NCBI GenBank assembly: GCA_964367085.1
Contig: CAYIWL010000001.1
Coordinates: 1-46,651 of the forward strand
Direction of reading: 5' to 3'
Origin: Candidatus Woesearchaeota archaeon
GTDB lineage: Archaea > Nanobdellota > Nanobdellia > SCGC-AAA011-G17 > ARS1403
Length of the DNA stretch: 46,651 nucleotides
The position numbers were made by a program, and so were the translations under genes. Below are positions 1 to 46,651 of this stretch, one piece after another (positions within the stretch are counted from its first letter, which is position 1; every line of letters begins with the position of its first letter). Below the pieces are notes generated by a model. It did no database searches. It saw nothing but the letters and a program-made list of their open reading frames with translations, and had not been told where the DNA came from.

Positions 1-378
1 AATGAATATAATTTAAGATTTGCATTTAAAAACAAAAATACTGAAAACAAATTCAAGCTTGAAAAATTTGAGATTGAACTTCCTGATGGGATGAGTTTTA
101 GCGATACAGGATGCGAAAAATTTAGCAACGGAGTATTGATGGAAGAATATTTTACTTCCATTAATAATGCATTGAACAATGAAGTTGGCGGAGAGAATTT
201 TGGCACTTGCAAAGTTAGAATCGATGAAAGGATTTTAGGCGGATCAATTTCTGACTTGGTGATGACGGGTTATGTAAATGCTACTATGTTATATGAATAT
301 ACAATAATCGCTGAGAGAGATGTAACTTTAAGACAGCCTGAAGAGGATCAGATAAAAGCAGAGGATGTTATTGCATAA
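1..378 (+). CDS. 3' end of a secreted-protein gene whose 5' end lies outside the window. Third member of the tandem paralog family with 1580..2530 and 2533..3480.
   Basis: Frame 1 is open from nt 1 to the stop at 376-378. The C-terminal pattern (IELPDG..C..C..LYEYTI..VTL) parallels the C-termini of the next two paralogs (IDLPGFGKGSC..C..LTYGYL..FTI and VTMPTNFKC..C..LNYNYL..VTV). Confidence 0.5.
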   Translation, partial: NEYNLRFAFKNKNTENKFKLEKFEIELPDGMSFSDTGCEKFSNGVLMEEYFTSINNALNNEVGGENFGTCKVRIDERILGGSISDLVMTGYVNATMLYEYTIIAERDVTLRQPEEDQIKAEDVIA

Positions 379-381
379 GTT

Positions 382-714
382 TTACTTAAGTCCCCTAAGC
401 ATATAAATCATGAGGACTAATAATAATCCTGATAATATAATTATAATTAATGATACAATGAAATTTATTAAAGCCAATGTCTTAAAAAATTTAGTTAAAT
501 TTTGTTTTTTACGCCTTACAACAAAACTTAGAATAATACTTGGAACTGCTAATAACATTATGGAATCAAATGGGGCTAGCAATGAATATTTGGATAGCCA
601 TGGAGCAAGCCCGATTATATCTAAGAAAGAATCACCAATGATAATTAGCATTAGTATATTCAAAGACGAATTTATAATTAACAAGAGTTCTGTTTTTTTA
701 TTGTTATTATTCAT
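382..714 (-). CDS. Small multi-pass membrane protein, hypothetical
   Basis: The 110-aa ORF has three or four hydrophobic segments. It is preferred over the overlapping + strand ORF 410..724, whose translation looks like antisense noise. Confidence 0.4.
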   Translation of the reverse strand: MNNNNKKTELLLIINSSLNILMLIIIGDSFLDIIGLAPWLSKYSLLAPFDSIMLLAVPSIILSFVVRRKKQNLTKFFKTLALINFIVSLIIIILSGLLLVLMIYMLRGLK

Positions 715-809
715 CTTTTTGTAGTAATCATCTTACTTATTAAATTTTATGGTATTATTATTTTGAAATCTTCTAAACATTTAAAAATATAATGGAATAT
801 TCGTCTTGA

Positions 810-1143
810 ATGAACTATAAAGATCAGATTATTAGACATTTAAAGAAGTTTAAAAATATAAATAGCATTGAGATAGACTCACATGCTGTATTGAGGGCAA
901 AAGAGAAATATTGATTTGGATGAAGTCAAATATAACCTGCTAAATCCGTCTAAAAGACTTTCTTTTGCTAATATGCTTGAACCTGATGAGGATAGGCTGG
1001 AAAAATTCAAATGTTATTTAGGATATAGCAAAACACAATGCCATATATATGTAATTAAATTTAATGAGAAAATAATTGTCAAAACAGTTGTCAAACTTAA
1101 CAAGAGGTGGCAGAAAAGAGCTGAAAAGCTTTTGAAAAGATAA
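810..1143 (+). pseudogene. DUF4258-like toxin gene split by a 1-nt frameshift
   Basis: ATG 810 opens MNYKDQIIRHLKKFKNINSIEIDSHAVLRAKEKY and stops at 912-914. The homology continues in the +1 frame as (R)NIDLDEVKYNLLNP...HIYVIKFNEKIIVKTVV (track ORF 916..1143, TTG-started). The junction lies in the A-rich run at 898-912. Confidence 0.5.
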
Positions 1144-1156
1144 GTTTTTATATGCA

Positions 1157-1534
1157 ATGAACTTGGTTAGAAAGATGAGATTTAACATAGATTATGATGA
1201 GAAAAGTGATGATCTTTTTCTTTATAATGATAGAGATAGTAAGGGAAGTATTGAGATGGGAGATTTGATACTTGATTTTGATTCTGATGGAAACTTAACC
1301 CCGATAGAACTTTTGAATGCCACTACTTTTCTTAGAGATAGTGTTTCCGATAAGGAGGAGAAGCTGGTTACGGGTGACTTCTTGCTTACTCTGATTGGTG
1401 CTGAAGTTTTTACAAAGCAACAAAGTAATTTTCTATTTATCAAGATAATCCTCACTGGAAAGAAAGATGTAATCTCCTTCCCAATAAATGCCCCTTTAAT
1501 TGGAGAGGCTAGTCCTGCTTTGGTTTATCCATAG
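1157..1534 (+). CDS. DUF2283-like small protein, the usual partner of DUF4258 and a putative antitoxin
   Basis: The N-terminus (RFNIDYDEKSDDLFLY...GDLILDFDSDGNLTPIELLNAT) matches the DUF2283 pattern. The true start may be ATG 1175. The gene lies directly downstream of the DUF4258-like gene. Confidence 0.55.
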   Translation: MNLVRKMRFNIDYDEKSDDLFLYNDRDSKGSIEMGDLILDFDSDGNLTPIELLNATTFLRDSVSDKEEKLVTGDFLLTLIGAEVFTKQQSNFLFIKIILTGKKDVISFPINAPLIGEASPALVYP

Positions 1535-1579
1535 AAACATTTTTATACGAATTCCTGTTTTTTTATTAAAAAGGTGTGA

Positions 1580-2530
1580 TTGATGAGTAAACTGAAGATA
1601 ATTATTATTCTGATTGCTTTGTTTTTTGTAGTTGGGCAGAAATGCGAGCTTGGGAAAAATAAAGAAGGAATTTCTGAAGATGATTTCTCCGGAACAAAAG
1701 GAATTGTTTTGAGCTTTGTCGACGGACTTCCACCTAAAGAAGTTTGGAAGGGGATTGACTTTGGAATTTGGCTTGATGTGCACAATCGGGGCTTTGAAGA
1801 TGTTTCAGCCGGAAGGGTTTGCATTGGGTCTCTACCTAACAGCATATTTACAAAATCTGATAGTTGTCTTGAACTTGGAGAACTCTCTGGGAGGAAAAAT
1901 TTTCCCGGGGGAGAGATAAAAACTTATGGAGAGACAGAGTGGGATGGGTTTTCTGTTGATGAAGATTATAAAGTCAATGTTGATACTGGATATCCTATAG
2001 TTGCCAAAACATGCTATGAGTACAGCACTAGTTTAGCTCCGCTTATTTGTATTCGAGATTTGACTATGAATGAAAGGGAAGCAGTTTGTAATGCTGGAGA
2101 GATTAAACTTGGAAGTAAAGGACAGGGTGCTCCTGTTTCTGTTACTTATTTGAAAGAGGACATTATTCCTAGAGGAGATGAGAATGAATTATTCTTTACT
2201 TTTAAAATCAAAAACGAAGATGATGGCGAGGTTATAAAAGCTGAAAAAATTGGCGATGATAAGGATAGTGGGAAATGCAGCTTTGAAAGGAAAGATAAAA
2301 ACAAAGTAAACATTGAAATTGACTTGCCTGGATTTGGGAAAGGAAGCTGCAAAAATGGCGGTGAAGTTGTTCTGATTAACGGAGAGGGACAGGCATTTTG
2401 CTCTGGAATCAAAGTTCCTAAAGGCGAGAGTTTTTCGTTACCTTTAAATATTAAATTAACATATGGATATCTATCTCATATTAGAGGTGAGTTCACAATT
2501 AAGAAAGATATTACATCGGAGGCTGAATAA
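1580..2530 (+). CDS. Secreted or membrane-anchored surface protein, paralog 2 of the tandem family
   Basis: It has an N-terminal hydrophobic signal/anchor (KLKIIIILIALFFVVGQKC). GIVLSFVDGLPPKEVWKG aligns with GLVIDFVDDAPPLSGIFKG in the next ORF, and the Cys positions and C-terminus are shared. Confidence 0.6.
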   Translation: MMSKLKIIIILIALFFVVGQKCELGKNKEGISEDDFSGTKGIVLSFVDGLPPKEVWKGIDFGIWLDVHNRGFEDVSAGRVCIGSLPNSIFTKSDSCLELGELSGRKNFPGGEIKTYGETEWDGFSVDEDYKVNVDTGYPIVAKTCYEYSTSLAPLICIRDLTMNEREAVCNAGEIKLGSKGQGAPVSVTYLKEDIIPRGDENELFFTFKIKNEDDGEVIKAEKIGDDKDSGKCSFERKDKNKVNIEIDLPGFGKGSCKNGGEVVLINGEGQAFCSGIKVPKGESFSLPLNIKLTYGYLSHIRGEFTIKKDITSEAE

Positions 2531-2532
2531 AA

Positions 2533-3480
2533 ATGAAAAAAAAAGGGTACTTTTTATTTTTAATATTTGTAGCAATCTTCCTTGTTTCCGGACAGACTTG
2601 CGACAGAAGTAAGGAAAAAGGAGAAGGTGGATTTTTAGGGGGAAAGGAAGGGCTTGTAATTGATTTTGTCGACGACGCTCCTCCTCTTAGTGGAATATTT
2701 AAGGGAGAAGAGTTTCCAATTGATGTCGAGATAATAAACAAAGGAGAGGCTGATATTGGAGAGAATTCAGTTACTTTATATTTAACAGGAGCTTTATATT
2801 CTAGCAACTCAATCACAACGAGTAATGAAGATAAGCAAACTGGCAATGATGCTTTTATAGCTGGTGTTGAAGAAAGTGAAGGAAAGAGGGTTGAGGATAG
2901 CCTTGTTGTACCTTTTGGAACTGTTACTTACAATGGAGAAATTTTAGGAGATAGTGTTCCTTTGGAGGTTGGTGTTAGTGTGTGTTATCCTTACGAAACT
3001 AAAGTTCAAATAGATGATTTCTGTGTGCCTAGCACTGCAAGAACTGTTACTGGAACTGATGATTGTGAGATTATAACAACGGAGAATATAGTAAGGGAGA
3101 AAGAAAATTCCGGAGCTCCTGTGCAAATAACTTCTTTAAGAGAGCAAGAAGGTCCTAATTTTGTCAGAGTTACTCTAGACATTAATAACGTTGGAACGGG
3201 GGATGTAGTTGCTACTGGGGTTTGCAAAAGAGGCTTGGAAAGAAGTGATTTGAATCAAGTGCAAGTTACTATGCCAACAAATTTTAAATGCAGCTTTAGA
3301 GATGCAGAAACTGAGACCAATCAAGGCGTCGTTGACTTGAGAGGCGGGCATGGAGTTTTGAGATGCAAGAGAGACGTGAGCAATTCCGGAAGTGCATTCA
3401 AAGAAAGCATTGCAGTAACTTTGAACTACAACTACTTGCAGGAAATTTCAAAAGCAGTGACTGTTAATAAAGGCGCTTAA
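2533..3480 (+). CDS. Secreted or membrane-anchored surface protein, paralog 3 of the tandem family
   Basis: The signal/anchor is YFLFLIFVAIFLVSGQTC. It is collinear with 1580..2530 and starts 2 nt after that gene's stop. Confidence 0.6.
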   Translation: MKKKGYFLFLIFVAIFLVSGQTCDRSKEKGEGGFLGGKEGLVIDFVDDAPPLSGIFKGEEFPIDVEIINKGEADIGENSVTLYLTGALYSSNSITTSNEDKQTGNDAFIAGVEESEGKRVEDSLVVPFGTVTYNGEILGDSVPLEVGVSVCYPYETKVQIDDFCVPSTARTVTGTDDCEIITTENIVREKENSGAPVQITSLREQEGPNFVRVTLDINNVGTGDVVATGVCKRGLERSDLNQVQVTMPTNFKCSFRDAETETNQGVVDLRGGHGVLRCKRDVSNSGSAFKESIAVTLNYNYLQEISKAVTVNKGA

Positions 3481-3504
3481 ATAAGTTTATAAGTTTATAA
3501 GTTT
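3481..3504. repeat. Three perfect tandem copies of the 8-mer ATAAGTTT
   Basis: The copies were read directly at 3481-3488, 3489-3496 and 3497-3504. The array starts immediately after the stop of 2533..3480 and is followed by a T-rich tract. Confidence 0.9.
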
Positions 3505-3574
3505 TTTATTTCTTTTATATTTTTATTATGGAAATTATTGCTGACTTATAATTGCATAATATACTTGCTAAATA

Positions 3575-3582
3575 TTTATATA
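3575..3582 (+). promoter_or_regulatory. TATA-box-like octamer TTTATATA for the 3605 gene
   Basis: It lies 30 nt upstream of ATG 3605. The same geometry recurs at other first genes in the window. Confidence 0.4.
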
Positions 3583-3604
3583 GAAGTAATACCTAAATTA
3601 TATA

Positions 3605-4846
3605 ATGTTTAATCGACGTGAAGCCGGAATTAATTTCTCACAAATAAAATATAAATTATTAAATAATTCTACTTTTATTCCACATATTCGTTCTGATGGT
3701 ACTTCATCTATCCCTTACACTATTTTAGATAGGTTTATTTATGAACTTCCTGCAGTAGCACTTCTTAAGATATATACTGAGAGAAACTTCAATCTGAGAA
3801 TCAAGAAATTGCATTTAGTAGGAAATAGTTTTATAATTTCTTTAAAAGCCGAAAGAAATTTTAAGAATATAAAAATTCAAGTATTAAATATTAAATCTAA
3901 GAAGAAACTTCTAGATAGAAAAAATGTTGATTTTGTGAAATATATACCAAAATTTACTTCAAAAAAAACTCCCATATATATCTTTGATGATGATTCTTCT
4001 TACGTTATTGGTGGGCACTATAAGAAAGATATTCTTGTTAAAAAAGAGATTTTACAGGATAAAAATATCCCCCTTGTTTTGGGATTGTATTTAACTGAAG
4101 GAGGTAAAATTGATGCAACATTTACTAATTCTTGGCCTGAAGCAATTAACGTTGTTTTAAATTTTGTTGAAAGAAATTTTAGTATTCCAAGAAAAAAAGT
4201 TCTTGTTAGTATTTGTTGTAATCCCAATCTTAAATCTAAAAAATCAGAATTAGAACATTTTTGGACTGAAAAAACAGGTATAACAAATTTCTTTAAAAAT
4301 TTGCACTTTAACAAAAATGTTAGATCTCCCCAAGGAATTTTAGAATTATATTTTTCGAGTAAGATAATTAAAGAGATATTTGTAAACTTATGTTATAAAT
4401 TAGATCTTGATAAAAATTTTAAATTTATTGATGGATTCTTATCTGGTGATGGTTCTCCAATCTTACAAAATAAAGCTTGTATAACTCATCATATTCTCTT
4501 TGATTCTAAAGCAAAAAATTATGATAAATATAAAAGGATTTTTGAAGGATACAAATTTGGGCTTATAAATAAAAATCGGTTTGTTATCTATACTAATTGG
4601 GAACAAAATTTAGAATTATTAATGAATGGAGCATACTTGCATAGTCCAATGAAGAGATTTAGATTCCTTAAATACTTTTTATCTCTTCCTAAAACAAAAA
4701 TTGTAAATAATAAGGATGTAATAAAATTAAGAAATGAATTTATAAAACAAAAACATTATCTAGAAGAGTTTTATAAATCTTTGGCTATCAAGTATAATAT
4801 TTATTCTATTAACAGAATGGGAGAGTATATAAAATGGAATTTATAA
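3605..4846 (+). CDS. Free-standing double-motif LAGLIDADG-like protein, a candidate homing endonuclease or derivative
   Basis: There are two LAGLIDADG-type motifs about 116 aa apart: LGLYLTEGGK (about 4079-4108) and IDGFLSGDGS (about 4427-4456). An N-terminal extension of roughly 160 aa has no recognisable motif. Confidence 0.5.
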   Translation: MFNRREAGINFSQIKYKLLNNSTFIPHIRSDGTSSIPYTILDRFIYELPAVALLKIYTERNFNLRIKKLHLVGNSFIISLKAERNFKNIKIQVLNIKSKKKLLDRKNVDFVKYIPKFTSKKTPIYIFDDDSSYVIGGHYKKDILVKKEILQDKNIPLVLGLYLTEGGKIDATFTNSWPEAINVVLNFVERNFSIPRKKVLVSICCNPNLKSKKSELEHFWTEKTGITNFFKNLHFNKNVRSPQGILELYFSSKIIKEIFVNLCYKLDLDKNFKFIDGFLSGDGSPILQNKACITHHILFDSKAKNYDKYKRIFEGYKFGLINKNRFVIYTNWEQNLELLMNGAYLHSPMKRFRFLKYFLSLPKTKIVNNKDVIKLRNEFIKQKHYLEEFYKSLAIKYNIYSINRMGEYIKWNL

Positions 4847-6081
4847 GTGATCTTCAGATTCATTCTTCGCATTCAAGAGCTACAAGCAAGAATATAACTT
4901 TTCAAAATTTAGAAAAATTTGCCAGGATAAAAGGTTTGAACCTACTTGGTACGGGGGACTTTCAACATCCAATACAATTTAAAACAATAACTAATGAATT
5001 GGAAGAAGATAATAATGGCATATTGTGGACTAAAACTAAATTCCCATTTTTATTGCAAACAGAAATTAGTTTGATATATACTGATAAAGAAAGAAACAAA
5101 GGACAGAGAGTTCATCATTTAATTTTTTCACCTAATTTAGATACTGCTAAACAAATAATTGATAAACTCGGCAGCAAAGGAAGATTAGATTATGATGGAA
5201 GACCAATTTTTGGATTTAATAGTGTTGAATTAATAGATATGATGAGAAGCATAAATGTGGATATTGAGATTATTCCTGCTCATGTATGGACACCACATTT
5301 TTCTCTTATGGGTGAATATAATCAGCTGAATAAAGTTGAGGACTGCTTCCAAGAGAATACAAAATATATTCATGCTTTAGAGACAGGGATGTCCAGCGAT
5401 CCCGCAGATAATTGGAGAATAAGTGCTTTGGACAAATTTCAATTAGTTAGTTTTAGCGATGCACATAGCATGTGGCCTTACCGCTTAGGAAGAGAAGCAA
5501 CTGTATTTGATTTTAATGAGTTGAGCTATAAAAATTTCCTTAAAGCAATTAGAACTGGTGAAGGACTTAAGAGTACAATCGAAACGCCAACTTTTTACGG
5601 TAAATATCATTATTCTGGACATAGAAATTGTGGAATTGTTTTAGACCCTAAAGAATCTTTGAAAAATAATCAAATTTGCCCAAAATGCGGAAATAAATTG
5701 ATAGTCGGAGTTGCTGATAGAATTGAAAAAATGGCTGATAGACCTGAAGGATACAAAAGAAAAAATATCAAACCCTTTGTTTCTTTGATTCCACTGCAAG
5801 AACTAATTTCTGCTGTGTATGGGATTAAACAATTAAATTCTAAAAATATTTGGAAAATCTATGATAAATTAATTGAGGAATTTGGAAATGAGCTCAATGT
5901 TTTGCTCAATGCTTCTGAAAACGAGCTCAGAAAAATCGTTCATGAGAAACTGGCTAAGATAATTATATTGAACAGGGAAGGAAAACTGAAAATAAAAGCA
6001 GGCTTTGATGGGGTTTACGGGGTGATTGAATTGAATGAGAAAGATAAAATTAAAACGCAGAAAAGTTTGGGGGAGTTTTAA
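4834..6081 (+). CDS. Endonuclease Q (PHP-domain, Zn-ribbon endonuclease acting at deaminated bases)
   Basis: It is collinear with the remembered Pyrococcus EndoQ at DLQIHSSHSRATSK, KGLNLLGTGD, RVHHLIFSP, IPAHVWTPHFS, LETGMSSDP, SFSDAHSMWPYRLGRE, GKYHYSGHRNC and CPKCGNKLIVGVADRI. It overlaps the previous ORF by 13 nt. Confidence 0.85.
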   Translation: MEFISDLQIHSSHSRATSKNITFQNLEKFARIKGLNLLGTGDFQHPIQFKTITNELEEDNNGILWTKTKFPFLLQTEISLIYTDKERNKGQRVHHLIFSPNLDTAKQIIDKLGSKGRLDYDGRPIFGFNSVELIDMMRSINVDIEIIPAHVWTPHFSLMGEYNQLNKVEDCFQENTKYIHALETGMSSDPADNWRISALDKFQLVSFSDAHSMWPYRLGREATVFDFNELSYKNFLKAIRTGEGLKSTIETPTFYGKYHYSGHRNCGIVLDPKESLKNNQICPKCGNKLIVGVADRIEKMADRPEGYKRKNIKPFVSLIPLQELISAVYGIKQLNSKNIWKIYDKLIEEFGNELNVLLNASENELRKIVHEKLAKIIILNREGKLKIKAGFDGVYGVIELNEKDKIKTQKSLGEF

Positions 6082-6142
6082 GAAATTATTTCAAAAATAA
6101 ACCGAAAGTTATATAAGTTAGTAGTTGTTATAACAAGGTATA

Positions 6143-6349
6143 ATGATGGTTGAAATCATTTATAGTAAACATGCGAATGACAAACGAATTTTATATGGCT
6201 TATCAAAGGAGCAGATTGAAAGAGCGGTTAAAAGAGGAGCAATATCGAAGCAGACTGACGGTTTCCTTGCTTCATATAGAGAAATTAAAATTGCTTACAA
6301 AAAATTGGATGGAGAGGGATATTATCTAAAAACGATATATATTGATTAA
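6143..6349 (+). CDS. Small DUF4258-like putative toxin
   Basis: The 68-aa product has IIYSKHANDKRILYGLSKEQIERAVKRG near the N-terminus and YYLKTIY at the C-terminus, similar to the split gene at 810..1143. Confidence 0.4.
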   Translation: MMVEIIYSKHANDKRILYGLSKEQIERAVKRGAISKQTDGFLASYREIKIAYKKLDGEGYYLKTIYID

Positions 6350-6350
6350 A

Positions 6351-6689
6351 ATGAAACTTGACAAGTGTCCGGAATGTGAAGGAAAAATAGAAGAGAAAAA
6401 TCTGGATTATATCCTAGTGGGAGTAGATTTAGGGAAGTTTCCAACTTTGGTTTGCAGCGAATGTGGGAAACAGTTTTATGAAGATAAAGTGTTAGATCAA
6501 ATAGACGAATCTGCAAAAAAGAAGGGATTATGGGGACTAGAGCATAAGACAAAATTAAATGCTTTGGGGAATGGGCTTGCAATAAGGCTGAGCAAAAATC
6601 AGATTAATTTTGGCAACTTAAAAAAGGGTAAAGAAGTTTTGGTTTATCCTGAATCTAAAGATAAATTTATTATTGAAATACAACATTGA
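6351..6689 (+). CDS. Putative antitoxin with an N-terminal CxxC..CxxC zinc ribbon and a C-terminal AbrB/SpoVT-like domain
   Basis: The motifs are CPECEG...CSECGK (zinc ribbon) and GNGLAIRLSKNQINFGNLKKGKEVLVYPESKDKFIIE (AbrB-like). ATG 6351 lies 2 nt after the upstream stop. The track ORF starts at TTG 6342. Confidence 0.5.
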   Translation: MKLDKCPECEGKIEEKNLDYILVGVDLGKFPTLVCSECGKQFYEDKVLDQIDESAKKKGLWGLEHKTKLNALGNGLAIRLSKNQINFGNLKKGKEVLVYPESKDKFIIEIQH

Positions 6690-6696
6690 ATGAGTT

Positions 6697-7353
6697 TTAG
6701 TGCTTGAAATATTTGTTAAATACATCATTTAACTCCTTGTTAATTTTTAGCAGTTCGTATGCATCTACGCCTTGTTTTTTTAGATAACTCAAGTTTGCAA
6801 CTATGTGAGCATGGATTTCATCAGCCCATACACTAGGATGATAGCCCCCGCCATATTTTGCGAGATAATCTATAATCTTTTTTTCTACTTTCTTATCAAT
6901 TTTATTTAATATTCTAGTTACTTCTCTCTTATAAGCTGGGTTTGTATAATAAAGCCCATGTGCTATCTCATGATTAAGGAGATGCTGGCTGGAATTTTTG
7001 GATGTTGCTACGATATAGAATCTTCCTTTTCTTTTATTTTTGAATAATCTTAGTAATGATTGTTCTTCTATAGATAAAGGGTCAAATCTTCCTTTATAGA
7101 AAGGCAATAATATTTTAGAAGGAATATTAAAACCGTCCCAGTCTCTGCAGTAAGTAAATTTTCCTGTTTTTTTGCCTAGAGGAGAATTGGCTATGTACCA
7201 TCTCTTAAATTCATCCAAACTAAAAATTTTCCCTCTGAATTTTGGTGATTCAAAATGTTCTTGAAACCTTAGAAGAGTTTTGGCTAGTTGCCATTGTGAT
7301 GGAAAAATTAAATGATAAATGTTTTGTGTCAGCTTTTTACATTTTATTTTCAT
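6697..7353 (-). CDS. Hypothetical protein with an HExxH motif (HEIAHG)
   Basis: The 218-aa ORF begins 3 nt downstream of the PAC2 gene on the same strand. I do not recognise the family. The only motif is LLNHEIAHGLYY. Confidence 0.45.
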   Translation of the reverse strand: MKIKCKKLTQNIYHLIFPSQWQLAKTLLRFQEHFESPKFRGKIFSLDEFKRWYIANSPLGKKTGKFTYCRDWDGFNIPSKILLPFYKGRFDPLSIEEQSLLRLFKNKRKGRFYIVATSKNSSQHLLNHEIAHGLYYTNPAYKREVTRILNKIDKKVEKKIIDYLAKYGGGYHPSVWADEIHAHIVANLSYLKKQGVDAYELLKINKELNDVFNKYFKH

Positions 7354-7355
7354 TG

Positions 7356-8120
7356 TTAACCAATGTAAGTAGTATCTGCCTTTGGCTGGATTTTTTGCTT
7401 TATGTCCTTGAAGAAATGCTTTTCTGATTCGGACTCTTCATTCATGTCTGAGATTTCTGCATCCAGTTCTGTCAAGTCAAGATCTAGTTTTAAGTTCTTG
7501 TTCAAAACATCCAGTATCTCTCTTGCTCCCTTTATTCCAAGATGATTGGGATGGCCGAATGTTTCTGCGAGAAATGAGATTGCCGGAATTTTTCTTTCTG
7601 CGCTTAATCCTAATAAAACTCCTGATACTCCAATAATTGGGCCTACAAAACCATACAGGCTTGTTGAAACCTGCTTTGCCCTGTACTTATCTATTAATCT
7701 CTTGTCATTTCCTGTTTTATAAACAGCGGGCTTCTTAGGATTTTCAGGCAAACCTATTCCACCTAATGTAATCACTTCTTTTGCTTTGTACTTTTCTATT
7801 ACATCTAAAATTTCTTCACAAAAAGCGTAGCATGATTTTTCATCCGTCGGTTGGATGTCACCTGCAAGAAACATTATTGATTTATTATTCATGTTTTTAT
7901 AATACATCTCTATCTTTGGCAGTTCAACTAAATTCTTTTCATTGACGAAAACAGAGTTAGGGAAATTGTGAGAAGAAATCTCGAGAAATTTCTTTGCTTG
8001 CATGTGTTCTATCATAAAATCAACTGCTATCTTTCCGACGTTGCCCATTCCAGGCAGGCCTTCTATCAGAATCGGATCTTTTAATTTTGGATTTGAGAAG
8101 GACTTTATTTTGAATGTCAT
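7356..8120 (-). CDS. PAC2-family proteasome assembly chaperone
   Basis: The N-terminus (DPILIEGLPGMGNVGKIAVDFMIEH) is PAC2-like, the size is right, and the gene sits in the conserved position after nop10. Confidence 0.7.
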   Translation of the reverse strand: MTFKIKSFSNPKLKDPILIEGLPGMGNVGKIAVDFMIEHMQAKKFLEISSHNFPNSVFVNEKNLVELPKIEMYYKNMNNKSIMFLAGDIQPTDEKSCYAFCEEILDVIEKYKAKEVITLGGIGLPENPKKPAVYKTGNDKRLIDKYRAKQVSTSLYGFVGPIIGVSGVLLGLSAERKIPAISFLAETFGHPNHLGIKGAREILDVLNKNLKLDLDLTELDAEISDMNEESESEKHFFKDIKQKIQPKADTTYIG

Positions 8121-8143
8121 CGATAAATCTAGGAGTATTGTTT

Positions 8144-8317
8144 TTATAAGCTTTGTGATGGTTGGCTTTGCTTGTATGCCCTTCTGTATTTTCCAAATTT
8201 ATCTTCTGGCGAGAATTTTGCCGGTTTTGGGGAAATTGTCTTGCCGTCGCATTTAGGACAATGATCCTTTAATGTGTAAGAATTACATTTTTGGCACTTA
8301 AGTATTTCTTTTGTCAT
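8144..8317 (-). CDS. nop10: Ribosome biogenesis protein Nop10 (H/ACA RNP component), 57 aa, absent from the ORF track
   Basis: Hand translation of the minus strand gives MTKEILKCQKCNSYTLKDHCPKCDGKTISPKPAKFSPEDKFGKYRRAYKQSQPSQSL. This matches the archaeal Nop10 zinc ribbon and the PKP.KFSPEDK.GKYRR signature. It overlaps the aIF2-alpha 3' end by 20 nt. Confidence 0.88.
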   Translation of the reverse strand: MTKEILKCQKCNSYTLKDHCPKCDGKTISPKPAKFSPEDKFGKYRRAYKQSQPSQSL

Positions 8318-9080
8318 CTCTTTCTATTTTGAAAATACCTTTGTCTTTTATCATGGTTGAGCCTATAGATTCTACTTCTGAAAGACGCTTCTCTGCAGTT
8401 TTGTAATCATCTGCTGTTAATGTAAGCCTGTATTTTGGAGCACCGAGGTAAATTATCCTTGTTCCGTTAACCTGAATCTTTTTCAGCAAATCTTTTATCA
8501 CTACTATTCCATTTGAGAGCGTTGAGGATAGAGTTATTGTTGCAGAGATTTTTACTTCTTTTTTCTTGACTTTTTCTTGGACAAGTTCGAGAAATGCTTT
8601 TTCTACTTTCTTATCTAGTTTTAACGTGCTGATCACTTTTGGATCTGCAATTATCTCTTCGTAAGCCTCGTACAATGAATTGTATTTTTCTATCAAGTTG
8701 TTTCCAATCAGCTTATATGCTTCTTCTAATGAAATTTCTAATCTCTTTGAAAGAACTTCTAAAATCTTTTCAGCTTTTTGCTCCTGCTTGTAAGCAGTAT
8801 TCTTGTTTATCCTTTGGGATTGAGTAACTCTTCTTAACGACAGATCAATATGATTCCTTTCTATGTTTATTTTTAGAATCTTGCAGACTATCTTCTTTCC
8901 TTCTTTTACAAAGTCGCGAATATTTCTGACTCTTCCTGGAGAAATTTCTGAGATGTGGATTAAGCCTTCTTTATCTTTATACTCGTCGAGGCCTACGAAA
9001 ACTCCGTGCGGAAGAATTTTTTTTACCGTGCAAATCACGATTTCATTCTCTTCGGGCAAGCCTTTTTTTTGATAGAACAT
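8298..9080 (-). CDS. eif2a: Translation initiation factor aIF2 alpha subunit
   Basis: It has an S1 domain (GLPEENEIVICTVKKILPHGVFVGLDEY...EGLIHISEISPGRVRNIRDFVKEGKKIVCKIL), the expected size, and the expected operon position after S27e. Confidence 0.9.
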   Translation of the reverse strand: MFYQKKGLPEENEIVICTVKKILPHGVFVGLDEYKDKEGLIHISEISPGRVRNIRDFVKEGKKIVCKILKINIERNHIDLSLRRVTQSQRINKNTAYKQEQKAEKILEVLSKRLEISLEEAYKLIGNNLIEKYNSLYEAYEEIIADPKVISTLKLDKKVEKAFLELVQEKVKKKEVKISATITLSSTLSNGIVVIKDLLKKIQVNGTRIIYLGAPKYRLTLTADDYKTAEKRLSEVESIGSTMIKDKGIFKIERDDKRNT

Positions 9081-9266
9081 TTATTCCAAAACCTCTAGAA
9101 TTTGGGTTTTTATTTTTCCTTTTCCGCCCGTGGGTTCTGCTAGGATTGTACTGCAGACTAAACAAATTATTTTTGAAGAGGGCTTTCCGAATACAACCTG
9201 CTCATTCTTGCAGTTTGCGCAACGTATCTTAATGAATTTGCTACTTGGCTCTTTTACTGCTCTCAT
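9081..9266 (-). CDS. rps27e: Ribosomal protein S27e
   Basis: The 61-aa product has a C4 zinc ribbon (IRCANCKNEQVVFGKPSSKIICLVC) and lies between L44e and aIF2-alpha. Confidence 0.9.
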   Translation of the reverse strand: MRAVKEPSSKFIKIRCANCKNEQVVFGKPSSKIICLVCSTILAEPTGGKGKIKTQILEVLE

Positions 9267-9267
9267 C

Positions 9268-9576
9268 TTATGCGATCTCCAATTTCTTTGTTCTGGTGCC
9301 TGCTCTGGTCATTGTCGACTTGTTGCATACTTTGCATGTATATTTCAAATAAGTTTTTTTTGAGGTTTTTGCTCCTGTCATTTTTGGCTTTGTCGGTTTT
9401 GAACCCCATCTTCCTTTATTGCCGTAGCCAACTCCTCTCCCTCTTTTCATCGCTCTTTGAATTGAACCTCGCCTTAATGAACCTCTTTTTGTTCCTGTCT
9501 TCAGCTGGGTAACTTTTTGCTCTGTATGTTTTCTGCAGCTTGGACAGAATCTTTTTTGTGTTTTAGGAATTTTCAT
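9268..9576 (-). CDS. rpl44e: Ribosomal protein L44e (eL42)
   Basis: The product is very basic and reads KRFCPSCRKHTEQKVTQLKTGTKRGSL...KYTCKVCNKS. The gene order L44e-S27e-aIF2a-Nop10 is the classic one. Confidence 0.9.
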   Translation of the reverse strand: MKIPKTQKRFCPSCRKHTEQKVTQLKTGTKRGSLRRGSIQRAMKRGRGVGYGNKGRWGSKPTKPKMTGAKTSKKTYLKYTCKVCNKSTMTRAGTRTKKLEIA

Positions 9577-9664
9577 TTCAATTCTTTTTCTTCGGAGTGT
9601 TTTTAAGCTTTTTTAAAATCGGATAGAAAGGTTTAAATACATGAGTTCATGACATCATGAGAAA

Positions 9665-9919
9665 ATGCTAACAAAATTAACTAAAGGACAGCAGTTGACG
9701 ATACCTGCAATTTACAGACATAAGCTTGGAATAGATGAGAATACTGTGCTTGATATTGACTTGGATGAGAGAAAAAAAAGGCTGATTGTGGAGCCTATCG
9801 GGGTTAAATCTTTGAAGGAGTTATTTGAAGAATGTGATAAGGTTAAGAATAAGACTAATAAAACCATTAGAGAGATTGAGAATGAATACATACGAGACCA
9901 AATGCTTCATGGATACTGA
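9665..9919 (+). CDS. vapB: AbrB/SpoVT-type antitoxin (VapB-like)
   Basis: The N-terminus (TKLTKGQQLTIPAIYRHKLGIDENTVLDIDLDE..LIVEPI) shows the swapped-hairpin pattern, and the gene overlaps the following PIN gene. Confidence 0.65.
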   Translation: MLTKLTKGQQLTIPAIYRHKLGIDENTVLDIDLDERKKRLIVEPIGVKSLKELFEECDKVKNKTNKTIREIENEYIRDQMLHGY

Positions 9920-10298
9920 TATTTTTGTGAATGCTTTTGTCGACCTTGATGAAAGCAAAAAGAGGAATTCCAGGCGTTTACTGGAGGAAGTGAGTAAAGG
10001 ATCTATAAACCTTGTTACTGATTTCCTTGTGCTGGTTGAATCTTTTTATACTATAGAAAAATTCAAGAATGCTACTATTGCTGTCAAGGTTTTGAGGGAA
10101 CTTCTTTCTTTAGGCAGTCTTGAAATTATTCCTATTAACCACACCATTTATTTCGAGTCCCTTAAGAGAGCTGAAAAGTATAAACTGAAATTTAACGATC
10201 TCGTTCATTACACTGTCGCTTTGCTCAATAATGTTTCTGAAATTTATTCTTATGATAAAGACTTTGATAAATTAGAGATTAAGAGAGTTGAGCCGTGA
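9882..10298 (+). CDS. vapC: PIN-domain toxin (VapC-like)
   Basis: The N-terminus FMDTDIFVNAF is PIN-like and later acidic residues are present. The start is either ATG 9882 or ATG 9909. The track start at 9825 is probably too far upstream. Confidence 0.65.
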   Translation: MNTYETKCFMDTDIFVNAFVDLDESKKRNSRRLLEEVSKGSINLVTDFLVLVESFYTIEKFKNATIAVKVLRELLSLGSLEIIPINHTIYFESLKRAEKYKLKFNDLVHYTVALLNNVSEIYSYDKDFDKLEIKRVEP

Positions 10299-11018
10299 TT
10301 ATTTTTTTGCTATTCTCCACAAAATCTCCCAAAAATTCATATAACTCTTTGTTAATTCTTTACCTTCAATTAAAATTCCTATAGGTGGATTAATCCACAT
10401 TATAATTGCGACTTTATCCGCATAAATAAAAGTTGTTGAGGGACTATCATAAACTCTTGGAATGTATTTAACATCTGAAAAGATAACTGGATTTTTCTTT
10501 CTTAATTCCCTTAATTTTTCACTGTAAATTACTTTTAATTTTATTTTTTCTTTTTCTCTTTTCTTATTAAATTGTTGAAAATATATTGGTAATGTTTCTT
10601 CATATTTCCCCTGGGCTCCAAATACGTAAACTGTTTGTTTTTCTTTTAACATGTCTTCCATAATCGCTTTGATGCCACTTTTACCCTGAAAAACTCTTAT
10701 TTCATGTTTGTGTATAGATGAATTCTTTTTAGATTCTAGATCTGGAAGGATTTTATTGAAGAGATCTTCTTTTTCTTTTAATATTTTTAGGAAGTAAGAA
10801 GGATCTGTTGCTGCAAAATATTTGTGTTTTCCCTCTATTATGTAAGAAACTAAACCCTTCTCTCCGAGCCTCTTTAGTATATCATAAACATTTACTCTAT
10901 GAATTGGAAGTTTATTTATAATCTCGGTTATAGTTGATGGGCCCTTTTCTAATAAAAATAAATATATCTTTGCTTCATTTTCAGTTAATCCTAGTTCTTG
11001 TAATACCTGAATTTCCAT
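10299..11018 (-). CDS. TrmB-family transcriptional regulator
   Basis: It has an N-terminal winged helix (LGLTENEAKIYLFLLEKGPSTITEIINKLPIHRVNVYDILKRLGEKGLVS) followed by a C-terminal domain of about 150 aa. Confidence 0.7.
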   Translation of the reverse strand: MEIQVLQELGLTENEAKIYLFLLEKGPSTITEIINKLPIHRVNVYDILKRLGEKGLVSYIIEGKHKYFAATDPSYFLKILKEKEDLFNKILPDLESKKNSSIHKHEIRVFQGKSGIKAIMEDMLKEKQTVYVFGAQGKYEETLPIYFQQFNKKREKEKIKLKVIYSEKLRELRKKNPVIFSDVKYIPRVYDSPSTTFIYADKVAIIMWINPPIGILIEGKELTKSYMNFWEILWRIAKK

Positions 11019-11114
11019 ATTTATCCTTTGAAAAAGCTAATTCTTAAATCTTTGGTTTATAGTAATGCATATTACTACATACCTTTAAATTTTGAAGTAG
11101 TGATAAATAATTAA

Positions 11115-11744
11115 ATGAACCCGTATAGAACCCTTGATGATATTATTGGTAGATTCTTGATTTCAACTTCTAGGAGGATATATGATAAAACATGTTTAAA
11201 TGATAGACTCATCGATTTGCATGATAATCAAGAATTATCTTGGATTTACAGTAATTGTGCAAAACTATGCTTATTCGGTGGTGGTCTATTTTCTACGTTT
11301 AATGGATCAAATTGGGAAACTGCCCTCGGATTTTCGGGTTATGTTCTTAATAGTGCTGATGTAGTTTCTTCTTTTGGTTATATGTGTGAGAAAGAAAAGG
11401 TTAGAGACCCGGAAGGTTATAGGAAATTTAGCGAAGAGATGGAAATGGGATTTCAAAAAGACTGGTTATTGAGGAATGGAGGAAAGATTGTCTCCAAAAC
11501 AACGTTTTTTTTTGAATCTATAAGTGGAGCATATAATAATATACAGCAGAAAGTTAGAATGCCAATCTTTTTATCAAGCATATATTATGGGGGTAGAATA
11601 GTGGATGGAGTTTATAATTTCTTTTTTGAAGATGGACATAAATTAAGTGAACTTCCAGATCTGTATGAATTATTTATGGCTTCAGGATTAGCCTCTTGGT
11701 CAAGTGCAATATACTTGAAAGGTTCTGATAAAGAAAAAGATTAA
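11115..11744 (+). CDS. Hypothetical protein
   Basis: The 209-aa ORF carries no motif I recognise. Confidence 0.4.
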   Translation: MNPYRTLDDIIGRFLISTSRRIYDKTCLNDRLIDLHDNQELSWIYSNCAKLCLFGGGLFSTFNGSNWETALGFSGYVLNSADVVSSFGYMCEKEKVRDPEGYRKFSEEMEMGFQKDWLLRNGGKIVSKTTFFFESISGAYNNIQQKVRMPIFLSSIYYGGRIVDGVYNFFFEDGHKLSELPDLYELFMASGLASWSSAIYLKGSDKEKD

Positions 11745-11750
11745 TTCTTT

Positions 11751-12347
11751 TTAACTGTTTTCATGTTGGATCTTTTCCGCTCTGTTTTTGTTTATCAACA
11801 CCTGCGCTGTTTTTTCAGGCAGGTTTGCCACGTCTTCTTTTACAAACGGGCCATAGACGCTGCAGTCAGCCCCTACAAATCTCGGCACTGAGCGCATGAA
11901 TCTTATTAAAGTTGTATTTGTGTTTTCTAAATTTTGATTTTTTAAGACTTTCGATTCTGGTGCTGGCTCGCTTTTTTCCTTAATTGAAAACTGTGTTAGT
12001 GATGAGAGGATTGAGTTGTAAAGGTCTTCTTCATTTTCCAACAGGTTTTTTGCTTCTGTTGCGTTTTCTGTTCTCGAGTTAAGCAATGCCAGATCAAGTA
12101 TTTTCCTCTTTCTTCTCTCTATGATCTCGTTGGCAATCTGCCTTATCGTCTTTAGCTGTTTTTCAGTATTCTTAATCTCCTCCGGGAATGAGTTTTTTTC
12201 TTTTTGCGACTTTAGTATAATCTCTTTCTCTTCCAGATAAGAGGATAACTGCTTTAAAAAACTGGGATCTATCTTCTGCAATTCCTGTCTTGTTTTTTCT
12301 TTTGACAAGATTTCATAAAGGGCTTCGTGGGTTATTATAGAGGACAT
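11751..12347 (-). CDS. GINS-family replication protein (Gins51-like), tentative
   Basis: The N-terminus is helical (LYEILSKEKTRQELQKIDPSFLKQLSSYL). The C-terminal small domain reads IRFMRSVPRFVGADCSVYGPFVKEDVANLPEKTAQVLINKNRAEKI, resembling archaeal Gins51. Confidence 0.5.
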   Translation of the reverse strand: MSSIITHEALYEILSKEKTRQELQKIDPSFLKQLSSYLEEKEIILKSQKEKNSFPEEIKNTEKQLKTIRQIANEIIERRKRKILDLALLNSRTENATEAKNLLENEEDLYNSILSSLTQFSIKEKSEPAPESKVLKNQNLENTNTTLIRFMRSVPRFVGADCSVYGPFVKEDVANLPEKTAQVLINKNRAEKIQHENS

Positions 12348-12408
12348 AATCTTATCTTGCTGCTTAGGATTAAATAAATTTATATAGCGTAGTTATTATT
12401 TTCAAAAG

Positions 12409-13875
12409 ATGCAGGTTAAGAGAAATCATCGGATTTTGATACTGATTTTTCTTGTTGTTTTGTCTGCTGAGCTGTATTTTTCTCTTCAGACGCCTTACTT
12501 AGATAATCAGGGATACTTAATTGAAAGATATACCGAACATATCCTTGAAACCGGGAAGCCGCTTTTTTATGATACGCTAAGTTATAATGGGAGAGATGTA
12601 TTGTATTCTCCGCTCTGGCATTACGTGCTGGCTGTTTTCAGCTTGATGTTTGGAAACTTTGTCTTCAAGTTAGTTCCTGCCTTATTTTCTTCTTCACTTG
12701 TCTTCGTAGTTTATTTACTAAGCAAAAAAATTGTCGACAATGAGGAGCTGGCTTTGTTTATTGCACTCATGAGCGGGTTTATTCCTGTTGTTTTTGTCGA
12801 TTCCTTGATTAGTGCATCAGTCTACAGCCTAGCTATTCCGATAATGTTCTATCTGATATATCTATTTATGGATCTTGATGAGAAGAAGATTGGCGTGTTT
12901 GTTGCACTTTCCTTCTTATTGAGCTTACTGCATCCTGTCTCAATCTTGTTCTCTCTCGGGCTGCTTGTATATTATCTTCTTGGGTTGAGTGAGAACATGA
13001 AAATCTCCAATCTGAATGTGGAGGCGATGGCATTTAATTTTGTCTCTACTTTTTTTATCCAATTTCTGATCTATAAAAAAGCGTTTTTAGAATATGGGTT
13101 TAGTGTTATCTGGCATAATGTTCCGAGCCAGATACTTGGAAGCTATTTTGATTTTGATTTGTTTGGAATGCTGTACAGAGTTGGAGCTCTGACATTGATA
13201 TTTGGACTTATAGGAATAATATGGGGGATGATAAAGAAAAAAGATAGAATCATGCTATTGTGCGGATTTGCTTTGGCAACATTGATACTATTATGGCTCA
13301 GACTTCTTGAACCAACGGTAGGAATGATGTTTTTGAGCGTGGCTTTAATTGTTGCGAGTGCATTTACACTGAACCTTTTCTTGAACTATCTTGGAAAAAC
13401 TAAACTACCTTATTATAGATTAAGCTTTATTATGATTGTGCTTGGATTGATAATATCGAGTCTTGCCGTGCCTAGTTTTGTTCTTGCTTCGAAGCATGTG
13501 AATGATGATGTGCCGAGCGATTATGAGATCTTGGTTTTGAAATGGGTTGAGGAAAATGCGCTGCCTGATGTTACGATAGTTGCTCCCCTTGGAAAGGAAC
13601 ATACTATGACTGCAGTTGCCGGGAAAAGGACTGTGCTCGATGATAACTTCTTATTAGCGCCGGAAACTTCTGAAAGATATAGAGATATTGAAAGACTTTA
13701 TAGTACTAAATCGGAAGTAGAAGCACTTGAGATAATTGCCAGGTATAATATAGATTATGTTTTTATACCTATTGAAACTGAACTGAAATACGGGAAGGTA
13801 AAATGGACAGATGATGAAAGCTGCTTCAGAGGAATCTTTTTTGGAACACCAAAGGTATATCAAGTTATTTGCTAA
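12409..13875 (+). CDS. Polytopic membrane protein with a soluble C-terminal domain, putatively a GT-C-fold glycosyltransferase
   Basis: It has about 11 hydrophobic helices and a C-terminal domain of roughly 110 aa that is homologous to the one in the next ORF (RYNIDYVFIP versus RYQIDYLLLDP). Confidence 0.5.
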   Translation: MQVKRNHRILILIFLVVLSAELYFSLQTPYLDNQGYLIERYTEHILETGKPLFYDTLSYNGRDVLYSPLWHYVLAVFSLMFGNFVFKLVPALFSSSLVFVVYLLSKKIVDNEELALFIALMSGFIPVVFVDSLISASVYSLAIPIMFYLIYLFMDLDEKKIGVFVALSFLLSLLHPVSILFSLGLLVYYLLGLSENMKISNLNVEAMAFNFVSTFFIQFLIYKKAFLEYGFSVIWHNVPSQILGSYFDFDLFGMLYRVGALTLIFGLIGIIWGMIKKKDRIMLLCGFALATLILLWLRLLEPTVGMMFLSVALIVASAFTLNLFLNYLGKTKLPYYRLSFIMIVLGLIISSLAVPSFVLASKHVNDDVPSDYEILVLKWVEENALPDVTIVAPLGKEHTMTAVAGKRTVLDDNFLLAPETSERYRDIERLYSTKSEVEALEIIARYNIDYVFIPIETELKYGKVKWTDDESCFRGIFFGTPKVYQVIC

Positions 13876-15106
13876 ACTCTCGATTTTAATTTTAGCTTTG
13901 GCATTTTTGCTACTTCCTGGAATATTAAGAGAAAGCGAGCTTGCTATCGGAGACAGACCTTATTATCATCTGACTAGAGAGGGAGATACTGATAGAATAG
14001 GCATCGGATGGAACTTTTTACTCAGATATTTTCCGATGAATATTTTACTCCCTGCTATTGGTTTGCTTAGTGTATTTTTTATTTTTTTCAACTTGAAGAT
14101 GCTCAAGCTAGAAGAGCGGTTGCTTGCGACAGGATTCTTTATAATCTCGCCTGCTTTTGTATATCTGTTTAATGTCGGAGAGAGATTTGGGATGGCCTTT
14201 CTCTTTACACTAATTGCTAGTTATTTTCTTCTCGATAAAAAACATTTAATTGCTGGAATTTGTGTCGTTCTTGTTTTCTTATTTGACATTTGGATCGGGG
14301 TTTTTGCAATTGCTATTTTGCTGCTTTATCTTCTTATCAGATATAACAAGAAAAAAATTTTCTATTCGCTTTTAGGTGTGATCTTTCTACTGCTTCTAGT
14401 CCTTGGGAAGTTCAATGCCGGAATTATTTCTGACATGGGTGCTAAAATCGGAAGCAGCGTATTTGCGATCTTATTTGTTGCATTTTGCTTTTTGTTTTTC
14501 TGGGATAGAAAGAGATTTTTTTCATTCTATGCTATTGCTGGATTACTATTCCTCTTCTCTCTGAAAGTTGAATTTGGAATATTCTATTTTGGCTTGTTTT
14601 TGAGCATACTTGTCGGGCTTTGCTTCTTTGAATTGCTAAGGATCAGATGGGAGAGCAAACTAGTGAGAGATTTAATACTGCTCATTTTTGTTTGTGGGTT
14701 GCTGTTTTCAGGATTAAGCTATGCAAATAGGATTAGCAAGGAGAAACCCAATGAAGATATTTTTAATACACTAAGCAGATTGCCTGATGGTGCTGTTGTT
14801 TTCGCCGACCTTGAATACGGAAATTGGATAGATTACAACGGAAAGAAGAGTGTGTGGCACAGCTTGATGGATAGAGATAAGATTGAAACCATTAGAAAAG
14901 ATGTTTCTATCCTCTTAGAATCGAAAGATTATACTAAGACTACAGAAGTCCTTGAGAGATATCAAATTGATTACTTGTTATTAGATCCAGAGTTAAAACA
15001 GAGATGGCATGAATCCGGGCTGATTTATCTTTTGAAATACAACAGCGAGGGCTTTAGATTTTTGTTTGAAGAAAATGGGGTTGAAGTTTGGAGATTCTTT
15101 AGATGA
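13811..15106 (+). CDS. Polytopic membrane protein, paralog of 12409..13875 and also GT-C-like
   Basis: It has about 9 helices plus the homologous C-terminal domain. It overlaps the upstream gene by 65 nt, and its first TM helix needs the upstream ATG. Confidence 0.5.
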   Translation: MMKAASEESFLEHQRYIKLFAKLSILILALAFLLLPGILRESELAIGDRPYYHLTREGDTDRIGIGWNFLLRYFPMNILLPAIGLLSVFFIFFNLKMLKLEERLLATGFFIISPAFVYLFNVGERFGMAFLFTLIASYFLLDKKHLIAGICVVLVFLFDIWIGVFAIAILLLYLLIRYNKKKIFYSLLGVIFLLLLVLGKFNAGIISDMGAKIGSSVFAILFVAFCFLFFWDRKRFFSFYAIAGLLFLFSLKVEFGIFYFGLFLSILVGLCFFELLRIRWESKLVRDLILLIFVCGLLFSGLSYANRISKEKPNEDIFNTLSRLPDGAVVFADLEYGNWIDYNGKKSVWHSLMDRDKIETIRKDVSILLESKDYTKTTEVLERYQIDYLLLDPELKQRWHESGLIYLLKYNSEGFRFLFEENGVEVWRFFR

Positions 15107-15738
15107 GCATTAGCATAATTGTTCCTGTGTACAATGAAGAAAAATACTTAGCAAATACATTAGAAAGGATTAAGGCTCAGAAGTTTAAGGATTATGAATT
15201 AATTGTTGTATGCAATGGATGCACTGATAAGAGTTTTAACATTGCTAAAAAATATGCCGACAAAACCTTTAGCCTGAAGGAGGGAAATGTTTCAAAGGCT
15301 AAGAATTTCGGGGTCGAAAATGCAAAATATGACAAGTTGATTTTTCTTGATGCTGACGTTCTAATAGGGGCGGAATTGCTTGATGCCGTTGATAATCTCT
15401 TGGATGAAGGTGCTTTTTTTGGAACGGCAAAGGGAAAGGGAAAGGGGATTAGGAATAATCTTTATTTAAATTTTAAAAACTTCATAAATAGATTCAGGCC
15501 ATGGAGCCACGGATTTGTTTTCTGCGATAAAAAAAGTTTTTTTGAGATTAATGGCTTTGATGAAAGTTTGACTAGGGGGGAGCTTAGAGATTTTTTTAGC
15601 AGAGCTAAAGGGAAATACAAGAGAATAAATGCTTATGTTGTGCCTGATGATCGAAGGATAAGAAATTGGGGTATATCAAGATTAATTTATTACTGGCTGT
15701 TTGAGAAAAATAAAGAAGAATATCTATCCGTTAGATAA
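15103..15738 (+). CDS. Family 2 glycosyltransferase
   Basis: Motifs are ISIIVPVYNEEKYL, the LIFLDADV DxD motif and an ATGA overlap with the upstream gene. Confidence 0.8.
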   Translation: MSISIIVPVYNEEKYLANTLERIKAQKFKDYELIVVCNGCTDKSFNIAKKYADKTFSLKEGNVSKAKNFGVENAKYDKLIFLDADVLIGAELLDAVDNLLDEGAFFGTAKGKGKGIRNNLYLNFKNFINRFRPWSHGFVFCDKKSFFEINGFDESLTRGELRDFFSRAKGKYKRINAYVVPDDRRIRNWGISRLIYYWLFEKNKEEYLSVR

Positions 15739-16459
15739 ATTTTGAAATTATTTTTATATGGTTCTTATCTAGACCACCCAGTCTGAAGATGATCGCCTCG
15801 GTTATGTTATTTTTCTCTGCTATCTCCAAATCTGCCCTTAATTTTTCCGGAGATAGGGCTGGTTCTTTTCCAGAAATTCCAGTTGCTATTGTGCCGAATG
15901 CAGGAATAAATCTTTCTCCAAATGTTTCTTTATAATCTTTAATTTTATTGTCTAGGAAACTTCTTGGGAAAGGCCACATTGACGTGTAAAACATCTTTAT
16001 CAATCTCGTTTTGTATTTTATTGGATCATAATTTAAACCAAGAAGTTTTAGTGTGCACCTTATGGGGAAATACTCTGCAGTGTATACATTGCTATGATTC
16101 TTTATGAAATTTGTTATCGCTGATTTATTTCTATAAAAGTTGTGGAACTGCGTCAGATAGAGTTTTGAATTTTGTGTTGTTGGCAATTCTAAGTCAATCA
16201 TCACAGAGATGTTTTTTGGAACTTCATTTAAACTTCTCTTCAATGCAGACCTTTTTGAAAATGGCGAGAACCAGTAGCCTTCTTCTTTTTTTAAAACCGG
16301 CCAATAAATGATTTCTTTGATGTTTTTGTTTTTAATCTTTATCTTGTTGAATTCTGACAATGATGGAGAAGCGATATATAGTTTTGTTTTGAAGTTTATC
16401 AATTTGATTTTATCCATATTTTGTTTCGTAGGGAACTCTTCAAAGAAGCTGATCAGCAT
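15731..16459 (-). CDS. Hypothetical protein
   Basis: The 242-aa ORF is convergent with the GT2 gene and carries no motif I recognise. Confidence 0.4.
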   Translation of the reverse strand: MLISFFEEFPTKQNMDKIKLINFKTKLYIASPSLSEFNKIKIKNKNIKEIIYWPVLKKEEGYWFSPFSKRSALKRSLNEVPKNISVMIDLELPTTQNSKLYLTQFHNFYRNKSAITNFIKNHSNVYTAEYFPIRCTLKLLGLNYDPIKYKTRLIKMFYTSMWPFPRSFLDNKIKDYKETFGERFIPAFGTIATGISGKEPALSPEKLRADLEIAEKNNITEAIIFRLGGLDKNHIKIISKFI

Positions 16460-16541
16460 ACTATATTGGTGTTGTTAGTCTATATAAATTCTTAGGAAAG
16501 ATTTAAAAAATTCAAAATGATTGCAGATTCAGAGGTGCTTG

Positions 16542-17765
16542 ATGGAATTCATTACTGGTGTGTATCTGTTTTTTATTTTTGTGAGTCTGTATAGTGTATT
16601 CCTGATTTTGCTCATTTACCTTCGAAACCGTGGCAACCTGTATTTTGAAAAAGAGATTAATGGATTTTATGACATTAGCGTCGTCATTCCAGCATACAAT
16701 AAAGAGGATAGTATCCTTGAAACTGTAAATGCTGTTAAAAACCTCGATTATCCTAAAGACAAAATTGAGATCATTGTAATTGATGATGGAAGCAAGGATA
16801 AAACTGCTGAGATTGTCAGGAAAATTGAAGGGATAAGATTTTTTGAAAAAGGATATAACTCTGGAAAATCGGACAGTGTTAATTTTGGGGTTAAGAATGC
16901 AAGAGGAGAGATAATTGCGGTGATTGATGCAGACTCCTATCCTGAGAAAGATTCTTTTAAGAAAATGATTGGGTACTTTGATGATCTTGAAACAGGGGCT
17001 GTGACTGCCAGCTGCTTTGTAAAAAATACTGGAAAAGCAATTGAAAAATTGCAGGCTATTGAATATTTCTTAATTGCATTTGGCAGGAAGATCTTGGACT
17101 TTGTTGATAGTGTCTATGTAACCCCCGGGAGTTTGAGCATGTACAGGAAAAAACTCCTTGTTGAAGTCGGCGGGTTTGATACAAATAATATTACTGAAGA
17201 CATTGAAATTGCCTGGAAAATTTTGAAAAATAAATATAAAAATAGGATGTGCTTAAGCGCTAGAGTACATACTGATGTTCCTGACACGATGAGAAAATGG
17301 TGGAGGCAGAGATTAAGATGGAACATCGGCGGATTTCAGACAGTGCACAAATATAGGGATAGTTTTTTCAGAAAAAATTTGAAGATGTTTGGGCTTTTTG
17401 TTGTTCCTAGATTTTTTATTTCACATGTGCTGAGCATTACAGGATTTTTTGTTTTTGTTTATGTATTCGGGAGAGGGATATTTCAGAAAGTTACTTATTG
17501 GATTTTTTCTATGCAAAATGGGAATACCATCCTAGAGGTGCCTAGTTTGTTTTTGATTCCAAGTGTTTTTACTTTTTTTATATTCCTCCTTTTTATCTTT
17601 ACGATTGTATTTACCTACATCGGACTTAAGACCATGAATAAGATCAATTTAGGATTCAGAGCTAACTTTATAATCCTATTTTATTTAGTTTTTTATCTGA
17701 CGTTGTATCCATTAGTGCTGCTGCATTCACTTTATCTACTGGCTACGGGCAATATCAAATGGTAA
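16542..17765 (+). CDS. Membrane-integrated, processive-type family 2 glycosyltransferase (NodC/IcaA/cellulose-synthase-like)
   Basis: Motifs are ISVVIPAYNKED, VIDDGSKD, VIDADS, TEDIEIAW and QRLRWNIGG (the QxxRW motif), flanked by TM helices. ATG 16542 is preferred to the track's TTG 16521. Confidence 0.75.
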   Translation: MEFITGVYLFFIFVSLYSVFLILLIYLRNRGNLYFEKEINGFYDISVVIPAYNKEDSILETVNAVKNLDYPKDKIEIIVIDDGSKDKTAEIVRKIEGIRFFEKGYNSGKSDSVNFGVKNARGEIIAVIDADSYPEKDSFKKMIGYFDDLETGAVTASCFVKNTGKAIEKLQAIEYFLIAFGRKILDFVDSVYVTPGSLSMYRKKLLVEVGGFDTNNITEDIEIAWKILKNKYKNRMCLSARVHTDVPDTMRKWWRQRLRWNIGGFQTVHKYRDSFFRKNLKMFGLFVVPRFFISHVLSITGFFVFVYVFGRGIFQKVTYWIFSMQNGNTILEVPSLFLIPSVFTFFIFLLFIFTIVFTYIGLKTMNKINLGFRANFIILFYLVFYLTLYPLVLLHSLYLLATGNIKW

Positions 17766-17771
17766 ATTAAT

Positions 17772-18437
17772 ATGGCAAGATTTGGAGATTTGTTTTGGAA
17801 GGCGCTTGTGCTAACTGTGGTTGTATTTTTACTTGGGGTGTTCCTGGGATTTGCGTTGGAAAGAAATCGGATAGGAAACATTGAGAGAGAGTTCCAGAGA
17901 ATTGATTTGCAATGGAATGATGCGAAACTACAAACCTTGTATTATCAGAATTTGGAACCAAGATTCTGCGGTTTTGCCATACGCGAAAATTTGGGGTTTG
18001 CCGACTTGGTTTATAATGAGGGATTGAAGATTGAAAAGTATGAACGAGTAAGCTTTTTAACAAACGATCTTGAACTTGAAAAGAAAAAATATGCCCTGTT
18101 GAAAGTTGAATTCTGGCTGAACAGCATTGTGCTGAAAGAAAAATGCAAGGCTAAGTACATTAACCTGGTTTATTTCTTTGCGAATGATCCTGCATTTGAA
18201 GTTAAATCTGAGCAGGATACTCAAGCTGAGATATTAAAAGATTTGAAGGAAAAATACGGAAAAGATTTGATGCTAATCCCATTACCTATCGATATGGATA
18301 TTTCTATGATAAATGTTATGAAAGGAACGTATGACATTTCAAAAACGCCTACAATCTTGATTAATGAAAAGATTAAACTTGATGGGTTGCAGGGTTTTGA
18401 TGAGTTAGAATTATTGATAAAAAATGAGCAGCTGTGA
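17772..18437 (+). CDS. Membrane-anchored hypothetical protein
   Basis: It has a single N-terminal TM helix (FWKALVLTVVVFLLGVFLGFAL). The C-terminus is vaguely thioredoxin-fold-like (TPTILINEKIKLDG) but lacks CxxC. Confidence 0.45.
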   Translation: MARFGDLFWKALVLTVVVFLLGVFLGFALERNRIGNIEREFQRIDLQWNDAKLQTLYYQNLEPRFCGFAIRENLGFADLVYNEGLKIEKYERVSFLTNDLELEKKKYALLKVEFWLNSIVLKEKCKAKYINLVYFFANDPAFEVKSEQDTQAEILKDLKEKYGKDLMLIPLPIDMDISMINVMKGTYDISKTPTILINEKIKLDGLQGFDELELLIKNEQL

Positions 18438-18861
18438 TCTTTGCGGGAAAAATGAAGATTTATTTATTGCTAGGATAGAAAGTAGTATTGTTAATGCTTG
18501 TAGAACTTGCTGCAGATTTGGAAACGTACTTGGAAAAGTGGAGGAATCTAAACCTGAAATTAAAATCAAACGGCAGACTGAAGATGAAAGTTCTGAACTT
18601 ATTGTTGAGAACTATAATGAATTGATAAGGAAAGAAAGAGAGAAGAAAGGATTGAAGCAGGAAGAGTTTGCGAATAAGTTAAATGAGAAGGAGAGTTTGA
18701 TCAAGAAAATAGAAAATAAACAGATTATGCCTAGCTTTGCACTTGCGAGAAAAATAGAAAAGTTTTTTGGAATCAAACTTATTGAGGATGCTCCTGATAC
18801 AAAAATAAAATTAAATCATTCTGAAATGAGAGGGTTTACACTTGGCGACATTATCAAGTAA
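18424..18861 (+). CDS. mbf1: Archaeal multiprotein bridging factor 1 (zinc ribbon plus XRE-type HTH)
   Basis: Motifs are CDLCG...CRTCC at the N-terminus and GLKQEEFANKLNEKESLIKKIENKQIMPSFALARKIEKFFGIKL (HTH). Confidence 0.75.
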   Translation: MSSCDLCGKNEDLFIARIESSIVNACRTCCRFGNVLGKVEESKPEIKIKRQTEDESSELIVENYNELIRKEREKKGLKQEEFANKLNEKESLIKKIENKQIMPSFALARKIEKFFGIKLIEDAPDTKIKLNHSEMRGFTLGDIIK

Positions 18862-19453
18862 AAAAGAATTAGCTAGGACTCTTTCTAGATTGAGAGAATT
18901 TGAAGATGCGGATGCTAAATTGGAGCAGTATAAAACCGATTCTGAAATTGCTGCTGAAGCTTTGTGGTTTCTTCACATGAATGGTTGCATAGAGAATAAA
19001 ACTGCGGCTGACTTTGGATGCGGGAGTGGGATTCTTGGGATTGGCTGCTTGCTATTGAATGCTAGGAGAGTTTATTTCATAGACAAAGACGAGAAAACTT
19101 TGAAAATTGCTAAAGAAAATATTAGAAAACTTGAATTAGAAAATGGGATTTTTTTAAACAAAGGAGTTTCTGCATTTGATAAAAAAGTTGATTTTGTGAT
19201 TGAAAACCCTCCATTTGGAGTGCAGAAGAAACATGCTGATAGAGCTTTTTTGGATGCTGCCATGAAAATTACAAATATTATCTATAGCTTTCACAAAATT
19301 GAGAGTGAGAATTTTTTGAGAAAATATTGTGATGAGTTTGAAGTTAGAAGATTATTTGAGTTTAATTTTGTTTTGAGGAAAACCTTGAAGTTTCATAAAA
19401 GAGATAAGCACTATGTTAAAGTTGGATTTTTTGAGATGAACAGAAAGGTTTAA
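18842..19453 (+). CDS. METTL5/COG2263-type SAM-dependent methyltransferase
   Basis: Motifs are LEQYKTDSEIAAEALW, DFGCGSGILGIG (motif I) and IENPPFG (motif IV). The start appears to be TTG, as there is no in-frame ATG upstream of the domain. Confidence 0.65.
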   Translation: MATLSSKKELARTLSRLREFEDADAKLEQYKTDSEIAAEALWFLHMNGCIENKTAADFGCGSGILGIGCLLLNARRVYFIDKDEKTLKIAKENIRKLELENGIFLNKGVSAFDKKVDFVIENPPFGVQKKHADRAFLDAAMKITNIIYSFHKIESENFLRKYCDEFEVRRLFEFNFVLRKTLKFHKRDKHYVKVGFFEMNRKV

Positions 19454-19471
19454 AAGTGGTGTAAATGGGGT

Positions 19472-19744
19472 ATGAGAATGGAAGTCCAATTTCTTACTGA
19501 TGAAAAAAATAAGATAAGAGTAGAGATTAAAAACGAAGGGCATACTCTATGTAATCCTTTAGTGAAAGAGATTTGGAAAGATGATAAAACTGCGATTGCA
19601 GGGTATACTATTGATCATTCTCTTGTGAGCAATCCTTTCTTGACTGTTGAAGGCGGAGATGCTAAAAACATCCTGAAGAAAGCTATATCAAGGCTGAGCA
19701 AGAAAGTAAATGAGATGGATGAAAAGTTTAAGAAGGCTAAATAA
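19472..19744 (+). CDS. rpoL: DNA-directed RNA polymerase subunit L (Rpo11)
   Basis: The 90-aa product has IRVEIKNEGHTLCNPLVKEI and GYTIDHSLVSNPFLTV, typical of subunit L. Confidence 0.8.
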   Translation: MRMEVQFLTDEKNKIRVEIKNEGHTLCNPLVKEIWKDDKTAIAGYTIDHSLVSNPFLTVEGGDAKNILKKAISRLSKKVNEMDEKFKKAK

Positions 19745-19761
19745 TTTTATGTCTGCGGCTT

Positions 19762-20406
19762 ATGAGCTGGAAGAAATTATGGTGGTTTATCTGGAAAGAT
19801 GATAGTTTTGCTAGTCTGTTAGTGAATATCTTACTCGCTGTTGTTCTGATCAAATTTGTTGTCTATCCTGTTTCCGGGCTGATACTTGGAACTAGTTTTC
19901 CTGTTGTTGCTGTTGTTAGTTGCAGCATGCAGCATGATGCTACCAATTGTTGGGCTGATTGCTATCTGAAAGGACAAGGAGACTTGAATTCTTGTGTTAA
20001 TCGAGAGGAAATATTGTGCGGGAAAAAAAGTGATGCTGGATATTGGAATACTTGCGGGGATTGGTATGAAGAGAAAGGAATTACAAAGGAAGAGTTTGAA
20101 ACATTCCAGCAGAGCAATGGATTTAAAATAGGAGATATTTTTGTATTAAAAAAAGCTGAGGATATAAAAACAGGAGACGTGATAGTATATAATGACATGA
20201 TAAGAAATGCACCGATTATCCATAGGGTTGTCGACATTAAAGATGGATATTATCAAACTAAAGGGGATCATAACAGTGCTGTTTTCCCATTTGAAGAGAA
20301 AATAAGGAAAGAGCAGGTTTATGGGAAAGTTTTATTAAAAATACCATATTTAGGATGGGTGAAGGTCATGTTCAATGTCATGCTAAAGGGAGTTGGAATA
20401 ATATGA
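19762..20406 (+). CDS. Archaeal/eukaryal-type signal peptidase I (Sec11-like) with a Cys-rich insertion
   Basis: It has an N-terminal TM helix, a Ser box (VVSCSMQ), a GDIFVLKK box, a His box (PIIHRVV) and TKGDHNS. Confidence 0.7.
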   Translation: MSWKKLWWFIWKDDSFASLLVNILLAVVLIKFVVYPVSGLILGTSFPVVAVVSCSMQHDATNCWADCYLKGQGDLNSCVNREEILCGKKSDAGYWNTCGDWYEEKGITKEEFETFQQSNGFKIGDIFVLKKAEDIKTGDVIVYNDMIRNAPIIHRVVDIKDGYYQTKGDHNSAVFPFEEKIRKEQVYGKVLLKIPYLGWVKVMFNVMLKGVGII

Positions 20407-20720
20407 AATTTTGCAGTCATGATGGTGGTTTATTAGTTCCGGATAAATCTGGAAAGAAAAAATTAGTGTGCATTAATTGCGGGAAAAGTTTTCCGATGGC
20501 TAAGGAGAAAGTTGTGCTGAAAGAAAATGTTAAACTGAAAGAGAAAGTTGAGGTTGTTGATAGTGATATTGAAGTTAATCCTAAAGTTGATATTGAATGT
20601 CCTAAGTGCGGGCATGGTAAAGCATATTACTGGAGTTTGCAGACGAGGGCTGCTGACGAGGGCGAAACCAGATTTTACAAATGCGCTAAATGCGGTCACA
20701 GATGGAGAGACTACACCTGA
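20403..20720 (+). CDS. tfs: Transcription factor S (TFS, TFIIS/RpoM-type)
   Basis: The C-terminal zinc ribbon reads CPKCGHGKAYYWSLQTRAADEGETRFYKCAKCGHRW. ATG 20403 forms an ATGA overlap with the signal peptidase stop. The track start at 20355 is unlikely. Confidence 0.85.
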   Translation: MKFCSHDGGLLVPDKSGKKKLVCINCGKSFPMAKEKVVLKENVKLKEKVEVVDSDIEVNPKVDIECPKCGHGKAYYWSLQTRAADEGETRFYKCAKCGHRWRDYT

Positions 20721-21154
20721 GAAAATTTATCCTTCTTAAATTCTCAAAAAATGCTTCATCTTAGACTATCTTCAAAAAATTGCATACACCAAAGAAAATA
20801 ATGACAGCATCATAGAGGACAAGTACTAATTGTTGAATCTGTCAAAACAAAAAGTCCCGGATGTTGTAATATAACTATAGAAGATTATTAATGCCGTAAA
20901 AAAATATCAAGGTCGTTTTTAATCTTGACTTTAGGAGCATACGATATAACCCCAATTATTTTGAAAATCATTAGAATTATCATGATGATTAACAAAACCC
21001 AACCAACCCATGTGACAATTTGTTCATTTTTTTAGCTGCCATAAAGTAATTCCTTCTGATTCTGAAATAAAAGTTGTAACTAAAACATAAATATTCGCAT
21101 TCGCTTGGTTGTTGGTTGAATAGTAGGATTCTGTAACATTAACGAGGCTTATTT

Positions 21155-21192
21155 TTAGGGTTCCGATAAATTTAAATATTTCGGGTTCCTAA
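21155..21192 (+). promoter_or_regulatory. Promoter/operator element, copy A: two 13-bp palindrome-like sites flanking a TATA box
   Basis: The sites are TTAGGGTTCCGAT (21155-21167) and TTCGGGTTCCTAA (21180-21192), with TTTAAATA at 21171-21178. ATG 21202 is 31 nt from the TATA start. Copy B at 23095..23132 is near-identical. Confidence 0.5.
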
Positions 21193-21201
21193 CATTCTTA
21201 T

Positions 21202-21360
21202 ATGAAAATTATGAAAGTTCGAGATAAACAAATTGGTGAAAAAGTTTATATCAAATACAGAATCAATCTACCACTGAAAGTTGTTGAACAAACAGGACTT
21301 CTTAACAAGGAATTAAGGGTAGTTGCCAAAAACAATAAGATTGTTGTTGAAGAGGAATAA
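21202..21360 (+). CDS. Small AbrB/SpoVT-like DNA-binding protein, 52 aa, absent from the ORF track
   Basis: Hand translation gives MKIMKVRDKQIGEKVYIKYRINLPLKVVEQTGLLNKELRVVAKNNKIVVEEE. The pattern Y.I.LP..VV...GL..G.EL.V...N.IVV is AbrB-like. It ends 3 nt before the convergent ATPase gene. Confidence 0.5.
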   Translation: MKIMKVRDKQIGEKVYIKYRINLPLKVVEQTGLLNKELRVVAKNNKIVVEEE

Positions 21361-21363
21361 ACA

Positions 21364-23034
21364 TCAAATTAGAATTCTGAACATTTTCTTTTTCCTTAGT
21401 AAGTTATTAACATCTCCAAGTGTCCAAACTCGAAAAGAATATTTCTTACATAACTCCACAGCTTCTTTTTCTATCTCTTTTATAGAAATGACAATAACTT
21501 CCTTTATGTCCACCTCTGAGCCGATACTATCAACTTTTGTTTTTATATTTATAATTTCGCCTTTTGTTATATTTTCTTTTGTCACTTCCGCTATCCAAAC
21601 ACCATCACTAGCTTCACAAAAGATATCTATTTCATGTTGACCAATATTCTTTCTCTTAACAGATCCAAACTTAGGAATTTTCAAGTCTAAATAATAATCG
21701 TTATTAAAAGTTGTAAACAACTCTCTTATCCTAGCCTCATTTCCTTTACCTAGTTCAGAAGAATAGTCCGAAACTATTTTTGAGATATTGTTTTTGAAGA
21801 CCTTTAATTTCAGGCTCATATCTCTTAAGAGAGGATCTTGTCTAAGCTCATAAACTTGTTTTAACCATAACTCAAACAGACCGTCTGTTATTTCATATTC
21901 AACCACTCTTGAGTTTATACTAACGGGTTCAGACTTTCTGATAATCTCTAATTCTTGTAATTTCTTTAAGTAAGGGGGGATACTTGTTAGATCAAGATTA
22001 ATGGTTCTTGCTATTTGAGAAGGTCTCATTTTTCCCGCAGCAATACTTTTCAATATTTCAGTATAGTACTTTGAACCGCTTTTTTCTAAAGATTGTTGAA
22101 TTAATGCATTAAAATAGGAATAAATATTTCCTTCAGTTTTGAATATTTCAGAAATCAACACCTCTTCAATAACATTATTGGAAATTCCGCATTTGTTTAG
22201 CTTACAATGAAGTTTTATACTATGTATTAATATATCTAGATAAAATGGATTCCCATTAGTTATCTCATACAAAAAGGAAATATTCTCATCTCCAAGAGAA
22301 AGTTCATCTCCTTTTTTCCCCACAATAAATGCATAAGCATCTTTAAAATCAAAACCCCTCAAAGGTAATATTGAGAAGTGTCCATAAAGAGGGGAATTCG
22401 TTGATGAGATCATTTTATTTAACATTCCAACTGCTGAACCAGATACAATATACAAGATATCTTTTTGATTCATAATTTTTTCTCTAAATTTATCTATGGG
22501 AGATGAAATGACCCTAGAATATTCACTCAATCTTTGAAATTCATCGAAGAATACTATAGTCCGTCTCCCAGTTTCTTTTTTTAATGTTTCAAAAACAGAA
22601 AACAGATAATCAAAAGATTCATCATACTTGGATTGATAATTATACTCTACCAAATTGGATATCGCCAATGCAGTTCTTGGGAAATCCTGTTGAATCATTT
22701 TCAATCCTTCTTCAATTGTAATAGTGTTTGTTTTAGGAAGATTATCTTGGTATCTGAAAAGTTCGAAAAGTATGCTTCCGATACAATTCCTAAAGAAATT
22801 TGCAGGACTTTGTTCAGGAAGATAAATATCAATGCAGATAATCTTGGGCTTACTCTTATGGGTTAATCGGATAAACTCTTTGATTAATGAAGTCTTACCT
22901 ATTTTTCTCAACCCCACTATTGCTACATTCCTTTTTTGATGCTTTTCAAAATCCTCTAAGGTTGAATAAAGAATAGCTTTCTCCCTATTCCTATCAAAAA
23001 ATTCTTTTCCAGATACAGGATCTCCTAGTACCAT
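21364..23034 (-). CDS. Arch_ATPase (PF01637-like) AAA ATPase with a wHTH region and a DUF234/nuclease-like C-terminal domain
   Basis: The N-terminus reads FFDRNREKAILYSTLEDF...NVAIVGLRKIGKTSLIKEF (Walker A). Walker B is IVFFDEFQRL. The C-terminus reads HEIDIFCEASDGVWIAEVTKENITKGEI. Confidence 0.7.
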   Translation of the reverse strand: MVLGDPVSGKEFFDRNREKAILYSTLEDFEKHQKRNVAIVGLRKIGKTSLIKEFIRLTHKSKPKIICIDIYLPEQSPANFFRNCIGSILFELFRYQDNLPKTNTITIEEGLKMIQQDFPRTALAISNLVEYNYQSKYDESFDYLFSVFETLKKETGRRTIVFFDEFQRLSEYSRVISSPIDKFREKIMNQKDILYIVSGSAVGMLNKMISSTNSPLYGHFSILPLRGFDFKDAYAFIVGKKGDELSLGDENISFLYEITNGNPFYLDILIHSIKLHCKLNKCGISNNVIEEVLISEIFKTEGNIYSYFNALIQQSLEKSGSKYYTEILKSIAAGKMRPSQIARTINLDLTSIPPYLKKLQELEIIRKSEPVSINSRVVEYEITDGLFELWLKQVYELRQDPLLRDMSLKLKVFKNNISKIVSDYSSELGKGNEARIRELFTTFNNDYYLDLKIPKFGSVKRKNIGQHEIDIFCEASDGVWIAEVTKENITKGEIINIKTKVDSIGSEVDIKEVIVISIKEIEKEAVELCKKYSFRVWTLGDVNNLLRKKKMFRILI

Positions 23035-23094
23035 ATTATATATTAATTAATTAATATATTAAATGTTAACTATATAAAGCTTTTCATACAACTA

Positions 23095-23132
23095 TTCGGG
23101 TTCCGAAAGATTTATATACTTCGGGTGCCTAA
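23095..23132 (+). promoter_or_regulatory. Promoter/operator element, copy B
   Basis: The sites are TTCGGGTTCCGAA (23095-23107) and TTCGGGTGCCTAA (23120-23132), with TTTATATA at 23111-23118. ATG 23141 is 30 nt from the TATA start. Site spacing is 25 bp, as in copy A. Confidence 0.5.
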
Positions 23133-23140
23133 TAAATATT

Positions 23141-24004
23141 ATGAAAGATGAAGTAAAATGTAGGTTTTGTAAATCGAACGGAGTAGTAAAAAGAGGATTC
23201 AGAAAAACCGAAAATAGAGGCAAGATACAAATTTATTTCTGTAAAAATTGCAAGAAAAGATTTACTGAAAACGATGGCTTTCTCAGAATGAGAAATTCTC
23301 CAGATAAGGTAACTCAAGCCATACATATGTATTTTTCTGGAATATCTTTAAGAAAATCTCAAGAGCATTTAGGAGTTTTCTATAATCATAATGCTTCTCA
23401 TATGTCGGTTCTAAGATGGATTCAAAAATACATGACACAGATAGGAAAATTCACAGATACCTTAAATCTGAAGGTGGGTAATGAGTTAATGAGTGATGAG
23501 ATGGAAGATAGAGTAAAAGGTAAGCAGTGCTGGTTTGTTGATGTAATGGACACTAAGACAAGGTATATGGTCAGCTCTGATTTTATGAGGAGCAGGACTA
23601 TTCAAAATCTTACTAATGTCTTGGCAAACGCTAAAAGAAAAACAGGAGAGCAAGTAACAATAATAACAACTGATGGGTTGCAAGGCTATCCAAGAGTTTT
23701 AAGAAAAGCATTTGGATTAAATAAGAAATTAAAAACAAGCAAGATTACCCATAATATTGTTATTGCTAAAGAAAGAGGATTTAACCACAAAATCGAAAGA
23801 TTGCACAATTCAGTAAGAGAAAGAATAAAAGTTATGAGGGGATTTGGAAATTTGCAAAGTGCAAAATCAATAATGAAAGGTTATGAAATCTACTATAATT
23901 TTTTGAGAAAACATCAGGCAATTAATAAGTATCCTTATGAATTGGCTATTGATTTGAAGTTAGGGAAAAATAAGTTGTTGGATTTGATTAAGTTCAGTGT
24001 TTAA
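23141..24004 (+). CDS. IS6-family-like DDE transposase with an N-terminal zinc ribbon
   Basis: Motifs are CRFCKSNGVVKRG...YFCKNCKKRF, then SDEME...CWFVDVMDTKTRYMVSS...IITTDGLQGYP...NHKIERLHNSVRERIKVMRGF, fitting a DDE arrangement. I found no terminal inverted repeats. Confidence 0.65.
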   Translation: MKDEVKCRFCKSNGVVKRGFRKTENRGKIQIYFCKNCKKRFTENDGFLRMRNSPDKVTQAIHMYFSGISLRKSQEHLGVFYNHNASHMSVLRWIQKYMTQIGKFTDTLNLKVGNELMSDEMEDRVKGKQCWFVDVMDTKTRYMVSSDFMRSRTIQNLTNVLANAKRKTGEQVTIITTDGLQGYPRVLRKAFGLNKKLKTSKITHNIVIAKERGFNHKIERLHNSVRERIKVMRGFGNLQSAKSIMKGYEIYYNFLRKHQAINKYPYELAIDLKLGKNKLLDLIKFSV

Positions 24005-24291
24005 TTTGATTTTCTCTTGGGCTCTAAAAAACCTAGAATAATAAATATAATACCTAAACCTCCAATAAACTTTCTAAAATAATCTCTTTGTCCTACGTTC
24101 TCATAACAATTGAAAACTGAAATATCCTCTACTTCATCACTGCTTCCTAGCTCACTAAGTCTAGCATTGGTTTCTTCAATAAGACTACTCATAATATTAC
24201 AAGTATTTAATGAACCTTCATTCAAATAACCGAGATATAAACTTATCACAATTAATCCAATTCCAAGAACAAACCATTGTTTTTTATTCAT
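24001..24291 (-). CDS. Small two-TM membrane protein, hypothetical
   Basis: Hydrophobic segments sit at both ends of the 96-aa product. The stop overlaps the transposase stop by 4 nt, and the two genes are convergent. Confidence 0.4.
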   Translation of the reverse strand: MNKKQWFVLGIGLIVISLYLGYLNEGSLNTCNIMSSLIEETNARLSELGSSDEVEDISVFNCYENVGQRDYFRKFIGGLGIIFIILGFLEPKRKSN

Positions 24292-24414
24292 CTTATTTTG
24301 ATAATGAAATGCCTTTTAAAAATATATTGTTTCTTTTATTTCAAAAAGCCTCGTTAATGTTACAATGCAGAAGAGTAGTTACATTTATATAGAAGTTTTG
24401 AAATATATTTCTGC

Positions 24415-24834
24415 ATGGTAGTTTGGAATGCGGTGATTGTTCTTGGCATTATTTTAGGATTATATGAGTTATTTGCAATTCATGGCGATTTGAATTTTAG
24501 AGGAAGCCATTGGTTAGGACATGGAATTCACTCTGTGCTGTTAATGATGGTTGCTTTGTTTGCTGTGTTTAATTGGCCATTATTTTTGGATGTTACTACA
24601 CTTGCTTCTAGAGGAATCCCCCTCCTTAGTGATATGTGGATTGGGAGGATTGTCATTGGATTGATATTGAACTTGAAGATGCATGCTGTTTCCAAAGCTG
24701 TGCATGGGCAGTTAGCAGCTAGAGGAATGGCTGAACACTGGACTCATACTTTGTTGATTTCAGCATTAGTTGTTGCCTCTCCTTTATATTGGCCCTTCAT
24801 CGAGCCTCTATTACCTGCATGGCTGCTGTTTTGA
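24415..24834 (+). CDS. Integral membrane protein, hypothetical
   Basis: The 139-aa product has four hydrophobic helices. Confidence 0.45.
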   Translation: MVVWNAVIVLGIILGLYELFAIHGDLNFRGSHWLGHGIHSVLLMMVALFAVFNWPLFLDVTTLASRGIPLLSDMWIGRIVIGLILNLKMHAVSKAVHGQLAARGMAEHWTHTLLISALVVASPLYWPFIEPLLPAWLLF

Positions 24835-24858
24835 ATTATATTTTTAAAGATACTAAAT

Positions 24859-24866
24859 TTTATAAA
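24859..24866 (+). promoter_or_regulatory. TATA-box-like TTTATAAA for the PCNA gene
   Basis: It lies 30 nt upstream of ATG 24889 with no room for a leader carrying a Shine-Dalgarno site. Confidence 0.4.
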
Positions 24867-24888
24867 TTAGCCTTTCAAACAGATATTT

Positions 24889-25632
24889 ATGAAACTCATA
24901 TTGGCCGAACCTAGACTGCTAAAAGAAACAGTTAGTATACTTGCTGACTTAGTGAATGATGTTCAGTTCAAAATTGGGAAAGATAAACTAGAGATAATTG
25001 CTACTGATCCTGCCAATGTTGTTCTTGTCACTTTCAAATTATTGAGCAGCGCTTTTGTCGAATATACTGTTGAAGACAAAGAGGTTATCTGTGTTAATTT
25101 AGATAATTTAAACCAAATTTTAAGAAGATTAAAAGGAAATGATACTTTAACATTAGAGCTTGATAAGAAAAGAAATAAATTAAAGATTGAGATGCAAGGG
25201 GATTCACAGAGATTATTCCATTTGAGTTTGATTGACATTGAGGAGAAAGAGCAACAGGTTCCTGAATTGGAATTTAAATCGAAAGTTGTGATGAACTCTA
25301 AAATGTTAGAGGATGCTATTGAAGATGTTGGGATTGTTGCTGAGAGTGTTGCGCTTGGAATGAGCAAGGATAGAATAACTATAAGGGGTGATGGAAATTT
25401 AAGCAATGCCCATATTGAATTTTTGAAAAGCGAAGAAACTGAGATTAGCACAGAGGATAGTGTTAGCGCTAAATACAGCATTGAGTATCTGAAAAAACTA
25501 ATTAAAGGCGGGAAGCTAAGTGATAAAGTAGTGATGAAATGGAGTACTGATTATCCGCTCAAGCTGGAATACAATTTGATGGATAAATTAGCCTTGAGCT
25601 TTATCTTAGCTCCGAGAATTTCTGAAGACTAA
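24889..25632 (+). CDS. pcn: DNA polymerase sliding clamp PCNA
   Basis: The 247-aa product begins LLKETVSILADLVNDVQFKIGKDKLEIIATDPANVVLVTFKL and ends with the YPLKLEY/LSFILAPRI motifs typical of archaeal PCNA. Confidence 0.9.
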   Translation: MKLILAEPRLLKETVSILADLVNDVQFKIGKDKLEIIATDPANVVLVTFKLLSSAFVEYTVEDKEVICVNLDNLNQILRRLKGNDTLTLELDKKRNKLKIEMQGDSQRLFHLSLIDIEEKEQQVPELEFKSKVVMNSKMLEDAIEDVGIVAESVALGMSKDRITIRGDGNLSNAHIEFLKSEETEISTEDSVSAKYSIEYLKKLIKGGKLSDKVVMKWSTDYPLKLEYNLMDKLALSFILAPRISED

Positions 25633-25650
25633 TGATTTTTGAAGAATAAA

Positions 25651-26109
25651 ATGGACGAAATCGAAAAAGCGATAAGAAAAATAATGAATGGAGTTTTTGT
25701 AATAACTTTTAATCTAGATGGGAAAGACTATGGGATCACTACGGCATGGGTTAACCGAGCTAGCTTTAAACCAAATATGCTGATGATTAGCGTCGGGAAA
25801 AACAGGAAAGGCTATGAAGAATTGCTTGAAACAGAAGTTTTTTGCATTAATATTTTGGGAGATGCACATCTTGAAATTGCCAGACATTTTGGAGTCACCA
25901 ATGGGAAAAACTTGAATAATTTTAGTGACATTGAGCTTAAGGAGATGGAGAACGGAAGTCCGGTTTTGGAAAATTGCGTTGCTGCTGTCGAATGCAAATT
26001 AGTTAAAAAAGTTGATGCTGGAGACCATGTTATTTTGTTTGGTGAGGTATTGAACGGAGTGGATTTGGAAGGAGAGGCGATGGCGTTTAGGAGAGAGGAC
26101 TTTTCTTGA
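25651..26109 (+). CDS. Flavin reductase-like (FMN-binding split-barrel) protein
   Basis: Motifs are GVFVITFNLDGKDYGITTAWVNRASFKPNMLMISVGK, FCINIL and GDHVILFGEV. ATG 25651 is preferred to the track's TTG 25639. Confidence 0.65.
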   Translation: MDEIEKAIRKIMNGVFVITFNLDGKDYGITTAWVNRASFKPNMLMISVGKNRKGYEELLETEVFCINILGDAHLEIARHFGVTNGKNLNNFSDIELKEMENGSPVLENCVAAVECKLVKKVDAGDHVILFGEVLNGVDLEGEAMAFRREDFS

Positions 26110-26157
26110 AGGTTTTCACAGATATTTTTAAATAGTTCATCTTATTTTAATTTGTTT

Positions 26158-26754
26158 ATGAATTTGAAAAAGAAGATTAGGAAATCTGCTTTGGTTGCTG
26201 CGATGGCCGCTGCCCTTATTGCCGGAACACCTCATCCATCTTTTTCTGAGCTGAGCAAAAGCGATCGGATTAAGGTCACTGAGATAGAGAGAAGAGACCC
26301 AGAGAAATACAAATACCTTGTAGAGAAATCCAAAAGCATTGAATCCATGTTTGAAGCAGTTGAAGGCAGTCTTAAAAAACTGGAAAAGAAAAAAAGCAAA
26401 TCTGTTTTAAATAGTTATAATGCATTTGTTTCTCTATTTGATGACTTGAAAGTCCTTGATAAAACTGTTTACTTTTCTATGAGGGAATTAAGGTTTAAAA
26501 CCGGGCTTAGACTGGAAGATTCAGAAGATAAACTGGAAGAGCTTTATGGTAGTGTTTTTGATCTTATGATTGAGTATGGAGGATTCTGCCATAAGGAATG
26601 GGAAAAGAAAACAAATTTAACTGAGTCTGAAAGAAATATGGCACATAAACTAATAGATCTTCTTGAGGAATACAAAGAAAAAAGAAGTGCCAAGAATCTT
26701 GCTAAACATTTGAAAGCCCTATTGGCTGAGAATGTTAGTAGAAGATTTCCTTGA
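26158..26754 (+). CDS. Secreted helical protein, hypothetical
   Basis: It has a signal peptide (KKKIRKSALVAAMAAALIAGTPHPSFS). The TATA-like TTTAAATA at 26127-26134 is 31 nt upstream of ATG 26158. Confidence 0.45.
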   Translation: MNLKKKIRKSALVAAMAAALIAGTPHPSFSELSKSDRIKVTEIERRDPEKYKYLVEKSKSIESMFEAVEGSLKKLEKKKSKSVLNSYNAFVSLFDDLKVLDKTVYFSMRELRFKTGLRLEDSEDKLEELYGSVFDLMIEYGGFCHKEWEKKTNLTESERNMAHKLIDLLEEYKEKRSAKNLAKHLKALLAENVSRRFP

Positions 26755-26794
26755 TCTCGGAAGTTTTATAAATTAAATACATGTACGTGTATGT

Positions 26795-27019
26795 ATGGCA
26801 ACTAAAACTATATCCATTACTGAAGAGGCTTATGACCGGCTGAATTTTAAAAAAGCAAAGAATGAAAGCTTTAGTGAAGTTATTAACAGGCTTACGAATA
26901 AAGTAAACATATTGGATTTTGCTGGAATTTTAAGCAAAGAAGAGTGGAAAAAACTAGAAGAAAATGTAAAAAAATCCAGATTATTGAGCCGGAAGAGATT
27001 ATCGAGGATTACATTATGA
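26795..27019 (+). CDS. vapB: VapB-type antitoxin (DUF217/COG1753-like)
   Basis: Motifs are KTISITEEAYDRLNFKKAKNESFSEVINRL and an ATGA overlap with the PIN gene. Confidence 0.65.
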   Translation: MATKTISITEEAYDRLNFKKAKNESFSEVINRLTNKVNILDFAGILSKEEWKKLEENVKKSRLLSRKRLSRITL

Positions 27020-27405
27020 TATTGGATACCACGGCGATTATTGATTTAATTAGAGGAGACAAAAATATCGAAGAGAAAATTAAATACTTAAATGAAGACA
27101 ATGTTGCTTTCTTATTTACTTCTATCTCAGTTTTTGAAATCTGGCAGGGTGCTGAAGATATTAATAATGAGAAAAAACTGGAAAAAATTCACTTTTTTCT
27201 GAATTCTTTTGGCTCTTTTGGCTTTGATATTCCCTCTGCAGAAGAGGCAGGGTCTATTCATGCAAAACTAAAACTTGAAGGAGAAATTATTGATCCAGAA
27301 GACAGCATGATTGCGGGCATTGCCAAAACTAATAATGAAACTGTTTTGACCAAAAATATAAAGCACTTTTCCAGAATCCCTGGATTGAAAGTTGAATCTT
27401 ATTGA
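27016..27405 (+). CDS. vapC: PIN-domain toxin (VapC-like)
   Basis: The N-terminus MILDTTAIIDLIRGD is PIN-like, with later SISVFEI and PEDSMIAGIA motifs. The start was moved to ATG 27016. Confidence 0.7.
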   Translation: MILDTTAIIDLIRGDKNIEEKIKYLNEDNVAFLFTSISVFEIWQGAEDINNEKKLEKIHFFLNSFGSFGFDIPSAEEAGSIHAKLKLEGEIIDPEDSMIAGIAKTNNETVLTKNIKHFSRIPGLKVESY

Positions 27406-27408
27406 GTT

Positions 27409-27969
27409 TTAAATTAAAACTTTTTTTGTTTTTATGTTTTTAGTTATTTTTTTTATTTCTTCTAAGAATATATTTTCATATTCTGGTTGAATTTCTATTA
27501 ATCCAGGATTAAGCAAACCCCCTCCATATTTTTTAATCAATCCATACTTTCCTTTTTTCCCTTTTAAAGTGTAATGAAGTTTTACTTTTTCTTTTTTCTC
27601 TAGGTTTTTTAATTCATAAGATATTTGAATTTTTGGAGTTAACCCGAAAATCTTGGAAAAATAATCTTTTGTGATTAAACTTTTCCCGTAAAATAAAATA
27701 TTTTCTCTTGTAAAGTTTCCTTCATGAAAGAACGAATAAAGGTCAAAAGCATTTATATGAATAGGAAGTTCTGATTCTTTTTTTAGCTGGTTTTTAATTT
27801 CCTGAGATTGATTTAATTGTTTCTTTAATGGGATTTTCTGGAATATTACGGCTATGTCTACATCATTTGGAGTCGTTCCTTCTATCATGGAAGATCCAAA
27901 CTGGACCATATCCAGCACGTCTTTGTTATAATCTAATTTTAGTTTTTTCTGCCATAGTTTGTACGTCAT
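27409..27969 (-). CDS. Pol-beta-superfamily nucleotidyltransferase-domain protein
   Basis: The core motif is VQFGSSMIEGTTPNDVDIAVIF (the GS...DxD nucleotidyltransferase core). Confidence 0.55.
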   Translation of the reverse strand: MTYKLWQKKLKLDYNKDVLDMVQFGSSMIEGTTPNDVDIAVIFQKIPLKKQLNQSQEIKNQLKKESELPIHINAFDLYSFFHEGNFTRENILFYGKSLITKDYFSKIFGLTPKIQISYELKNLEKKEKVKLHYTLKGKKGKYGLIKKYGGGLLNPGLIEIQPEYENIFLEEIKKITKNIKTKKVLI

Positions 27970-28074
27970 ACTTGGTAAGAAAACTTTTTGTTGTTTATTA
28001 ATTTTTCTTATCAGGTAAGAAGAGTAAATTTAAATAGAACTTTATCTTCCTAAAATAAGTTAGCTAAATTAAAT

Positions 28075-28119
28075 TAATAAGCTTAATAAGCTTAATAAGC
28101 TAGATAAGCTTAGTAAGCT
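28075..28119. repeat. Five tandem 9-bp units (TAATAAGCT x3, AGATAAGCT, TAGTAAGCT) with degenerate TAAG-containing flanks
   Basis: Read directly. Further related units occur at 28056-28063 (TAAGTTAG) and 28120-28134. The array ends 18 nt before ATG 28138. Confidence 0.85.
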
Positions 28120-28137
28120 AACTTAGGTAAGTTATTA

Positions 28138-28275
28138 ATGACGAGAGTAAACATAGAAATTGTGGATGAGCTGCACAAGAAGGCTAAGCTAGCTGCTGTT
28201 CTGGAAAATAAAACCTTGATAGAATTCATTAATGAAGCTGTTAAGGAAAAGGTTGAAAGAGGGAAGAAGAAATGA
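28138..28275 (+). CDS. Ribbon-helix-helix (CopG/Arc-like) small protein, 45 aa, absent from the ORF track
   Basis: Hand translation gives MTRVNIEIVDELHKKAKLAAVLENKTLIEFINEAVKEKVERGKKK, which fits a beta-strand plus two helices. It forms an ATGA overlap with 28272. Confidence 0.55.
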   Translation: MTRVNIEIVDELHKKAKLAAVLENKTLIEFINEAVKEKVERGKKK

Positions 28276-29072
28276 TTGAACCATTTAGAAAAGCGTTCGC
28301 GGAAAGAGGGATTGGGAAAAGAGGAGTGAGCATGATTTTTGTCATTGCTGGGATTGCTGTTGTTGTAATCGCTGCTTTAGTTGTATTCTTTACAAGCGAA
28401 GATGTGCAAGTTGGAAGGAGGATAAGCAGTACACAGGTTGAGAGCGTAAGAGAATATGTTGGAGGATGTATTAACGAACAATTAATAGAAAAGTTAAATG
28501 AGAGAAGGATGTATGGCGGGAGAAGCAGTCTTGACTTTAGGCCTTCTAACAATCGGAATCATCCATTTTATAATTATAATGTTTTGAATAAGCCTACGGA
28601 TAATCTTCTAGATATTAACATTATAGGACGAGAAATTGCTAGTGACATTGAGGATTATATTAAAAACGATGGTTGTTCTTTAGATATTTTTAAAGATAAT
28701 TTCGAGATTGAGGAGCGAAAAGATTTTGTTCATGCTGAAGTTGATATATCTGATGATTTTGTTGTTTTAGGTGTTAATTACCCTGTCATTGTTAAGAAAG
28801 GTGGATCTGAAATAAAATTTGAGGCTTATGACATTACGTTGGAAGATAATTTTGGAGGGGTTTATGGTCTTGTGAGAGGCATTTTAAATGGATTTGCTGG
28901 AGGCAGTACCGATGATATATCTGATTATTGCTTTAATTATCGCGATTTGTTCTGTTTTTCAGATCCTAGAAATGATTTTACTTTGATTAAGATAGTGAAT
29001 ATAAAAGATCTCCCCTCTCCTGGGAATGTAGTTGATCCTGGATTGGAGTTTTCGTTTGTTGTTTCAAGATGA
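28272..29072 (+). CDS. Pilin-like protein with a class III-type signal peptide, paralog of 43852..45837
   Basis: The N-terminus is FAERGIGKRG-VSMIFVIAGIAVVVIAALVVF. The downstream regions also align with 43852 (REYVGGCINEQL versus VSYTNNCIEKI, GG, a conserved Cys, and V.V.I.DD blocks). Confidence 0.55.
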   Translation: MIEPFRKAFAERGIGKRGVSMIFVIAGIAVVVIAALVVFFTSEDVQVGRRISSTQVESVREYVGGCINEQLIEKLNERRMYGGRSSLDFRPSNNRNHPFYNYNVLNKPTDNLLDINIIGREIASDIEDYIKNDGCSLDIFKDNFEIEERKDFVHAEVDISDDFVVLGVNYPVIVKKGGSEIKFEAYDITLEDNFGGVYGLVRGILNGFAGGSTDDISDYCFNYRDLFCFSDPRNDFTLIKIVNIKDLPSPGNVVDPGLEFSFVVSR

Positions 29073-31063
29073 AAAAATTAATAATGTTCGGACTCTTTGT
29101 AGTTTTGGTTAGTTTGTTCAGCCCTTTTGTTAGTTCTCAATCTACTGGTTTTTGCTGCTTAGAAAAAAGTGGCTATTGCAGTCCAAATAAAGCAGAAAAT
29201 GATTGTAAAGACTCTGGCGGAATAATCCAGGGAGTTGGTGCTTGTTATGATGCGAATGGCATCTCTCCTTATAACTCATGCAGTTTAAGTGCATGTACAT
29301 TTTTTAATGGAAAGTGTAGTATCCAGTCTGTTGCCCGTTGTGAATCCGTATTAAAAGGGACTGTTAACACCGAACTCACTGCTGAGCAATGTAGCGAGAT
29401 GAATATTCCTGTTAACGTTGGAGGATGTTGTATTTCTTCAGATGAAAGTTGTGGCATTTCTTCAAGGAATCAATGTGATGGGAATTTTTTTGAAAAGAAC
29501 TGCAACCAAGTTTCGGAATGTCAAGAGAAAGGTGGGGAAGTGAGAGAAGGATGTAGTGAAGATGGTAGAAAAGTGATTAAGACGAACCAGTTTGGCATTC
29601 GAGAAATTGAAGAGCTTCCTGAAGATGAAGCATGTGTGATTGAGGATGGTAAAATCAAAAGAAAATCAACTTCTTGTAAAGTCGGAGAAAAAACTAAAGT
29701 CATTACATTTAATCTAGACTCTGGGCAGTCGTTGTTTAAGGAAGAGCCTATTATAGAGAAAATGCTTGGTGCTTTTAAAGGAGAAGGAGTAAATGAAAGA
29801 AAGAATGGAGAGAGTTGGTGCATTGTCTATGGAAGTAGTGATGGGGTTAATTGGGACTTGTATCCTAAATCTGCTTTGGAAGAGGATGACGATTTAAGAA
29901 TAAAATATTCTGCTGGACAAAGACATTATATTTATACTTGCAAAAATGGAGATGTAACTCCTGAGCCAGGAGACTTGTTTAGAGGTAATGGGGGGGTTTG
30001 TTTTCAGAATGATGAGATAAGATATTATTTAATTGGAACCCCCGATGAATGGGCTGCCACTTGTGATTATAAAGAATTTGGATATGGGTATGGCAGTGAT
30101 AATGATAAAAAATCTATGGAAGAAAAGATTAGATATTCTACTGCGGTAGTTTCAGGACATAGAGTTAGACAAAAGAAAGAGGTTAATTCTGGAATTATCA
30201 ATTATCAGAATGGTTTTAGCCAGGCTAAATTAGTTGATAATTATGAATTCACTAATGGATGTAAGAAGGAAGATAAAAAACCAAGATATCCTGTTGGTAA
30301 CCAATTTTATGATGTAGCAGTTACTCCTGTTAATGCTCCTACAGTAAAATGTGGGCAGTGTGGAGAGGGATTTTGGAATAGATGCGGAAGTAAGGAATGT
30401 TATAAGCTTGGAGATTGCAGTTATGGAGGAAGAGAACTTTGGAGAGGGGTTTTTGGAGGGATTATTCCAGACTGTGTTAAAGGAGCAATTATTGCTGAAG
30501 TTGCTTACTTAACTGCTGGCAGTGCGGGATTGCATGATTTCGGCGGATGGGGAAGTGTTCTTGAGGGTGGGGGGGCTGGTGCTGGGTCTGGTGCTGGTTT
30601 ACCTACTGTCCCTACAGGACCTCCAGCAGTATCTCCCTCAACAACTCCTTTCGTTCCGTTGGAAGAAAGTGGATCTGTTGCTGGGAATGTTGCTCAAAGT
30701 GCTGCACAGAAAGCTAGTGAACAGGCTGCGTATATCGTTGTTAAAGAAGGAGGACAGTCTACTGCACAAAAAGTCACGAATTATCTTATTGTTGCAGGTA
30801 CTGCCAATAACCTTGTAAGGGCAACTTTTGATAATGACAGAAATATTAGAGATGCTCCTTCTGTTGATGCTAATGTTGTTGGCAATATAAATGGCGGAGT
30901 GGGTGTTGACATTACGGAAACTACGTCGGATAATAATGGAAATATTTGGGGCAAAACGGCTGATGGGAGATTTGTTATGCTAAACTCCCCTGATGGTACA
31001 AATCCTGCTAGACTAACACGTGTGCAGAATACTTTGTCTCCGGAGGATATAGAGACGGAATAG
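29069..31063 (+). CDS. Cys-rich secreted protein with a Gly/Pro-rich linker and an SH3b-like C-terminal domain
   Basis: It has a signal peptide (LIMFGLFVVLVSLFSPFVSSQS) and many Cys in the first 470 aa. A hydrophobic/Gly-rich stretch and a PTVPTGPPAVSPSTTP linker lie at about 30480-30660. The segment NLVRATFDNDRNIRDAPSVDANVVGNINGGVGVDI...GNIWGKTADGRFVML (about 30808-31010) is SH3_3-like. Confidence 0.55.
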   Translation: MKKLIMFGLFVVLVSLFSPFVSSQSTGFCCLEKSGYCSPNKAENDCKDSGGIIQGVGACYDANGISPYNSCSLSACTFFNGKCSIQSVARCESVLKGTVNTELTAEQCSEMNIPVNVGGCCISSDESCGISSRNQCDGNFFEKNCNQVSECQEKGGEVREGCSEDGRKVIKTNQFGIREIEELPEDEACVIEDGKIKRKSTSCKVGEKTKVITFNLDSGQSLFKEEPIIEKMLGAFKGEGVNERKNGESWCIVYGSSDGVNWDLYPKSALEEDDDLRIKYSAGQRHYIYTCKNGDVTPEPGDLFRGNGGVCFQNDEIRYYLIGTPDEWAATCDYKEFGYGYGSDNDKKSMEEKIRYSTAVVSGHRVRQKKEVNSGIINYQNGFSQAKLVDNYEFTNGCKKEDKKPRYPVGNQFYDVAVTPVNAPTVKCGQCGEGFWNRCGSKECYKLGDCSYGGRELWRGVFGGIIPDCVKGAIIAEVAYLTAGSAGLHDFGGWGSVLEGGGAGAGSGAGLPTVPTGPPAVSPSTTPFVPLEESGSVAGNVAQSAAQKASEQAAYIVVKEGGQSTAQKVTNYLIVAGTANNLVRATFDNDRNIRDAPSVDANVVGNINGGVGVDITETTSDNNGNIWGKTADGRFVMLNSPDGTNPARLTRVQNTLSPEDIETE

Positions 31064-31069
31064 GAAAAT

Positions 31070-34000
31070 ATGAAAAGATTTAATTTAAAATTGATCTGCA
31101 TTTTGATTTTAATAGTCTTAAGTAGCTTTATTAGTATTCATAATGTTTATAGTTATGCTGGTGTTGATGATGCTATTGTTCTTGGAATCGGGTGCATTGG
31201 CGGAATGTTTTTTAGTGGTGGAAGTTGTAGGTTATATCAGCCACCTAAACAAAATTATGATTGTGGAGTTTGCAATGATAAAGATAAATTTCTATTTGGC
31301 AAATGTACTGAATATCAATGCAGGGCTATTGGAAGAGACTGTGTTTTTGTCCCTAGCCTAAAGGATTCGAGTGAAGGTTTCTGCCTTAATAAAAGAGAGC
31401 AGGCTTTGGTCGAGAATGAAATAGTTTCTTGTGGTGTTTTGGATATAGCGACTATGAGGATTAAAGAAGATGTTAGAAATATTTATGATGATTCAGTCAG
31501 TTCAGAATCTCAAAGTGACCAGAGTGATGGTTCGGCTCCTCCCGACATTACAGGAAACGCTCTAAATCCGGGGGGTAGAACAAGAAGTGTTGCTGCATCT
31601 GAAAACAGGGTTTTGAAAGGTTGCGATTTGGGTGATTTAGCAATAAATAAATTGTATGGGTTTATACTTACTACGAACAGGCCAGTTGAATGCAGGTTTA
31701 GTACGGTCCCTAGAAAAGAGGATCTGTTTACAGTAGATTTGTTCGATGGTGTCACAGAAGGGATGTCTGATGAGGAAGCTTATAGGATAATCTTAGAAAA
31801 TGTAGGTAATAGTAAGGTGAAGTTATTTACTGAGTTTCCTAATGGCGTAGATCATTTATGGCCTATTCATTTTAATGTTGCCGAATGGACTTCAGATAAT
31901 ATTAAGGAATGTAATGATGGGGGTTGTACTTTTTATGCTAGATGTGCTGATTTTGATGGGAGCAATGTCATGGAGGAAGATTTCATATTTACCTTCAACA
32001 TAGTTGATCCTGTTGATGACACTGAAGGCCCTAAGATTATTGACTTCAATCCTGAAAACAGCAATGGTCTACAAAGATATACATTGCCTTTAAGTGCTAA
32101 TGGAAATTTAAATGTTGAATTTCGTGTTTCTGATGAAACTGGAATTAAGGAATGTAGGTATAGCAGGAACGATGGAGGATATGGACAAATGACTTTGATT
32201 AATGACTGTAAACCTAATACGGATGATACTTCGCAATTTATCCAGCAATGCAATGTTGCTTTGAGTGAGGTTAGAGAAGGAGATAATTTATTTTATTTCA
32301 ATTGCATGGACACTGATGAAAAAGAGAACATTAATCCTACGAATTATGTCTATAATGTTGTAGGAGCAAGCAGTTTGTCTTTACAGGTTAAATCTCCTTT
32401 GGATGGGAGCACAATTGATGGAGTTAGTGATATATTAGAAGTTGTGACTTCTGGTGGTACTGATGGAACTGCTGTTTGCAAATATAGTTATTCTAGAATC
32501 GGTGGCGGGATTTCTGGTACTAATCTTGTTTTTGCTTCAGATACTCCTGGTTCTGAGGATAAACGAGAACACAAACAAGAAATTAATTTCTTAACCGAAG
32601 ATGCTGATTATATCTTAATTGTTGATTGTGAAGATTTACATGATAACCAAAATAAAGCCAGTGCAACTGTAAACTTTAAATTTGAGAAATATGTTGCTCC
32701 TCCTGAAGGCGCTGTTGTTTGCGAAGTGGATAATACGTGTCCTTTATGCAGCAAGGATAAATATTGTGCTGAGCTTGAGGGAGAAAAATATCTGTGCAAT
32801 CCTACTACGGATGTAAGACAGAGTTGCACTAATGGAGTTTGCTCTGCTGCAAATTGCCCTAGCACAACTAAAACTTATGGAGCATCTTATTGTTCATTAG
32901 ACCCAACTCCATTATGCTTGAGTGATCAGGATAACGATGAAATCGAGGATGCTTTAGACTGCAATGATAAGGATACTCAAACTGGCAGAACAATTGGACA
33001 GTGTATAGAAGCTTTATGTGAAACCTGTTCTGAAAATTCTGAAAGTGCTGCCAATGATGGGAATTGTGTTAAGAAAAGAGGTTGTGTTATTGATTGCAAT
33101 AATAACTACTTTGACCAGAATCAAGCTATATGCTTAAGCGCTAAAGATAATGGATGCAAGTGGAGTGGAGATGAAAATAAATGCGGATATGATTGTGCTG
33201 AAGGATATAATGATGATGATAGTAATTCTGTTTGCGTTCCCGAAGGCATTGTTGAGATTAAAGGAGAATTACCAGTTGGTTGCGAACTAAGCGAAGTTAA
33301 ATGGTATGATCTGGAAAATGGTAGGCCCTATTCTAATGCAGTTTCTGTAGATGAAGATACTGAGATTGCTTTGAAAGTTAGAGGTAATGAGCAATGTAAA
33401 GATGCAGATATTGAAATTGATTTATATGATTACGAAGAATTTTTGGGAGAGAGTGTTTATGAGCAGATTACCTTTATGGGTTTCCCGAAAGTATTGAAAT
33501 TAGATGAAAGAAGTGCGGGGGGAGGGTATTACAAAGTTGCGCTATTGACCTTGCCTTGGCAGGGAGATGCAAATGAAGAATATGAAGACGAAGATCCAGA
33601 ATTAGTTGCTGCGTTTGGTGATGTATTCAGCGCTTCTTCAAATGAGAAAACTCAGTTAATAAAGATAAATAAGATAACCACCCCTCCGGGTGCAAAAGCT
33701 GGAGATGCTTGTGAAACTGCTGATCAATGCGATGGAGTGTACGGTCCTGCTGGGGCTTTAGGTTTGACTTGTGTTAAAACTGAACAGAAATGTCCAACTA
33801 CCACTCCTCCGCCAAATCCTGTTCTTTGCGGAAATAATAATTTAGATGAAGGAGAGAGTTGCGATGGAAGCTTGCGGGATGGAAAAACTTGCGACGACTT
33901 TGATAATCAAGTGGGAACTTTACAATGTGCAAGTGATTGTAATGGATTTGATACAAGCTCTTGTAGAAATCCTGATCAACCAAGCCCTGGTGGAGGCTGT

Positions 34001-37000
34001 ACTGTAAAATTTGGAGATGTTGTTTGTCCTGGAATTTACGGCTATGAAGGCCAAAATCTTAAATGCTTTGATAAAGGTGATAATTGTCCTGCTGTAACAA
34101 CTGGCCAACCTCCCGGTGGCGGCGGGGTACCTGGAACTGGCACATTAAACATTGGAGAGATATCTTCTTTAAAAGGGAATATTGTGATAATTACTAATAA
34201 AGATGCTGAGTGTGAAGTCTATAACAGTAGGTCTTATGTTAGTTCAGCTAAAATAGGCAACATGCATAAAGAACCTATTGGAAGCAACACCCATCATTCA
34301 TATTCTTACGATGTTGTCGGTACTTATGATACGTGGTGGGTTAAATGTACAGCTGGTAGCGAAGTGGCTGATAAAAAAGTTCCAACATTTACTGTTACTT
34401 CTGGAGATACAAATGGCAACAATGTTCCTTTAAGAATTGACAGAGTGTTTGTTACTGAAGATAAAGAAGTAGTTGTATGGACTTCTGGTGGTAGAGGGAA
34501 TGATGGAAGTGCTGATTGTGCAGTTTATAGTAGTGGTGCATTTACTTCTAAAATTGCGGATATGACCTCTTTTGACTTAGGAGATGTTGATACTCATAGT
34601 TATAGTCATAATACTCCCGGAACTTATAACGGATGGTATGTCAGATGTGAAGATAATGGCGATGTGAAAACTCAGGTTGTTCCTAGCTTTACCATTGTTG
34701 AGGGTCATGATAATGACCGTGATAATGATGGAAAATTAAATACCGAGGATAATTGTTCTGATATTGCCAACGCTGATCAAAAAGACTCTGACAATGACGG
34801 GGTGGGAGATATCTGCGATACTGGAGAAGATCTGACTCTACCCGTTGTAAATATAATTGCTCCTATTGATGGTGCTGAATTAAGACAAAGTGATATTAGT
34901 GTTAATGCCGAGTTTAGCGATGAGACCATAACTAATTGCGAGGCTAAATTAGATCTTGGAAGATTTATAGCAATGGATGATGACAATAGGAATAATGGTA
35001 TTGCTTCTTATTCATTTGCAGAGGTTAATGTTGGACAACATACTATCCAAGTTTGGTGCAGAGATAGTAGCGGAAAAATTGGAAAGGATGAAGTAACATT
35101 TATGGTAATAAGTAGGGATCCCGGTACAGATAATAATCCTCCTACAATTGAGATAGAATCTCCACAGGATAATGCAGTATTAAGACAAAATTATGTTGAT
35201 GTTAGTGTCAGATTTAGCGATGAGACCAATACTGAATGCTCTGCAAGACTAGATTTTGGAACTTTTACAAAGATGAATGGAGGAGGGACAACCAGTGGCA
35301 TTGCAACACATAAATTTACCAATCTGCAAGTTAGAGAGCAACCTTATGGCCTTTCGGTAAGGTGCGTTGATGGAAATAATAATCCTGTTGAGAGAAGCGT
35401 AAGATTTGCTGTTGAAAACGATAATCCTAATAGCGATCATAATAACCCCGTCGTTGAAATTCAATCACCTTTGAACAATGTAGAGTTAGAAGAAGGTGAT
35501 GTTGAAGTTATTGTTGCATTTTCTGATGAAACAACAACGACATGTACTTTAAGACTTGATTCTGGAAGAGTATTACAGATGCTTGATGATGGACTGACAA
35601 GCGGAGTTGCATATTATAAACTGCTTGGTATGAAGGCTAGACAAAATCCTTATAATTTGTTAGCAGAGTGTAAAGATAGCAATAATAATATCGGAAGAGA
35701 TAGCATTAATTTTGTTGTGAGGAAAGAAGGAAGTGGAACTGAACCAGAAGAAAACTCCATTGACGTCTTTATTGACTTACCAAGGCAAACAGACAGATTT
35801 TCTGTTGGGGATAGCTTGTTATTGAGTGTGAGGAGTAGTGAAAGAGCCGATTGCAGATATATCGATTATAATTTAAGAGAAACTAAACCGGTTTATGATG
35901 ATATGATTGCCTTGAATTCTGTAGATAGTTCAGGAAAGAATCATGCTTTAAGGATAATTTATTCTGGAGATAAAGAAGGATTTTATGTGATGTGCAAGAA
36001 TGATGCAGGATCAGGGTATAATTTTGTTGAGGTGATTAGAAAAGCAGATGATGTTGATAAGCCATTGGGGATAAAAACTGTGAGTTCTGCAAGGGGCAGG
36101 ATTGTTGTTGAGACTATTGGCGGCAAATCAGATGATGGAAGTGCAAGTTGCAGCGTCTATAACAGCATTTCTATGATAGATTCAAATAAAGTTAGTGATT
36201 TAAGGAGCTCTGTGTTAAATGCAAAAACTTTTGCTCATGCATATACCCATACAACTCCTGGAACTTATAATGGGTGGTATGTGAGATGCGCTGATGATGA
36301 AGATGCGAGAGATATCCAATCAATGTCGATCGATGAGTTTACTGTTACTCCTGGCGGCGTTATTGTGGCAGATAAACCTTTGGAAATTGATAATCTAAAC
36401 TCTGATAGGGGGAACATTATTGCTATAACTAGTGGTGGCGGGGATGATGATGGAAGCGCCGATTGTGACTTGTTTGACCATATCAATTTGAGAAATAAAA
36501 TTATTGATTTGGAGTCGGTTAATTTAGGAAGAACTTTTGCTCATACTTACATTCATATAACTCCTGGAACTTATAGTGGATGGTATGTGAGATGCGCTGA
36601 TGATGAGAATGCAGATAGGATTAGAGGAAGAACTGTTCCTACTTTTACAGTAAGAGAAGGTGATGTTCCTGGAGAAATGATAGATGTGAGGATAACATCT
36701 CCATTATCAAATGCTGAGTTTAGCTCTGGTGAAAATGTCTTGCTGAGTGTTTCAACTAATGAAGCTGTTGACTGCAGGTATTCTTCTTACACTCTTGGCG
36801 GAGGGGAATTGCCTAATTATGATAATATGGAAATATTGAATCCTTCTACACAAGCTAAAACAATTCATGCAAAACAAATTGTTTATTCTGATGATAATGG
36901 ATATTATGTGAAGTGTGTTAATAATCTTAAATCTGGGGATAAGTTCGTTGTTGTAAAGAAAAAAACTGGGCAGGAAGAATGTCCTTATGACTGCAGCAGA

Positions 37001-38896
37001 AACAATAATTGCATTACACCGTGTAGTACAGATTCTAAATGCGTTGCAGATCTTGATTGCGCTTCTGTTTGCAATGCCGACGGTGATTGCGATGCTGGAG
37101 AAAATGTAAATAATTGTGCTGTTGATTGCACTCCCTGTGCCAATGGTGCTGTTAGAGATTGTGGCACTTCTGATATTGGATTGTGTGCTTTAGGCAGACA
37201 GACATGTGTAAATAATAGATGGAATGAATGCAGCGGGAATATAAATCCTATGGCTGAAATTTGCGGAGACAATTCTGATAATGATTGTGATTCAAGTATA
37301 GATGAGGGGTGTGCTTGCACTATTGGAGCTACTAGAGGTTGTGGCACCGACGTGGGAGTTTGTACAACTGGAATTCAACGCTGTATAAGTGGAGATTGGG
37401 ATGTTTGTAGTGGAGTTAAACCTCAACCTAATGAAGTATGCGGTAATAATTTAGATGATGATTGTGACGGGAATGAAGATGAAGGATGTGAAGAACCACC
37501 TGGACCACCAACTGGAGATTGTAGAATATCTAGAGCAATGTGGGTTAGTGAAGATGGAAGAAATCAGCTAAGTGGGGATATTAATGAAAACACAATTGTA
37601 AATGTTGCTTTGCAGGGACAAAATTGTAATGGACAACAAATAAGCTTAGAACTTTATGGGCTTGATGACAGAAATCTTTTAGGAAAAAGTTATGAAAGAA
37701 TTACTAATATAAATTTCCCACAGACGGTTACTTTTGAAGATCAAGGGGTTGCATTTGCTCAATGGACAGTTAGATGGATTGAAGATACTGGATTTACATT
37801 GGATAATGATCCTGAATTTATATTTAGAGCTGTTGGCACTGATTTAGAATCTCCTGTTATCAAAGTAAAAAAAATTGTAAGCAGTTCATCTGATACCGAT
37901 GGAGATGGGAGATTAAATGAAAATGATAATTGCCCGAGTGTTGCTAATGCAGATCAATTAGATTCTGATAATGATGGAATTGGAGATGCTTGTGATTCCC
38001 CGGGAGGTGGCGGAACTGGAGCTTCTAGCCTGATATTAGGAGAAGTAGGGCCGAGCGGAACTGTGCAGACAATAACGCCTGAACTCTTCATTAATTTAAG
38101 AGGAGGCCCAGATCAGAACGGAGTTGCAACTTGCCACTTTAGGAGAGGATTTACTCGAGAATTAGAGGAAAGACTTAATCCAAATGATTACGACGGAACA
38201 ATGGATTATGAAAGGGTTTTTGGCGGAACCACTAAATATAGTAAAACATTAAACAACATTAATGTCGGAAACCATGAATATTATATCCGATGCCAGGATT
38301 CTTTAGGAGCATTAACGCAGCTAAGAAGAATTAATTTTGCGGTTCAGATTCCTATCACTCAGCAACTTAACATTTTAGCTTCCGGACCTGATGGAGATTA
38401 TGGGAAGAGAAAAATTGAGATGGCTACTGCAACTAGCGGAGGTGTCGGTGACATTAGTTGTGTTTATACTGGCACTGCAATAGTCCCGTCTAGAATATCC
38501 GGAAGCAAGCTTGATCTTGGTTCAGGAGTTCTCGTGCATACCGCGAATGTAACTGTAAATGCTGATAGCACTTATAATATTAGGGTTGAGTGCAGTGATA
38601 GTGCCGGACAGACTGTGGCGCAGGATCATACTATAAGAGTTGTCGAGGATAGCGTTGCCCCTGAAATAAGGCAGATAATCAGCGAGGGTAGCAACAAATA
38701 TGTAACTGTTAGCGAGGAGGCTGACTGCGAAATTGCAACTGGAGACTCTGTCCCTGTTAATGAAAATCAATGGAAAGGAGTTGGCAAGGATGCAAGAAAC
38801 AGGGCTAAACATTTGATTGCTTTAAGTGGAAGCTATTACTTCAGATGTAAGGATATTTGGGATAATCAGATGAGCATTGTTAAGATTAATCCTTGA
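31070..38896 (+). CDS. Giant (2608 aa) extracellular multi-repeat adhesin-like protein
   Basis: The uninterrupted 7.8-kb ORF has an N-terminal signal/anchor. Two thrombospondin-type-3-like Ca-binding repeats lie at about 34709-34820 and 37889-37996. Three tandem 100-aa Ig-like repeats lie at about 34838-35730. Four repeats of about 100 aa with a C...W[YW]V[RK]C signature lie at 34138-34705 and 36059-36661. Two Cys-rich repeats ending in DNDCD..DEGC lie at 37133-37489. Confidence 0.8.
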   Translation: MKRFNLKLICILILIVLSSFISIHNVYSYAGVDDAIVLGIGCIGGMFFSGGSCRLYQPPKQNYDCGVCNDKDKFLFGKCTEYQCRAIGRDCVFVPSLKDSSEGFCLNKREQALVENEIVSCGVLDIATMRIKEDVRNIYDDSVSSESQSDQSDGSAPPDITGNALNPGGRTRSVAASENRVLKGCDLGDLAINKLYGFILTTNRPVECRFSTVPRKEDLFTVDLFDGVTEGMSDEEAYRIILENVGNSKVKLFTEFPNGVDHLWPIHFNVAEWTSDNIKECNDGGCTFYARCADFDGSNVMEEDFIFTFNIVDPVDDTEGPKIIDFNPENSNGLQRYTLPLSANGNLNVEFRVSDETGIKECRYSRNDGGYGQMTLINDCKPNTDDTSQFIQQCNVALSEVREGDNLFYFNCMDTDEKENINPTNYVYNVVGASSLSLQVKSPLDGSTIDGVSDILEVVTSGGTDGTAVCKYSYSRIGGGISGTNLVFASDTPGSEDKREHKQEINFLTEDADYILIVDCEDLHDNQNKASATVNFKFEKYVAPPEGAVVCEVDNTCPLCSKDKYCAELEGEKYLCNPTTDVRQSCTNGVCSAANCPSTTKTYGASYCSLDPTPLCLSDQDNDEIEDALDCNDKDTQTGRTIGQCIEALCETCSENSESAANDGNCVKKRGCVIDCNNNYFDQNQAICLSAKDNGCKWSGDENKCGYDCAEGYNDDDSNSVCVPEGIVEIKGELPVGCELSEVKWYDLENGRPYSNAVSVDEDTEIALKVRGNEQCKDADIEIDLYDYEEFLGESVYEQITFMGFPKVLKLDERSAGGGYYKVALLTLPWQGDANEEYEDEDPELVAAFGDVFSASSNEKTQLIKINKITTPPGAKAGDACETADQCDGVYGPAGALGLTCVKTEQKCPTTTPPPNPVLCGNNNLDEGESCDGSLRDGKTCDDFDNQVGTLQCASDCNGFDTSSCRNPDQPSPGGGCTVKFGDVVCPGIYGYEGQNLKCFDKGDNCPAVTTGQPPGGGGVPGTGTLNIGEISSLKGNIVIITNKDAECEVYNSRSYVSSAKIGNMHKEPIGSNTHHSYSYDVVGTYDTWWVKCTAGSEVADKKVPTFTVTSGDTNGNNVPLRIDRVFVTEDKEVVVWTSGGRGNDGSADCAVYSSGAFTSKIADMTSFDLGDVDTHSYSHNTPGTYNGWYVRCEDNGDVKTQVVPSFTIVEGHDNDRDNDGKLNTEDNCSDIANADQKDSDNDGVGDICDTGEDLTLPVVNIIAPIDGAELRQSDISVNAEFSDETITNCEAKLDLGRFIAMDDDNRNNGIASYSFAEVNVGQHTIQVWCRDSSGKIGKDEVTFMVISRDPGTDNNPPTIEIESPQDNAVLRQNYVDVSVRFSDETNTECSARLDFGTFTKMNGGGTTSGIATHKFTNLQVREQPYGLSVRCVDGNNNPVERSVRFAVENDNPNSDHNNPVVEIQSPLNNVELEEGDVEVIVAFSDETTTTCTLRLDSGRVLQMLDDGLTSGVAYYKLLGMKARQNPYNLLAECKDSNNNIGRDSINFVVRKEGSGTEPEENSIDVFIDLPRQTDRFSVGDSLLLSVRSSERADCRYIDYNLRETKPVYDDMIALNSVDSSGKNHALRIIYSGDKEGFYVMCKNDAGSGYNFVEVIRKADDVDKPLGIKTVSSARGRIVVETIGGKSDDGSASCSVYNSISMIDSNKVSDLRSSVLNAKTFAHAYTHTTPGTYNGWYVRCADDEDARDIQSMSIDEFTVTPGGVIVADKPLEIDNLNSDRGNIIAITSGGGDDDGSADCDLFDHINLRNKIIDLESVNLGRTFAHTYIHITPGTYSGWYVRCADDENADRIRGRTVPTFTVREGDVPGEMIDVRITSPLSNAEFSSGENVLLSVSTNEAVDCRYSSYTLGGGELPNYDNMEILNPSTQAKTIHAKQIVYSDDNGYYVKCVNNLKSGDKFVVVKKKTGQEECPYDCSRNNNCITPCSTDSKCVADLDCASVCNADGDCDAGENVNNCAVDCTPCANGAVRDCGTSDIGLCALGRQTCVNNRWNECSGNINPMAEICGDNSDNDCDSSIDEGCACTIGATRGCGTDVGVCTTGIQRCISGDWDVCSGVKPQPNEVCGNNLDDDCDGNEDEGCEEPPGPPTGDCRISRAMWVSEDGRNQLSGDINENTIVNVALQGQNCNGQQISLELYGLDDRNLLGKSYERITNINFPQTVTFEDQGVAFAQWTVRWIEDTGFTLDNDPEFIFRAVGTDLESPVIKVKKIVSSSSDTDGDGRLNENDNCPSVANADQLDSDNDGIGDACDSPGGGGTGASSLILGEVGPSGTVQTITPELFINLRGGPDQNGVATCHFRRGFTRELEERLNPNDYDGTMDYERVFGGTTKYSKTLNNINVGNHEYYIRCQDSLGALTQLRRINFAVQIPITQQLNILASGPDGDYGKRKIEMATATSGGVGDISCVYTGTAIVPSRISGSKLDLGSGVLVHTANVTVNADSTYNIRVECSDSAGQTVAQDHTIRVVEDSVAPEIRQIISEGSNKYVTVSEEADCEIATGDSVPVNENQWKGVGKDARNRAKHLIALSGSYYFRCKDIWDNQMSIVKINP

Positions 38897-38913
38897 TCAT
38901 ACCATTATTATAG

Positions 38914-38943
38914 TACAAATATTTATAAACTAATTTGTATTAT
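38914..38943 (+). repeat. Copy 1 of a perfect 30-bp repeat, a palindrome-flanked TATA box with no annotated gene downstream
   Basis: The sequence is TACAAATATTTATAAACTAATTTGTATTAT, identical to 39014-39043 and exactly 100 bp upstream of it. The arms TACAAAT/ATTTGTA flank TTTATAAA. Confidence 0.9.
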
Positions 38944-39013
38944 ATATTGTTCTGTGGAAAACCAGAAAAGTTTGCAAATTGTTTTATATTGAGCAATTTT
39001 GTTATGAATATGA

Positions 39014-39043
39014 TACAAATATTTATAAACTAATTTGTATTAT
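39014..39043 (+). promoter_or_regulatory. Copy 2 of the 30-bp repeat, the likely promoter/operator of the 39053 ATPase gene
   Basis: TATA TTTATAAA at 39022-39029 lies 31 nt upstream of ATG 39053, inside 8-bp inverted arms ATACAAAT/ATTTGTAT. Confidence 0.5.
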
Positions 39044-39052
39044 GTTTTATGA

Positions 39053-40306
39053 ATGGCACAGATAACCAAAGATATTCTGATACTACAGAAGCGAGAACTG
39101 GATAAGCGAATTAAAGAAAAATATATCGACAGAGGAAACGAGCTAAAAGGGTTAAACAGCAATATTATCAAAGTTATTATCGGGCCTAGAAGGGCCGGAA
39201 AATCCTTCTTTGCCATTCATACTTTGGATAAATATGGAAATTTTGGCTATGTTAATTTTGACGACGAGAAACTAATTGAGACGGAAAACTATGATGAGGT
39301 AATAACTGCTGTGAACTCTGTTTATAATAATCCTAAAGTGATATTATTTGACGAGATCCAGAATCTTGCTAAATGGGAATTGTTTGTGAACCGGCTACAA
39401 AGGCAAGATTATAACTTAGTAATTACTGGGAGCAACGCCCAACTTCTGAGCAAAGAATTAGCTACACATTTAACTGGAAGGTGTTTTTTAACATATATCT
39501 TTCCATTTTCATTTAAGGAATATCTCCAATTTGAGGAGGAGCCAACAACTACGGAAATAAAAGAGAAATTGTCTAATTATCTAATTTATGGGGGGTATCC
39601 AGAGCCGCTGCTCAAAAATTTGGGCTATGGAGATTATTTATCAACTTTGTTTGGCTCAATAATCTATAAAGATATTGTGAAGAGGTATAAGATAAGGTCA
39701 GCAGACGAAATAGAAAATTTAGCCTTTTATCTCTTATCAAACATTGCAACTGAGTATTCTTATCATTCTTTAACGAAAATAAGTGGCATTAAAAGCTCGC
39801 ATACAATTCAAAAATATCTAGGATATTTGGAGGAAGCGCTTATTTTCTTTAGCTTGAACCGATTTTCTTATAAAGTTAAAGAGCAGCTTGCATCCAATAA
39901 AAAGATTTATTGCATTGATAACGGCTTTATCACGGCTAAGTCATTTAAATTAAGCCCGGATATTGGAAAACTTTATGAAAATCTAGTAGCTATTGAATTA
40001 AAGAAAAAAGAGATGAAGAATAAACTAAGTGTTTTTTATTGGAAAAATCCACAACAGGAAGAAGTAGATTTTGTACTTAAAAAAGGGGCAAAAGTTAAGC
40101 AGCTTATCCAAGTTTGCTTTAATATCAGCAATGTGAAAACGAAGGATAGGGAAATTCGCGCTTTGCTTAAGGCAAGCCGAGAGCTAAAATGCCAAGACCT
40201 TCTTATTATCACAGAAAATTATGATAATGAAAAAAATATTGAATGGTTCGGAATAAAAAGAAATATTAAGTTTTTACCTTTATGGAAATGGTTGCTTGAA
40301 AAATGA
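39053..40306 (+). CDS. AAA_14 plus DUF4143 family ATPase
   Basis: Walker A is IIGPRRAGKSFF and Walker B is VILFDEIQNL. GSNAQLL follows, then a DUF4143-like middle region and a C-terminal EEVDFVL motif. Confidence 0.75.
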   Translation: MAQITKDILILQKRELDKRIKEKYIDRGNELKGLNSNIIKVIIGPRRAGKSFFAIHTLDKYGNFGYVNFDDEKLIETENYDEVITAVNSVYNNPKVILFDEIQNLAKWELFVNRLQRQDYNLVITGSNAQLLSKELATHLTGRCFLTYIFPFSFKEYLQFEEEPTTTEIKEKLSNYLIYGGYPEPLLKNLGYGDYLSTLFGSIIYKDIVKRYKIRSADEIENLAFYLLSNIATEYSYHSLTKISGIKSSHTIQKYLGYLEEALIFFSLNRFSYKVKEQLASNKKIYCIDNGFITAKSFKLSPDIGKLYENLVAIELKKKEMKNKLSVFYWKNPQQEEVDFVLKKGAKVKQLIQVCFNISNVKTKDREIRALLKASRELKCQDLLIITENYDNEKNIEWFGIKRNIKFLPLWKWLLEK

Positions 40307-40797
40307 AACGGGGACAAACTCAGCAAATATTTGTATGGATTCTTGTTTTAGTCGTTGCTGTTTCAATTTTATTTTTTGGGATTAAGCTGATAAAGAAAAG
40401 CGAAGGGTTGAAAGATGAAGCTTTGATTGTGAGATTCTTTGATAATTTAGATAAAAAATTAAGCCAGTATTATTATCTCGATAAAGGCAGTTCGGGAGAA
40501 GAGAAGTTTTTATTGCCAAATGATGTGAAAGAGGTTTGCTTTATTAACTCCGATATTAGTGTTCTGGCCGAGTTTACAAATACTCAAGTTGATGAAGATA
40601 AAAAGGATTATTTTTTCCAGTTAAAAGATTTTAGTGATGTCTTTATCCTGCCTAATAATCTCTATCAAGGAAATAGGTACAATTTAACTATGGTATTTAC
40701 TTCTATAGACAACCCAAAATGCTTAAATGTTGCAAATGGAATCTTAACTGTTAATCTAGAGAATAAAGGGGTAACTGAAGGTGTTGAGATCAAATAA
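40303..40797 (+). CDS. Small pilin-like protein with a class III signal peptide
   Basis: The N-terminus is MKRG-QTQQIFVWILVLVVAVSILFFGI. It forms an ATGA overlap with the ATPase stop. Confidence 0.55.
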   Translation: MKRGQTQQIFVWILVLVVAVSILFFGIKLIKKSEGLKDEALIVRFFDNLDKKLSQYYYLDKGSSGEEKFLLPNDVKEVCFINSDISVLAEFTNTQVDEDKKDYFFQLKDFSDVFILPNNLYQGNRYNLTMVFTSIDNPKCLNVANGILTVNLENKGVTEGVEIK

Positions 40798-40939
40798 AAA
40801 TGGAAAAATGATGACGGATAAAGAACTAATTGTTTCAACGGAACTCCTAAATCAGAAAAGGACGAGCTGGTCGCAAAATGCGGCTACCTTAAATCACTTA
40901 GGATCACAAATTGTTATACTAGAAAATAGGTAGAAAGAT

Positions 40940-41836
40940 ATGACAAAAGAATTAACTGTACTAAATCAAGAAGATATTAAAAGTAAAATTTATACTATTC
41001 ATGGATTACCGGTAATGCTTGATGAAGACTTAGCAGAGCTTTATCAGGTTAAGACAGGAAGGTTGAATGAGCAAGTGAAAAGAAATATTGAGAGATTTCC
41101 TAGAGAATTTATGTTTCAATTAAATGAAAATGAATATAATATCTTGATATCGCAAATTGCGACTTCAAGTTCAAAGTGGGGAGGAAGAAGGAAACTGCCA
41201 TATGTTTTTACTGAACAAGGAGTAGCTATGCTTTCTGGGGTCCTAAATAGTAACATTGCGATAACGGTAAGTATTCAAATAATGAATGCTTTTGTGGCAA
41301 TGAGGAGATTTATTTCTCTTAATTCCCAATTATTCCAGAGAATGGATGTAATTGAGAAGAAGCAGATTGAAAGTGATAAAAGAATTGATAAGGTATTTGA
41401 TATAATTGAAAGTAAAAATATCAAACCCGATAAGGGAATATTTTTTAATGGACAGATTTTTGATGCGTATATGTTCTTTTCGGATATAATAAGAACTGCA
41501 GATAATTCAATTGTTCTAATTGATAACTACATTGATGATTCTGTTTTAACACTCTTTAATAAAAGAAAAAAGAATGTGAAAGTTACAATATTTACTAAAG
41601 AACTATCAAAGCAATTATCCTTAGATTTAAAAAAATATAATTCTCAATACCCTTCCATTGAAGTTAAAAAATTCAAGTTATCGCATGATCGGTTTATAAT
41701 AATCGATAATAAGAACGTATACCATTTTGGAGCATCATTAAAAGATTTGGGAAAAAAGTGGTTTGCATTTTCCAAGTTTGATAATGAGACATTTTTCTTA
41801 CTCGATAAGTTGAAAAAAGAGGTACTACATGAATAA
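40940..41836 (+). CDS. ORF6N (KilA-N-like) domain protein with a C-terminal HDRFIIID-containing domain
   Basis: Motifs are IYTIHGLPVMLDEDLAELYQVKTGRLNEQVKRNIERFPREFMFQL...GGRRKLPYVFTEQGVAMLSGVL, and at the C-terminus SHDRFIIIDNKNVYHFGASLKDLGKKWFAFSKF. Confidence 0.7.
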   Translation: MTKELTVLNQEDIKSKIYTIHGLPVMLDEDLAELYQVKTGRLNEQVKRNIERFPREFMFQLNENEYNILISQIATSSSKWGGRRKLPYVFTEQGVAMLSGVLNSNIAITVSIQIMNAFVAMRRFISLNSQLFQRMDVIEKKQIESDKRIDKVFDIIESKNIKPDKGIFFNGQIFDAYMFFSDIIRTADNSIVLIDNYIDDSVLTLFNKRKKNVKVTIFTKELSKQLSLDLKKYNSQYPSIEVKKFKLSHDRFIIIDNKNVYHFGASLKDLGKKWFAFSKFDNETFFLLDKLKKEVLHE

Positions 41837-42746
41837 AAGAGGAATGGCGATACCATTTGACTGGATGTTTTCTTTAGTTGCAGGAATCTTAATCTTTTCC
41901 TTTTTAATTTACTTTGCAGTGCAGCACACTGACTTGTTTGGAAAAATAACTACAAGGGTTGTTGCTGAAGAACTCGACGTTCTCTTTTCAGGTTATGAAA
42001 CCACCGAATCTAAAAGTGTTTTGGACTTTAAGAAAGAGGTTGAATTGAAATTTTCATGCAGCACAGGACAGGGACAGTCTTTTACAGTTAACAACAAAGA
42101 AGGAAAGAATTTGTGGGGGAAAATAATCTTTGCTCCTAAAGAAATTAAAAGCGACAAAGTAAATGTTGCTACGATGAGCTGGGATGTTCCTTTTAGGGCT
42201 GCTAACTTTATTTATTTGTGGGATAGGAAATACAATTTTGAGAACCCTCCCAACTTAGACATTTTGAGGTCTATTGATTCAACCAATGGAGATACAATTA
42301 TATTTAGATTTGTTGACCATGTAGATGAAAGTCCTGTATGTAGTGAGGATGGCAAAATAATCTATTATATAATTGAAGGGGGATATTATCATGGTTATGT
42401 CTGTTTCGCTAAAAACGAAGAAAGTGTTAAGTTCTTTGGAGAAGCAATGATGGTTGGTGCTATTTTTACCGACGATAGAGATGCGCTTATTTGTGCAAAT
42501 AAACTTGCAGTTAACAGATTAGAGATTATAAATGAAGTTTATAAAGAAAAGGCAAATAAACTTATAGAATCTGCAGATCAATTTAACTATCTGTGCAGCT
42601 ATGGCGAAGCCATGTACAATCCTAGTGCAGTAAACAATTTTGATCTAGGAAATGATCTTAACATCCAGTTTGGCTATGATGATGTTAACGTAGTTGAAAC
42701 TTCAAATGAAAATTTAATAAGGGAGGGGTGTCCAAGTGTCTACTAG
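41829..42746 (+). CDS. Pilin-like protein with a class III-type signal peptide
   Basis: The N-terminus is MNKRG-MAIPFDWMFSLVAGILIFSFLIYF. It overlaps the ORF6N gene by 8 nt. Confidence 0.5.
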   Translation: MNKRGMAIPFDWMFSLVAGILIFSFLIYFAVQHTDLFGKITTRVVAEELDVLFSGYETTESKSVLDFKKEVELKFSCSTGQGQSFTVNNKEGKNLWGKIIFAPKEIKSDKVNVATMSWDVPFRAANFIYLWDRKYNFENPPNLDILRSIDSTNGDTIIFRFVDHVDESPVCSEDGKIIYYIIEGGYYHGYVCFAKNEESVKFFGEAMMVGAIFTDDRDALICANKLAVNRLEIINEVYKEKANKLIESADQFNYLCSYGEAMYNPSAVNNFDLGNDLNIQFGYDDVNVVETSNENLIREGCPSVY

Positions 42747-43212
42747 GGGCCAACTGGAAATTGGAATCACAACAATGGTGTTAGTAGTATTCATTGTCTT
42801 GTTATTATTCAGCCTGATTCTCTATTTTAGGTTTACTTATATGGAAATAGAAGAGACTAAAACAACTTTATTCGATCAAAAATATAACAGCCTGTTAAGC
42901 GTAATAATTGGGATGCCCGAATTTAGATGTAGCAGAGGAGGGGTTGAAAGCGAATGCTTGGACGAAGTTAAATTAATGGTGTTTAAAGATGTCAGAGATA
43001 GTAATGATGACAATGATGAAAATAAAAAATATTATCAAAATCTATTCGGAAATGTGAAAGGAATCTGGGTTGAAATCCCCGGAGGTTCTCCTACTGAAAT
43101 TTATGGTTTGATTGGTTCTGATGGTGAGATTTATTCTGTCCCTGTTTCTGTATATAATCCTATTGAAAAAAAGTATAAAATTGGAATTTTAAAGATTAGT
43201 GGTGAAACATGA
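42736..43212 (+). CDS. Small pilin-like protein with a class III signal peptide
   Basis: A GTG start gives MSTRG-QLEIGITTMVLVVFIVLLLFSLILYF. It overlaps the upstream gene by 11 nt. Confidence 0.55.
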   Translation: MSTRGQLEIGITTMVLVVFIVLLLFSLILYFRFTYMEIEETKTTLFDQKYNSLLSVIIGMPEFRCSRGGVESECLDEVKLMVFKDVRDSNDDNDENKKYYQNLFGNVKGIWVEIPGGSPTEIYGLIGSDGEIYSVPVSVYNPIEKKYKIGILKISGET

Positions 43213-43661
43213 GGCGAGGGCAAACAGAAATTATCGGATTAATTGTTGTCGTTTTATTGCTAGTTTTCGCTTTGATATTCTTTGTCAAAGTCAAAAGCTC
43301 TCCAGATACCGATGACGAAAGTAGGCTGATCCGGTATAATTTGAGGGCAAACAGTGCTTTGAATGCTTTAATGAAATTTCATATTAAAAACGATGCAGAG
43401 AGAAGGCAGATGAAAGACGTTGTTCAAGAATGCGTAGATAAGTCGGATCCTAATTCTAACGAATGTGTTGATGCTAGCAGCATATTAAACCAAACTATCA
43501 AGGATGAAGTTCAGTTTGATGAAAAAGAATATTGGCTTGCGGTAATGACTGGGGCCAATGGCAAAATGATTTCTTCTGGAGCTGAATGCAAAAACAGCAT
43601 ACCAGCGGTTCCATTTTATTTAAGAAATGGTGGCAGAGTAGAGTTCAAGGTTTGTGCTTAG
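43209..43661 (+). CDS. Small pilin-like protein with a class III signal peptide
   Basis: The N-terminus is MRRG-QTEIIGLIVVVLLLVFALIFF. It forms an ATGA overlap with the upstream gene. Confidence 0.55.
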   Translation: MRRGQTEIIGLIVVVLLLVFALIFFVKVKSSPDTDDESRLIRYNLRANSALNALMKFHIKNDAERRQMKDVVQECVDKSDPNSNECVDASSILNQTIKDEVQFDEKEYWLAVMTGANGKMISSGAECKNSIPAVPFYLRNGGRVEFKVCA

Positions 43662-43693
43662 TTAGTAAGTTAGTAAGTTAGTAAGTTACTAAG
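43662..43693. repeat. Four tandem 8-bp units (TTAGTAAG x3, TTACTAAG), preceded by a partial TTAG
   Basis: Read directly. The array begins 1 nt after the stop of 43209..43661 and ends 5 nt before the TATA-like box at 43699. Confidence 0.9.
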
Positions 43694-43698
43694 AAAAC

Positions 43699-43706
43699 TT
43701 TATATA
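43699..43706 (+). promoter_or_regulatory. TATA-box-like TTTATATA for the RHH gene at 43730
   Basis: It lies 31 nt upstream of ATG 43730. Confidence 0.4.
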
Positions 43707-43729
43707 TTCTCGAAATAACTAGTAAAGCG

Positions 43730-43855
43730 ATGAAAAAGTACCTCCTTCTTGTTGAGGATGAGAAATTGTGGGAGAAATTCAAGGATTCTATTAAAAGAGA
43801 CATCAACACCGAGATAATTGAACTGATAAAAGAGAGGGCTAATAGAAAGAAATGA
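43730..43855 (+). CDS. Ribbon-helix-helix-like small protein, 41 aa, absent from the ORF track
   Basis: Hand translation gives MKKYLLLVEDEKLWEKFKDSIKRDINTEIIELIKERANRKK. It forms an ATGA overlap with 43852. The layout matches 28138..28275. Confidence 0.45.
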   Translation: MKKYLLLVEDEKLWEKFKDSIKRDINTEIIELIKERANRKK

Positions 43856-45837
43856 ACATTTTTGCAAAAAGAGGGATCGGGAAAAGAGGTCAGGTTACAT
43901 TATTCATAATTGCAGGCGTTGTAATCTTATTTGCTGCATTCCTTGTGGGGTATCTGCAGAATGAAAGCTTCAGGCAGAGAGTTGAAAGCCAGCTTTTTGG
44001 TGCTGCGGTTGTTCCCGAGCAGGCTAAAGGTGTTGTGAGCTATACAAATAATTGCATTGAAAAAATTGCTAGAGACGGGATTGATTTATTGGGGTTACAA
44101 GGAGGATATATTGAAATACCTCGAGGGCTTAGCAGTAGGCAGTATTTGCAAGCAGATCCTATAATGAAAGTTCCTTATTGGATTTATGGCAGTAAGAGAG
44201 AGATTCCTACTCTCCAAGAAATGGAATTACAATTGGAAAACTATGTTAATGAAAGAGCCAACATTGAGTGTGATTTTTTTGAGTTTCAAGAGTATGAATT
44301 CAGCAATGATGAGATATTTGTCGATGTTAAGATCTTAAATGATGGAGTTTTAGTTGATTTAGATTCTGAGCTAATTGTTGGCATTAAAGAAAGTAAGTAT
44401 TTTTTAAGAGATTATGTTGGCGTGTCTGTTCCAATTGATTTAATGTTTTTGTATGATCGGGCGATTGACATTGTTAATAGAGAAGCAAGATCTGGAAACA
44501 TTGGGAATGCTCCTCTTGAGTTTGCTACAATAGAGTTGATTGCAAGACATTCTAAAGATGAAGATTCTGAAATAAGTATTCCTCCTTTATACAAATTCGA
44601 TAACAAATGCAATCCTAAAAATTGGCTAATGACAGATGTAGCAGATAATGTAAAGGAGATTTTGAGTGATAATTTAAGATTTTTAAGAGTTGAAGGTGCA
44701 GATAATCTCGATTATGGAAATGACTACATTAATCTTGTCATTGATCGTGTTTTCACAAGAAATTACGATGTCAGAATAGATTTTAATTACAATCAAGAAT
44801 GGCCGTTATTTTTAGATATATATCCTAGAAATGGGGCGGTGTTAAAACCTAATACATTAAAAATCGGACTTCCTTTTCTTCCACTACTCTGCTTTACTAC
44901 ATACGATTTTAAGTATACTATAAGGTATCCATTAATGGTGAATCTAGAAAAGGATAATTACATATTCAGATTCCCTCTCGAGGTTTTTGTTTCTGATAAT
45001 TATGCTTGGAGAAACATTGAAGGTGAAAAGCCCGATATTGTTACAGATACGGGAACAAGGTTTTGCAGGGAAGAATGGAGATCGAGCAATGAGTTTAGCG
45101 TTGTCACTGTCGATGCTGTTACAATGCAACCTTTAGACGATGTTAATGTAATATATACCTGCGGCGGTGTTGATAATTGCGAGATTGGAAACACCAAATT
45201 TGAAAACGGCGAAGCTATTCTGAATGAAAAATTTCCATTGTGCTATAATGGAGAGATTAGGTTGAGCAAGGAGGGCTATGGTGAAGTTGGAATAGAGCTG
45301 ACTACTTTAGATAATCCTGGCGAAAGAAAATTAGGAGTTATGAAGCCGTTCACTGAAAAAGAAATTGAGTTGAAAATTCTAGAACTAGATAATGGCATTG
45401 TTAATGAAAGAAGTCTGGCCGAAAATGAAATGGCTAGCGTTCAGTTTAACATCCTCGAAGGAGATGTGATTAAAGATACAGTCGGAATTGTATTCGGAGA
45501 TGATGAAGTCGAAGATAAAGGAATCAATAAGATTAGTCTCTTGCCAGAACAGGAATATAATATTTTGATTAGTCTTGTCTTGGATGAAAAAATCGTTATC
45601 CCTATGAGCAAATATCAGGGAGTGGAAATTCCAGAGCAAGAGATAGATGATGTTTTGCTTGGCGGTGCAGATTTCGAGGATTATATTTATGACAAAGATT
45701 TGAAAGATAGTAGCAAAGTGATAGTTTATGCTCTTTCAGAAGGAGTTCCAAAAAATTATGAAGAATATATTGAGAGACTTGATGTTAAGGCAATGAGCGA
45801 TTTGCATAAAGAAAAACTTTTGCTGAGGTTTGAATGA
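43852..45837 (+). CDS. Large (661 aa) pilin-like protein with a class III signal peptide, paralog of 28272..29072
   Basis: The N-terminus is FAKRGIGKRG-QVTLFIIAGVVILFAAFLVG. The first 200 aa or so are collinear with 28272..29072. Confidence 0.55.
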   Translation: MNIFAKRGIGKRGQVTLFIIAGVVILFAAFLVGYLQNESFRQRVESQLFGAAVVPEQAKGVVSYTNNCIEKIARDGIDLLGLQGGYIEIPRGLSSRQYLQADPIMKVPYWIYGSKREIPTLQEMELQLENYVNERANIECDFFEFQEYEFSNDEIFVDVKILNDGVLVDLDSELIVGIKESKYFLRDYVGVSVPIDLMFLYDRAIDIVNREARSGNIGNAPLEFATIELIARHSKDEDSEISIPPLYKFDNKCNPKNWLMTDVADNVKEILSDNLRFLRVEGADNLDYGNDYINLVIDRVFTRNYDVRIDFNYNQEWPLFLDIYPRNGAVLKPNTLKIGLPFLPLLCFTTYDFKYTIRYPLMVNLEKDNYIFRFPLEVFVSDNYAWRNIEGEKPDIVTDTGTRFCREEWRSSNEFSVVTVDAVTMQPLDDVNVIYTCGGVDNCEIGNTKFENGEAILNEKFPLCYNGEIRLSKEGYGEVGIELTTLDNPGERKLGVMKPFTEKEIELKILELDNGIVNERSLAENEMASVQFNILEGDVIKDTVGIVFGDDEVEDKGINKISLLPEQEYNILISLVLDEKIVIPMSKYQGVEIPEQEIDDVLLGGADFEDYIYDKDLKDSSKVIVYALSEGVPKNYEEYIERLDVKAMSDLHKEKLLLRFE

Positions 45838-46651
45838 AAATGATGAAGTTAAAAGTAATTGCTTTAATGGTTATTGTTTTAATAATTGGAATTAATTTTA
45901 ATTTATCAGTTGTTCTAGCTCAAACTAGTGGTAGTACTGGCAGCCCGCAACTTGGGAATGCTTATGACAGTGACGGGGATAGAATATGCAACTTGGCAAG
46001 AGATCATTCTGATTATGCCGGATTAACTTCTACGCAGTTGAGTTGCACGGCTACTGATTATGGCGACTTGTGTCCAGGCACTGCCTTGGATGACAGGCCA
46101 GTTGGAAGCGGCGTAAGCAATAGCGGATGTGGACCGAGCCAGTCAGGAAGATTGATTAATTTCTGGAGCGTTTCCCGAGGGGAATTAACCCCTAAAACAT
46201 TAAAGGTTAATTGGGTTACAGACACTAGAAATGGTGTGCTTGCTTATCAAGAAGTAGATCTTATTAGGAATCCAACATTCTCTCAAAGTAATATTGAACT
46301 GAGAGACATAGGAATTAGTTGTGATTCCGGCGTTGGAATAGATAAAAGTGACGGGTATAAAGAAACTAGCAGGGGTTTTATATCTGATGTAGTAGCTGTT
46401 CGTACACCATTTGCTCAAGATGGCAGCAATGAAAAAAGGATGATCCAATTTAGAGTGAGACAGAGAAGTGACAACGAAATTCGGCCTAAAAGTTTGATTT
46501 CTCCTTCAGAAGGAGGAGTAGACGAGATAAGAACAACATGTAAAATAAGAATCGATCAATGCGAAAAAAATGCTGCTGGAAATTGCATTCCAATTTATCC
46601 TGTTGAACAAGATGAGATTGACTTTTTTATTCCAATTGATGCAAGAATTAT
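45834..46651 (+). CDS. Secreted protein, 5' part only (open to the window end), absent from the ORF track
   Basis: ATG 45834 forms an ATGA overlap with the previous stop. The frame stays open for 272 codons to nt 46651. It has a signal peptide (MKMMKLKVIALMVIVLIIGINFNLSVVLAQTSG) and an acidic DSDGDRIC motif. Confidence 0.6.
   Translation, partial: MKMMKLKVIALMVIVLIIGINFNLSVVLAQTSGSTGSPQLGNAYDSDGDRICNLARDHSDYAGLTSTQLSCTATDYGDLCPGTALDDRPVGSGVSNSGCGPSQSGRLINFWSVSRGELTPKTLKVNWVTDTRNGVLAYQEVDLIRNPTFSQSNIELRDIGISCDSGVGIDKSDGYKETSRGFISDVVAVRTPFAQDGSNEKRMIQFRVRQRSDNEIRPKSLISPSEGGVDEIRTTCKIRIDQCEKNAAGNCIPIYPVEQDEIDFFIPIDARI

Follow-up and report, generated by a model that had tools for sequence, protein, structure and literature searches.

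A conserved Woesearchaeota locus joining prepilin-like proteins to giant secreted proteins, a candidate for gripping and breaching a bacterial host

The locus described here is best read as a cell-surface operon that Woesearchaeota-type DPANN archaea inherit vertically. Two paralogous modules flank a block of four small genes (Table 1). In each module, a small RHH gene accompanies one protein that begins like a prepilin (A266 or B661) and one or two Sec-exported proteins of very large size: Cys664 and Giant2608 in the first module, and an SLT lytic-transglycosylase protein in the second. With about as much belief as doubt, we take the six prepilin-like proteins to present adhesins, with their machinery served in trans. 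The window (the whole stretch of DNA analysed) is a single 46.6-kb Woesearchaeota contig, and its source is a DPANN archaeon, in line with the host-dependent small-genome archaeon supposed in the initial annotation.

Table 1. Features of the locus, with positions in the window; the arrow separates residues -1 and +1
Feature	Position	Strand	Description
Repeat array	28077..28134	+	Six TAAGCT/TAAGTT units in tandem, directly 5' of RHH1 start codon
RHH1	28138..28275	+	45 aa, ribbon-helix-helix-like; ATGA overlap with A266 gene
A266	28272..29072	+	266-aa short-form family member; prepilin-like N-terminus GKRG↓VSMIFVIAG; one N-terminal TM
Cys664	29069..31063	+	664 aa, Sec signal, 30 Cys; secreted, without C-terminal anchor
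Giant2608	31070..38896	+	2608 aa, Sec signal, 115 Cys (4.4%), Big_7 Ig domains, TSP3-like repeats
AAA_14/DUF4143 ATPase	39053..40306	+	Pfam E 9e-31 and 4e-23; PADLOC PDC-S01 E 1.5e-105
p164	40303..40797	+	Small prepilin-like protein, MKRG↓QTQQIFVW
ORF6N-domain protein	40940..41836	+	Pfam ORF6N E 7e-35; PADLOC PDC-S05 E 6e-126
p305	41829..42746	+	Larger prepilin-like protein, 305 aa, NKRG↓MAIPFDW
p158	42736..43212	+	Small prepilin-like protein, GTG start, STRG↓QLEIGIT
p150	43209..43661	+	Small prepilin-like protein, MRRG↓QTEIIGL
Conserved promoter region	43658..43706	+	TTAGTAAG-type tandem repeats (43658-43693) abutting AAGAAAACTTTATATA
RHH2	43730..43855	+	41 aa; ATGA overlap with B661 gene
B661	43852..45837	+	661-aa long-form family member; prepilin-like N-terminus GKRG↓QVTLFII
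SLT-family giant protein, N-terminal 272 aa	45834..46651	+	Sec signal; ends at contig end

Gene order and conservation

At least 16 related loci show the p164-p305-p158-p150 order beside genes of the A266/B661 family; relatives keep the genes in synteny, not scattered. The chaining of genes by ATGA or other short overlaps was found at every site named previously: start and stop codons overlap by 4 bp (ATGA) at 28272, 29069, 40303, 43209, 43852, and 45834, by 8 bp at 41829, and by 11 bp at 42736. In relatives, a conserved polytopic membrane protein (~6 predicted TM segments) lies downstream, past the end of this contig.

The initial annotation treated 28056-46651 as one adhesion locus. Its genes are where it placed them, but the AAA_14/DUF4143 and ORF6N genes, although inside, are candidate defence insertions outside the apparatus. 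The first is absent from L002, L003, L007, and L010, sits at the same place in L008, and is replaced in L001 by a different gene, ATPase_2/DUF234; the ORF6N insertion is common to L008 only. The AAA_14/DUF4143 ATPase is not of the PilB type. These insertions had been overlooked earlier, as had the SLT lytic transglycosylase link, the paralogous two-module layout, and the conserved RHH promoter with its repeats.

Prepilin-type N-termini

Six class III (prepilin-type) signal-peptide layouts had been described, and all six are present. Each of these ORFs has a basic leader ending in [KR]G followed by ~20 hydrophobic residues, and this N-terminal segment is the only hydrophobic one in each protein. 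A window-wide scan for [KR]G plus a hydrophobic stretch returned one extra match, at 2533 and Sec-signal-like, so that the motif is carried by 6 of 13 locus genes vs. 1 of 45 other ORFs (Fisher p = 2.6e-4).

Motif conservation was measured in homolog sets gathered by whole-protein similarity, not chosen on the motif. The 661-aa family presented [KR]G↓Q in 43 of 49 members –the others include three with SG↓Q, KA↓Q or KS↓Q and one N-terminally truncated gene call– and the 158-aa family in all 26 complete members. Thus, G/A/S at -1 and Q at +1 are kept while leader length among homologs varies from 4 to 37 aa. p158 and p150 carry an acidic residue at +3, and several p164 homologs carry one at +4; such a residue near the hydrophobic start recalls the +5 Glu of type IV pilins and is unusual for a plain signal anchor. 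The literature confirms the preference of EppA substrates for Gln at +1: EpdB and EpdC are cleaved at KG↓QV, and EppA needs +1 Gln (PMC4371748, PMC3875500).

Of the curated pilin profiles, none accepts any of the six, the best being TIGR02537 with 14.6 bits against a cut-off of 20 (p150); the clade's canonical G↓VSPVIAT pilins, in contrast, pass the curated pilin model. The AF2 model of p158 (pLDDT 83.8) displays a 57-residue continuous N-terminal helix and a small alpha/beta head with a conserved Cys pair. The anticipated long helix plus head is therefore there, but the head is unlike any solved pilin (Foldseek, nothing significant, best E 0.11), and there were no PDB sequence matches. p150 and p158 resemble each other over ~75 N-terminal residues (hhalign, probability 80%). 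The suggested likeness to bacterial minor pilins found no homology behind it, and the locus encodes no obvious major pilin. Counting against a filament are the missing curated pilin match, the unmatched p158 head, the missing major pilin, the missing nearby machinery, the Foldseek match of B661 to the S-layer anchor SlaB, and the size of B661, as 661 aa is very large for a filament subunit.

Giant secreted proteins and their adaptors

A266 and B661 belong to a family of >10,000 cluster representatives without a Pfam match and with the N-terminal signature [KR]G↓Q(V)-T-x-F-I-I. By profile alignment of A266 residues 8-207 with B661 residues 3-210 (hhalign, probability 99.2%, E 9e-20), A266 is a paralog of the B661 N-terminal domain. 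The B661 model (pLDDT 85.9) consists of an N-terminal helix, an alpha/beta domain at ~56-380, and three beta-sandwich (CnaB/transthyretin-like) domains. Immediately behind 76 of the 83 evaluable family members (92%) lies an ORF of at least 100 aa, with a median length of 658 aa; 74 of these 76 ORFs have a hydrophobic N-terminus.

All three large proteins of the locus carry Sec export signals and no membrane anchor of their own. The Cys-rich SH3b protein of the initial annotation, Cys664, is indeed Cys-rich, but its SH3b tail is weak (SH3_3 E 0.016, below cut-off); it has orthologs in L001, L002, and L007. For Giant2608, described as a giant TSP3/Cys-repeat protein, size and Cys content stand, and the Big_7 domains are clear (E 2e-15), while the TSP_3 match lies below cut-off (E 1e-4). 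Its N- and C-terminal ends are conserved and its middle is variable.

The ORF at 45834 keeps the overlap noted before but is cut short where the contig ends; it encodes the N-terminal part of a giant protein of the SLT family. Its 272 aa are 62% identical to the N-terminus of a 1214-aa protein in L001, whose C-terminus harbors an SLT domain (PF01464, E 9e-14) with the catalytic ES...G[LI]MQ motif. Domain and motif occur in the closest orthologs of this ORF, and orthologs in the more distant L009, L010, and L012 are without the motif. Judged by sequence, the truncated ORF is a member of the giant SLT lytic-transglycosylase family known from earlier work on Pacearchaeota and Woesearchaeota.

RHH genes and their promoters

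Two tiny RHH genes had been proposed; both exist and are conserved, but their assignment is less firm. RHH1 matches ParD and HicB N-terminal weakly (E 0.0025 and 0.0037), and RHH2 has no Pfam match. RHH1 homologs are 84% identical in L002 and L003 and were found by HMM in L040, L048, and L123, and RHH2 identity across loci is 66-88%.

Tandem TAAG[CT]T-type repeats precede both genes, the RHH2 set just 5' of the conserved promoter, and such clusters number three in the window vs. 0.015 expected per shuffled window. Like repeats lie 5' of RHH1 in L002, L040, and L123, and the TAAGCT/TAAGTT array is a putative RHH operator. At RHH2, AAGAAAACTTTATATA is a BRE/TATA-like element with its TATA at 43699-43706, 23 nt 5' of the ATG. 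Across 10 loci with B661 proteins that share only 36-64% identity with that of the window, the repeat periodicity and TTTATATA do not vary.

Assembly machinery

T2SSE, T2SSF, and Peptidase_A24 are found nowhere in the window, in line with the earlier statement that it holds no PilB/ArlI ATPase, PilC/ArlJ platform or prepilin peptidase. No close relative has a TFF ATPase, a platform or a peptidase within 10 kb either, and TFF machinery adjoins 1 of ~120 family loci. The pilus motor and peptidase needed would be encoded elsewhere, if they exist at all. Methanococcus maripaludis spreads its pilin genes, peptidase, and ATPase/platform genes over at least four separate loci (PMC3875500), which makes the missing nearby machinery less remarkable.

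The one exception is L066, a distant member, where a bona fide TFF operon is directly preceded, in the same orientation, by a short-form family gene and the gene of a 747-aa secreted protein. This operon contains two pilin-like genes (one passes TIGR02537), a T2SSE ATPase, and two T2SSF platform genes. At E <= 1e-30, at least 7994 cluster relatives of its ATPase were found; the top matches are 73-83% identical and, where an organism is named, mostly from Pacearchaeota or Nanoarchaeota. The TFF ATPase is thus widespread in this clade; one study states that DPANN genomes are missing type IV pili components (bioRxiv 10.1101/2020.05.14.094862). Pilin-like proteins of TFF loci have N-termini like those of the window (e.g., KRG↓QFYL, KGG↓QTWIE, KRG↓SHLEIV), and profile comparison with these proteins displayed only weak N-terminal similarity.

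Alternative readings

Rather unlikely, but the best of the alternatives, is a membrane-anchored surface complex without filament or TFF motor. The six would be type II (N-in, C-out) signal-anchor proteins, A266/B661 stalks would tether the giant proteins as SlaB does SlaA in the Sulfolobus S-layer, and the four small proteins plus the downstream polytopic protein would form the membrane base. The large secreted partner next to nearly every family member, giant proteins without their own anchor, and the near absence of adjoining TFF genes fit this arrangement, as do the membrane protein conserved at the cluster end and the lack of a pilin profile or fold match. B661, with its N-terminal TM and three stalk-like beta-sandwich domains, also matches the SlaB S-layer anchor (Foldseek, 8qox_B, E 3e-6) and Gram-positive stalk pilins. 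However, the anchoring TM of SlaB lies at its C-terminus and not at its N-terminus. Moreover, a signal-anchor complex leaves unexplained the near-invariant small -1 residue and +1 Gln across 5-6 unrelated ectodomain families, the early acidic residue, the long p158 helix, and the L066 arrangement.

Less probable still, the six may be true prepilin-peptidase substrates that form no extended pilus and, once cleaved, stay in or just above the membrane, as a pseudopilus-like scaffold placing enzymes and adhesins. Such a bindosome has been proposed for the Sulfolobus sugar-binding proteins with class III signals and BasABC. The class III motif evidence serves this reading as well as the preferred one, and the large globular ectodomains and the lack of a major pilin suit it. 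p158 also matches NCBIfam BasB, but weakly and not significantly (E 0.06, far below cut-off), and in Sulfolobus the bindosome locus itself encodes the ATPase and platform, BasE and BasF, whereas no such genes are found here.

Finally, a mobile, viral or defence island instead of a host-interaction apparatus is very improbable: candidate defence genes (PDC-S01, PDC-S05) do lie inside, and a VapBC pair, a nucleotidyltransferase, and an IS240-type transposase upstream, but this reading is largely refuted because the chromosomal context is conserved (core order and LSM, S8e, and TFIIB neighbours kept in distant relatives), with GC content and skew running unbroken into the flanks, defence-type genes missing from most relatives, and no integrase or repeat boundary seen.

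Comparison with known systems

The Epd pili of M. maripaludis (archaeal TFF 'system 1', EppA-processed EpdA-E) share with the locus a short leader ending in Gly with Gln at +1 (KG↓QV), several minor pilin-like genes per operon, some of them large, and pilin genes away from the ATPase and two platform genes; two platform genes are also found in the clade TFF loci L066 and L138. Unlike Epd, the locus lacks a PF04021/DUF361 match, a peptidase, and Glu at +5 (where Glu is present, it stands at +3 or +4); its ectodomains are unrelated, and it is coupled to giant Cys-rich secreted proteins, a lytic transglycosylase, and RHH genes with putative repeat operators.

Bacterial minor-pilin/tip-adhesin sets (GspH-I-J-K of T2SS; FimU-PilVWXE with PilY1 of T4aP; ComGD-G) resemble the locus in four unequal, small, co-transcribed pilin-like genes, one ~2x the others, with large non-pilin Sec-exported adhesin-like proteins adjoining; by analogy, a priming/tip and adhesin-presenting role may be shared. 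However, no sequence or structural homology was detected, the signal is archaeal, and neither a major pilin nor machinery is adjacent, so the likeness is an analogy only.

Modular type IV pilins (e.g., Streptococcus sanguinis PilB) and archaeal large minor pilins (arCOG02911, 250-550 aa) carry bulky domains behind a class III signal and helix. B661 has the same layout, but no homology to them was detected and its first ectodomain, the alpha/beta domain, has no match. With SlaA/SlaB of Sulfolobales it shares an anchored beta-sandwich stalk and a very large secreted partner; it differs in being anchored at the opposite end, and its giant partners are hypervariable and Cys-rich, one is an enzyme, and no lattice is evident.

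The window's last gene encodes the N-terminal part of a giant murein-like lytic transglycosylase of Pacearchaeota/Woesearchaeota (fam00969, Module 98); lineages and inferred role against bacterial walls agree (Castelle et al. 2021, PMC8204110). The main text of that study describes a protein family and a co-occurrence module, and the words 'pili' and 'pilin' are absent from it. New here is the conserved operon joining prepilin-like proteins, adaptors, and RHH regulators.

Proposed mechanism

In the adhesin-presenting reading that we prefer, both RHH proteins would regulate the two units by binding the TAAG[CT]T-type repeats of their own promoters. The three large proteins, unanchored as their sequences show, leave by Sec. 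The six [KR]G↓x proteins would insert via their single N-terminal helix, and an EppA/PibD-type peptidase encoded elsewhere would cut their leaders; we infer this removal from the variable leader length beside conserved -1 Gly and +1 Gln. A TFF ATPase and platform, also encoded elsewhere and probably of the two-platform type widespread in the clade, may then build a short filament or tip complex, in which the four small proteins would work as minor pilins do in a priming or tip set.

A266 and B661 would serve as modular adaptors holding their cognate giant proteins. The Cys-rich Ig/TSP3 proteins may bind the host surface, and the SLT domain may cut glycan strands of the bacterial host peptidoglycan; a host-wall role has been proposed for the giant SLT protein family (Castelle et al. 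2021, PMC8204110). As a whole, the conserved cluster is a good candidate, open to testing, for the means by which such tiny archaea hold on to a bacterial host and breach it.

Gene order and chromosomal context

The locus (28056-46651, plus strand) proved to be a genuine cell-surface operon, conserved and for the most part uncharacterised. Start/stop overlaps had been proposed at 28272, 29069, 40303, 41829, 42736, 43209, 43852 and 45834 in the initial annotation, and all are real, measuring 4-11 bp. Gene order is also conserved: it is the same in three contigs to which homologs of the 661-aa protein led and in ten GTDB genomes. A first block contains RHH1 (starting at 28138 in the window), A266 (28272), a Cys-rich protein of ~620-664 aa (29069) and a giant protein of 1387-2608 aa (31070). 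The middle block contains four small genes, p164 (40303), p305 (41829), p158 (42736) and p150 (43209), and the last one RHH2 (43730), B661 (43852), a 1000-1230-aa protein and a membrane protein. The window spans an entire contig of a DPANN archaeon of the Woesearchaeota type, and named homologs belong to 'Candidatus Woesearchaeota archaeon' or to GTDB 'Nanoarchaeota'.

The 3' neighbours LSM, ribosomal S8e and TFIIB are common even to a distant relative (L016), a sign that the locus has been inherited vertically at a constant place in the chromosome; given these conserved neighbours, we rejected a mobile-element or viral origin. The rest of the window contains archaeal housekeeping genes (PCNA, aIF2-alpha, TFS, PAC2, and TrmB). 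Upstream, two large polytopic membrane proteins and adjoining glycosyltransferases (12409-17765) may form a surface-glycan or protein-glycosylation cluster. By-eye guesses of a signal peptidase I at 19762-20406 and of a small peptidase at 24415-24834 were dropped, as they had no Pfam support.

The membrane protein that follows the SLT/giant gene (~255-275 aa, about six predicted TM segments) is always there in relatives. This conserved but unassigned member of the cluster has no Pfam match, and apart from F, W, and W none of its residues is invariant. We rejected it as a divergent prepilin peptidase, since it lacks the conserved Asp pair, the GxGD motif and a Pfam match.

Two further genes, inside the operon, match PADLOC families of candidate anti-phage defence genes: the AAA_14/DUF4143 gene matches PDC-S01 (E 1.5e-105), and the ORF6N gene matches PDC-S05 (E 6e-126). 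Both are missing in most relatives and are shared, in the same places, only with L008, whereas L001 has a different ATPase_2/DUF234 gene at the AAA_14/DUF4143 position. These two genes are insertions, not machinery. Their stop codons overlap the starts of pilin-like genes, and in L015 an AAA_14/DUF4143 gene lies 3' of the B661-like gene.

Features of the window and of compared loci outside it (L handles), with coordinates
Feature	Position	Strand	Remark
Two paralogous ~315-aa secreted proteins	1580-2530; 2533-3480		weak CARDB match; third repeat cluster directly 3'
Third repeat cluster, ATAAGTTT x3	3482-3504		before T/A-rich TATA-like stretch
Two large polytopic membrane proteins	12409-13875; 13811-15106		no Pfam match
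GT2 glycosyltransferases	15103-15738; 16521-17765		adjoin the polytopic pair
ATPase_2/AAA_14 protein with wHTH	21364-23034	-	farther upstream of the locus
IS240-type DDE transposase	23141-24004		
VapB/PIN toxin-antitoxin pair	26795-27405		upstream of the locus
Pol-beta-type nucleotidyltransferase	27409-27969	-	directly upstream of the locus
Six TAAGCT/TAAGTT units	28077-28134		upstream of RHH1
AAA_14/DUF4143 gene	39053-40306		
ORF6N gene	40940-41836		
TTAGTAAG-type tandem repeat array	43658-43693		upstream of RHH2
AAGAAAACTTTATATA	43691-43706		abuts TTAGTAAG-type array; 23 nt before RHH2 ATG
Polytopic membrane protein	L001:15573-16373; L002:15273-16031; L010:14934-15701; others		beyond the window end
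TFF ATPase with intein and LAGLIDADG	L066:4576-7590	-	DPANN contig
Loci with inteins (probable in L010)	L010:17740-20202; L138:16100-20410	+	DPANN contigs

Prepilin-like N-termini

The six ORFs with the claimed N-termini (A266, p164, p305, p158, p150, and B661) are present, each with a single hydrophobic segment, at the N-terminus. Their interpretation as class III signals was sustained in part: the layout is found in the six ORFs and kept in their homologs, but curated models reject it. In all six, a short basic leader ending in [KR]-[GA] precedes about 20 hydrophobic residues. In a window-wide scan, [KR]G plus a hydrophobic stretch occurred in 6 of 13 locus genes and, among the 45 other ORFs, in a single one (Fisher p = 2.6e-4), a Sec-like signal at 2533. 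Among homologs, collected by whole-protein similarity, leaders are 4-37 aa long and end, just ahead of the hydrophobic stretch, in G or in rare cases in A or S, with Q as the next residue.

Gln occupies +1 in p164, p158, p150, and B661 (four of the six), in 43 of the 49 members of the B661 family, and also in the A266 homologs of L002 and L003. The suggested EppA-type preference for this residue agrees with published work, as Methanococcus EppA substrates are cleaved at KG|QV and require +1 Gln (PMC4371748, PMC3875500). Four of the six ORFs share the +1 Gln of Epd pilins (DUF361/PF04021); the set differs from these in that neither the +5 Glu of those pilins nor a match to Pfam Class_IIIsignal (PF04021) was found in any of the six. 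Glu is present at +3 in p158 and p150 and at +4 in several p164 homologs, and at none of these N-terminal positions in B661, A266, and p305.

None of the curated N-terminal models accepts any of the six, and TIGR02537 (arch_flag_Nterm) matches p150 alone, at 14.6 bits for a cut-off of 20. As controls, we used two loci with type IV filament (TFF) genes, L138 and L066. Their G|VSPVIAT-type pilins pass TIGR02537 (37.6, 21.9, and 23.8 bits), whereas their Q/S/W(+1) pilin-like proteins also fail; thus, the negative result with this model is only partly informative. The public gene call for 42736-43212 in this contig (P0057; NCBI, ENA) is 123 aa long and starts at an internal Met, so that it lacks the GTG-initiated prepilin-like N-terminus of p158.

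Predicted structures and profile comparisons

The AF2 model of p158 (pLDDT 83.8, from an alignment of 29 sequences) presents an unbroken helix at residues 3-59, followed by an alpha/beta head built from a hairpin, which bears a conserved pair of Cys, from two short helices and from a sheet of four strands. This predicted topology is a pilin-like 'lollipop'. The check for a pilin fold recovered the long N-terminal helix with a head in p158, but Foldseek against the PDB retrieved nothing significant (best E 0.11), and none of the matches was a pilin. Because pilin heads are diverse, the negative result for this head is weak evidence. Sequence-profile searches of the PDB with the B661 and p158 families gave no match either. 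The B661 model (pLDDT 85.9) combines helices 11-36 and 38-49, an alpha/beta domain and three beta-sandwich domains that resemble the CnaB/transthyretin-like modules of Gram-positive pilins and the S-layer stalk SlaB.

When the four small families were compared with hhalign, similarity was N-terminal only, with best probabilities of 85% (p164/p150) and 80% (p158/p150). The same was seen against the TFF pilin-like proteins of L066 and L138 (61% for a 169-aa L138 protein with B661, and 46% for T174 with p164). These N-terminal similarities are not enough to claim homology. The locus had also been likened to bacterial minor-pilin and tip-adhesin sets. That likeness is limited to gene number, size pattern, and context; it does not extend to sequence or fold, and searches for the bacterial minor pilin families (GspHIJK / FimU-PilVWXE / ComGD-G) gave no Pfam, NCBIfam, or Foldseek match.

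Giant proteins and the A266/B661 family

For the domains assigned to the giant and Cys-rich proteins, Big_7 was well supported (E 2e-15), but TSP_3 (E 1e-4) and SH3_3 (E 0.016) remained below Pfam cut-offs. The ORF at 45834 corresponds to the first 272 aa of the protein found 3' of B661 in all relatives, and the contig edge precedes the SLT position. Over this part it is 62-64% identical to its orthologs, including 62% to the N-terminus of the 1214-aa protein of L001, which ends in an SLT lytic-transglycosylase domain (PF01464, E 9e-14). The catalytic ES...G[LI]MQ motif is kept in L001, L003, L008, and L013, as ITQES...GLMQ or ITVES...GIMQ, and is missing from the more distant L009, L010, and L012. 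By orthology, the 45834 ORF is a predicted member of the giant murein-like transglycosylase family, reported in Pace- and Woesearchaeota and proposed to act on the walls of bacterial hosts (Castelle et al. 2021, PMC8204110).

A266 and the N-terminal ~200 residues of B661 are paralogous (hhalign probability 99.2%, E 9e-20), so the locus consists of two paralogous modules around four small genes. Each module contains an RHH gene, an A266/B661 family member and large Sec-type protein(s). Distant relatives keep this module logic without the small genes; L014, for instance, has two B661-like genes with large proteins after each.

Very large in size, the A266/B661 family yielded 10,007 representatives (50%-identity clusters) at E <= 0.001 in a profile search, with 2,836 of them at E <= 1e-30, and it has no Pfam, NCBIfam, or PDB match. 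A metagenome DNA-pattern scan for [KR]GQVTxFII found at least 120 loci, with family members, in short (~250-290 aa) and long (>= 550 aa) forms, in 111 of the 120 listed. For 76 of the 83 evaluable family members among the matches listed, the next ORF on the same strand lies at -60 to +200 bp and is 100 aa or longer (median 658 aa); 74 of those 76 ORFs have a hydrophobic N-terminus.

RHH genes and upstream repeats

The two tiny genes annotated as RHH exist as 45- and 41-aa ORFs with an ATGA overlap with the next gene, but no profile match to an RHH family passed its cut-off. RHH1 gave sub-threshold matches to ParD (E 0.0025) and to HicB (E 0.0037), and RHH2 gave no match.

Tandem repeats lie upstream of both genes and are plausible candidate RHH operators, judging from their sequence and position; shuffled windows gave 0.015 such repeat clusters. 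The third cluster may belong to the same RHH regulon. The 43658-43706 block hardly varies across ten loci in which B661 shares only 36-64% identity with the protein of the window, and it is found upstream of RHH2 in L001, L002, L004, L007-L010, L012, and L023. This non-coding block is far better conserved than the adjacent proteins. The distance from AAGAAAACTTTATATA to the RHH2 start codon is 23-27 nt across loci, and the 23 nt found here imply a leaderless or near-leaderless transcript. The block is probably an operator together with a BRE/TATA promoter for a leaderless mRNA.

Type IV filament machinery and possible modes of assembly

The locus had been described as devoid of assembly machinery, and we agree: neither a TFF ATPase (T2SSE), nor a platform protein (T2SSF), nor an A24 prepilin peptidase was found anywhere in the window. 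In relatives, these three components were not found within the 10-kb flanks of the locus. Pilins and machinery in separate loci are normal in M. maripaludis (PMC3875500).

Among the matches listed, 974 kb around family members contained one archaeal locus with TFF genes (L066). All its genes are on one strand. A short-form family member and a 747-aa secreted protein come first, directly upstream of the TFF genes; there, a T2SSE ATPase gene with an intein and the two T2SSF genes after it have two pilin-like genes on either side. Another contig flagged by the TFF ATPase motif scan (L068) was bacterial, a chance pattern match. An 820-aa ORF of L010 and L011 that matched the L066 ATPase with phmmer was also discarded, since it reads as TFIIB-type; the match is most likely via a shared intein, and given this match the L010 ORF probably carries one. 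Among the L066, L010, and L138 regions are intein-interrupted genes for the TFF ATPase and for RtcB, the latter with two inteins.

A search with the intein-free L066 ATPase found, at E <= 1e-30, at least 7,994 cluster relatives, the best 120 of which are all 73-83% identical to the query. The TFF ATPase of this clade is unusually conserved, and the organism-named entries among those 120 are mostly Pacearchaeota or Nanoarchaeota. L138, a typical TFF locus, is made up of a gene for an adhesin-like protein, five for pilin-like proteins, the ATPase gene, a pair of platform genes and another two for pilin-like proteins. From these ATPase relatives and L138-type loci, we infer that TFF machinery is widespread in the clade. 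The two-platform layout fits 'system 1', placed in methanogens and DPANN (2026 preprint 10.64898/2026.04.22.720090). A widespread TFF ATPase with two platform genes in Pace- and Nanoarchaeota-labelled contigs conflicts with the claim that DPANN genomes lack the components of type IV pili (bioRxiv 10.1101/2020.05.14.094862).

In the reading that we prefer, and to which we give roughly an even chance, the six proteins would be prepilin-peptidase substrates assembled by a TFF encoded elsewhere. The four small ones would form a minor-pilin-like set, and the A266/B661 adaptors would display giant adhesins and the lytic transglycosylase towards a bacterial host. A membrane-anchored complex that needs no motor is consistent with the absence of machinery from the window and from the flanks in relatives; set against the TFF genes adjoining a family member in L066, it is possible though rather unlikely.

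A bolder and still unlikely proposal is a self-contained surface organelle without a TFF motor, with which the archaeon would attack a bacterium. Here, the six proteins and the polytopic membrane protein, constant in relatives, would be their own assembly base, and the A266/B661 proteins, as adaptors devoted to this task, would each dock one giant secreted effector or adhesin. This modular grappling and wall-cutting device would define the cross-domain episymbiosis of Woese- and Pacearchaeota. A bindosome-like scaffold, consistent with the class III-like leaders, appears unlikely.

Biological significance

The motif, the logic of scattered loci and the family of SLT proteins were already known. 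Literature searches turned up no description of the operon architecture, of the adaptor family or of the regulatory element. To our knowledge, no host of Woesearchaeota or Pacearchaeota has been identified experimentally, and we know of no account of how these abundant DPANN archaea attach to their partners.

The locus joins giant lytic-transglycosylase proteins to a conserved prepilin-like operon, and adds a candidate regulator with its operator, together with an adaptor family that is very large and uncharacterised. Moreover, it gives concrete targets for cleavage and peptidoglycan assays, multimer modelling, antibodies, and cryo-ET. If the link to a type IV filament is right, the locus would correspond, in archaea, to the pilus-mediated episymbiosis of CPR bacteria.

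Follow-up and report, generated by a model that had tools for sequence, protein, structure and literature searches.

This locus raises the question of whether short tandem repeats ahead of its surface-protein genes are operators and, if so, which protein reads them. DPANN archaea are uncultivated ultra-small episymbionts, and to our knowledge almost nothing is known about their control of the surface structures presumed to establish contact with the host. The window, by which we mean the whole 46,651-nt stretch of DNA that was analyzed, is a DPANN (Woesearchaeota/Nanoarchaeota) contig originating from Hainich groundwater (0.1 µm). It encodes an archaeal PCNA, and the relatives bearing the modules described below are Woesearchaeota/Nanoarchaeota MAGs. 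A sequence-only reading of this DNA had reported a duplicated regulatory module, each copy consisting of a tandem repeat array, a tiny ribbon-helix-helix (RHH) gene, and a pilin-like gene, and had proposed that the RHH proteins bind the arrays next to them. The observation of two modules, here called A and B, was confirmed as real, and all of their elements were found within 0 to 2 nt of the positions given there. The genes, the RHH fold of the 45-aa protein of module A (RHH-A), and the conservation of the arrays withstood analysis; the fold proposed for the 41-aa protein of module B (ORF-B), the equivalence of the two modules, and the peculiarity of a shared motif did not.

Both modules belong to a conserved DPANN-archaeal surface-structure locus of ~25 kb. 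Its products are pilin-like proteins with class III signal peptides and secreted proteins of Cys-rich and giant types; relatives additionally encode a lytic transglycosylase or amidase protein there. Judging from the sequence, two promoters drive the locus, each with a putative repeat operator and a tiny first gene (Table 1). The gene order of sub-operon A is kept in three relatives (L002, L003, and L007), and the same four-gene pilin-like block stands ahead of module B in L027 to L031. Modules A and B lie ~12 to 16 kb apart on one contig both in the window and in JACPIN010000021.1; matches to RHH-A and to the family of the 661-aa pilin-like protein suggest the same arrangement in three further relatives. 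The AAA_14/DUF4143 and ATPase_2 neighbors are unrelated insertions that are missing from some relatives. Among the window ORFs scanned with Pfam, a non-exhaustive set from a fragmentary genome, none matched a pilus assembly ATPase, platform protein, or prepilin peptidase.

Table 1. Positions of the arrays, promoter elements, and genes in the window
Feature	Position	Strand	Basis or remark
Third TAAG-box array, ATAAGTTT x3, 8-bp phasing, perfect copies	3481..3504	+	TRF, phased-box search; absent from the sequence-only reading
Operon A TATA box TTTAAATA, A-rich BRE-like stretch directly upstream	28029..28036	+	Archaeal consensus
First conserved box AATAAGTTA	28054..28062	+	At predicted transcription start, ~23 nt past TATA
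Array A, TAAG tetramer boxes, 9-bp phasing, TTAATAAGC	28074..28119	+	TRF
Proximal inverted repeat AACTTA-GG-TAAGTT	28120..28133	+	Read from sequence; at array end, 4 nt short of ATG
RHH-A gene, 45 aa	28138..28275	+	Stop TGA overlaps ATG at 28272 (ATGA)
Pilin-like protein, 266 aa, class III signal peptide with GKRG before VSMIFVIAGIAVVV	28272..29072	+	ORF list, signal-peptide scan; ATGA overlap
Sub-operon A remainder: 664-aa Cys-rich secreted protein and 2608-aa giant surface protein (Big_7, TSP_3)	29069..38896	+	
Four pilin-like genes, class III signal peptides	40303-40797, 41829-42746, 42736-43212, 43209-43661	+	ORF list, signal-peptide scan
ORF6N gene interrupting the four-pilin block	40940-41836	+	
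Array B, TTAGTAAG x4, T-W-A-S tetramers, TAAG boxes at 8 bp; last unit inverted (TTACTAAG)	43660..43693	+	TRF
Sub-operon B BRE-like GAAAAC and TATA box TTTATATA	43693..43706 (TATA 43699-43706)	+	Invariant or nearly so in 6/6 loci
ORF-B, 41 aa, predicted leaderless (TATA to ATG 23 nt)	43730..43855	+	ATGA overlap into 43852
Pilin-like protein, 661 aa, MNIFAKRGIGKRG before QVTLFIIAGVVILF	43852..45837	+	ATGA overlap with ORF-B

The two small ORFs proved to be conserved genes, as had been assumed: relatives keep their length and position as well as the 4 bp by which each overlaps the gene that follows, and both are under strong purifying selection. Homologues of RHH-A formed 42 clusters at 90% identity, 43 to 52 aa long with 14 invariant residues, and gave pN/pS values of 0.06 to 0.25 at a near-saturated pS of 0.26 to 1.08. 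The gene caller applied to the source contig missed the RHH-A gene, which is called on related contigs. ORF-B, with 91 representative clusters at 50% identity (consensus MKKYLLLIEDExLWExFKxxIxKDINTEI) and pN/pS of 0.12 to 0.18, is a genuine, widespread family. The ATGA overlaps would couple translation of the 266-aa gene to RHH-A and that of the 661-aa gene to ORF-B. Orthologues of the former have the same 4-bp overlap with the RHH-A gene, and those of the latter overlap by -4 (five of six loci) or -8.

As modeled, RHH-A is clearly a ribbon-helix-helix protein. The AF2 prediction (pLDDT 90.7) placed an extended segment at residues 1 to 9, which cannot form a strand in a monomer model, ahead of helices at 10 to 22 and 27 to 43. 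In a Foldseek search of the PDB, the top matches were all RHH proteins, CopA_SO, PutA, Arc, CopG, and SvtR among them, with TMq of 0.64 to 0.91 (mostly 0.7 to 0.9) and probabilities up to 1.00. Pfam agreed weakly but coherently. Matches of the 28 family members searched were weak and fell exclusively to RHH families, namely, ParD (25/28), HicB (24/28), ParG (16/28; best E value, 7e-6), RHH_10, 56B_RHH (3/28), and Omega_Repress (one member; E value, 0.0036), and the window protein itself stayed under every gathering score (18.6 bits against 27.3 for ParD). Along the strand, R3, N5, and E7 alternate with V4, I6, and V8, all of them invariant or nearly so; T2 to E7 (T2, R3, V4, N5, I6, and E7) are invariant throughout, as is T26 at the start of helix 2. 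From known RHH architecture, R3, N5, E7, and T26 would make the contacts with DNA and phosphate. Since RHH-A consists of nothing but a minimal RHH domain, DNA binding is its sole plausible activity.

Small RHH proteins are also found as antitoxins, and we considered whether RHH-A belongs to a type II toxin-antitoxin pair with the array as its operator. In Pfam, RHH-A is most similar to antitoxin RHH domains (ParD, HicB, TacA, and VapB), and a 4-bp overlap with the next gene resembles toxin-antitoxin organization. However, the next gene is pilin-like or encodes a large secreted protein in every relative and never belongs to a toxin family, the 45 residues leave no C-terminal toxin-binding extension, and a canonical VapB/PIN pair is encoded separately, a short way upstream. 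This gene content rules the pair out as a candidate, and we give the reading next to no credence. A partition or centromere role, prompted by the similarity to ParG, was discarded as well, as no ParA-type ATPase adjoins RHH-A.

At least 15 related genomes also carry module A. In 17 of 19 relatives, a TTTATATA-type box is located 84 to 123 nt upstream of the start codon of RHH-A, or of the first ORF, and the TATA box in the window is, by archaeal consensus, a putative promoter element. The AATAAGTTA box past it is among the best-conserved blocks in alignment A4 of the module A leaders. In close-clade relatives the array lies between the conserved TATA box (a promoter by consensus) and the first start codon, its terminus (...TTAAGTTATT) is kept in relatives, and array and RHH-A gene occurred together at every close-clade locus examined. 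In L002 and L003, a 330-bp insert with two tiny ORFs parts the array from RHH-A, and the array remains at the operon head by the promoter.

The periodicity of array A is well above chance. TRF reported a period of 9 with 5.1 copies, 86% matches, and a score of 71; a search of the window for TAAG boxes phased at 9 bp gave five hits against 0.70 expected, a number that none of 100 shuffles reached. Related leaders contain 4 to 8 TAAG per 90 nt compared with a background of 0.40. Neighboring TAAG words are spaced by 9 in 20 of 51 intervals, and a lag of 9 was the top autocorrelation lag in 13 of 19 leaders.

Array B gave a similar picture at a different phasing (TRF period 8, 4.2 copies, 96% matches, score 61). 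The search of the window for TAAG boxes phased at 8 bp gave four hits against 0.55 expected, with no shuffle out of 100 reaching four, and TAAG spacings there are multiples of 4 throughout. Module B is conserved in five relatives; their arrays hardly vary and without exception end at the BRE. The TATA-to-ATG spacer keeps its length (22 to 23 nt; 23 in the window) while its sequence is free to vary, and the distance from the upstream stop codon to the array ranges from 0 to ~30 nt. The array is thus anchored to the BRE and TATA box and not to the upstream stop codon, which points to a promoter function at the DNA level. The two modules differ in geometry: array A is downstream of its TATA box, over the predicted start and within the leader, whereas array B is upstream, abutting the BRE. 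In this respect the modules are not duplicates of each other.

Beyond the two modules, a third array was found where a gene for a secreted protein ends, directly behind its stop codon, with no small ORF adjoining. The three arrays are the top-scoring short-period tandem repeats of the window, and all phased-box matches fell inside them. Such repeats could be neutral slippage microsatellites in AT-rich intergenic DNA, with their nearness to small genes coincidental. Copy number does vary (five TAAGC units in the window and three in L005), and the third array consists of three perfect copies. In addition, microsatellites built from 9-bp TAAGYT repeats are common in metagenome DNA that is unrelated: a scan for TAAGYT-N3-TAAGYT-N3-TAAGYT returned at least 120 loci, nearly all listed matches being unrelated microsatellites from other organisms and only two, from one species, having RHH-A downstream, and it is therefore uninformative on specificity. 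Against neutrality, the arrays keep their place and box across relatives with saturated synonymous sites (pS of 0.5 to 1.0), and array B is nearly invariant next to a spacer that has been randomized. Moreover, of the 16 TAAG-word clusters found across 249 kb of related DNA, 14 are located at the two module heads, compared with ~0.85 in shuffles. Conservation has largely refuted the microsatellite reading already, and the chance left to it appears very small.

RHH dimers are known to bind tandem sites cooperatively and to control promoters through them, at 7 bp in the omega heptads and at 8 bp in the MetJ metboxes. In the ParG operator O_F, eight 4-bp boxes are separated by 4-bp AT-rich spacers and bound by one RHH dimer per box, resulting in autorepression (PMC3130281). 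Tandem short boxes at 8 to 9 bp are a documented operator style of RHH proteins such as ParG (PMC3130281). Where at least three boxes at a fixed spacing of 7 to 9 bp are taken to mark an RHH tandem operator, array A has five at 9 bp and array B has four at 8 bp. The arrays are most likely cooperative operators in the style of ParG, omega, and MetJ, and RHH-A probably represses its own operon by coating the repeats.

For this pairing of protein and array, and for the negative sign of the regulation, we infer the following scheme. Transcription from promoter A would probably start inside the first AATAAGTTA box, and the transcript would read through a leader of ~77 nt (28056-28133) with TAAG boxes phased at 9 bp. 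RHH-A would form the usual RHH dimer, with one dimer per box coating the array cooperatively, so that the start site and the early transcribed region would be occluded and the operon repressed. The pilin-like and adhesin genes, coupled to RHH-A through translation, would thereby come under negative feedback. Promoter B would be a variant in which boxes of the same kind, phased at 8 bp, abut the BRE and TATA box of a leaderless transcript with ORF-B as its first product. Array B may serve RHH-A as a second target or ORF-B as its operator, and the place of the array upstream of the BRE would permit activation or exclusion of TFB/TBP. We assign a rough probability of 0.55 to the explanation as a whole, that is, two promoters, repeat operators, autorepression by RHH-A, and the variant at promoter B.

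It should be noted that every array reads TAAG on the strand that is sense for the operons around it. Since all three arrays are possibly transcribed, this asymmetry would also allow an RNA-level role. Phased UAAG, located in an unstructured 5' leader at A and between cistrons or in a 3' region at B and at the third array, would then be recognized by an RNA-binding protein or would alter translation or stability. Array A lies between TATA box and start codon, hence would be transcribed, and in the window both array B and the third array start at an upstream stop codon or directly past it. However, no conserved secondary structure was detected in the leaders (0 pairs by RNAalifold, z = -1.49 for the fold of the window leader, and no Rfam match), which ruled out a structured-RNA leader; array B is tied to the BRE and TATA box at a varying distance from the stop codon, and RHH proteins bind DNA. 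We consider a role in RNA improbable.

In contrast to RHH-A, ORF-B could not be demonstrated to be an RHH protein, as the original fold assignment would have it. Its AF2 model (pLDDT 79; coil at 1 to 10, helices at 11 to 20 and 25 to 39) has an order of elements compatible with RHH. However, Foldseek found no RHH protein in the PDB (one match; E value, 7) and nothing in BFVD, a PDB profile search returned nothing relevant, NCBIfam gave no support, and no Pfam family was assigned. Among 33 family members, one matched Arc below threshold (E value, 4e-4) and 15 weakly matched the unrelated RPAP3_C. A single hhalign comparison with Arc aligned DINTEI to SVNSEI (E value, 0.007), and the putative N-terminal strand, KYLLLV, is almost entirely hydrophobic. 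Homology between the two small proteins was rejected: BLASTP found none, and hhalign aligned ORF-B with the RHH-A profile over 21 C-terminal columns only, the basic helix, at a probability of 39%.

These results bear on a further possibility, in which the arrays are genuine cis-regulatory DNA bound by another factor (an external regulator, a chromatin protein, or basal factors) and the tiny proteins act otherwise, ORF-B, for example, helping to assemble or chaperone the pilin-like protein coupled to it. TAAG-type boxes occur at three sites, one of them without a small gene; modules A and B have a common box type, yet their small proteins are unrelated, and ORF-B has no DNA-binding fold assignment. 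The more distant RHH-A relatives L014, L017, L019, L021, and L022 have 0 to 1 TAAG boxes in the leader despite identical beta-strand residues. Their nearly TAAG-free leaders imply either a recognition looser than TAAG or another binder. As the strand residues are invariant and the arrays fade with distance, box and residue offer no clean test of co-variation, and the co-variation of repeat and RHH sequence proposed in the sequence-only reading found no clean support. On the other hand, RHH-A has hardly any activity open to it except DNA binding, it accompanies the array at each close-clade locus, and autoregulators of the RHH type encoded as first genes beside their operators are the rule (PMC3130281). 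We regard a different binder as unlikely, albeit an alternative to be taken seriously, and retain autorepression by RHH-A as the preferred explanation.

A broader interpretation would make the locus a DPANN-specific switch for a host-attachment apparatus, in which a giant adhesin and a cell-wall lytic enzyme would join the pilin-like filament proteins. A single box type, read in two geometries, would have opposite effects, boxes downstream of TATA at promoter A leading to autorepression and those upstream of the BRE at promoter B to activation. ORF-B would then represent a new DNA-binding or co-regulatory mini-fold, and box copy number, varying from strain to strain, would tune or phase-vary expression of the apparatus. 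That all of these parts should hold jointly is doubtful.

Minimal RHH proteins of ~45 to 56 aa from archaeal contexts, SvtR (SIRV1 ORF56B) and ORF56 of pRN1, regulate structural-protein genes. RHH-A resembles them structurally (TMq of 0.79 for 2kel and 0.88 for 3ft7) and weakly in sequence (E value of 0.43 for 2kel, in addition to the 56B_RHH matches), but the similarity is under family thresholds and these regulators are encoded by viruses or plasmids. None of them is known to have a tandem TAAG array or to be coupled to a pilin operon. Omega, from inc18 plasmids, and MetJ are repressors of the RHH type as well, and one RHH-A family member matched Omega_Repress, as noted above; in contrast to both, box sequence and phasing are other and the operator lies in an archaeal leader instead of over -35/-10, and RHH-A has no corepressor domain such as that of MetJ for SAM.

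ParG of plasmid TP228 (O_F, parH), the strongest Pfam similarity in the RHH-A family, is a small self-repressing RHH protein whose degenerate boxes, both direct and inverted, are coated cooperatively (PMC3130281). Array B is in the same tetramer and 8-bp register, one unit being inverted. The box is ACTC there and TAAG here, however, and the phasing of array A is 9 bp. In place of the flexible N-terminal tail of ParG, RHH-A has a short basic tail at its C terminus, and it has neither a ParA/ParF partner nor a partition role. The host here is archaeal, with a TATA/BRE promoter and array A downstream of TATA. CdrS is a widely conserved small archaeal RHH protein of ~55 aa, co-transcribed with ftsZ2 as the first gene of the operon that it regulates, and like RHH-A has a single domain (PMC7439475). 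It differs in that it is reported as absent from DPANN, is a member of RHH_1 (PF01402), and controls cell division and not surface structures; the available text of its report describes no repeat array (PMC7439475).

RHH proteins coating tandem boxes are textbook knowledge, so the advance made here is one of scope and annotation and not of principle. Two unannotated, widely conserved micro-protein families, RHH-A and ORF-B, were defined, genes missed by routine callers were flagged, and a concrete, testable cis-element was delimited at both promoters of a conserved surface locus. The 45-aa and 41-aa peptides and DNA probes of 40 to 80 bp would serve directly as reagents to test biochemically, for the first time, how transcription is controlled in this lineage.

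The downstream proteins had been described as paralogs sharing an unusual RGIGKRG motif. Their similarity (34% identity; pairwise E value, 6e-9) covers ~68 residues at the N terminus, that is, signal peptide, hydrophobic helix, and a short segment beyond, and no similarity was found past this point. The motif turned out to be a class III (prepilin) signal peptide. KRG precedes VSMIFVIAGIAVVVIAALVVFF in the 28272 protein and QVTLFIIAGVVILFAAFLVGY in the 43852 protein, with a hydrophobic stretch of ~20 residues in each. Orthologues read MILGNKRG, MKRGQ, or MIFWGKRGQ here, so that RGIG is absent and only the [KR]G cleavage motif, KRG in these cases, and the hydrophobic stretch are conserved. In the distant relative L152, the slot before the 661-aa-family gene, with the same 4-bp overlap, is occupied by a non-homologous 65-aa winged-helix-like protein, and different, palindromic repeats follow the TATA box in the leader. 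This single case fits a slot for a regulator plus its cognate operator.

The two modules described by the sequence-only reading were recovered at their claimed positions in the window sequence and by TRF, as were the ATGA overlaps, the TTTATATA box of module B and the basic C termini of both small proteins. The observation was confirmed, and it was considerably strengthened by comparative data. According to TRF, the best short-period repeats of the window are array A, array B and a third array that the earlier reading did not contain. All three have a TAAG(C/T)T core on the plus strand, and TAAG boxes phased by 8 or 9 bp were confined to them. Four hits at 8-bp phasing were found versus 0.55 expected, and five at 9-bp phasing versus 0.70 expected; in both cases, 0 of 100 shuffles scored as high. 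In 249 kb of nonredundant DNA from relatives, TAAG-type words clustered at 16 places, 14 of them heading a module A or a module B; block shuffles gave approximately 0.85. The third array begins one base 3' of the stop codon of the second of two paralogous secreted-protein genes, both of which precede it. It is followed by a T-rich tract and has no small ORF adjoining it. The genes after it, read from their sequences and without Pfam support, are presumably LAGLIDADG-like (3605-4846) and EndoQ-like (4834-6081).

Features of the window with their coordinates
Feature	Coordinates	Strand	Description
Secreted-protein genes	1580-2530; 2533-3480		paralogues
Third array	3481-3504	+	TRF: ATAAGTTT x3, perfect copies, 8-bp phasing
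VapB/PIN pair	26795-27019; 26944-27405		canonical toxin-antitoxin pair
Nucleotidyltransferase gene	27409-27969	-	Pol-beta type
catacttggtaaga... repeat	27966-28024		one full copy, one partial
Array A	28074-28119	+	TRF: period 9, 5.1 copies
RHH-A gene	28138-28275		45 aa
Pilin-like gene, module A	28272-29072		266 aa
Giant protein	31070-38896		2608 aa, Big_7 + TSP_3 repeats, surface locus
Direct repeat tacaaatatttataaactaatttgtattat	38914-38943; 39014-39043		~30 bp
AAA_14/DUF4143 ATPase gene	39053-40306
ORF6N gene	40940-41836
Array B	43660-43693	+	TRF: period 8, 4.2 copies
TTTATATA	43699-43706
ORF-B gene	43730-43855		41 aa
Pilin-like gene, module B	43852-45837		661 aa

Judged by their conservation, both small genes are real. 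In all relatives of the 266-aa protein (43 to 81% identity), gene calling had placed a 45-aa gene that overlaps by 4 bp in the same way, and the overlap is usually kept in more distant relatives. Homologues of RHH-A, the small protein of module A, formed 42 clusters of 43 to 52 aa with 14 invariant positions. An exhaustive HMMER search for ORF-B, its counterpart in module B, yielded 91 representative clusters with the consensus MKKYLLLIEDExLWExFKxxIxKDINTEI. When the small genes of relatives were compared with the window sequence, pS was 0.26 to 1.08, near saturation, and pN was 0.03 to 0.19, with pN/pS ratios of 0.06 to 0.25 for RHH-A and 0.12 to 0.18 for ORF-B. Each is conserved far above the larger protein coupled to it. 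No description of either microprotein family was found in the literature. In L024, a locus from a GC-rich Woesearchaeota MAG, two RHH-A-like genes with 51% identity lie in tandem (3900-4190) without a TAAG array; the next gene overlaps by 4 bp and encodes a 764-aa protein lacking a signal peptide.

The ribbon-helix-helix (RHH) assignment of the 45-aa protein was borne out, and on the predicted structure it can be regarded as settled. The model (pLDDT 90.7) has an extended N terminus and then two helices. Its PDB fold matches are RHH domains (Foldseek TMq 0.64 to 0.91, mostly 0.7 to 0.9), including CopA_SO, DNA-bound PutA RHH, AtaR, VapB, Arc, CopG, SvtR and AmrZ. Against Pfam, the family matched exclusively RHH families, coherently though always below threshold; ParG was matched by 16 of 28 members (best E value, 7e-6). 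PDB sequence profiles gave weak matches to SvtR and ParD. For ORF-B, also read as RHH-like, the gene proved real and conserved, but the fold found no match in PDB or BFVD and no family in Pfam or NCBIfam. Its model (pLDDT 79) has the same order of elements as RHH-A, and the two profiles share no similarity outside the basic C-terminal helix. One family member matched Pfam Arc (E value, 4e-4), and hhalign aligned DINTEI of ORF-B to SVNSEI of Arc. Because this single match and alignment stand beside no fold or family match, they give a hint of an RHH protein and not a result. ORF-B is a second microprotein family accompanying the RHH-A module.

The duplication of the module held in that both copies are present, but their geometry differs. 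Among 19 loci related to module A, 17 have a TTTATATA-type box 84 to 123 nt before the first start codon, followed after approximately 15 to 20 nt by a conserved AATAAGTTA(TATA) box. Since archaeal transcription starts approximately 23 to 26 nt from the TATA box, this second box coincides with the predicted start site. The leader of TAAG(C/T)T units comes after it. Autocorrelation peaked at lag 9 in 13 of 19 leaders; in the close clade, 9 was the most frequent box-to-box distance and TAAG occurred 4 to 8 times per 90 nt versus a background of 0.40. The boxes fade with distance, while the strand residues of RHH-A do not vary among relatives: the L014 leader carries a 9-bp TAAAnnAAC-like array, and L017, L019, L021 and L022 contain zero or one TAAG. 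In three related loci (L002, 95-395; L003, 2524-2820; and L008), a segment of approximately 330 bp with two tiny predicted membrane ORFs (~38 and ~58 aa) separates array A from RHH-A. It is missing from the window and L005, representing an indel inside the operon leader. In these loci, the array is nevertheless retained at the operon head, which assigns it to the promoter or 5' end and not to the start codon of RHH-A.

In five relatives of module B (L027 to L031), the order giant protein, four pilin-like genes, gap, 640- to 660-aa protein and two further genes is kept. Every gap contains a run of 7 to 9 T-W-A-S tetramers, with TAAG spacings of 4, 8, 12 or 20, ending exactly at GAAAAC-TTTATATA. 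The 22- to 23-nt spacer from TTTATATA to the ATG of the ORF-B homologue is kept in length and not in sequence. This arrangement is the hallmark of a leaderless archaeal transcript, with a constrained element immediately 5' of the BRE. Between the preceding stop codon and the array lie 0 to approximately 30 nt, depending on the locus, so array B is tied to the promoter rather than to the 3' terminus of the gene before it.

A well-known way of repression in archaea is to block the start site or the early transcribed region. Among documented systems, ParG of plasmid TP228 comes closest. This RHH protein represses parFG by coating an operator in which eight degenerate 4-bp boxes, in direct and inverted orientation, alternate with 4-bp AT-rich spacers and each take up one dimer (PMC3130281). 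Array B shows this tetramer/8-bp register too, with an inverted last unit; array A has one extra base per unit. By analogy with ParG, we propose that RHH-A dimers may coat array A (approximately -4 to +74 relative to the predicted start) and repress the operon that encodes them. Array B lies upstream of the BRE and would be a candidate second RHH-A site or an ORF-B operator; either activation or TFB/TBP exclusion would suit this position. The earlier interpretation was partly supported: RHH-A and the operator-like arrays hold. A role in RNA remains as a rival, as all arrays share strand polarity and could be transcribed; however, neither a conserved structure in the RNA nor a match to an Rfam family was found, which leaves only an unstructured RNA site. 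As for a regulator-plus-operator module, an informative parallel may come from a single distant locus, L152. There, in the region 2720-3004, the gene of a 65-aa protein takes the place of ORF-B and shares 4 bp with the 661-family gene; the matches of this protein, all subthreshold, consist almost entirely of winged-helix or further HTH DNA-binding domains (Fe_dep_repress, TrmB, MarR, Rrf2 and IclR). In its leader, the TATA box is followed by repeats of another, palindromic kind, among them the 18-bp perfect palindrome AAGCTCTTTAAAGAGCTT. The small first gene looks nonhomologously replaced, and a predicted small DNA binder with different repeats is what such a module predicts.

RHH autoregulators with tandem-box operators are a known class, to which the RHH-A module would be added; new here is an unannotated RHH-A at a conserved DPANN surface-structure locus. 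CdrS, a known small archaeal RHH cotranscribed with its target, is reported to be missing from DPANN (PMC7439475). By term search, the word "ribbon" does not occur in a survey of type IV filament systems in archaea published in 2026, nor did the search return a regulator passage relevant to DPANN loci.

The "RGIGKRG" N terminus ascribed to both downstream proteins proved to be part of a shared class III signal peptide, with a [KR]G cleavage motif and then a hydrophobic helix. Similarity is restricted to these first ~68 residues; KRG is kept in orthologues and RGIG is not. Four more window genes (40303, 41829, 42736 and 43209) encode such a peptide. The gene after RHH-A encodes a pilin-like protein in close relatives and a large secreted Cys-rich protein in distant ones. 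In L027 to L031, the 650-aa gene is followed by a 1200- to 1370-aa protein (region ~7950-12000) with an SLT or Amidase_3 domain, both cell wall lytic, and then a ~260-aa protein. Together, the Big_7/TSP_3 giant and the lytic-domain protein are suggestive of a host contact apparatus. The AAA_14/DUF4143 and ORF6N genes, which split the pilin-like cluster of the window and are absent at the syntenic locus of L028, L029 and L031, look like insertions; the tacaaatatttataaactaatttgtattat repeat lies just upstream of the former.

Host genomes of RHH-A relatives are Candidatus Woesearchaeota or Nanoarchaeota MAGs, many groundwater derived. The 266-aa protein is also present on a Hainich aquifer 0.1-µm-filter metagenome contig (ENA ERZ1292627) with archaeal PCNA, a VapB/PIN pair and the same giant protein. 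The window is AT rich (GC, ~31 to 39%) and contains no tRNA genes. Directly upstream of module A are the VapB/PIN pair and the nucleotidyltransferase gene. L003 has three copies of the start region of this divergent gene (catacttggtaaga...; 2304-2402), constituting a second repeat family within the same divergent intergenic region.

Follow-up and report, generated by a model that had tools for sequence, protein, structure and literature searches.

Gene content of the locus

The window, meaning the whole analysed stretch of 46,651 nucleotides, contains a giant gene of 7.8 kb that forms one uninterrupted frame (Table 1) in a genome with a GC content of 34%. A 2608-aa protein encoded at this position had already been proposed in an earlier interpretation made from the sequence letters (the sequence-only reading), and its frame was found intact. 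The start in the public gene call, P0001, lies 11 codons downstream of the start used here. The gene context is archaeal, with PCNA, aIF2-alpha, GINS51 and TrmB encoded in the window, and the closest relatives of the giant protein are labelled as Candidatus Woesearchaeota or Nanoarchaeota. The host of the giant gene is a tiny archaeon of the Woesearchaeota type (DPANN). tRNA and Rfam scans gave zero matches.

The giant protein contains 114 cysteines after the signal and has a net charge of -197. Just two hydrophobic stretches are present, both at the N-terminus (aa 1-28 and aa 32-50). All repeats listed in the sequence-only reading were recovered near the positions given there, using motif searches and self-BLAST, and the mosaic architecture that it described is borne out. 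Directly upstream, the stop codon of the gene for a 664-aa Cys-rich protein ends 6 bases ahead of the giant start codon.

Table 1. Features of the giant gene, in order along the chain, and of its neighbours in the window.
Feature	Position	Strand	Residues or size	Basis and remarks
Giant gene	31070-38896	+	2608 aa	One open frame, intact
Signal peptide or membrane anchor	31070-31153	+	aa 1-28	MKRFNLKLICILILIVLSSFISIHNVYS; hydrophobic; modelled helix residues 5-22
Gly-rich hydrophobic helix	31163-31219	+	aa 32-50	VDDAIVLGIGCIGGMFFSG; modelled helix 32-48
Small Cys-rich domain	31226-31444	+	aa 53-125	49-sequence alignment; mostly pLDDT 83-92
D01-D03, two-cysteine β-sandwich domains	31601-32692	+	aa 178-541	Part of family-wide conserved N-terminal module
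CR1, Cys-rich spacer	32693-33274	+	aa 542-735	Cysteine map; about 30 Cys
X1, first copy of ~125-aa all-β domain	33260-33685	+	aa 731-872	Alignments with X2
CR2, Cys-rich spacer	33686-34132	+	aa 873-1021	P0005-conserved block ends about here
D04, D05, WxVxC two-cysteine domains	34133-34705	+	aa 1022-1212	Self-BLAST, alignment; variable cassette begins
T1, TSP3 unit	34706-34819	+	aa 1213-1250	Pfam TSP_3; two Dx[DN]xDG motifs and Cys pair; putative calcium-binding
D06-D08, FSDET Ig-like repeats	34823-35728	+	aa 1252-1553	Big_7, self-BLAST
D09, CRY...YVMC domain	35747-36049	+	aa 1560-1660	43-46% identical to D12 (self-BLAST)
D10, D11, WxVxC domains	36053-36661	+	aa 1662-1864	Mutual identity 53%; D03 profile matches D10
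D12, CRY...YVKC domain	36665-36973	+	aa 1866-1968	Pairs with D09
CR3, Cys-rich region	36974-37492	+		Two ~59-aa PF11617-related units, 37133-37312 and 37313-37492
X2, second ~125-aa all-β domain	37496-37885	+	aa 2143-2272	Alignment; C-terminal conserved block begins
T2, TSP3 unit	37892-37996	+	aa 2275-2309	Pfam TSP_3; putative calcium-binding
D13-D15, two-cysteine β-sandwich domains	38015-38893	+	aa 2316-2608	Conserved C-terminus
Prepilin-like N-terminus	28272-29072	+	266 aa	...GKRG followed by VSMIFVIAGIAVVV; L001 ortholog 39% identical
Secreted Cys-rich protein	29069-31063	+	664 aa	Upstream of giant gene; L001 ortholog 42% identical
Prepilin-like gene	40303-40797	+	164 aa	N-terminal motif, MKRG followed by QTQQIFVWILVL...
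Three overlapping prepilin-like genes	41829-43661	+	305, 158, 150 aa	N-terminal motif
Prepilin-like large gene	43852-45837	+	661 aa	...GKRG followed by QVTLFIIAG...; L001 ortholog 63% identical
Start of secreted protein	45834-46651	+		Continues beyond window; 62% identical to 1214-aa L001 protein

The N-terminal module

The K-rich n-region at the start of the giant protein is also present in the orthologs. The Gly-rich helix that follows is kept in P0002, P0005, P0007, P0010 and P0012, and could serve either as an anchor or as a buried segment. In the small Cys-rich domain, C65, C68, C79, C84, C91 and C105 are almost invariant among the 49 aligned sequences, and a Pfam scan of aa 53-125 gave zero matches. 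The profile search returned 298 representative proteins in total, with profile positions 54-110 covered in most of the matches listed, and the N-terminal module is present in about 300 protein clusters, mostly of 650-1100 aa.

Domains D01-D03 are 53% identical to P0002 and 48% identical to P0005. Their AlphaFold model (mean pLDDT 79) predicts β-sandwich folds with all six cysteines in strands, and Foldseek matches this model to tandem Ig/FN3 arrays with E values of about 1e-9. The spacer CR1 is kept in P0005 and partly in P0002, with at most a weak PSI match in the Pfam scan, and X1 has no match in Pfam or in the PDB sequence search.

Two-cysteine Ig-like domains

The repeat families were defined by self-BLAST of 120-aa chunks of the giant protein. 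The FSDET motif occurs three times (34913, 35213 and 35519), in repeats that are mutually 40-49% identical (E about 1e-15), and there are exactly four copies of W[YW]V[RK]C (34334, 34634, 36275 and 36581), in domains that match each other with E values of 1e-8 to 2e-20. Pfam Big_7 (PF17957) scores 57.6 bits over the whole giant protein, above its cut-off of 24.1, which upholds the earlier suggestion of Ig-like repeats. For isolated domains, the score is 28.8 bits for D06 and 16-17 bits for D07, D08 and D12 (D12 16.8), which is weak against the same cut-off, and the Pfam scan of D09 alone gave zero matches.

The sequence-only reading had listed several repeat types. These repeats are present, but they largely belong to one two-cysteine Ig-like family. 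The cysteine map gives 15 two-cysteine domains, each about 100 aa long (corrected from 9), and the assignment of most of the seemingly different repeats to this single set of β-sandwich domains rests on profile links and on two AlphaFold models compared using Foldseek. The WxVxC alignment profile also matches D03-type domains of other family members, and the iterated D03 profile matches D05 as well as D10. By profile links, D05, D07 and D10 are connected to D03, the D03, D13, D14, WxVxC and FSDET domains are tied into one family, and D09 and D12 are attached to it by weak links. When the domain subtypes were compared profile to profile, using shallow alignments, most links were weak and just one was above 90% probability. 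The β-sandwich is seen in the confident models of D01-D03 and D13-D15; for D04-D12 the fold is predicted from the profile links, some of them weak. A PDB sequence search with the WxVxC, X-domain and Cys-rich-unit profiles gave nothing useful.

A duplication of a large super-module, suggested earlier from the block order, is not supported by the domain identities. D10 and D11 are closest to each other (53%), D05 is equally distant from both (43.6%), and D04 shares about 32% identity with each of these domains, a pattern that fits stepwise duplication of single domains.

Thrombospondin type 3 units

Both TSP3 units are short and separate. The motif stretch of T1, DNDGKLNTEDNCSDIANADQKDSDNDGVGDICD, covers aa 1218-1250 (34721-34819). 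Dx[DN]xDG motifs are located at aa 1216, 1239, 2275 and 2298, and the intra-repeat cysteines are C1229/C1249 in T1 and C2288/C2308 in T2. The two units are 52-67% identical (self-BLAST, E 6e-14). Pfam TSP_3 (PF02412, cut-off 25) scores 31.5 bits on the isolated fragment aa 1205-1256 and 42.1 bits on aa 2268-2316, and 22.4 bits, under the cut-off, on the unsplit protein. In the PDB sequence search, T2 matches COMP (3fby), thrombospondin-2 (1yo8) and an OmpA-family protein (5wtl); for the COMP and thrombospondin repeats, the scores are about 33 bits per repeat, with identities above 50%. The fragment scores and these matches confirm the TSP3 identity that had been read from the translation. The units share the length of 33-35 aa, the two Dx[DN]xDG motifs and the cysteine pair with thrombospondin type 3 repeats (PF02412, and TSP3_bac, PF18884). 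Thrombospondins, however, have a wire of 7-13 repeats and a C-terminal lectin-like domain, whereas the giant protein has two isolated units without a lectin-like domain.

The best solved-structure matches of T2 are animal proteins, as expected if these units, or further regions of the giant protein, had been acquired from eukaryotes. The PDB content is, however, skewed to animal proteins, and the bacterial OmpA-family structure matches too. The long TSP3 unit is also found in the prokaryotic proteins P0003 and P0004 and in the ortholog P0005 (Pfam TSP3_bac), and P0003 has an N-terminus of the bacterial lipoprotein type. TSP3 repeats are common among prokaryotes as well, and those of bacteria have already been described in the literature. 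The term eukaryote-like, used for these units in the sequence-only reading, is thus misleading, and acquisition from eukaryotes is very improbable.

The cysteine-rich region CR3 and the C-terminal module

The motif D.DCD occurs three times in the giant protein (37079, 37277 and 37454). The two ~59-aa units of CR3 align at 49% identity, and self-BLAST detects this Cys-rich pair with an E value of 1.5e-13. Homologs of the units were found with E values of 3e-25 to 6e-12, and 11 of the 13 matches carry a precomputed PF11617 annotation, with E values of 3e-25 to 1e-12 for these carriers; by BLAST, a Polyangiales protein is 42% identical across 120 aa, covering both units. Directly on CR3, Pfam Cu-binding_MopE (PF11617) scores 16.5 bits (E 0.01), under its cut-off of 27; the earlier MopE-like suggestion stands through the PF11617-bearing homologs. 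Proteins with this "putative metal-binding motif" are mainly from Myxococcota and have the same ~59-aa unit, C..G..R.CGT..G.C..G.Q.C....W..C.G...P..E.C...D.DCDG..DE. The giant protein differs from them in being archaeal and in its sub-threshold direct score, and metal binding by its units is putative. The CR3 model has a pLDDT of about 25, with no confident structure.

Colinearity with P0005 resumes at aa 2151, inside X2, which is modelled with strands throughout (pLDDT 75-83). X1 and X2 are 30% identical, with an invariant C, W and C, and copies from four further proteins connect them; the pair is below detection in self-BLAST at 1e-3. D13-D15 share 34-49% identity with the C-terminal ends of P0002 and P0005. 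Their model (pLDDT 75-89) predicts β-sandwich folds with the cysteines in strands, and Foldseek again points to Ig arrays. At the C-terminus, neither a hydrophobic segment nor a PGF-CTERM-like tail was found as an anchor.

Orthologs and the replaced middle

Syntenic orthologs of the giant gene, encoding 2074 and 1689 aa, are present in two Woesearchaeota genomes. Both ends are kept, with ~540-1030 aa at the N-terminus and ~290-460 aa at the C-terminus, and the middle is different, for example a PKD array. P0005 and P0002 occupy the equivalent chromosomal position, and both have conserved ends around a replaced middle. Most housekeeping neighbours are 79-88% identical between the genomes, with the exceptions of the gene at 18424-18861 (50%) and a methyltransferase gene at 18842-19453 (66%); the genes of the cluster around the giant gene reach 39-63%. 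A scan of species-representative genomes returned just the already known contig.

The orthologs also bear on whether the gene could be an assembly chimera or pseudogene, or encode a viral or mobile-element fibre protein. The contig is metagenome-derived and internally repetitive, genes for an anti-repressor-like ORF6N protein, orphan ATPases and a transposase are found close by, and Foldseek against viral models returns tail-fibre Ig arrays. Against this, the frame has no interruption. Identity among the repeat copies at the DNA level does not exceed 71%, which makes an assembly collapse unlikely, and the colinear orthologs next to PCNA in three genomes argue against a chimera. The viral fold matches are generic, with low TM-scores, and a search of the cluster genes against the PHROGs structural families gave zero matches. 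Given the PHROGs result and the synteny in three genomes, a viral origin was rejected, and an artefact or a fibre from a mobile element is hardly credible.

Neighbouring genes and a possible pilus

Of the 46 window ORFs, 6 have an N-terminal [KR]G motif with a hydrophobic helix behind it, and every one of these lies in the flanks of the giant gene. Pilin and class-III models (Pfam, NCBIfam) gave no significant match on these six prepilin-like proteins or on their isolated N-termini. Weak matches to TIGR02537, an archaellin/pilin N-terminal model (E 0.018), and to BasB (E 0.06) were obtained for the genes at 41829-43661, and zero family-model matches for the 266-aa protein. Orthologs of the gene that runs past the end of the window are about 1205-1214 aa long and have an SLT lytic transglycosylase domain, with PF01464 recorded on the L001 ortholog. 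The idea that the 664-aa upstream protein corresponds to the N-terminal half of ~800-aa relatives was rejected, as the comparison gave no match.

The giant protein could be a pilus-associated adhesin, located at the tip or base of a type IV pilus-like fibre for which the six neighbours would supply minor pilins, comparable to Pseudomonas PilY1. The clustering of all six [KR]G-helix N-termini around the giant gene, the identical order of the cluster genes in two other genomes and the weak archaellin/pilin and BasB matches are consistent with this. Archaeal type IV pilus loci have also been described in which minor pilins are often paired with a large signal-peptide "adhesin" with many conserved cysteines (Makarova, Koonin and Albers 2016, PMC4858521). 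The giant protein resembles these "adhesins" and PilY1 as a large secreted non-pilin with abundant conserved cysteines among small class-III-like genes (PMC4858521), but a DUF2341 or PilY1 domain is absent (Pfam) and the putative pilin label of its neighbours comes from the N-terminal motif. All pilin family models remain below significance, and the Pfam scan of window ORFs gave no match to an assembly ATPase, a TadC/FlaJ platform protein or a prepilin peptidase. Furthermore, type IV pilus components were reported in a preprint to be missing from DPANN genomes (10.1101/2020.05.14.094862). A pilus association is doubtful, though a possibility of some weight; it refines the explanation of the giant protein as an exported adhesin and does not exclude it.

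Depletion of N-glycosylation sequons

The 2608 aa of the giant protein contain 2 N-x-S/T sequons, compared with 27.6 expected, and the 664-aa upstream protein contains 0, compared with 5.6 expected. Sequons are depleted in the giant protein and in other signal-bearing proteins, but not in the cytoplasmic ones, which provides independent evidence of export. A search of all reading frames of the window gave no canonical AglB motif of the WWDYG type.

Proposed role at the cell surface

A life attached to other cells is assumed for DPANN archaea. To our knowledge, their contact molecules are almost unknown, and very few DPANN archaea have been cultured. The giant protein is best explained as an exported, elongated, rod-like adhesin of the cell surface, stabilised by disulfides and calcium, to which a probability of about 60% is assigned. 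The chain begins with a Sec-type hydrophobic segment and a base module of the small Cys-rich domain and three Ig-like domains, followed by Cys-rich spacers and a central cassette of more Ig-like domains. The TSP3 units, two in all, and two PF11617-type cysteine repeats come further along the chain, which closes with the conserved C-terminal module, in which one ~125-aa β domain is combined with three Ig-like domains. The domain identities, the β-sandwich folds of the conserved modules, the kept ends around an exchanged middle among orthologs and the conserved neighbourhood of the gene are shown by the analysis. In each Ig-like domain, the two conserved cysteines probably form one disulfide that locks the domain, and the TSP3 units may be stiffened by calcium. 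The protein would stand out from the cell like a rod. The variable middle, the C-terminal end or both could then bind a partner surface, a host cell or a substrate, and replacement of the cassette would alter reach or specificity. Candidates for attachment to the cell itself are the N-terminal hydrophobic segments and the neighbouring pilin-like proteins.

With the two AlphaFold models, Foldseek retrieved tandem Ig/FN3 arrays, among them the SiiE adhesin, the BSP domain of Bap, GhpA and an archaeal S-layer protein. The TM-scores are low (0.12-0.26) and the matches are generic for Ig arrays, so that an adhesin, an S-layer protein and a fibre are not distinguished by them. SiiE (2yn3), Bap and the RTX adhesins are likewise very long, acidic extracellular proteins of tandem β-sandwiches and calcium sites, and their repeat number varies among strains. 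The giant protein differs in being archaeal, in its Sec-type N-terminus and in having no sequence homology to them; Pfam HemolysinCabind, an RTX feature, has no match in it. Its domains also have conserved cysteine pairs, and its putative calcium sites lie in separate TSP3 units and not between Ig domains. The SPEARE proteins of Nanohaloarchaeum antarcticus are comparable DPANN Ig-fold surface proteins with a protease or nuclease domain, which the giant protein does not have. Also comparable are the Ig-fold surface proteins of cultivated DPANN, such as Nanobdella aerobiophila MJ1_0160 and others (10.1101/2023.10.27.564410). These are large, lineage-specific and extracellular, with multiple Ig-like folds and a proposed role in host contact, and they have 13-52 predicted N-glycosylation sites, far from the two sequons of the giant protein.

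Alternatively, the Ig-like array could form or decorate a surface lattice, which would make the giant protein a structural protein of the S-layer or envelope and not an adhesin. Archaeal S-layer proteins are Ig-like arrays, and both the Haloferax S-layer protein (7ptp) and the Deinococcus protein (8cka) are listed by Foldseek. The wide occurrence of the N-terminal module in proteins of mostly 650-1100 aa would also suit such a role, and candidate DPANN S-layer proteins have Ig-like folds too (10.1101/2023.10.27.564410). On the other hand, close relatives of 2608, 2074 and 1689 aa with a replaced middle are hard to fit into a fixed lattice, and the near absence of sequons sets the giant protein apart from the described archaeal S-layer candidates, which have many; it also has no C-terminal hydrophobic segment. 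A structural role in the envelope is unlikely.

The exported-adhesin explanation can be extended to the whole cluster, consisting of the 266-aa prepilin-like gene, the 664-aa Cys-rich gene, the giant gene, four to five more prepilin-like genes and the gene of the ~1200-aa transglycosylase protein. More speculatively, these genes might encode one host-contact organelle, in which the giant protein would sit on a pilus-like fibre and act as its adhesin, its specificity set by a cassette that can be exchanged, the transglycosylase would breach the wall of a bacterial host, and the loss of sequons would reflect selection for an unglycosylated apparatus. In its entirety, this proposal is improbable.

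Taken on its own, the giant protein is an uncharacterised example of the familiar cell-surface attachment proteins, made of known parts and unsurprising. The analysis defines an unannotated family, whose N-terminal module recurs across about 300 protein clusters and whose giant members swap the middle between close relatives. The family is tied to a conserved cluster with pilin-like genes and a wall-degrading enzyme, and these provide candidates for studies of attachment and host range and for new domain models. The loss of sequons, specific to exported proteins, offers a simple signature for whole-genome checks, and it may bear on how protein glycosylation is handled in reduced cells.

Integrity and composition of the giant gene

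The giant gene is an uninterrupted open reading frame of 2608 codons. All sequence features quoted in the sequence-only reading were located by motif search at, or a few bases from, their expected positions, including two thrombospondin type 3 (TSP3)-like strings, three FSDET cores, exactly four W[YW]V[RK]C motifs and three D.DCD motifs. The repeat families were recovered by self-comparison of 120-aa chunks, with E-values of 1e-8 to 2e-20. The two Cys-rich units of approximately 59 aa are 49% identical when aligned, and the pair of ~125-aa domains is 30% identical, with copies in other proteins bridging the two. The DNA copies of the repeats share no more than 71% identity, which makes a collapsed or expanded assembly, and with it an artefactual protein, unlikely. 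The encoded protein is acidic (net charge -197), enriched in D, G, S, N and C, and contains 115 cysteines. The public gene call (P0001, 2597 aa) begins 11 codons 3' of the ATG at 31070. Since the N-termini of the orthologs are lysine-rich and resemble the longer form, the longer start is, judging from this comparison, more likely to be correct.

Domain order and family assignments

The cysteine map consists of 15 domains of ~100 aa (D01-D15), in each of which exactly two cysteines occupy equivalent positions; between these domains lie three Cys-rich regions (CR1-CR3), two ~125-aa all-β domains (X1 and X2) and two TSP3 units (T1 and T2). From N- to C-terminus, the chain is composed of a signal, a hydrophobic helix, a small Cys-rich domain, D01-D03, CR1, X1, CR2, D04, D05, T1, D06-D08, D09, D10, D11, D12, CR3, X2, T2 and D13-D15.

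The suggested Ig-like and TSP3 assignments were borne out by Pfam. Big_7 matches D06 with 57.6 bits in the whole protein and 28.8 bits for D06 alone, and matches D07, D08 and D12, as single domains, weakly. TSP_3 scores 31.5 bits on isolated T1 and 42.1 bits on isolated T2 (cut-off 25), and 22.4 bits, slightly under the cut-off, on the whole protein. T2 aligns with COMP and thrombospondin repeats (~33 bits each) and with a bacterial OmpA-family structure; a eukaryotic origin of the TSP3 units is unlikely. Compared directly with PF11617, CR3 gives a weak score of 16.5 bits. A database search with CR3 found 13 proteins (best E-value 3e-25), 11 of which carry PF11617. One of the matches, a "putative metal-binding motif-containing protein" from a Polyangiales bacterium, aligns with 42% identity over both units. 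Because of these matches and this alignment, the proposed MopE-like relationship is right at the level of homology, and the CR3 units are, as judged by alignment, homologous to the putative metal-binding motif of PF11617.

A probable single family of two-cysteine Ig-like domains

Profile searches and structure models suggest that most of the repeat types previously listed as separate form one domain family rather than many, with D09 and D12 being tied in least. A profile of the four WxVxC domains (D04, D05, D10 and D11) matches D03-type domains in unrelated family members. An iterated search from D03, run with the database-size setting made large on purpose, finds D13, D14, D10, D07 and D05 as well as six domains of the relative P0002. 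Profile-profile comparison of the domains, using shallow alignments, gave weak links only.

The AlphaFold model of aa 1-545 (alignment of 49 relatives, mean pLDDT 79) starts with two helices, which are followed by a small domain and a series of β-sandwiches. In the model of aa 1965-2608, X2 and D13-D15 are confident β-sandwiches, and no structure was obtained for CR3 and T2. In both models, every conserved cysteine pair in the Ig-like domains lies inside strands. Foldseek comparison of both models with the PDB retrieved tandem Ig/FN3 arrays with E-values of ~1e-9 and low TM-scores, which are expected because multi-domain chains are compared with multi-domain chains. The matches include PTP-delta Ig-Fn, titin, Sidekick, mastigoneme, the GhpA grappling hook, complement MG domains, SiiE and an archaeal S-layer protein; that the giant protein is itself an S-layer component is unlikely.

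Duplication of a large super-module, as proposed from block order, found no support, as the identities between WxVxC domains do not match a two-domain duplication. Identity is 53% between D10 and D11, 43.6% between D05 and each of these, and ~32% between D04 and all three. This pattern fits stepwise duplication of single domains.

Relatives and ortholog comparison

The genes surrounding the giant gene are archaeal (PCNA, aIF2-alpha, GINS51, PAC2 and TrmB), the GC content is ~34%, and tRNA and Rfam scans of the window found none. Besides the giant protein, a search of 5.8 billion proteins returned a single clear relative, P0002 (1689 aa), encoded in a groundwater Candidatus Woesearchaeota genome. 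Exhaustive profile searching with aa 1-545 yielded 298 representative proteins (E<=1e-3), including P0005 (2074 aa, "PKD domain-containing protein", Candidatus Woesearchaeota) and P0007 (2245 aa). Many matches are 650-1100 aa long, one of these being labelled Nanoarchaeota, and none is characterised.

P0002 and P0005 are positional orthologs, since their genes occupy the same chromosomal position, 3' of PCNA and flavin reductase, with shared flanking genes. The giant protein and P0005 align colinearly in two blocks, aa 11-1028 at 48% identity and aa 2151-2608 at 49%; in place of the intervening 1120 residues (D04-D12, T1 and CR3), P0005 has a PKD array with a TSP3 unit. P0002 retains 540 aa at the N-terminus (53%), a single X domain and ~290 aa at the C-terminus, and is without TSP3. 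Repeat number, which had been suggested as a point of comparison, does vary, with 15 two-cysteine domains in the giant protein and 12 in P0002. Between genomes, identity is 79-88% for most neighbouring housekeeping genes, with two exceptions at 50% and 66%, and 39-63% for the surface-cluster genes. Colinearity and identities together indicate conserved ends and an exchanged, fast-evolving middle.

Gene neighbourhood

Only 6 of the 46 window ORFs have an N-terminal [KR]G ahead of a hydrophobic helix, as in archaeal class III (prepilin) signal peptides. All six flank the giant gene, and their orthologs in two other Woesearchaeota genomes keep the pattern. Directly upstream of the giant gene, a 664-aa Cys-rich secreted protein is encoded. 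A layout of this kind, in which minor pilins accompany a large signal-peptide adhesin, is described in a review of archaeal type IV pilus loci, by analogy with PilY1 (PMC4858521). The giant protein may thus be an adhesin presented on a pilus, which would refine the reading as a surface protein; against this, no pilin family model is significant for the six genes, and no pilus assembly gene (ATPase, platform) is present within the window. A PHROGs scan of the cluster found no viral structural family, which makes a mobile-element or viral protein unlikely.

Coordinates of features in the window and in the orthologous locus L001
Feature	Sequence	Coordinates
Giant gene, sequon-poor	window	31070-38896 (+)
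N-terminal module (aa 1-545)	window	31070-32704
Longer versus public start	window	31070-31105
TSP3-like strings	window	34721-34819; 37892-37996
Prepilin-like gene	window	28272-29072
Prepilin-like gene	window	40303-40797
Prepilin-like gene, sequon-poor	window	41829-42746
Prepilin-like gene	window	42736-43212
Prepilin-like gene	window	43209-43661
Prepilin-like gene	window	43852-45837
Other sequon-poor exported proteins	window	29069-31063; 1580-3480
Sequon-poor exported proteins	L001	10001-15070; 21010-24654
Orphan ATPase / ORF6N	window	39053-40306; 40940-41836
Orphan ATPase	L001	15192-16514
ATPase_2/wHTH gene (-) and transposase	window	21364-24004
488- and 431-aa ORFs	window	12409-15106
316- and 315-aa ORFs	window	1580-2530; 2533-3480
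153-aa (+) and 186-aa (-) ORFs	window	26944-27969
SLT-related secreted protein	window	45834-46651
Its ortholog	L001	21010-24654

Other genes in the window

In all three genomes, the gene directly 3' of the giant gene encodes an orphan ATPase, of families that are not orthologous (AAA_14/DUF4143 in the window and the orthologous locus L005, ATPase_2/DUF234 in L001). An ORF6N anti-repressor-like gene amid the pilin-like genes is present in the window and L005 and absent from L001. The last conserved-cluster gene visible encodes a secreted protein that runs off the window end; its archaeal orthologs (~1205-1214 aa) bear the SLT domain of lytic transglycosylases, enzymes that cleave murein. The minus-strand ATPase_2/wHTH gene and the IS240-type DDE transposase look like an insertion of a few kb, the bordering genes being close neighbours in L001. 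The convergent 153- and 186-aa ORFs have no BLAST match among L001 genes; the latter reads like a nucleotidyltransferase, and the pair might presumably be a toxin-antitoxin module. The overlapping 488- and 431-aa ORFs adjoin two GT2 glycosyltransferase genes and have many hydrophobic segments, a soluble C-terminal part and no Pfam match; they may encode GT-C-type glycosyltransferases. The canonical WWDYG motif was not found anywhere in the window. The adjacent 316- and 315-aa ORFs both have signal-like N-termini and zero sequons, and one has a weak CARDB match.

Sequon depletion in exported proteins

The giant protein contains 2 N-x-S/T sequons versus 27.6 +/- 5.0 expected from composition, a count reached by 0 of 500 shuffles; counts of the reverse motif and of five related control motifs match expectation. 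Depletion is also observed in P0005 (1 versus 20.9 expected), P0002 (4 versus 17), P0007, P0014, P0048 and P0012. Summed over the window and the orthologous locus, 15 sequons versus 93 expected occur in proteins with a hydrophobic N-terminus, and 18 versus 19 in those without. Exported proteins seem to be under selection against N-glycosylation sites, and the pattern, independently of the other evidence, supports export of the giant protein. In contrast, surface proteins of cultivated DPANN archaea have 13-52 predicted N-glycosylation sites each, and the scarcity runs directly counter to descriptions of other archaeal surface proteins. No description of such depletion was found in the literature searched.

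Proposed function and significance

The fold of the conserved modules, domain identities, ortholog pattern and neighbourhood established here are best explained by an exported surface protein, a multi-Ig rod whose base and tip are conserved and whose middle can be exchanged. Disulfides and bound calcium would stiffen the rod, which may be displayed on the cell surface, possibly through a pilus, and mediate adhesion; attachment is the most likely role. All recognisable parts belong to known families, and giant Ig/calcium-repeat surface proteins are of a familiar kind. The novelty lies in how orthologs exchange a cassette, in the conservation of the neighbourhood, in the depletion of sequons and in an unannotated family; Pfam has no model for this family's N-terminal module, X domain or two-cysteine variant of the Ig domain. 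The module at the N-terminus combines three two-cysteine Ig-like domains with a preceding small domain whose six cysteines are nearly invariant. It defines a large unannotated family (~300 database clusters), most members of which are 650-1100 aa long with a hydrophobic Ala/Gly-rich N-terminal part, and is a candidate for new domain models.
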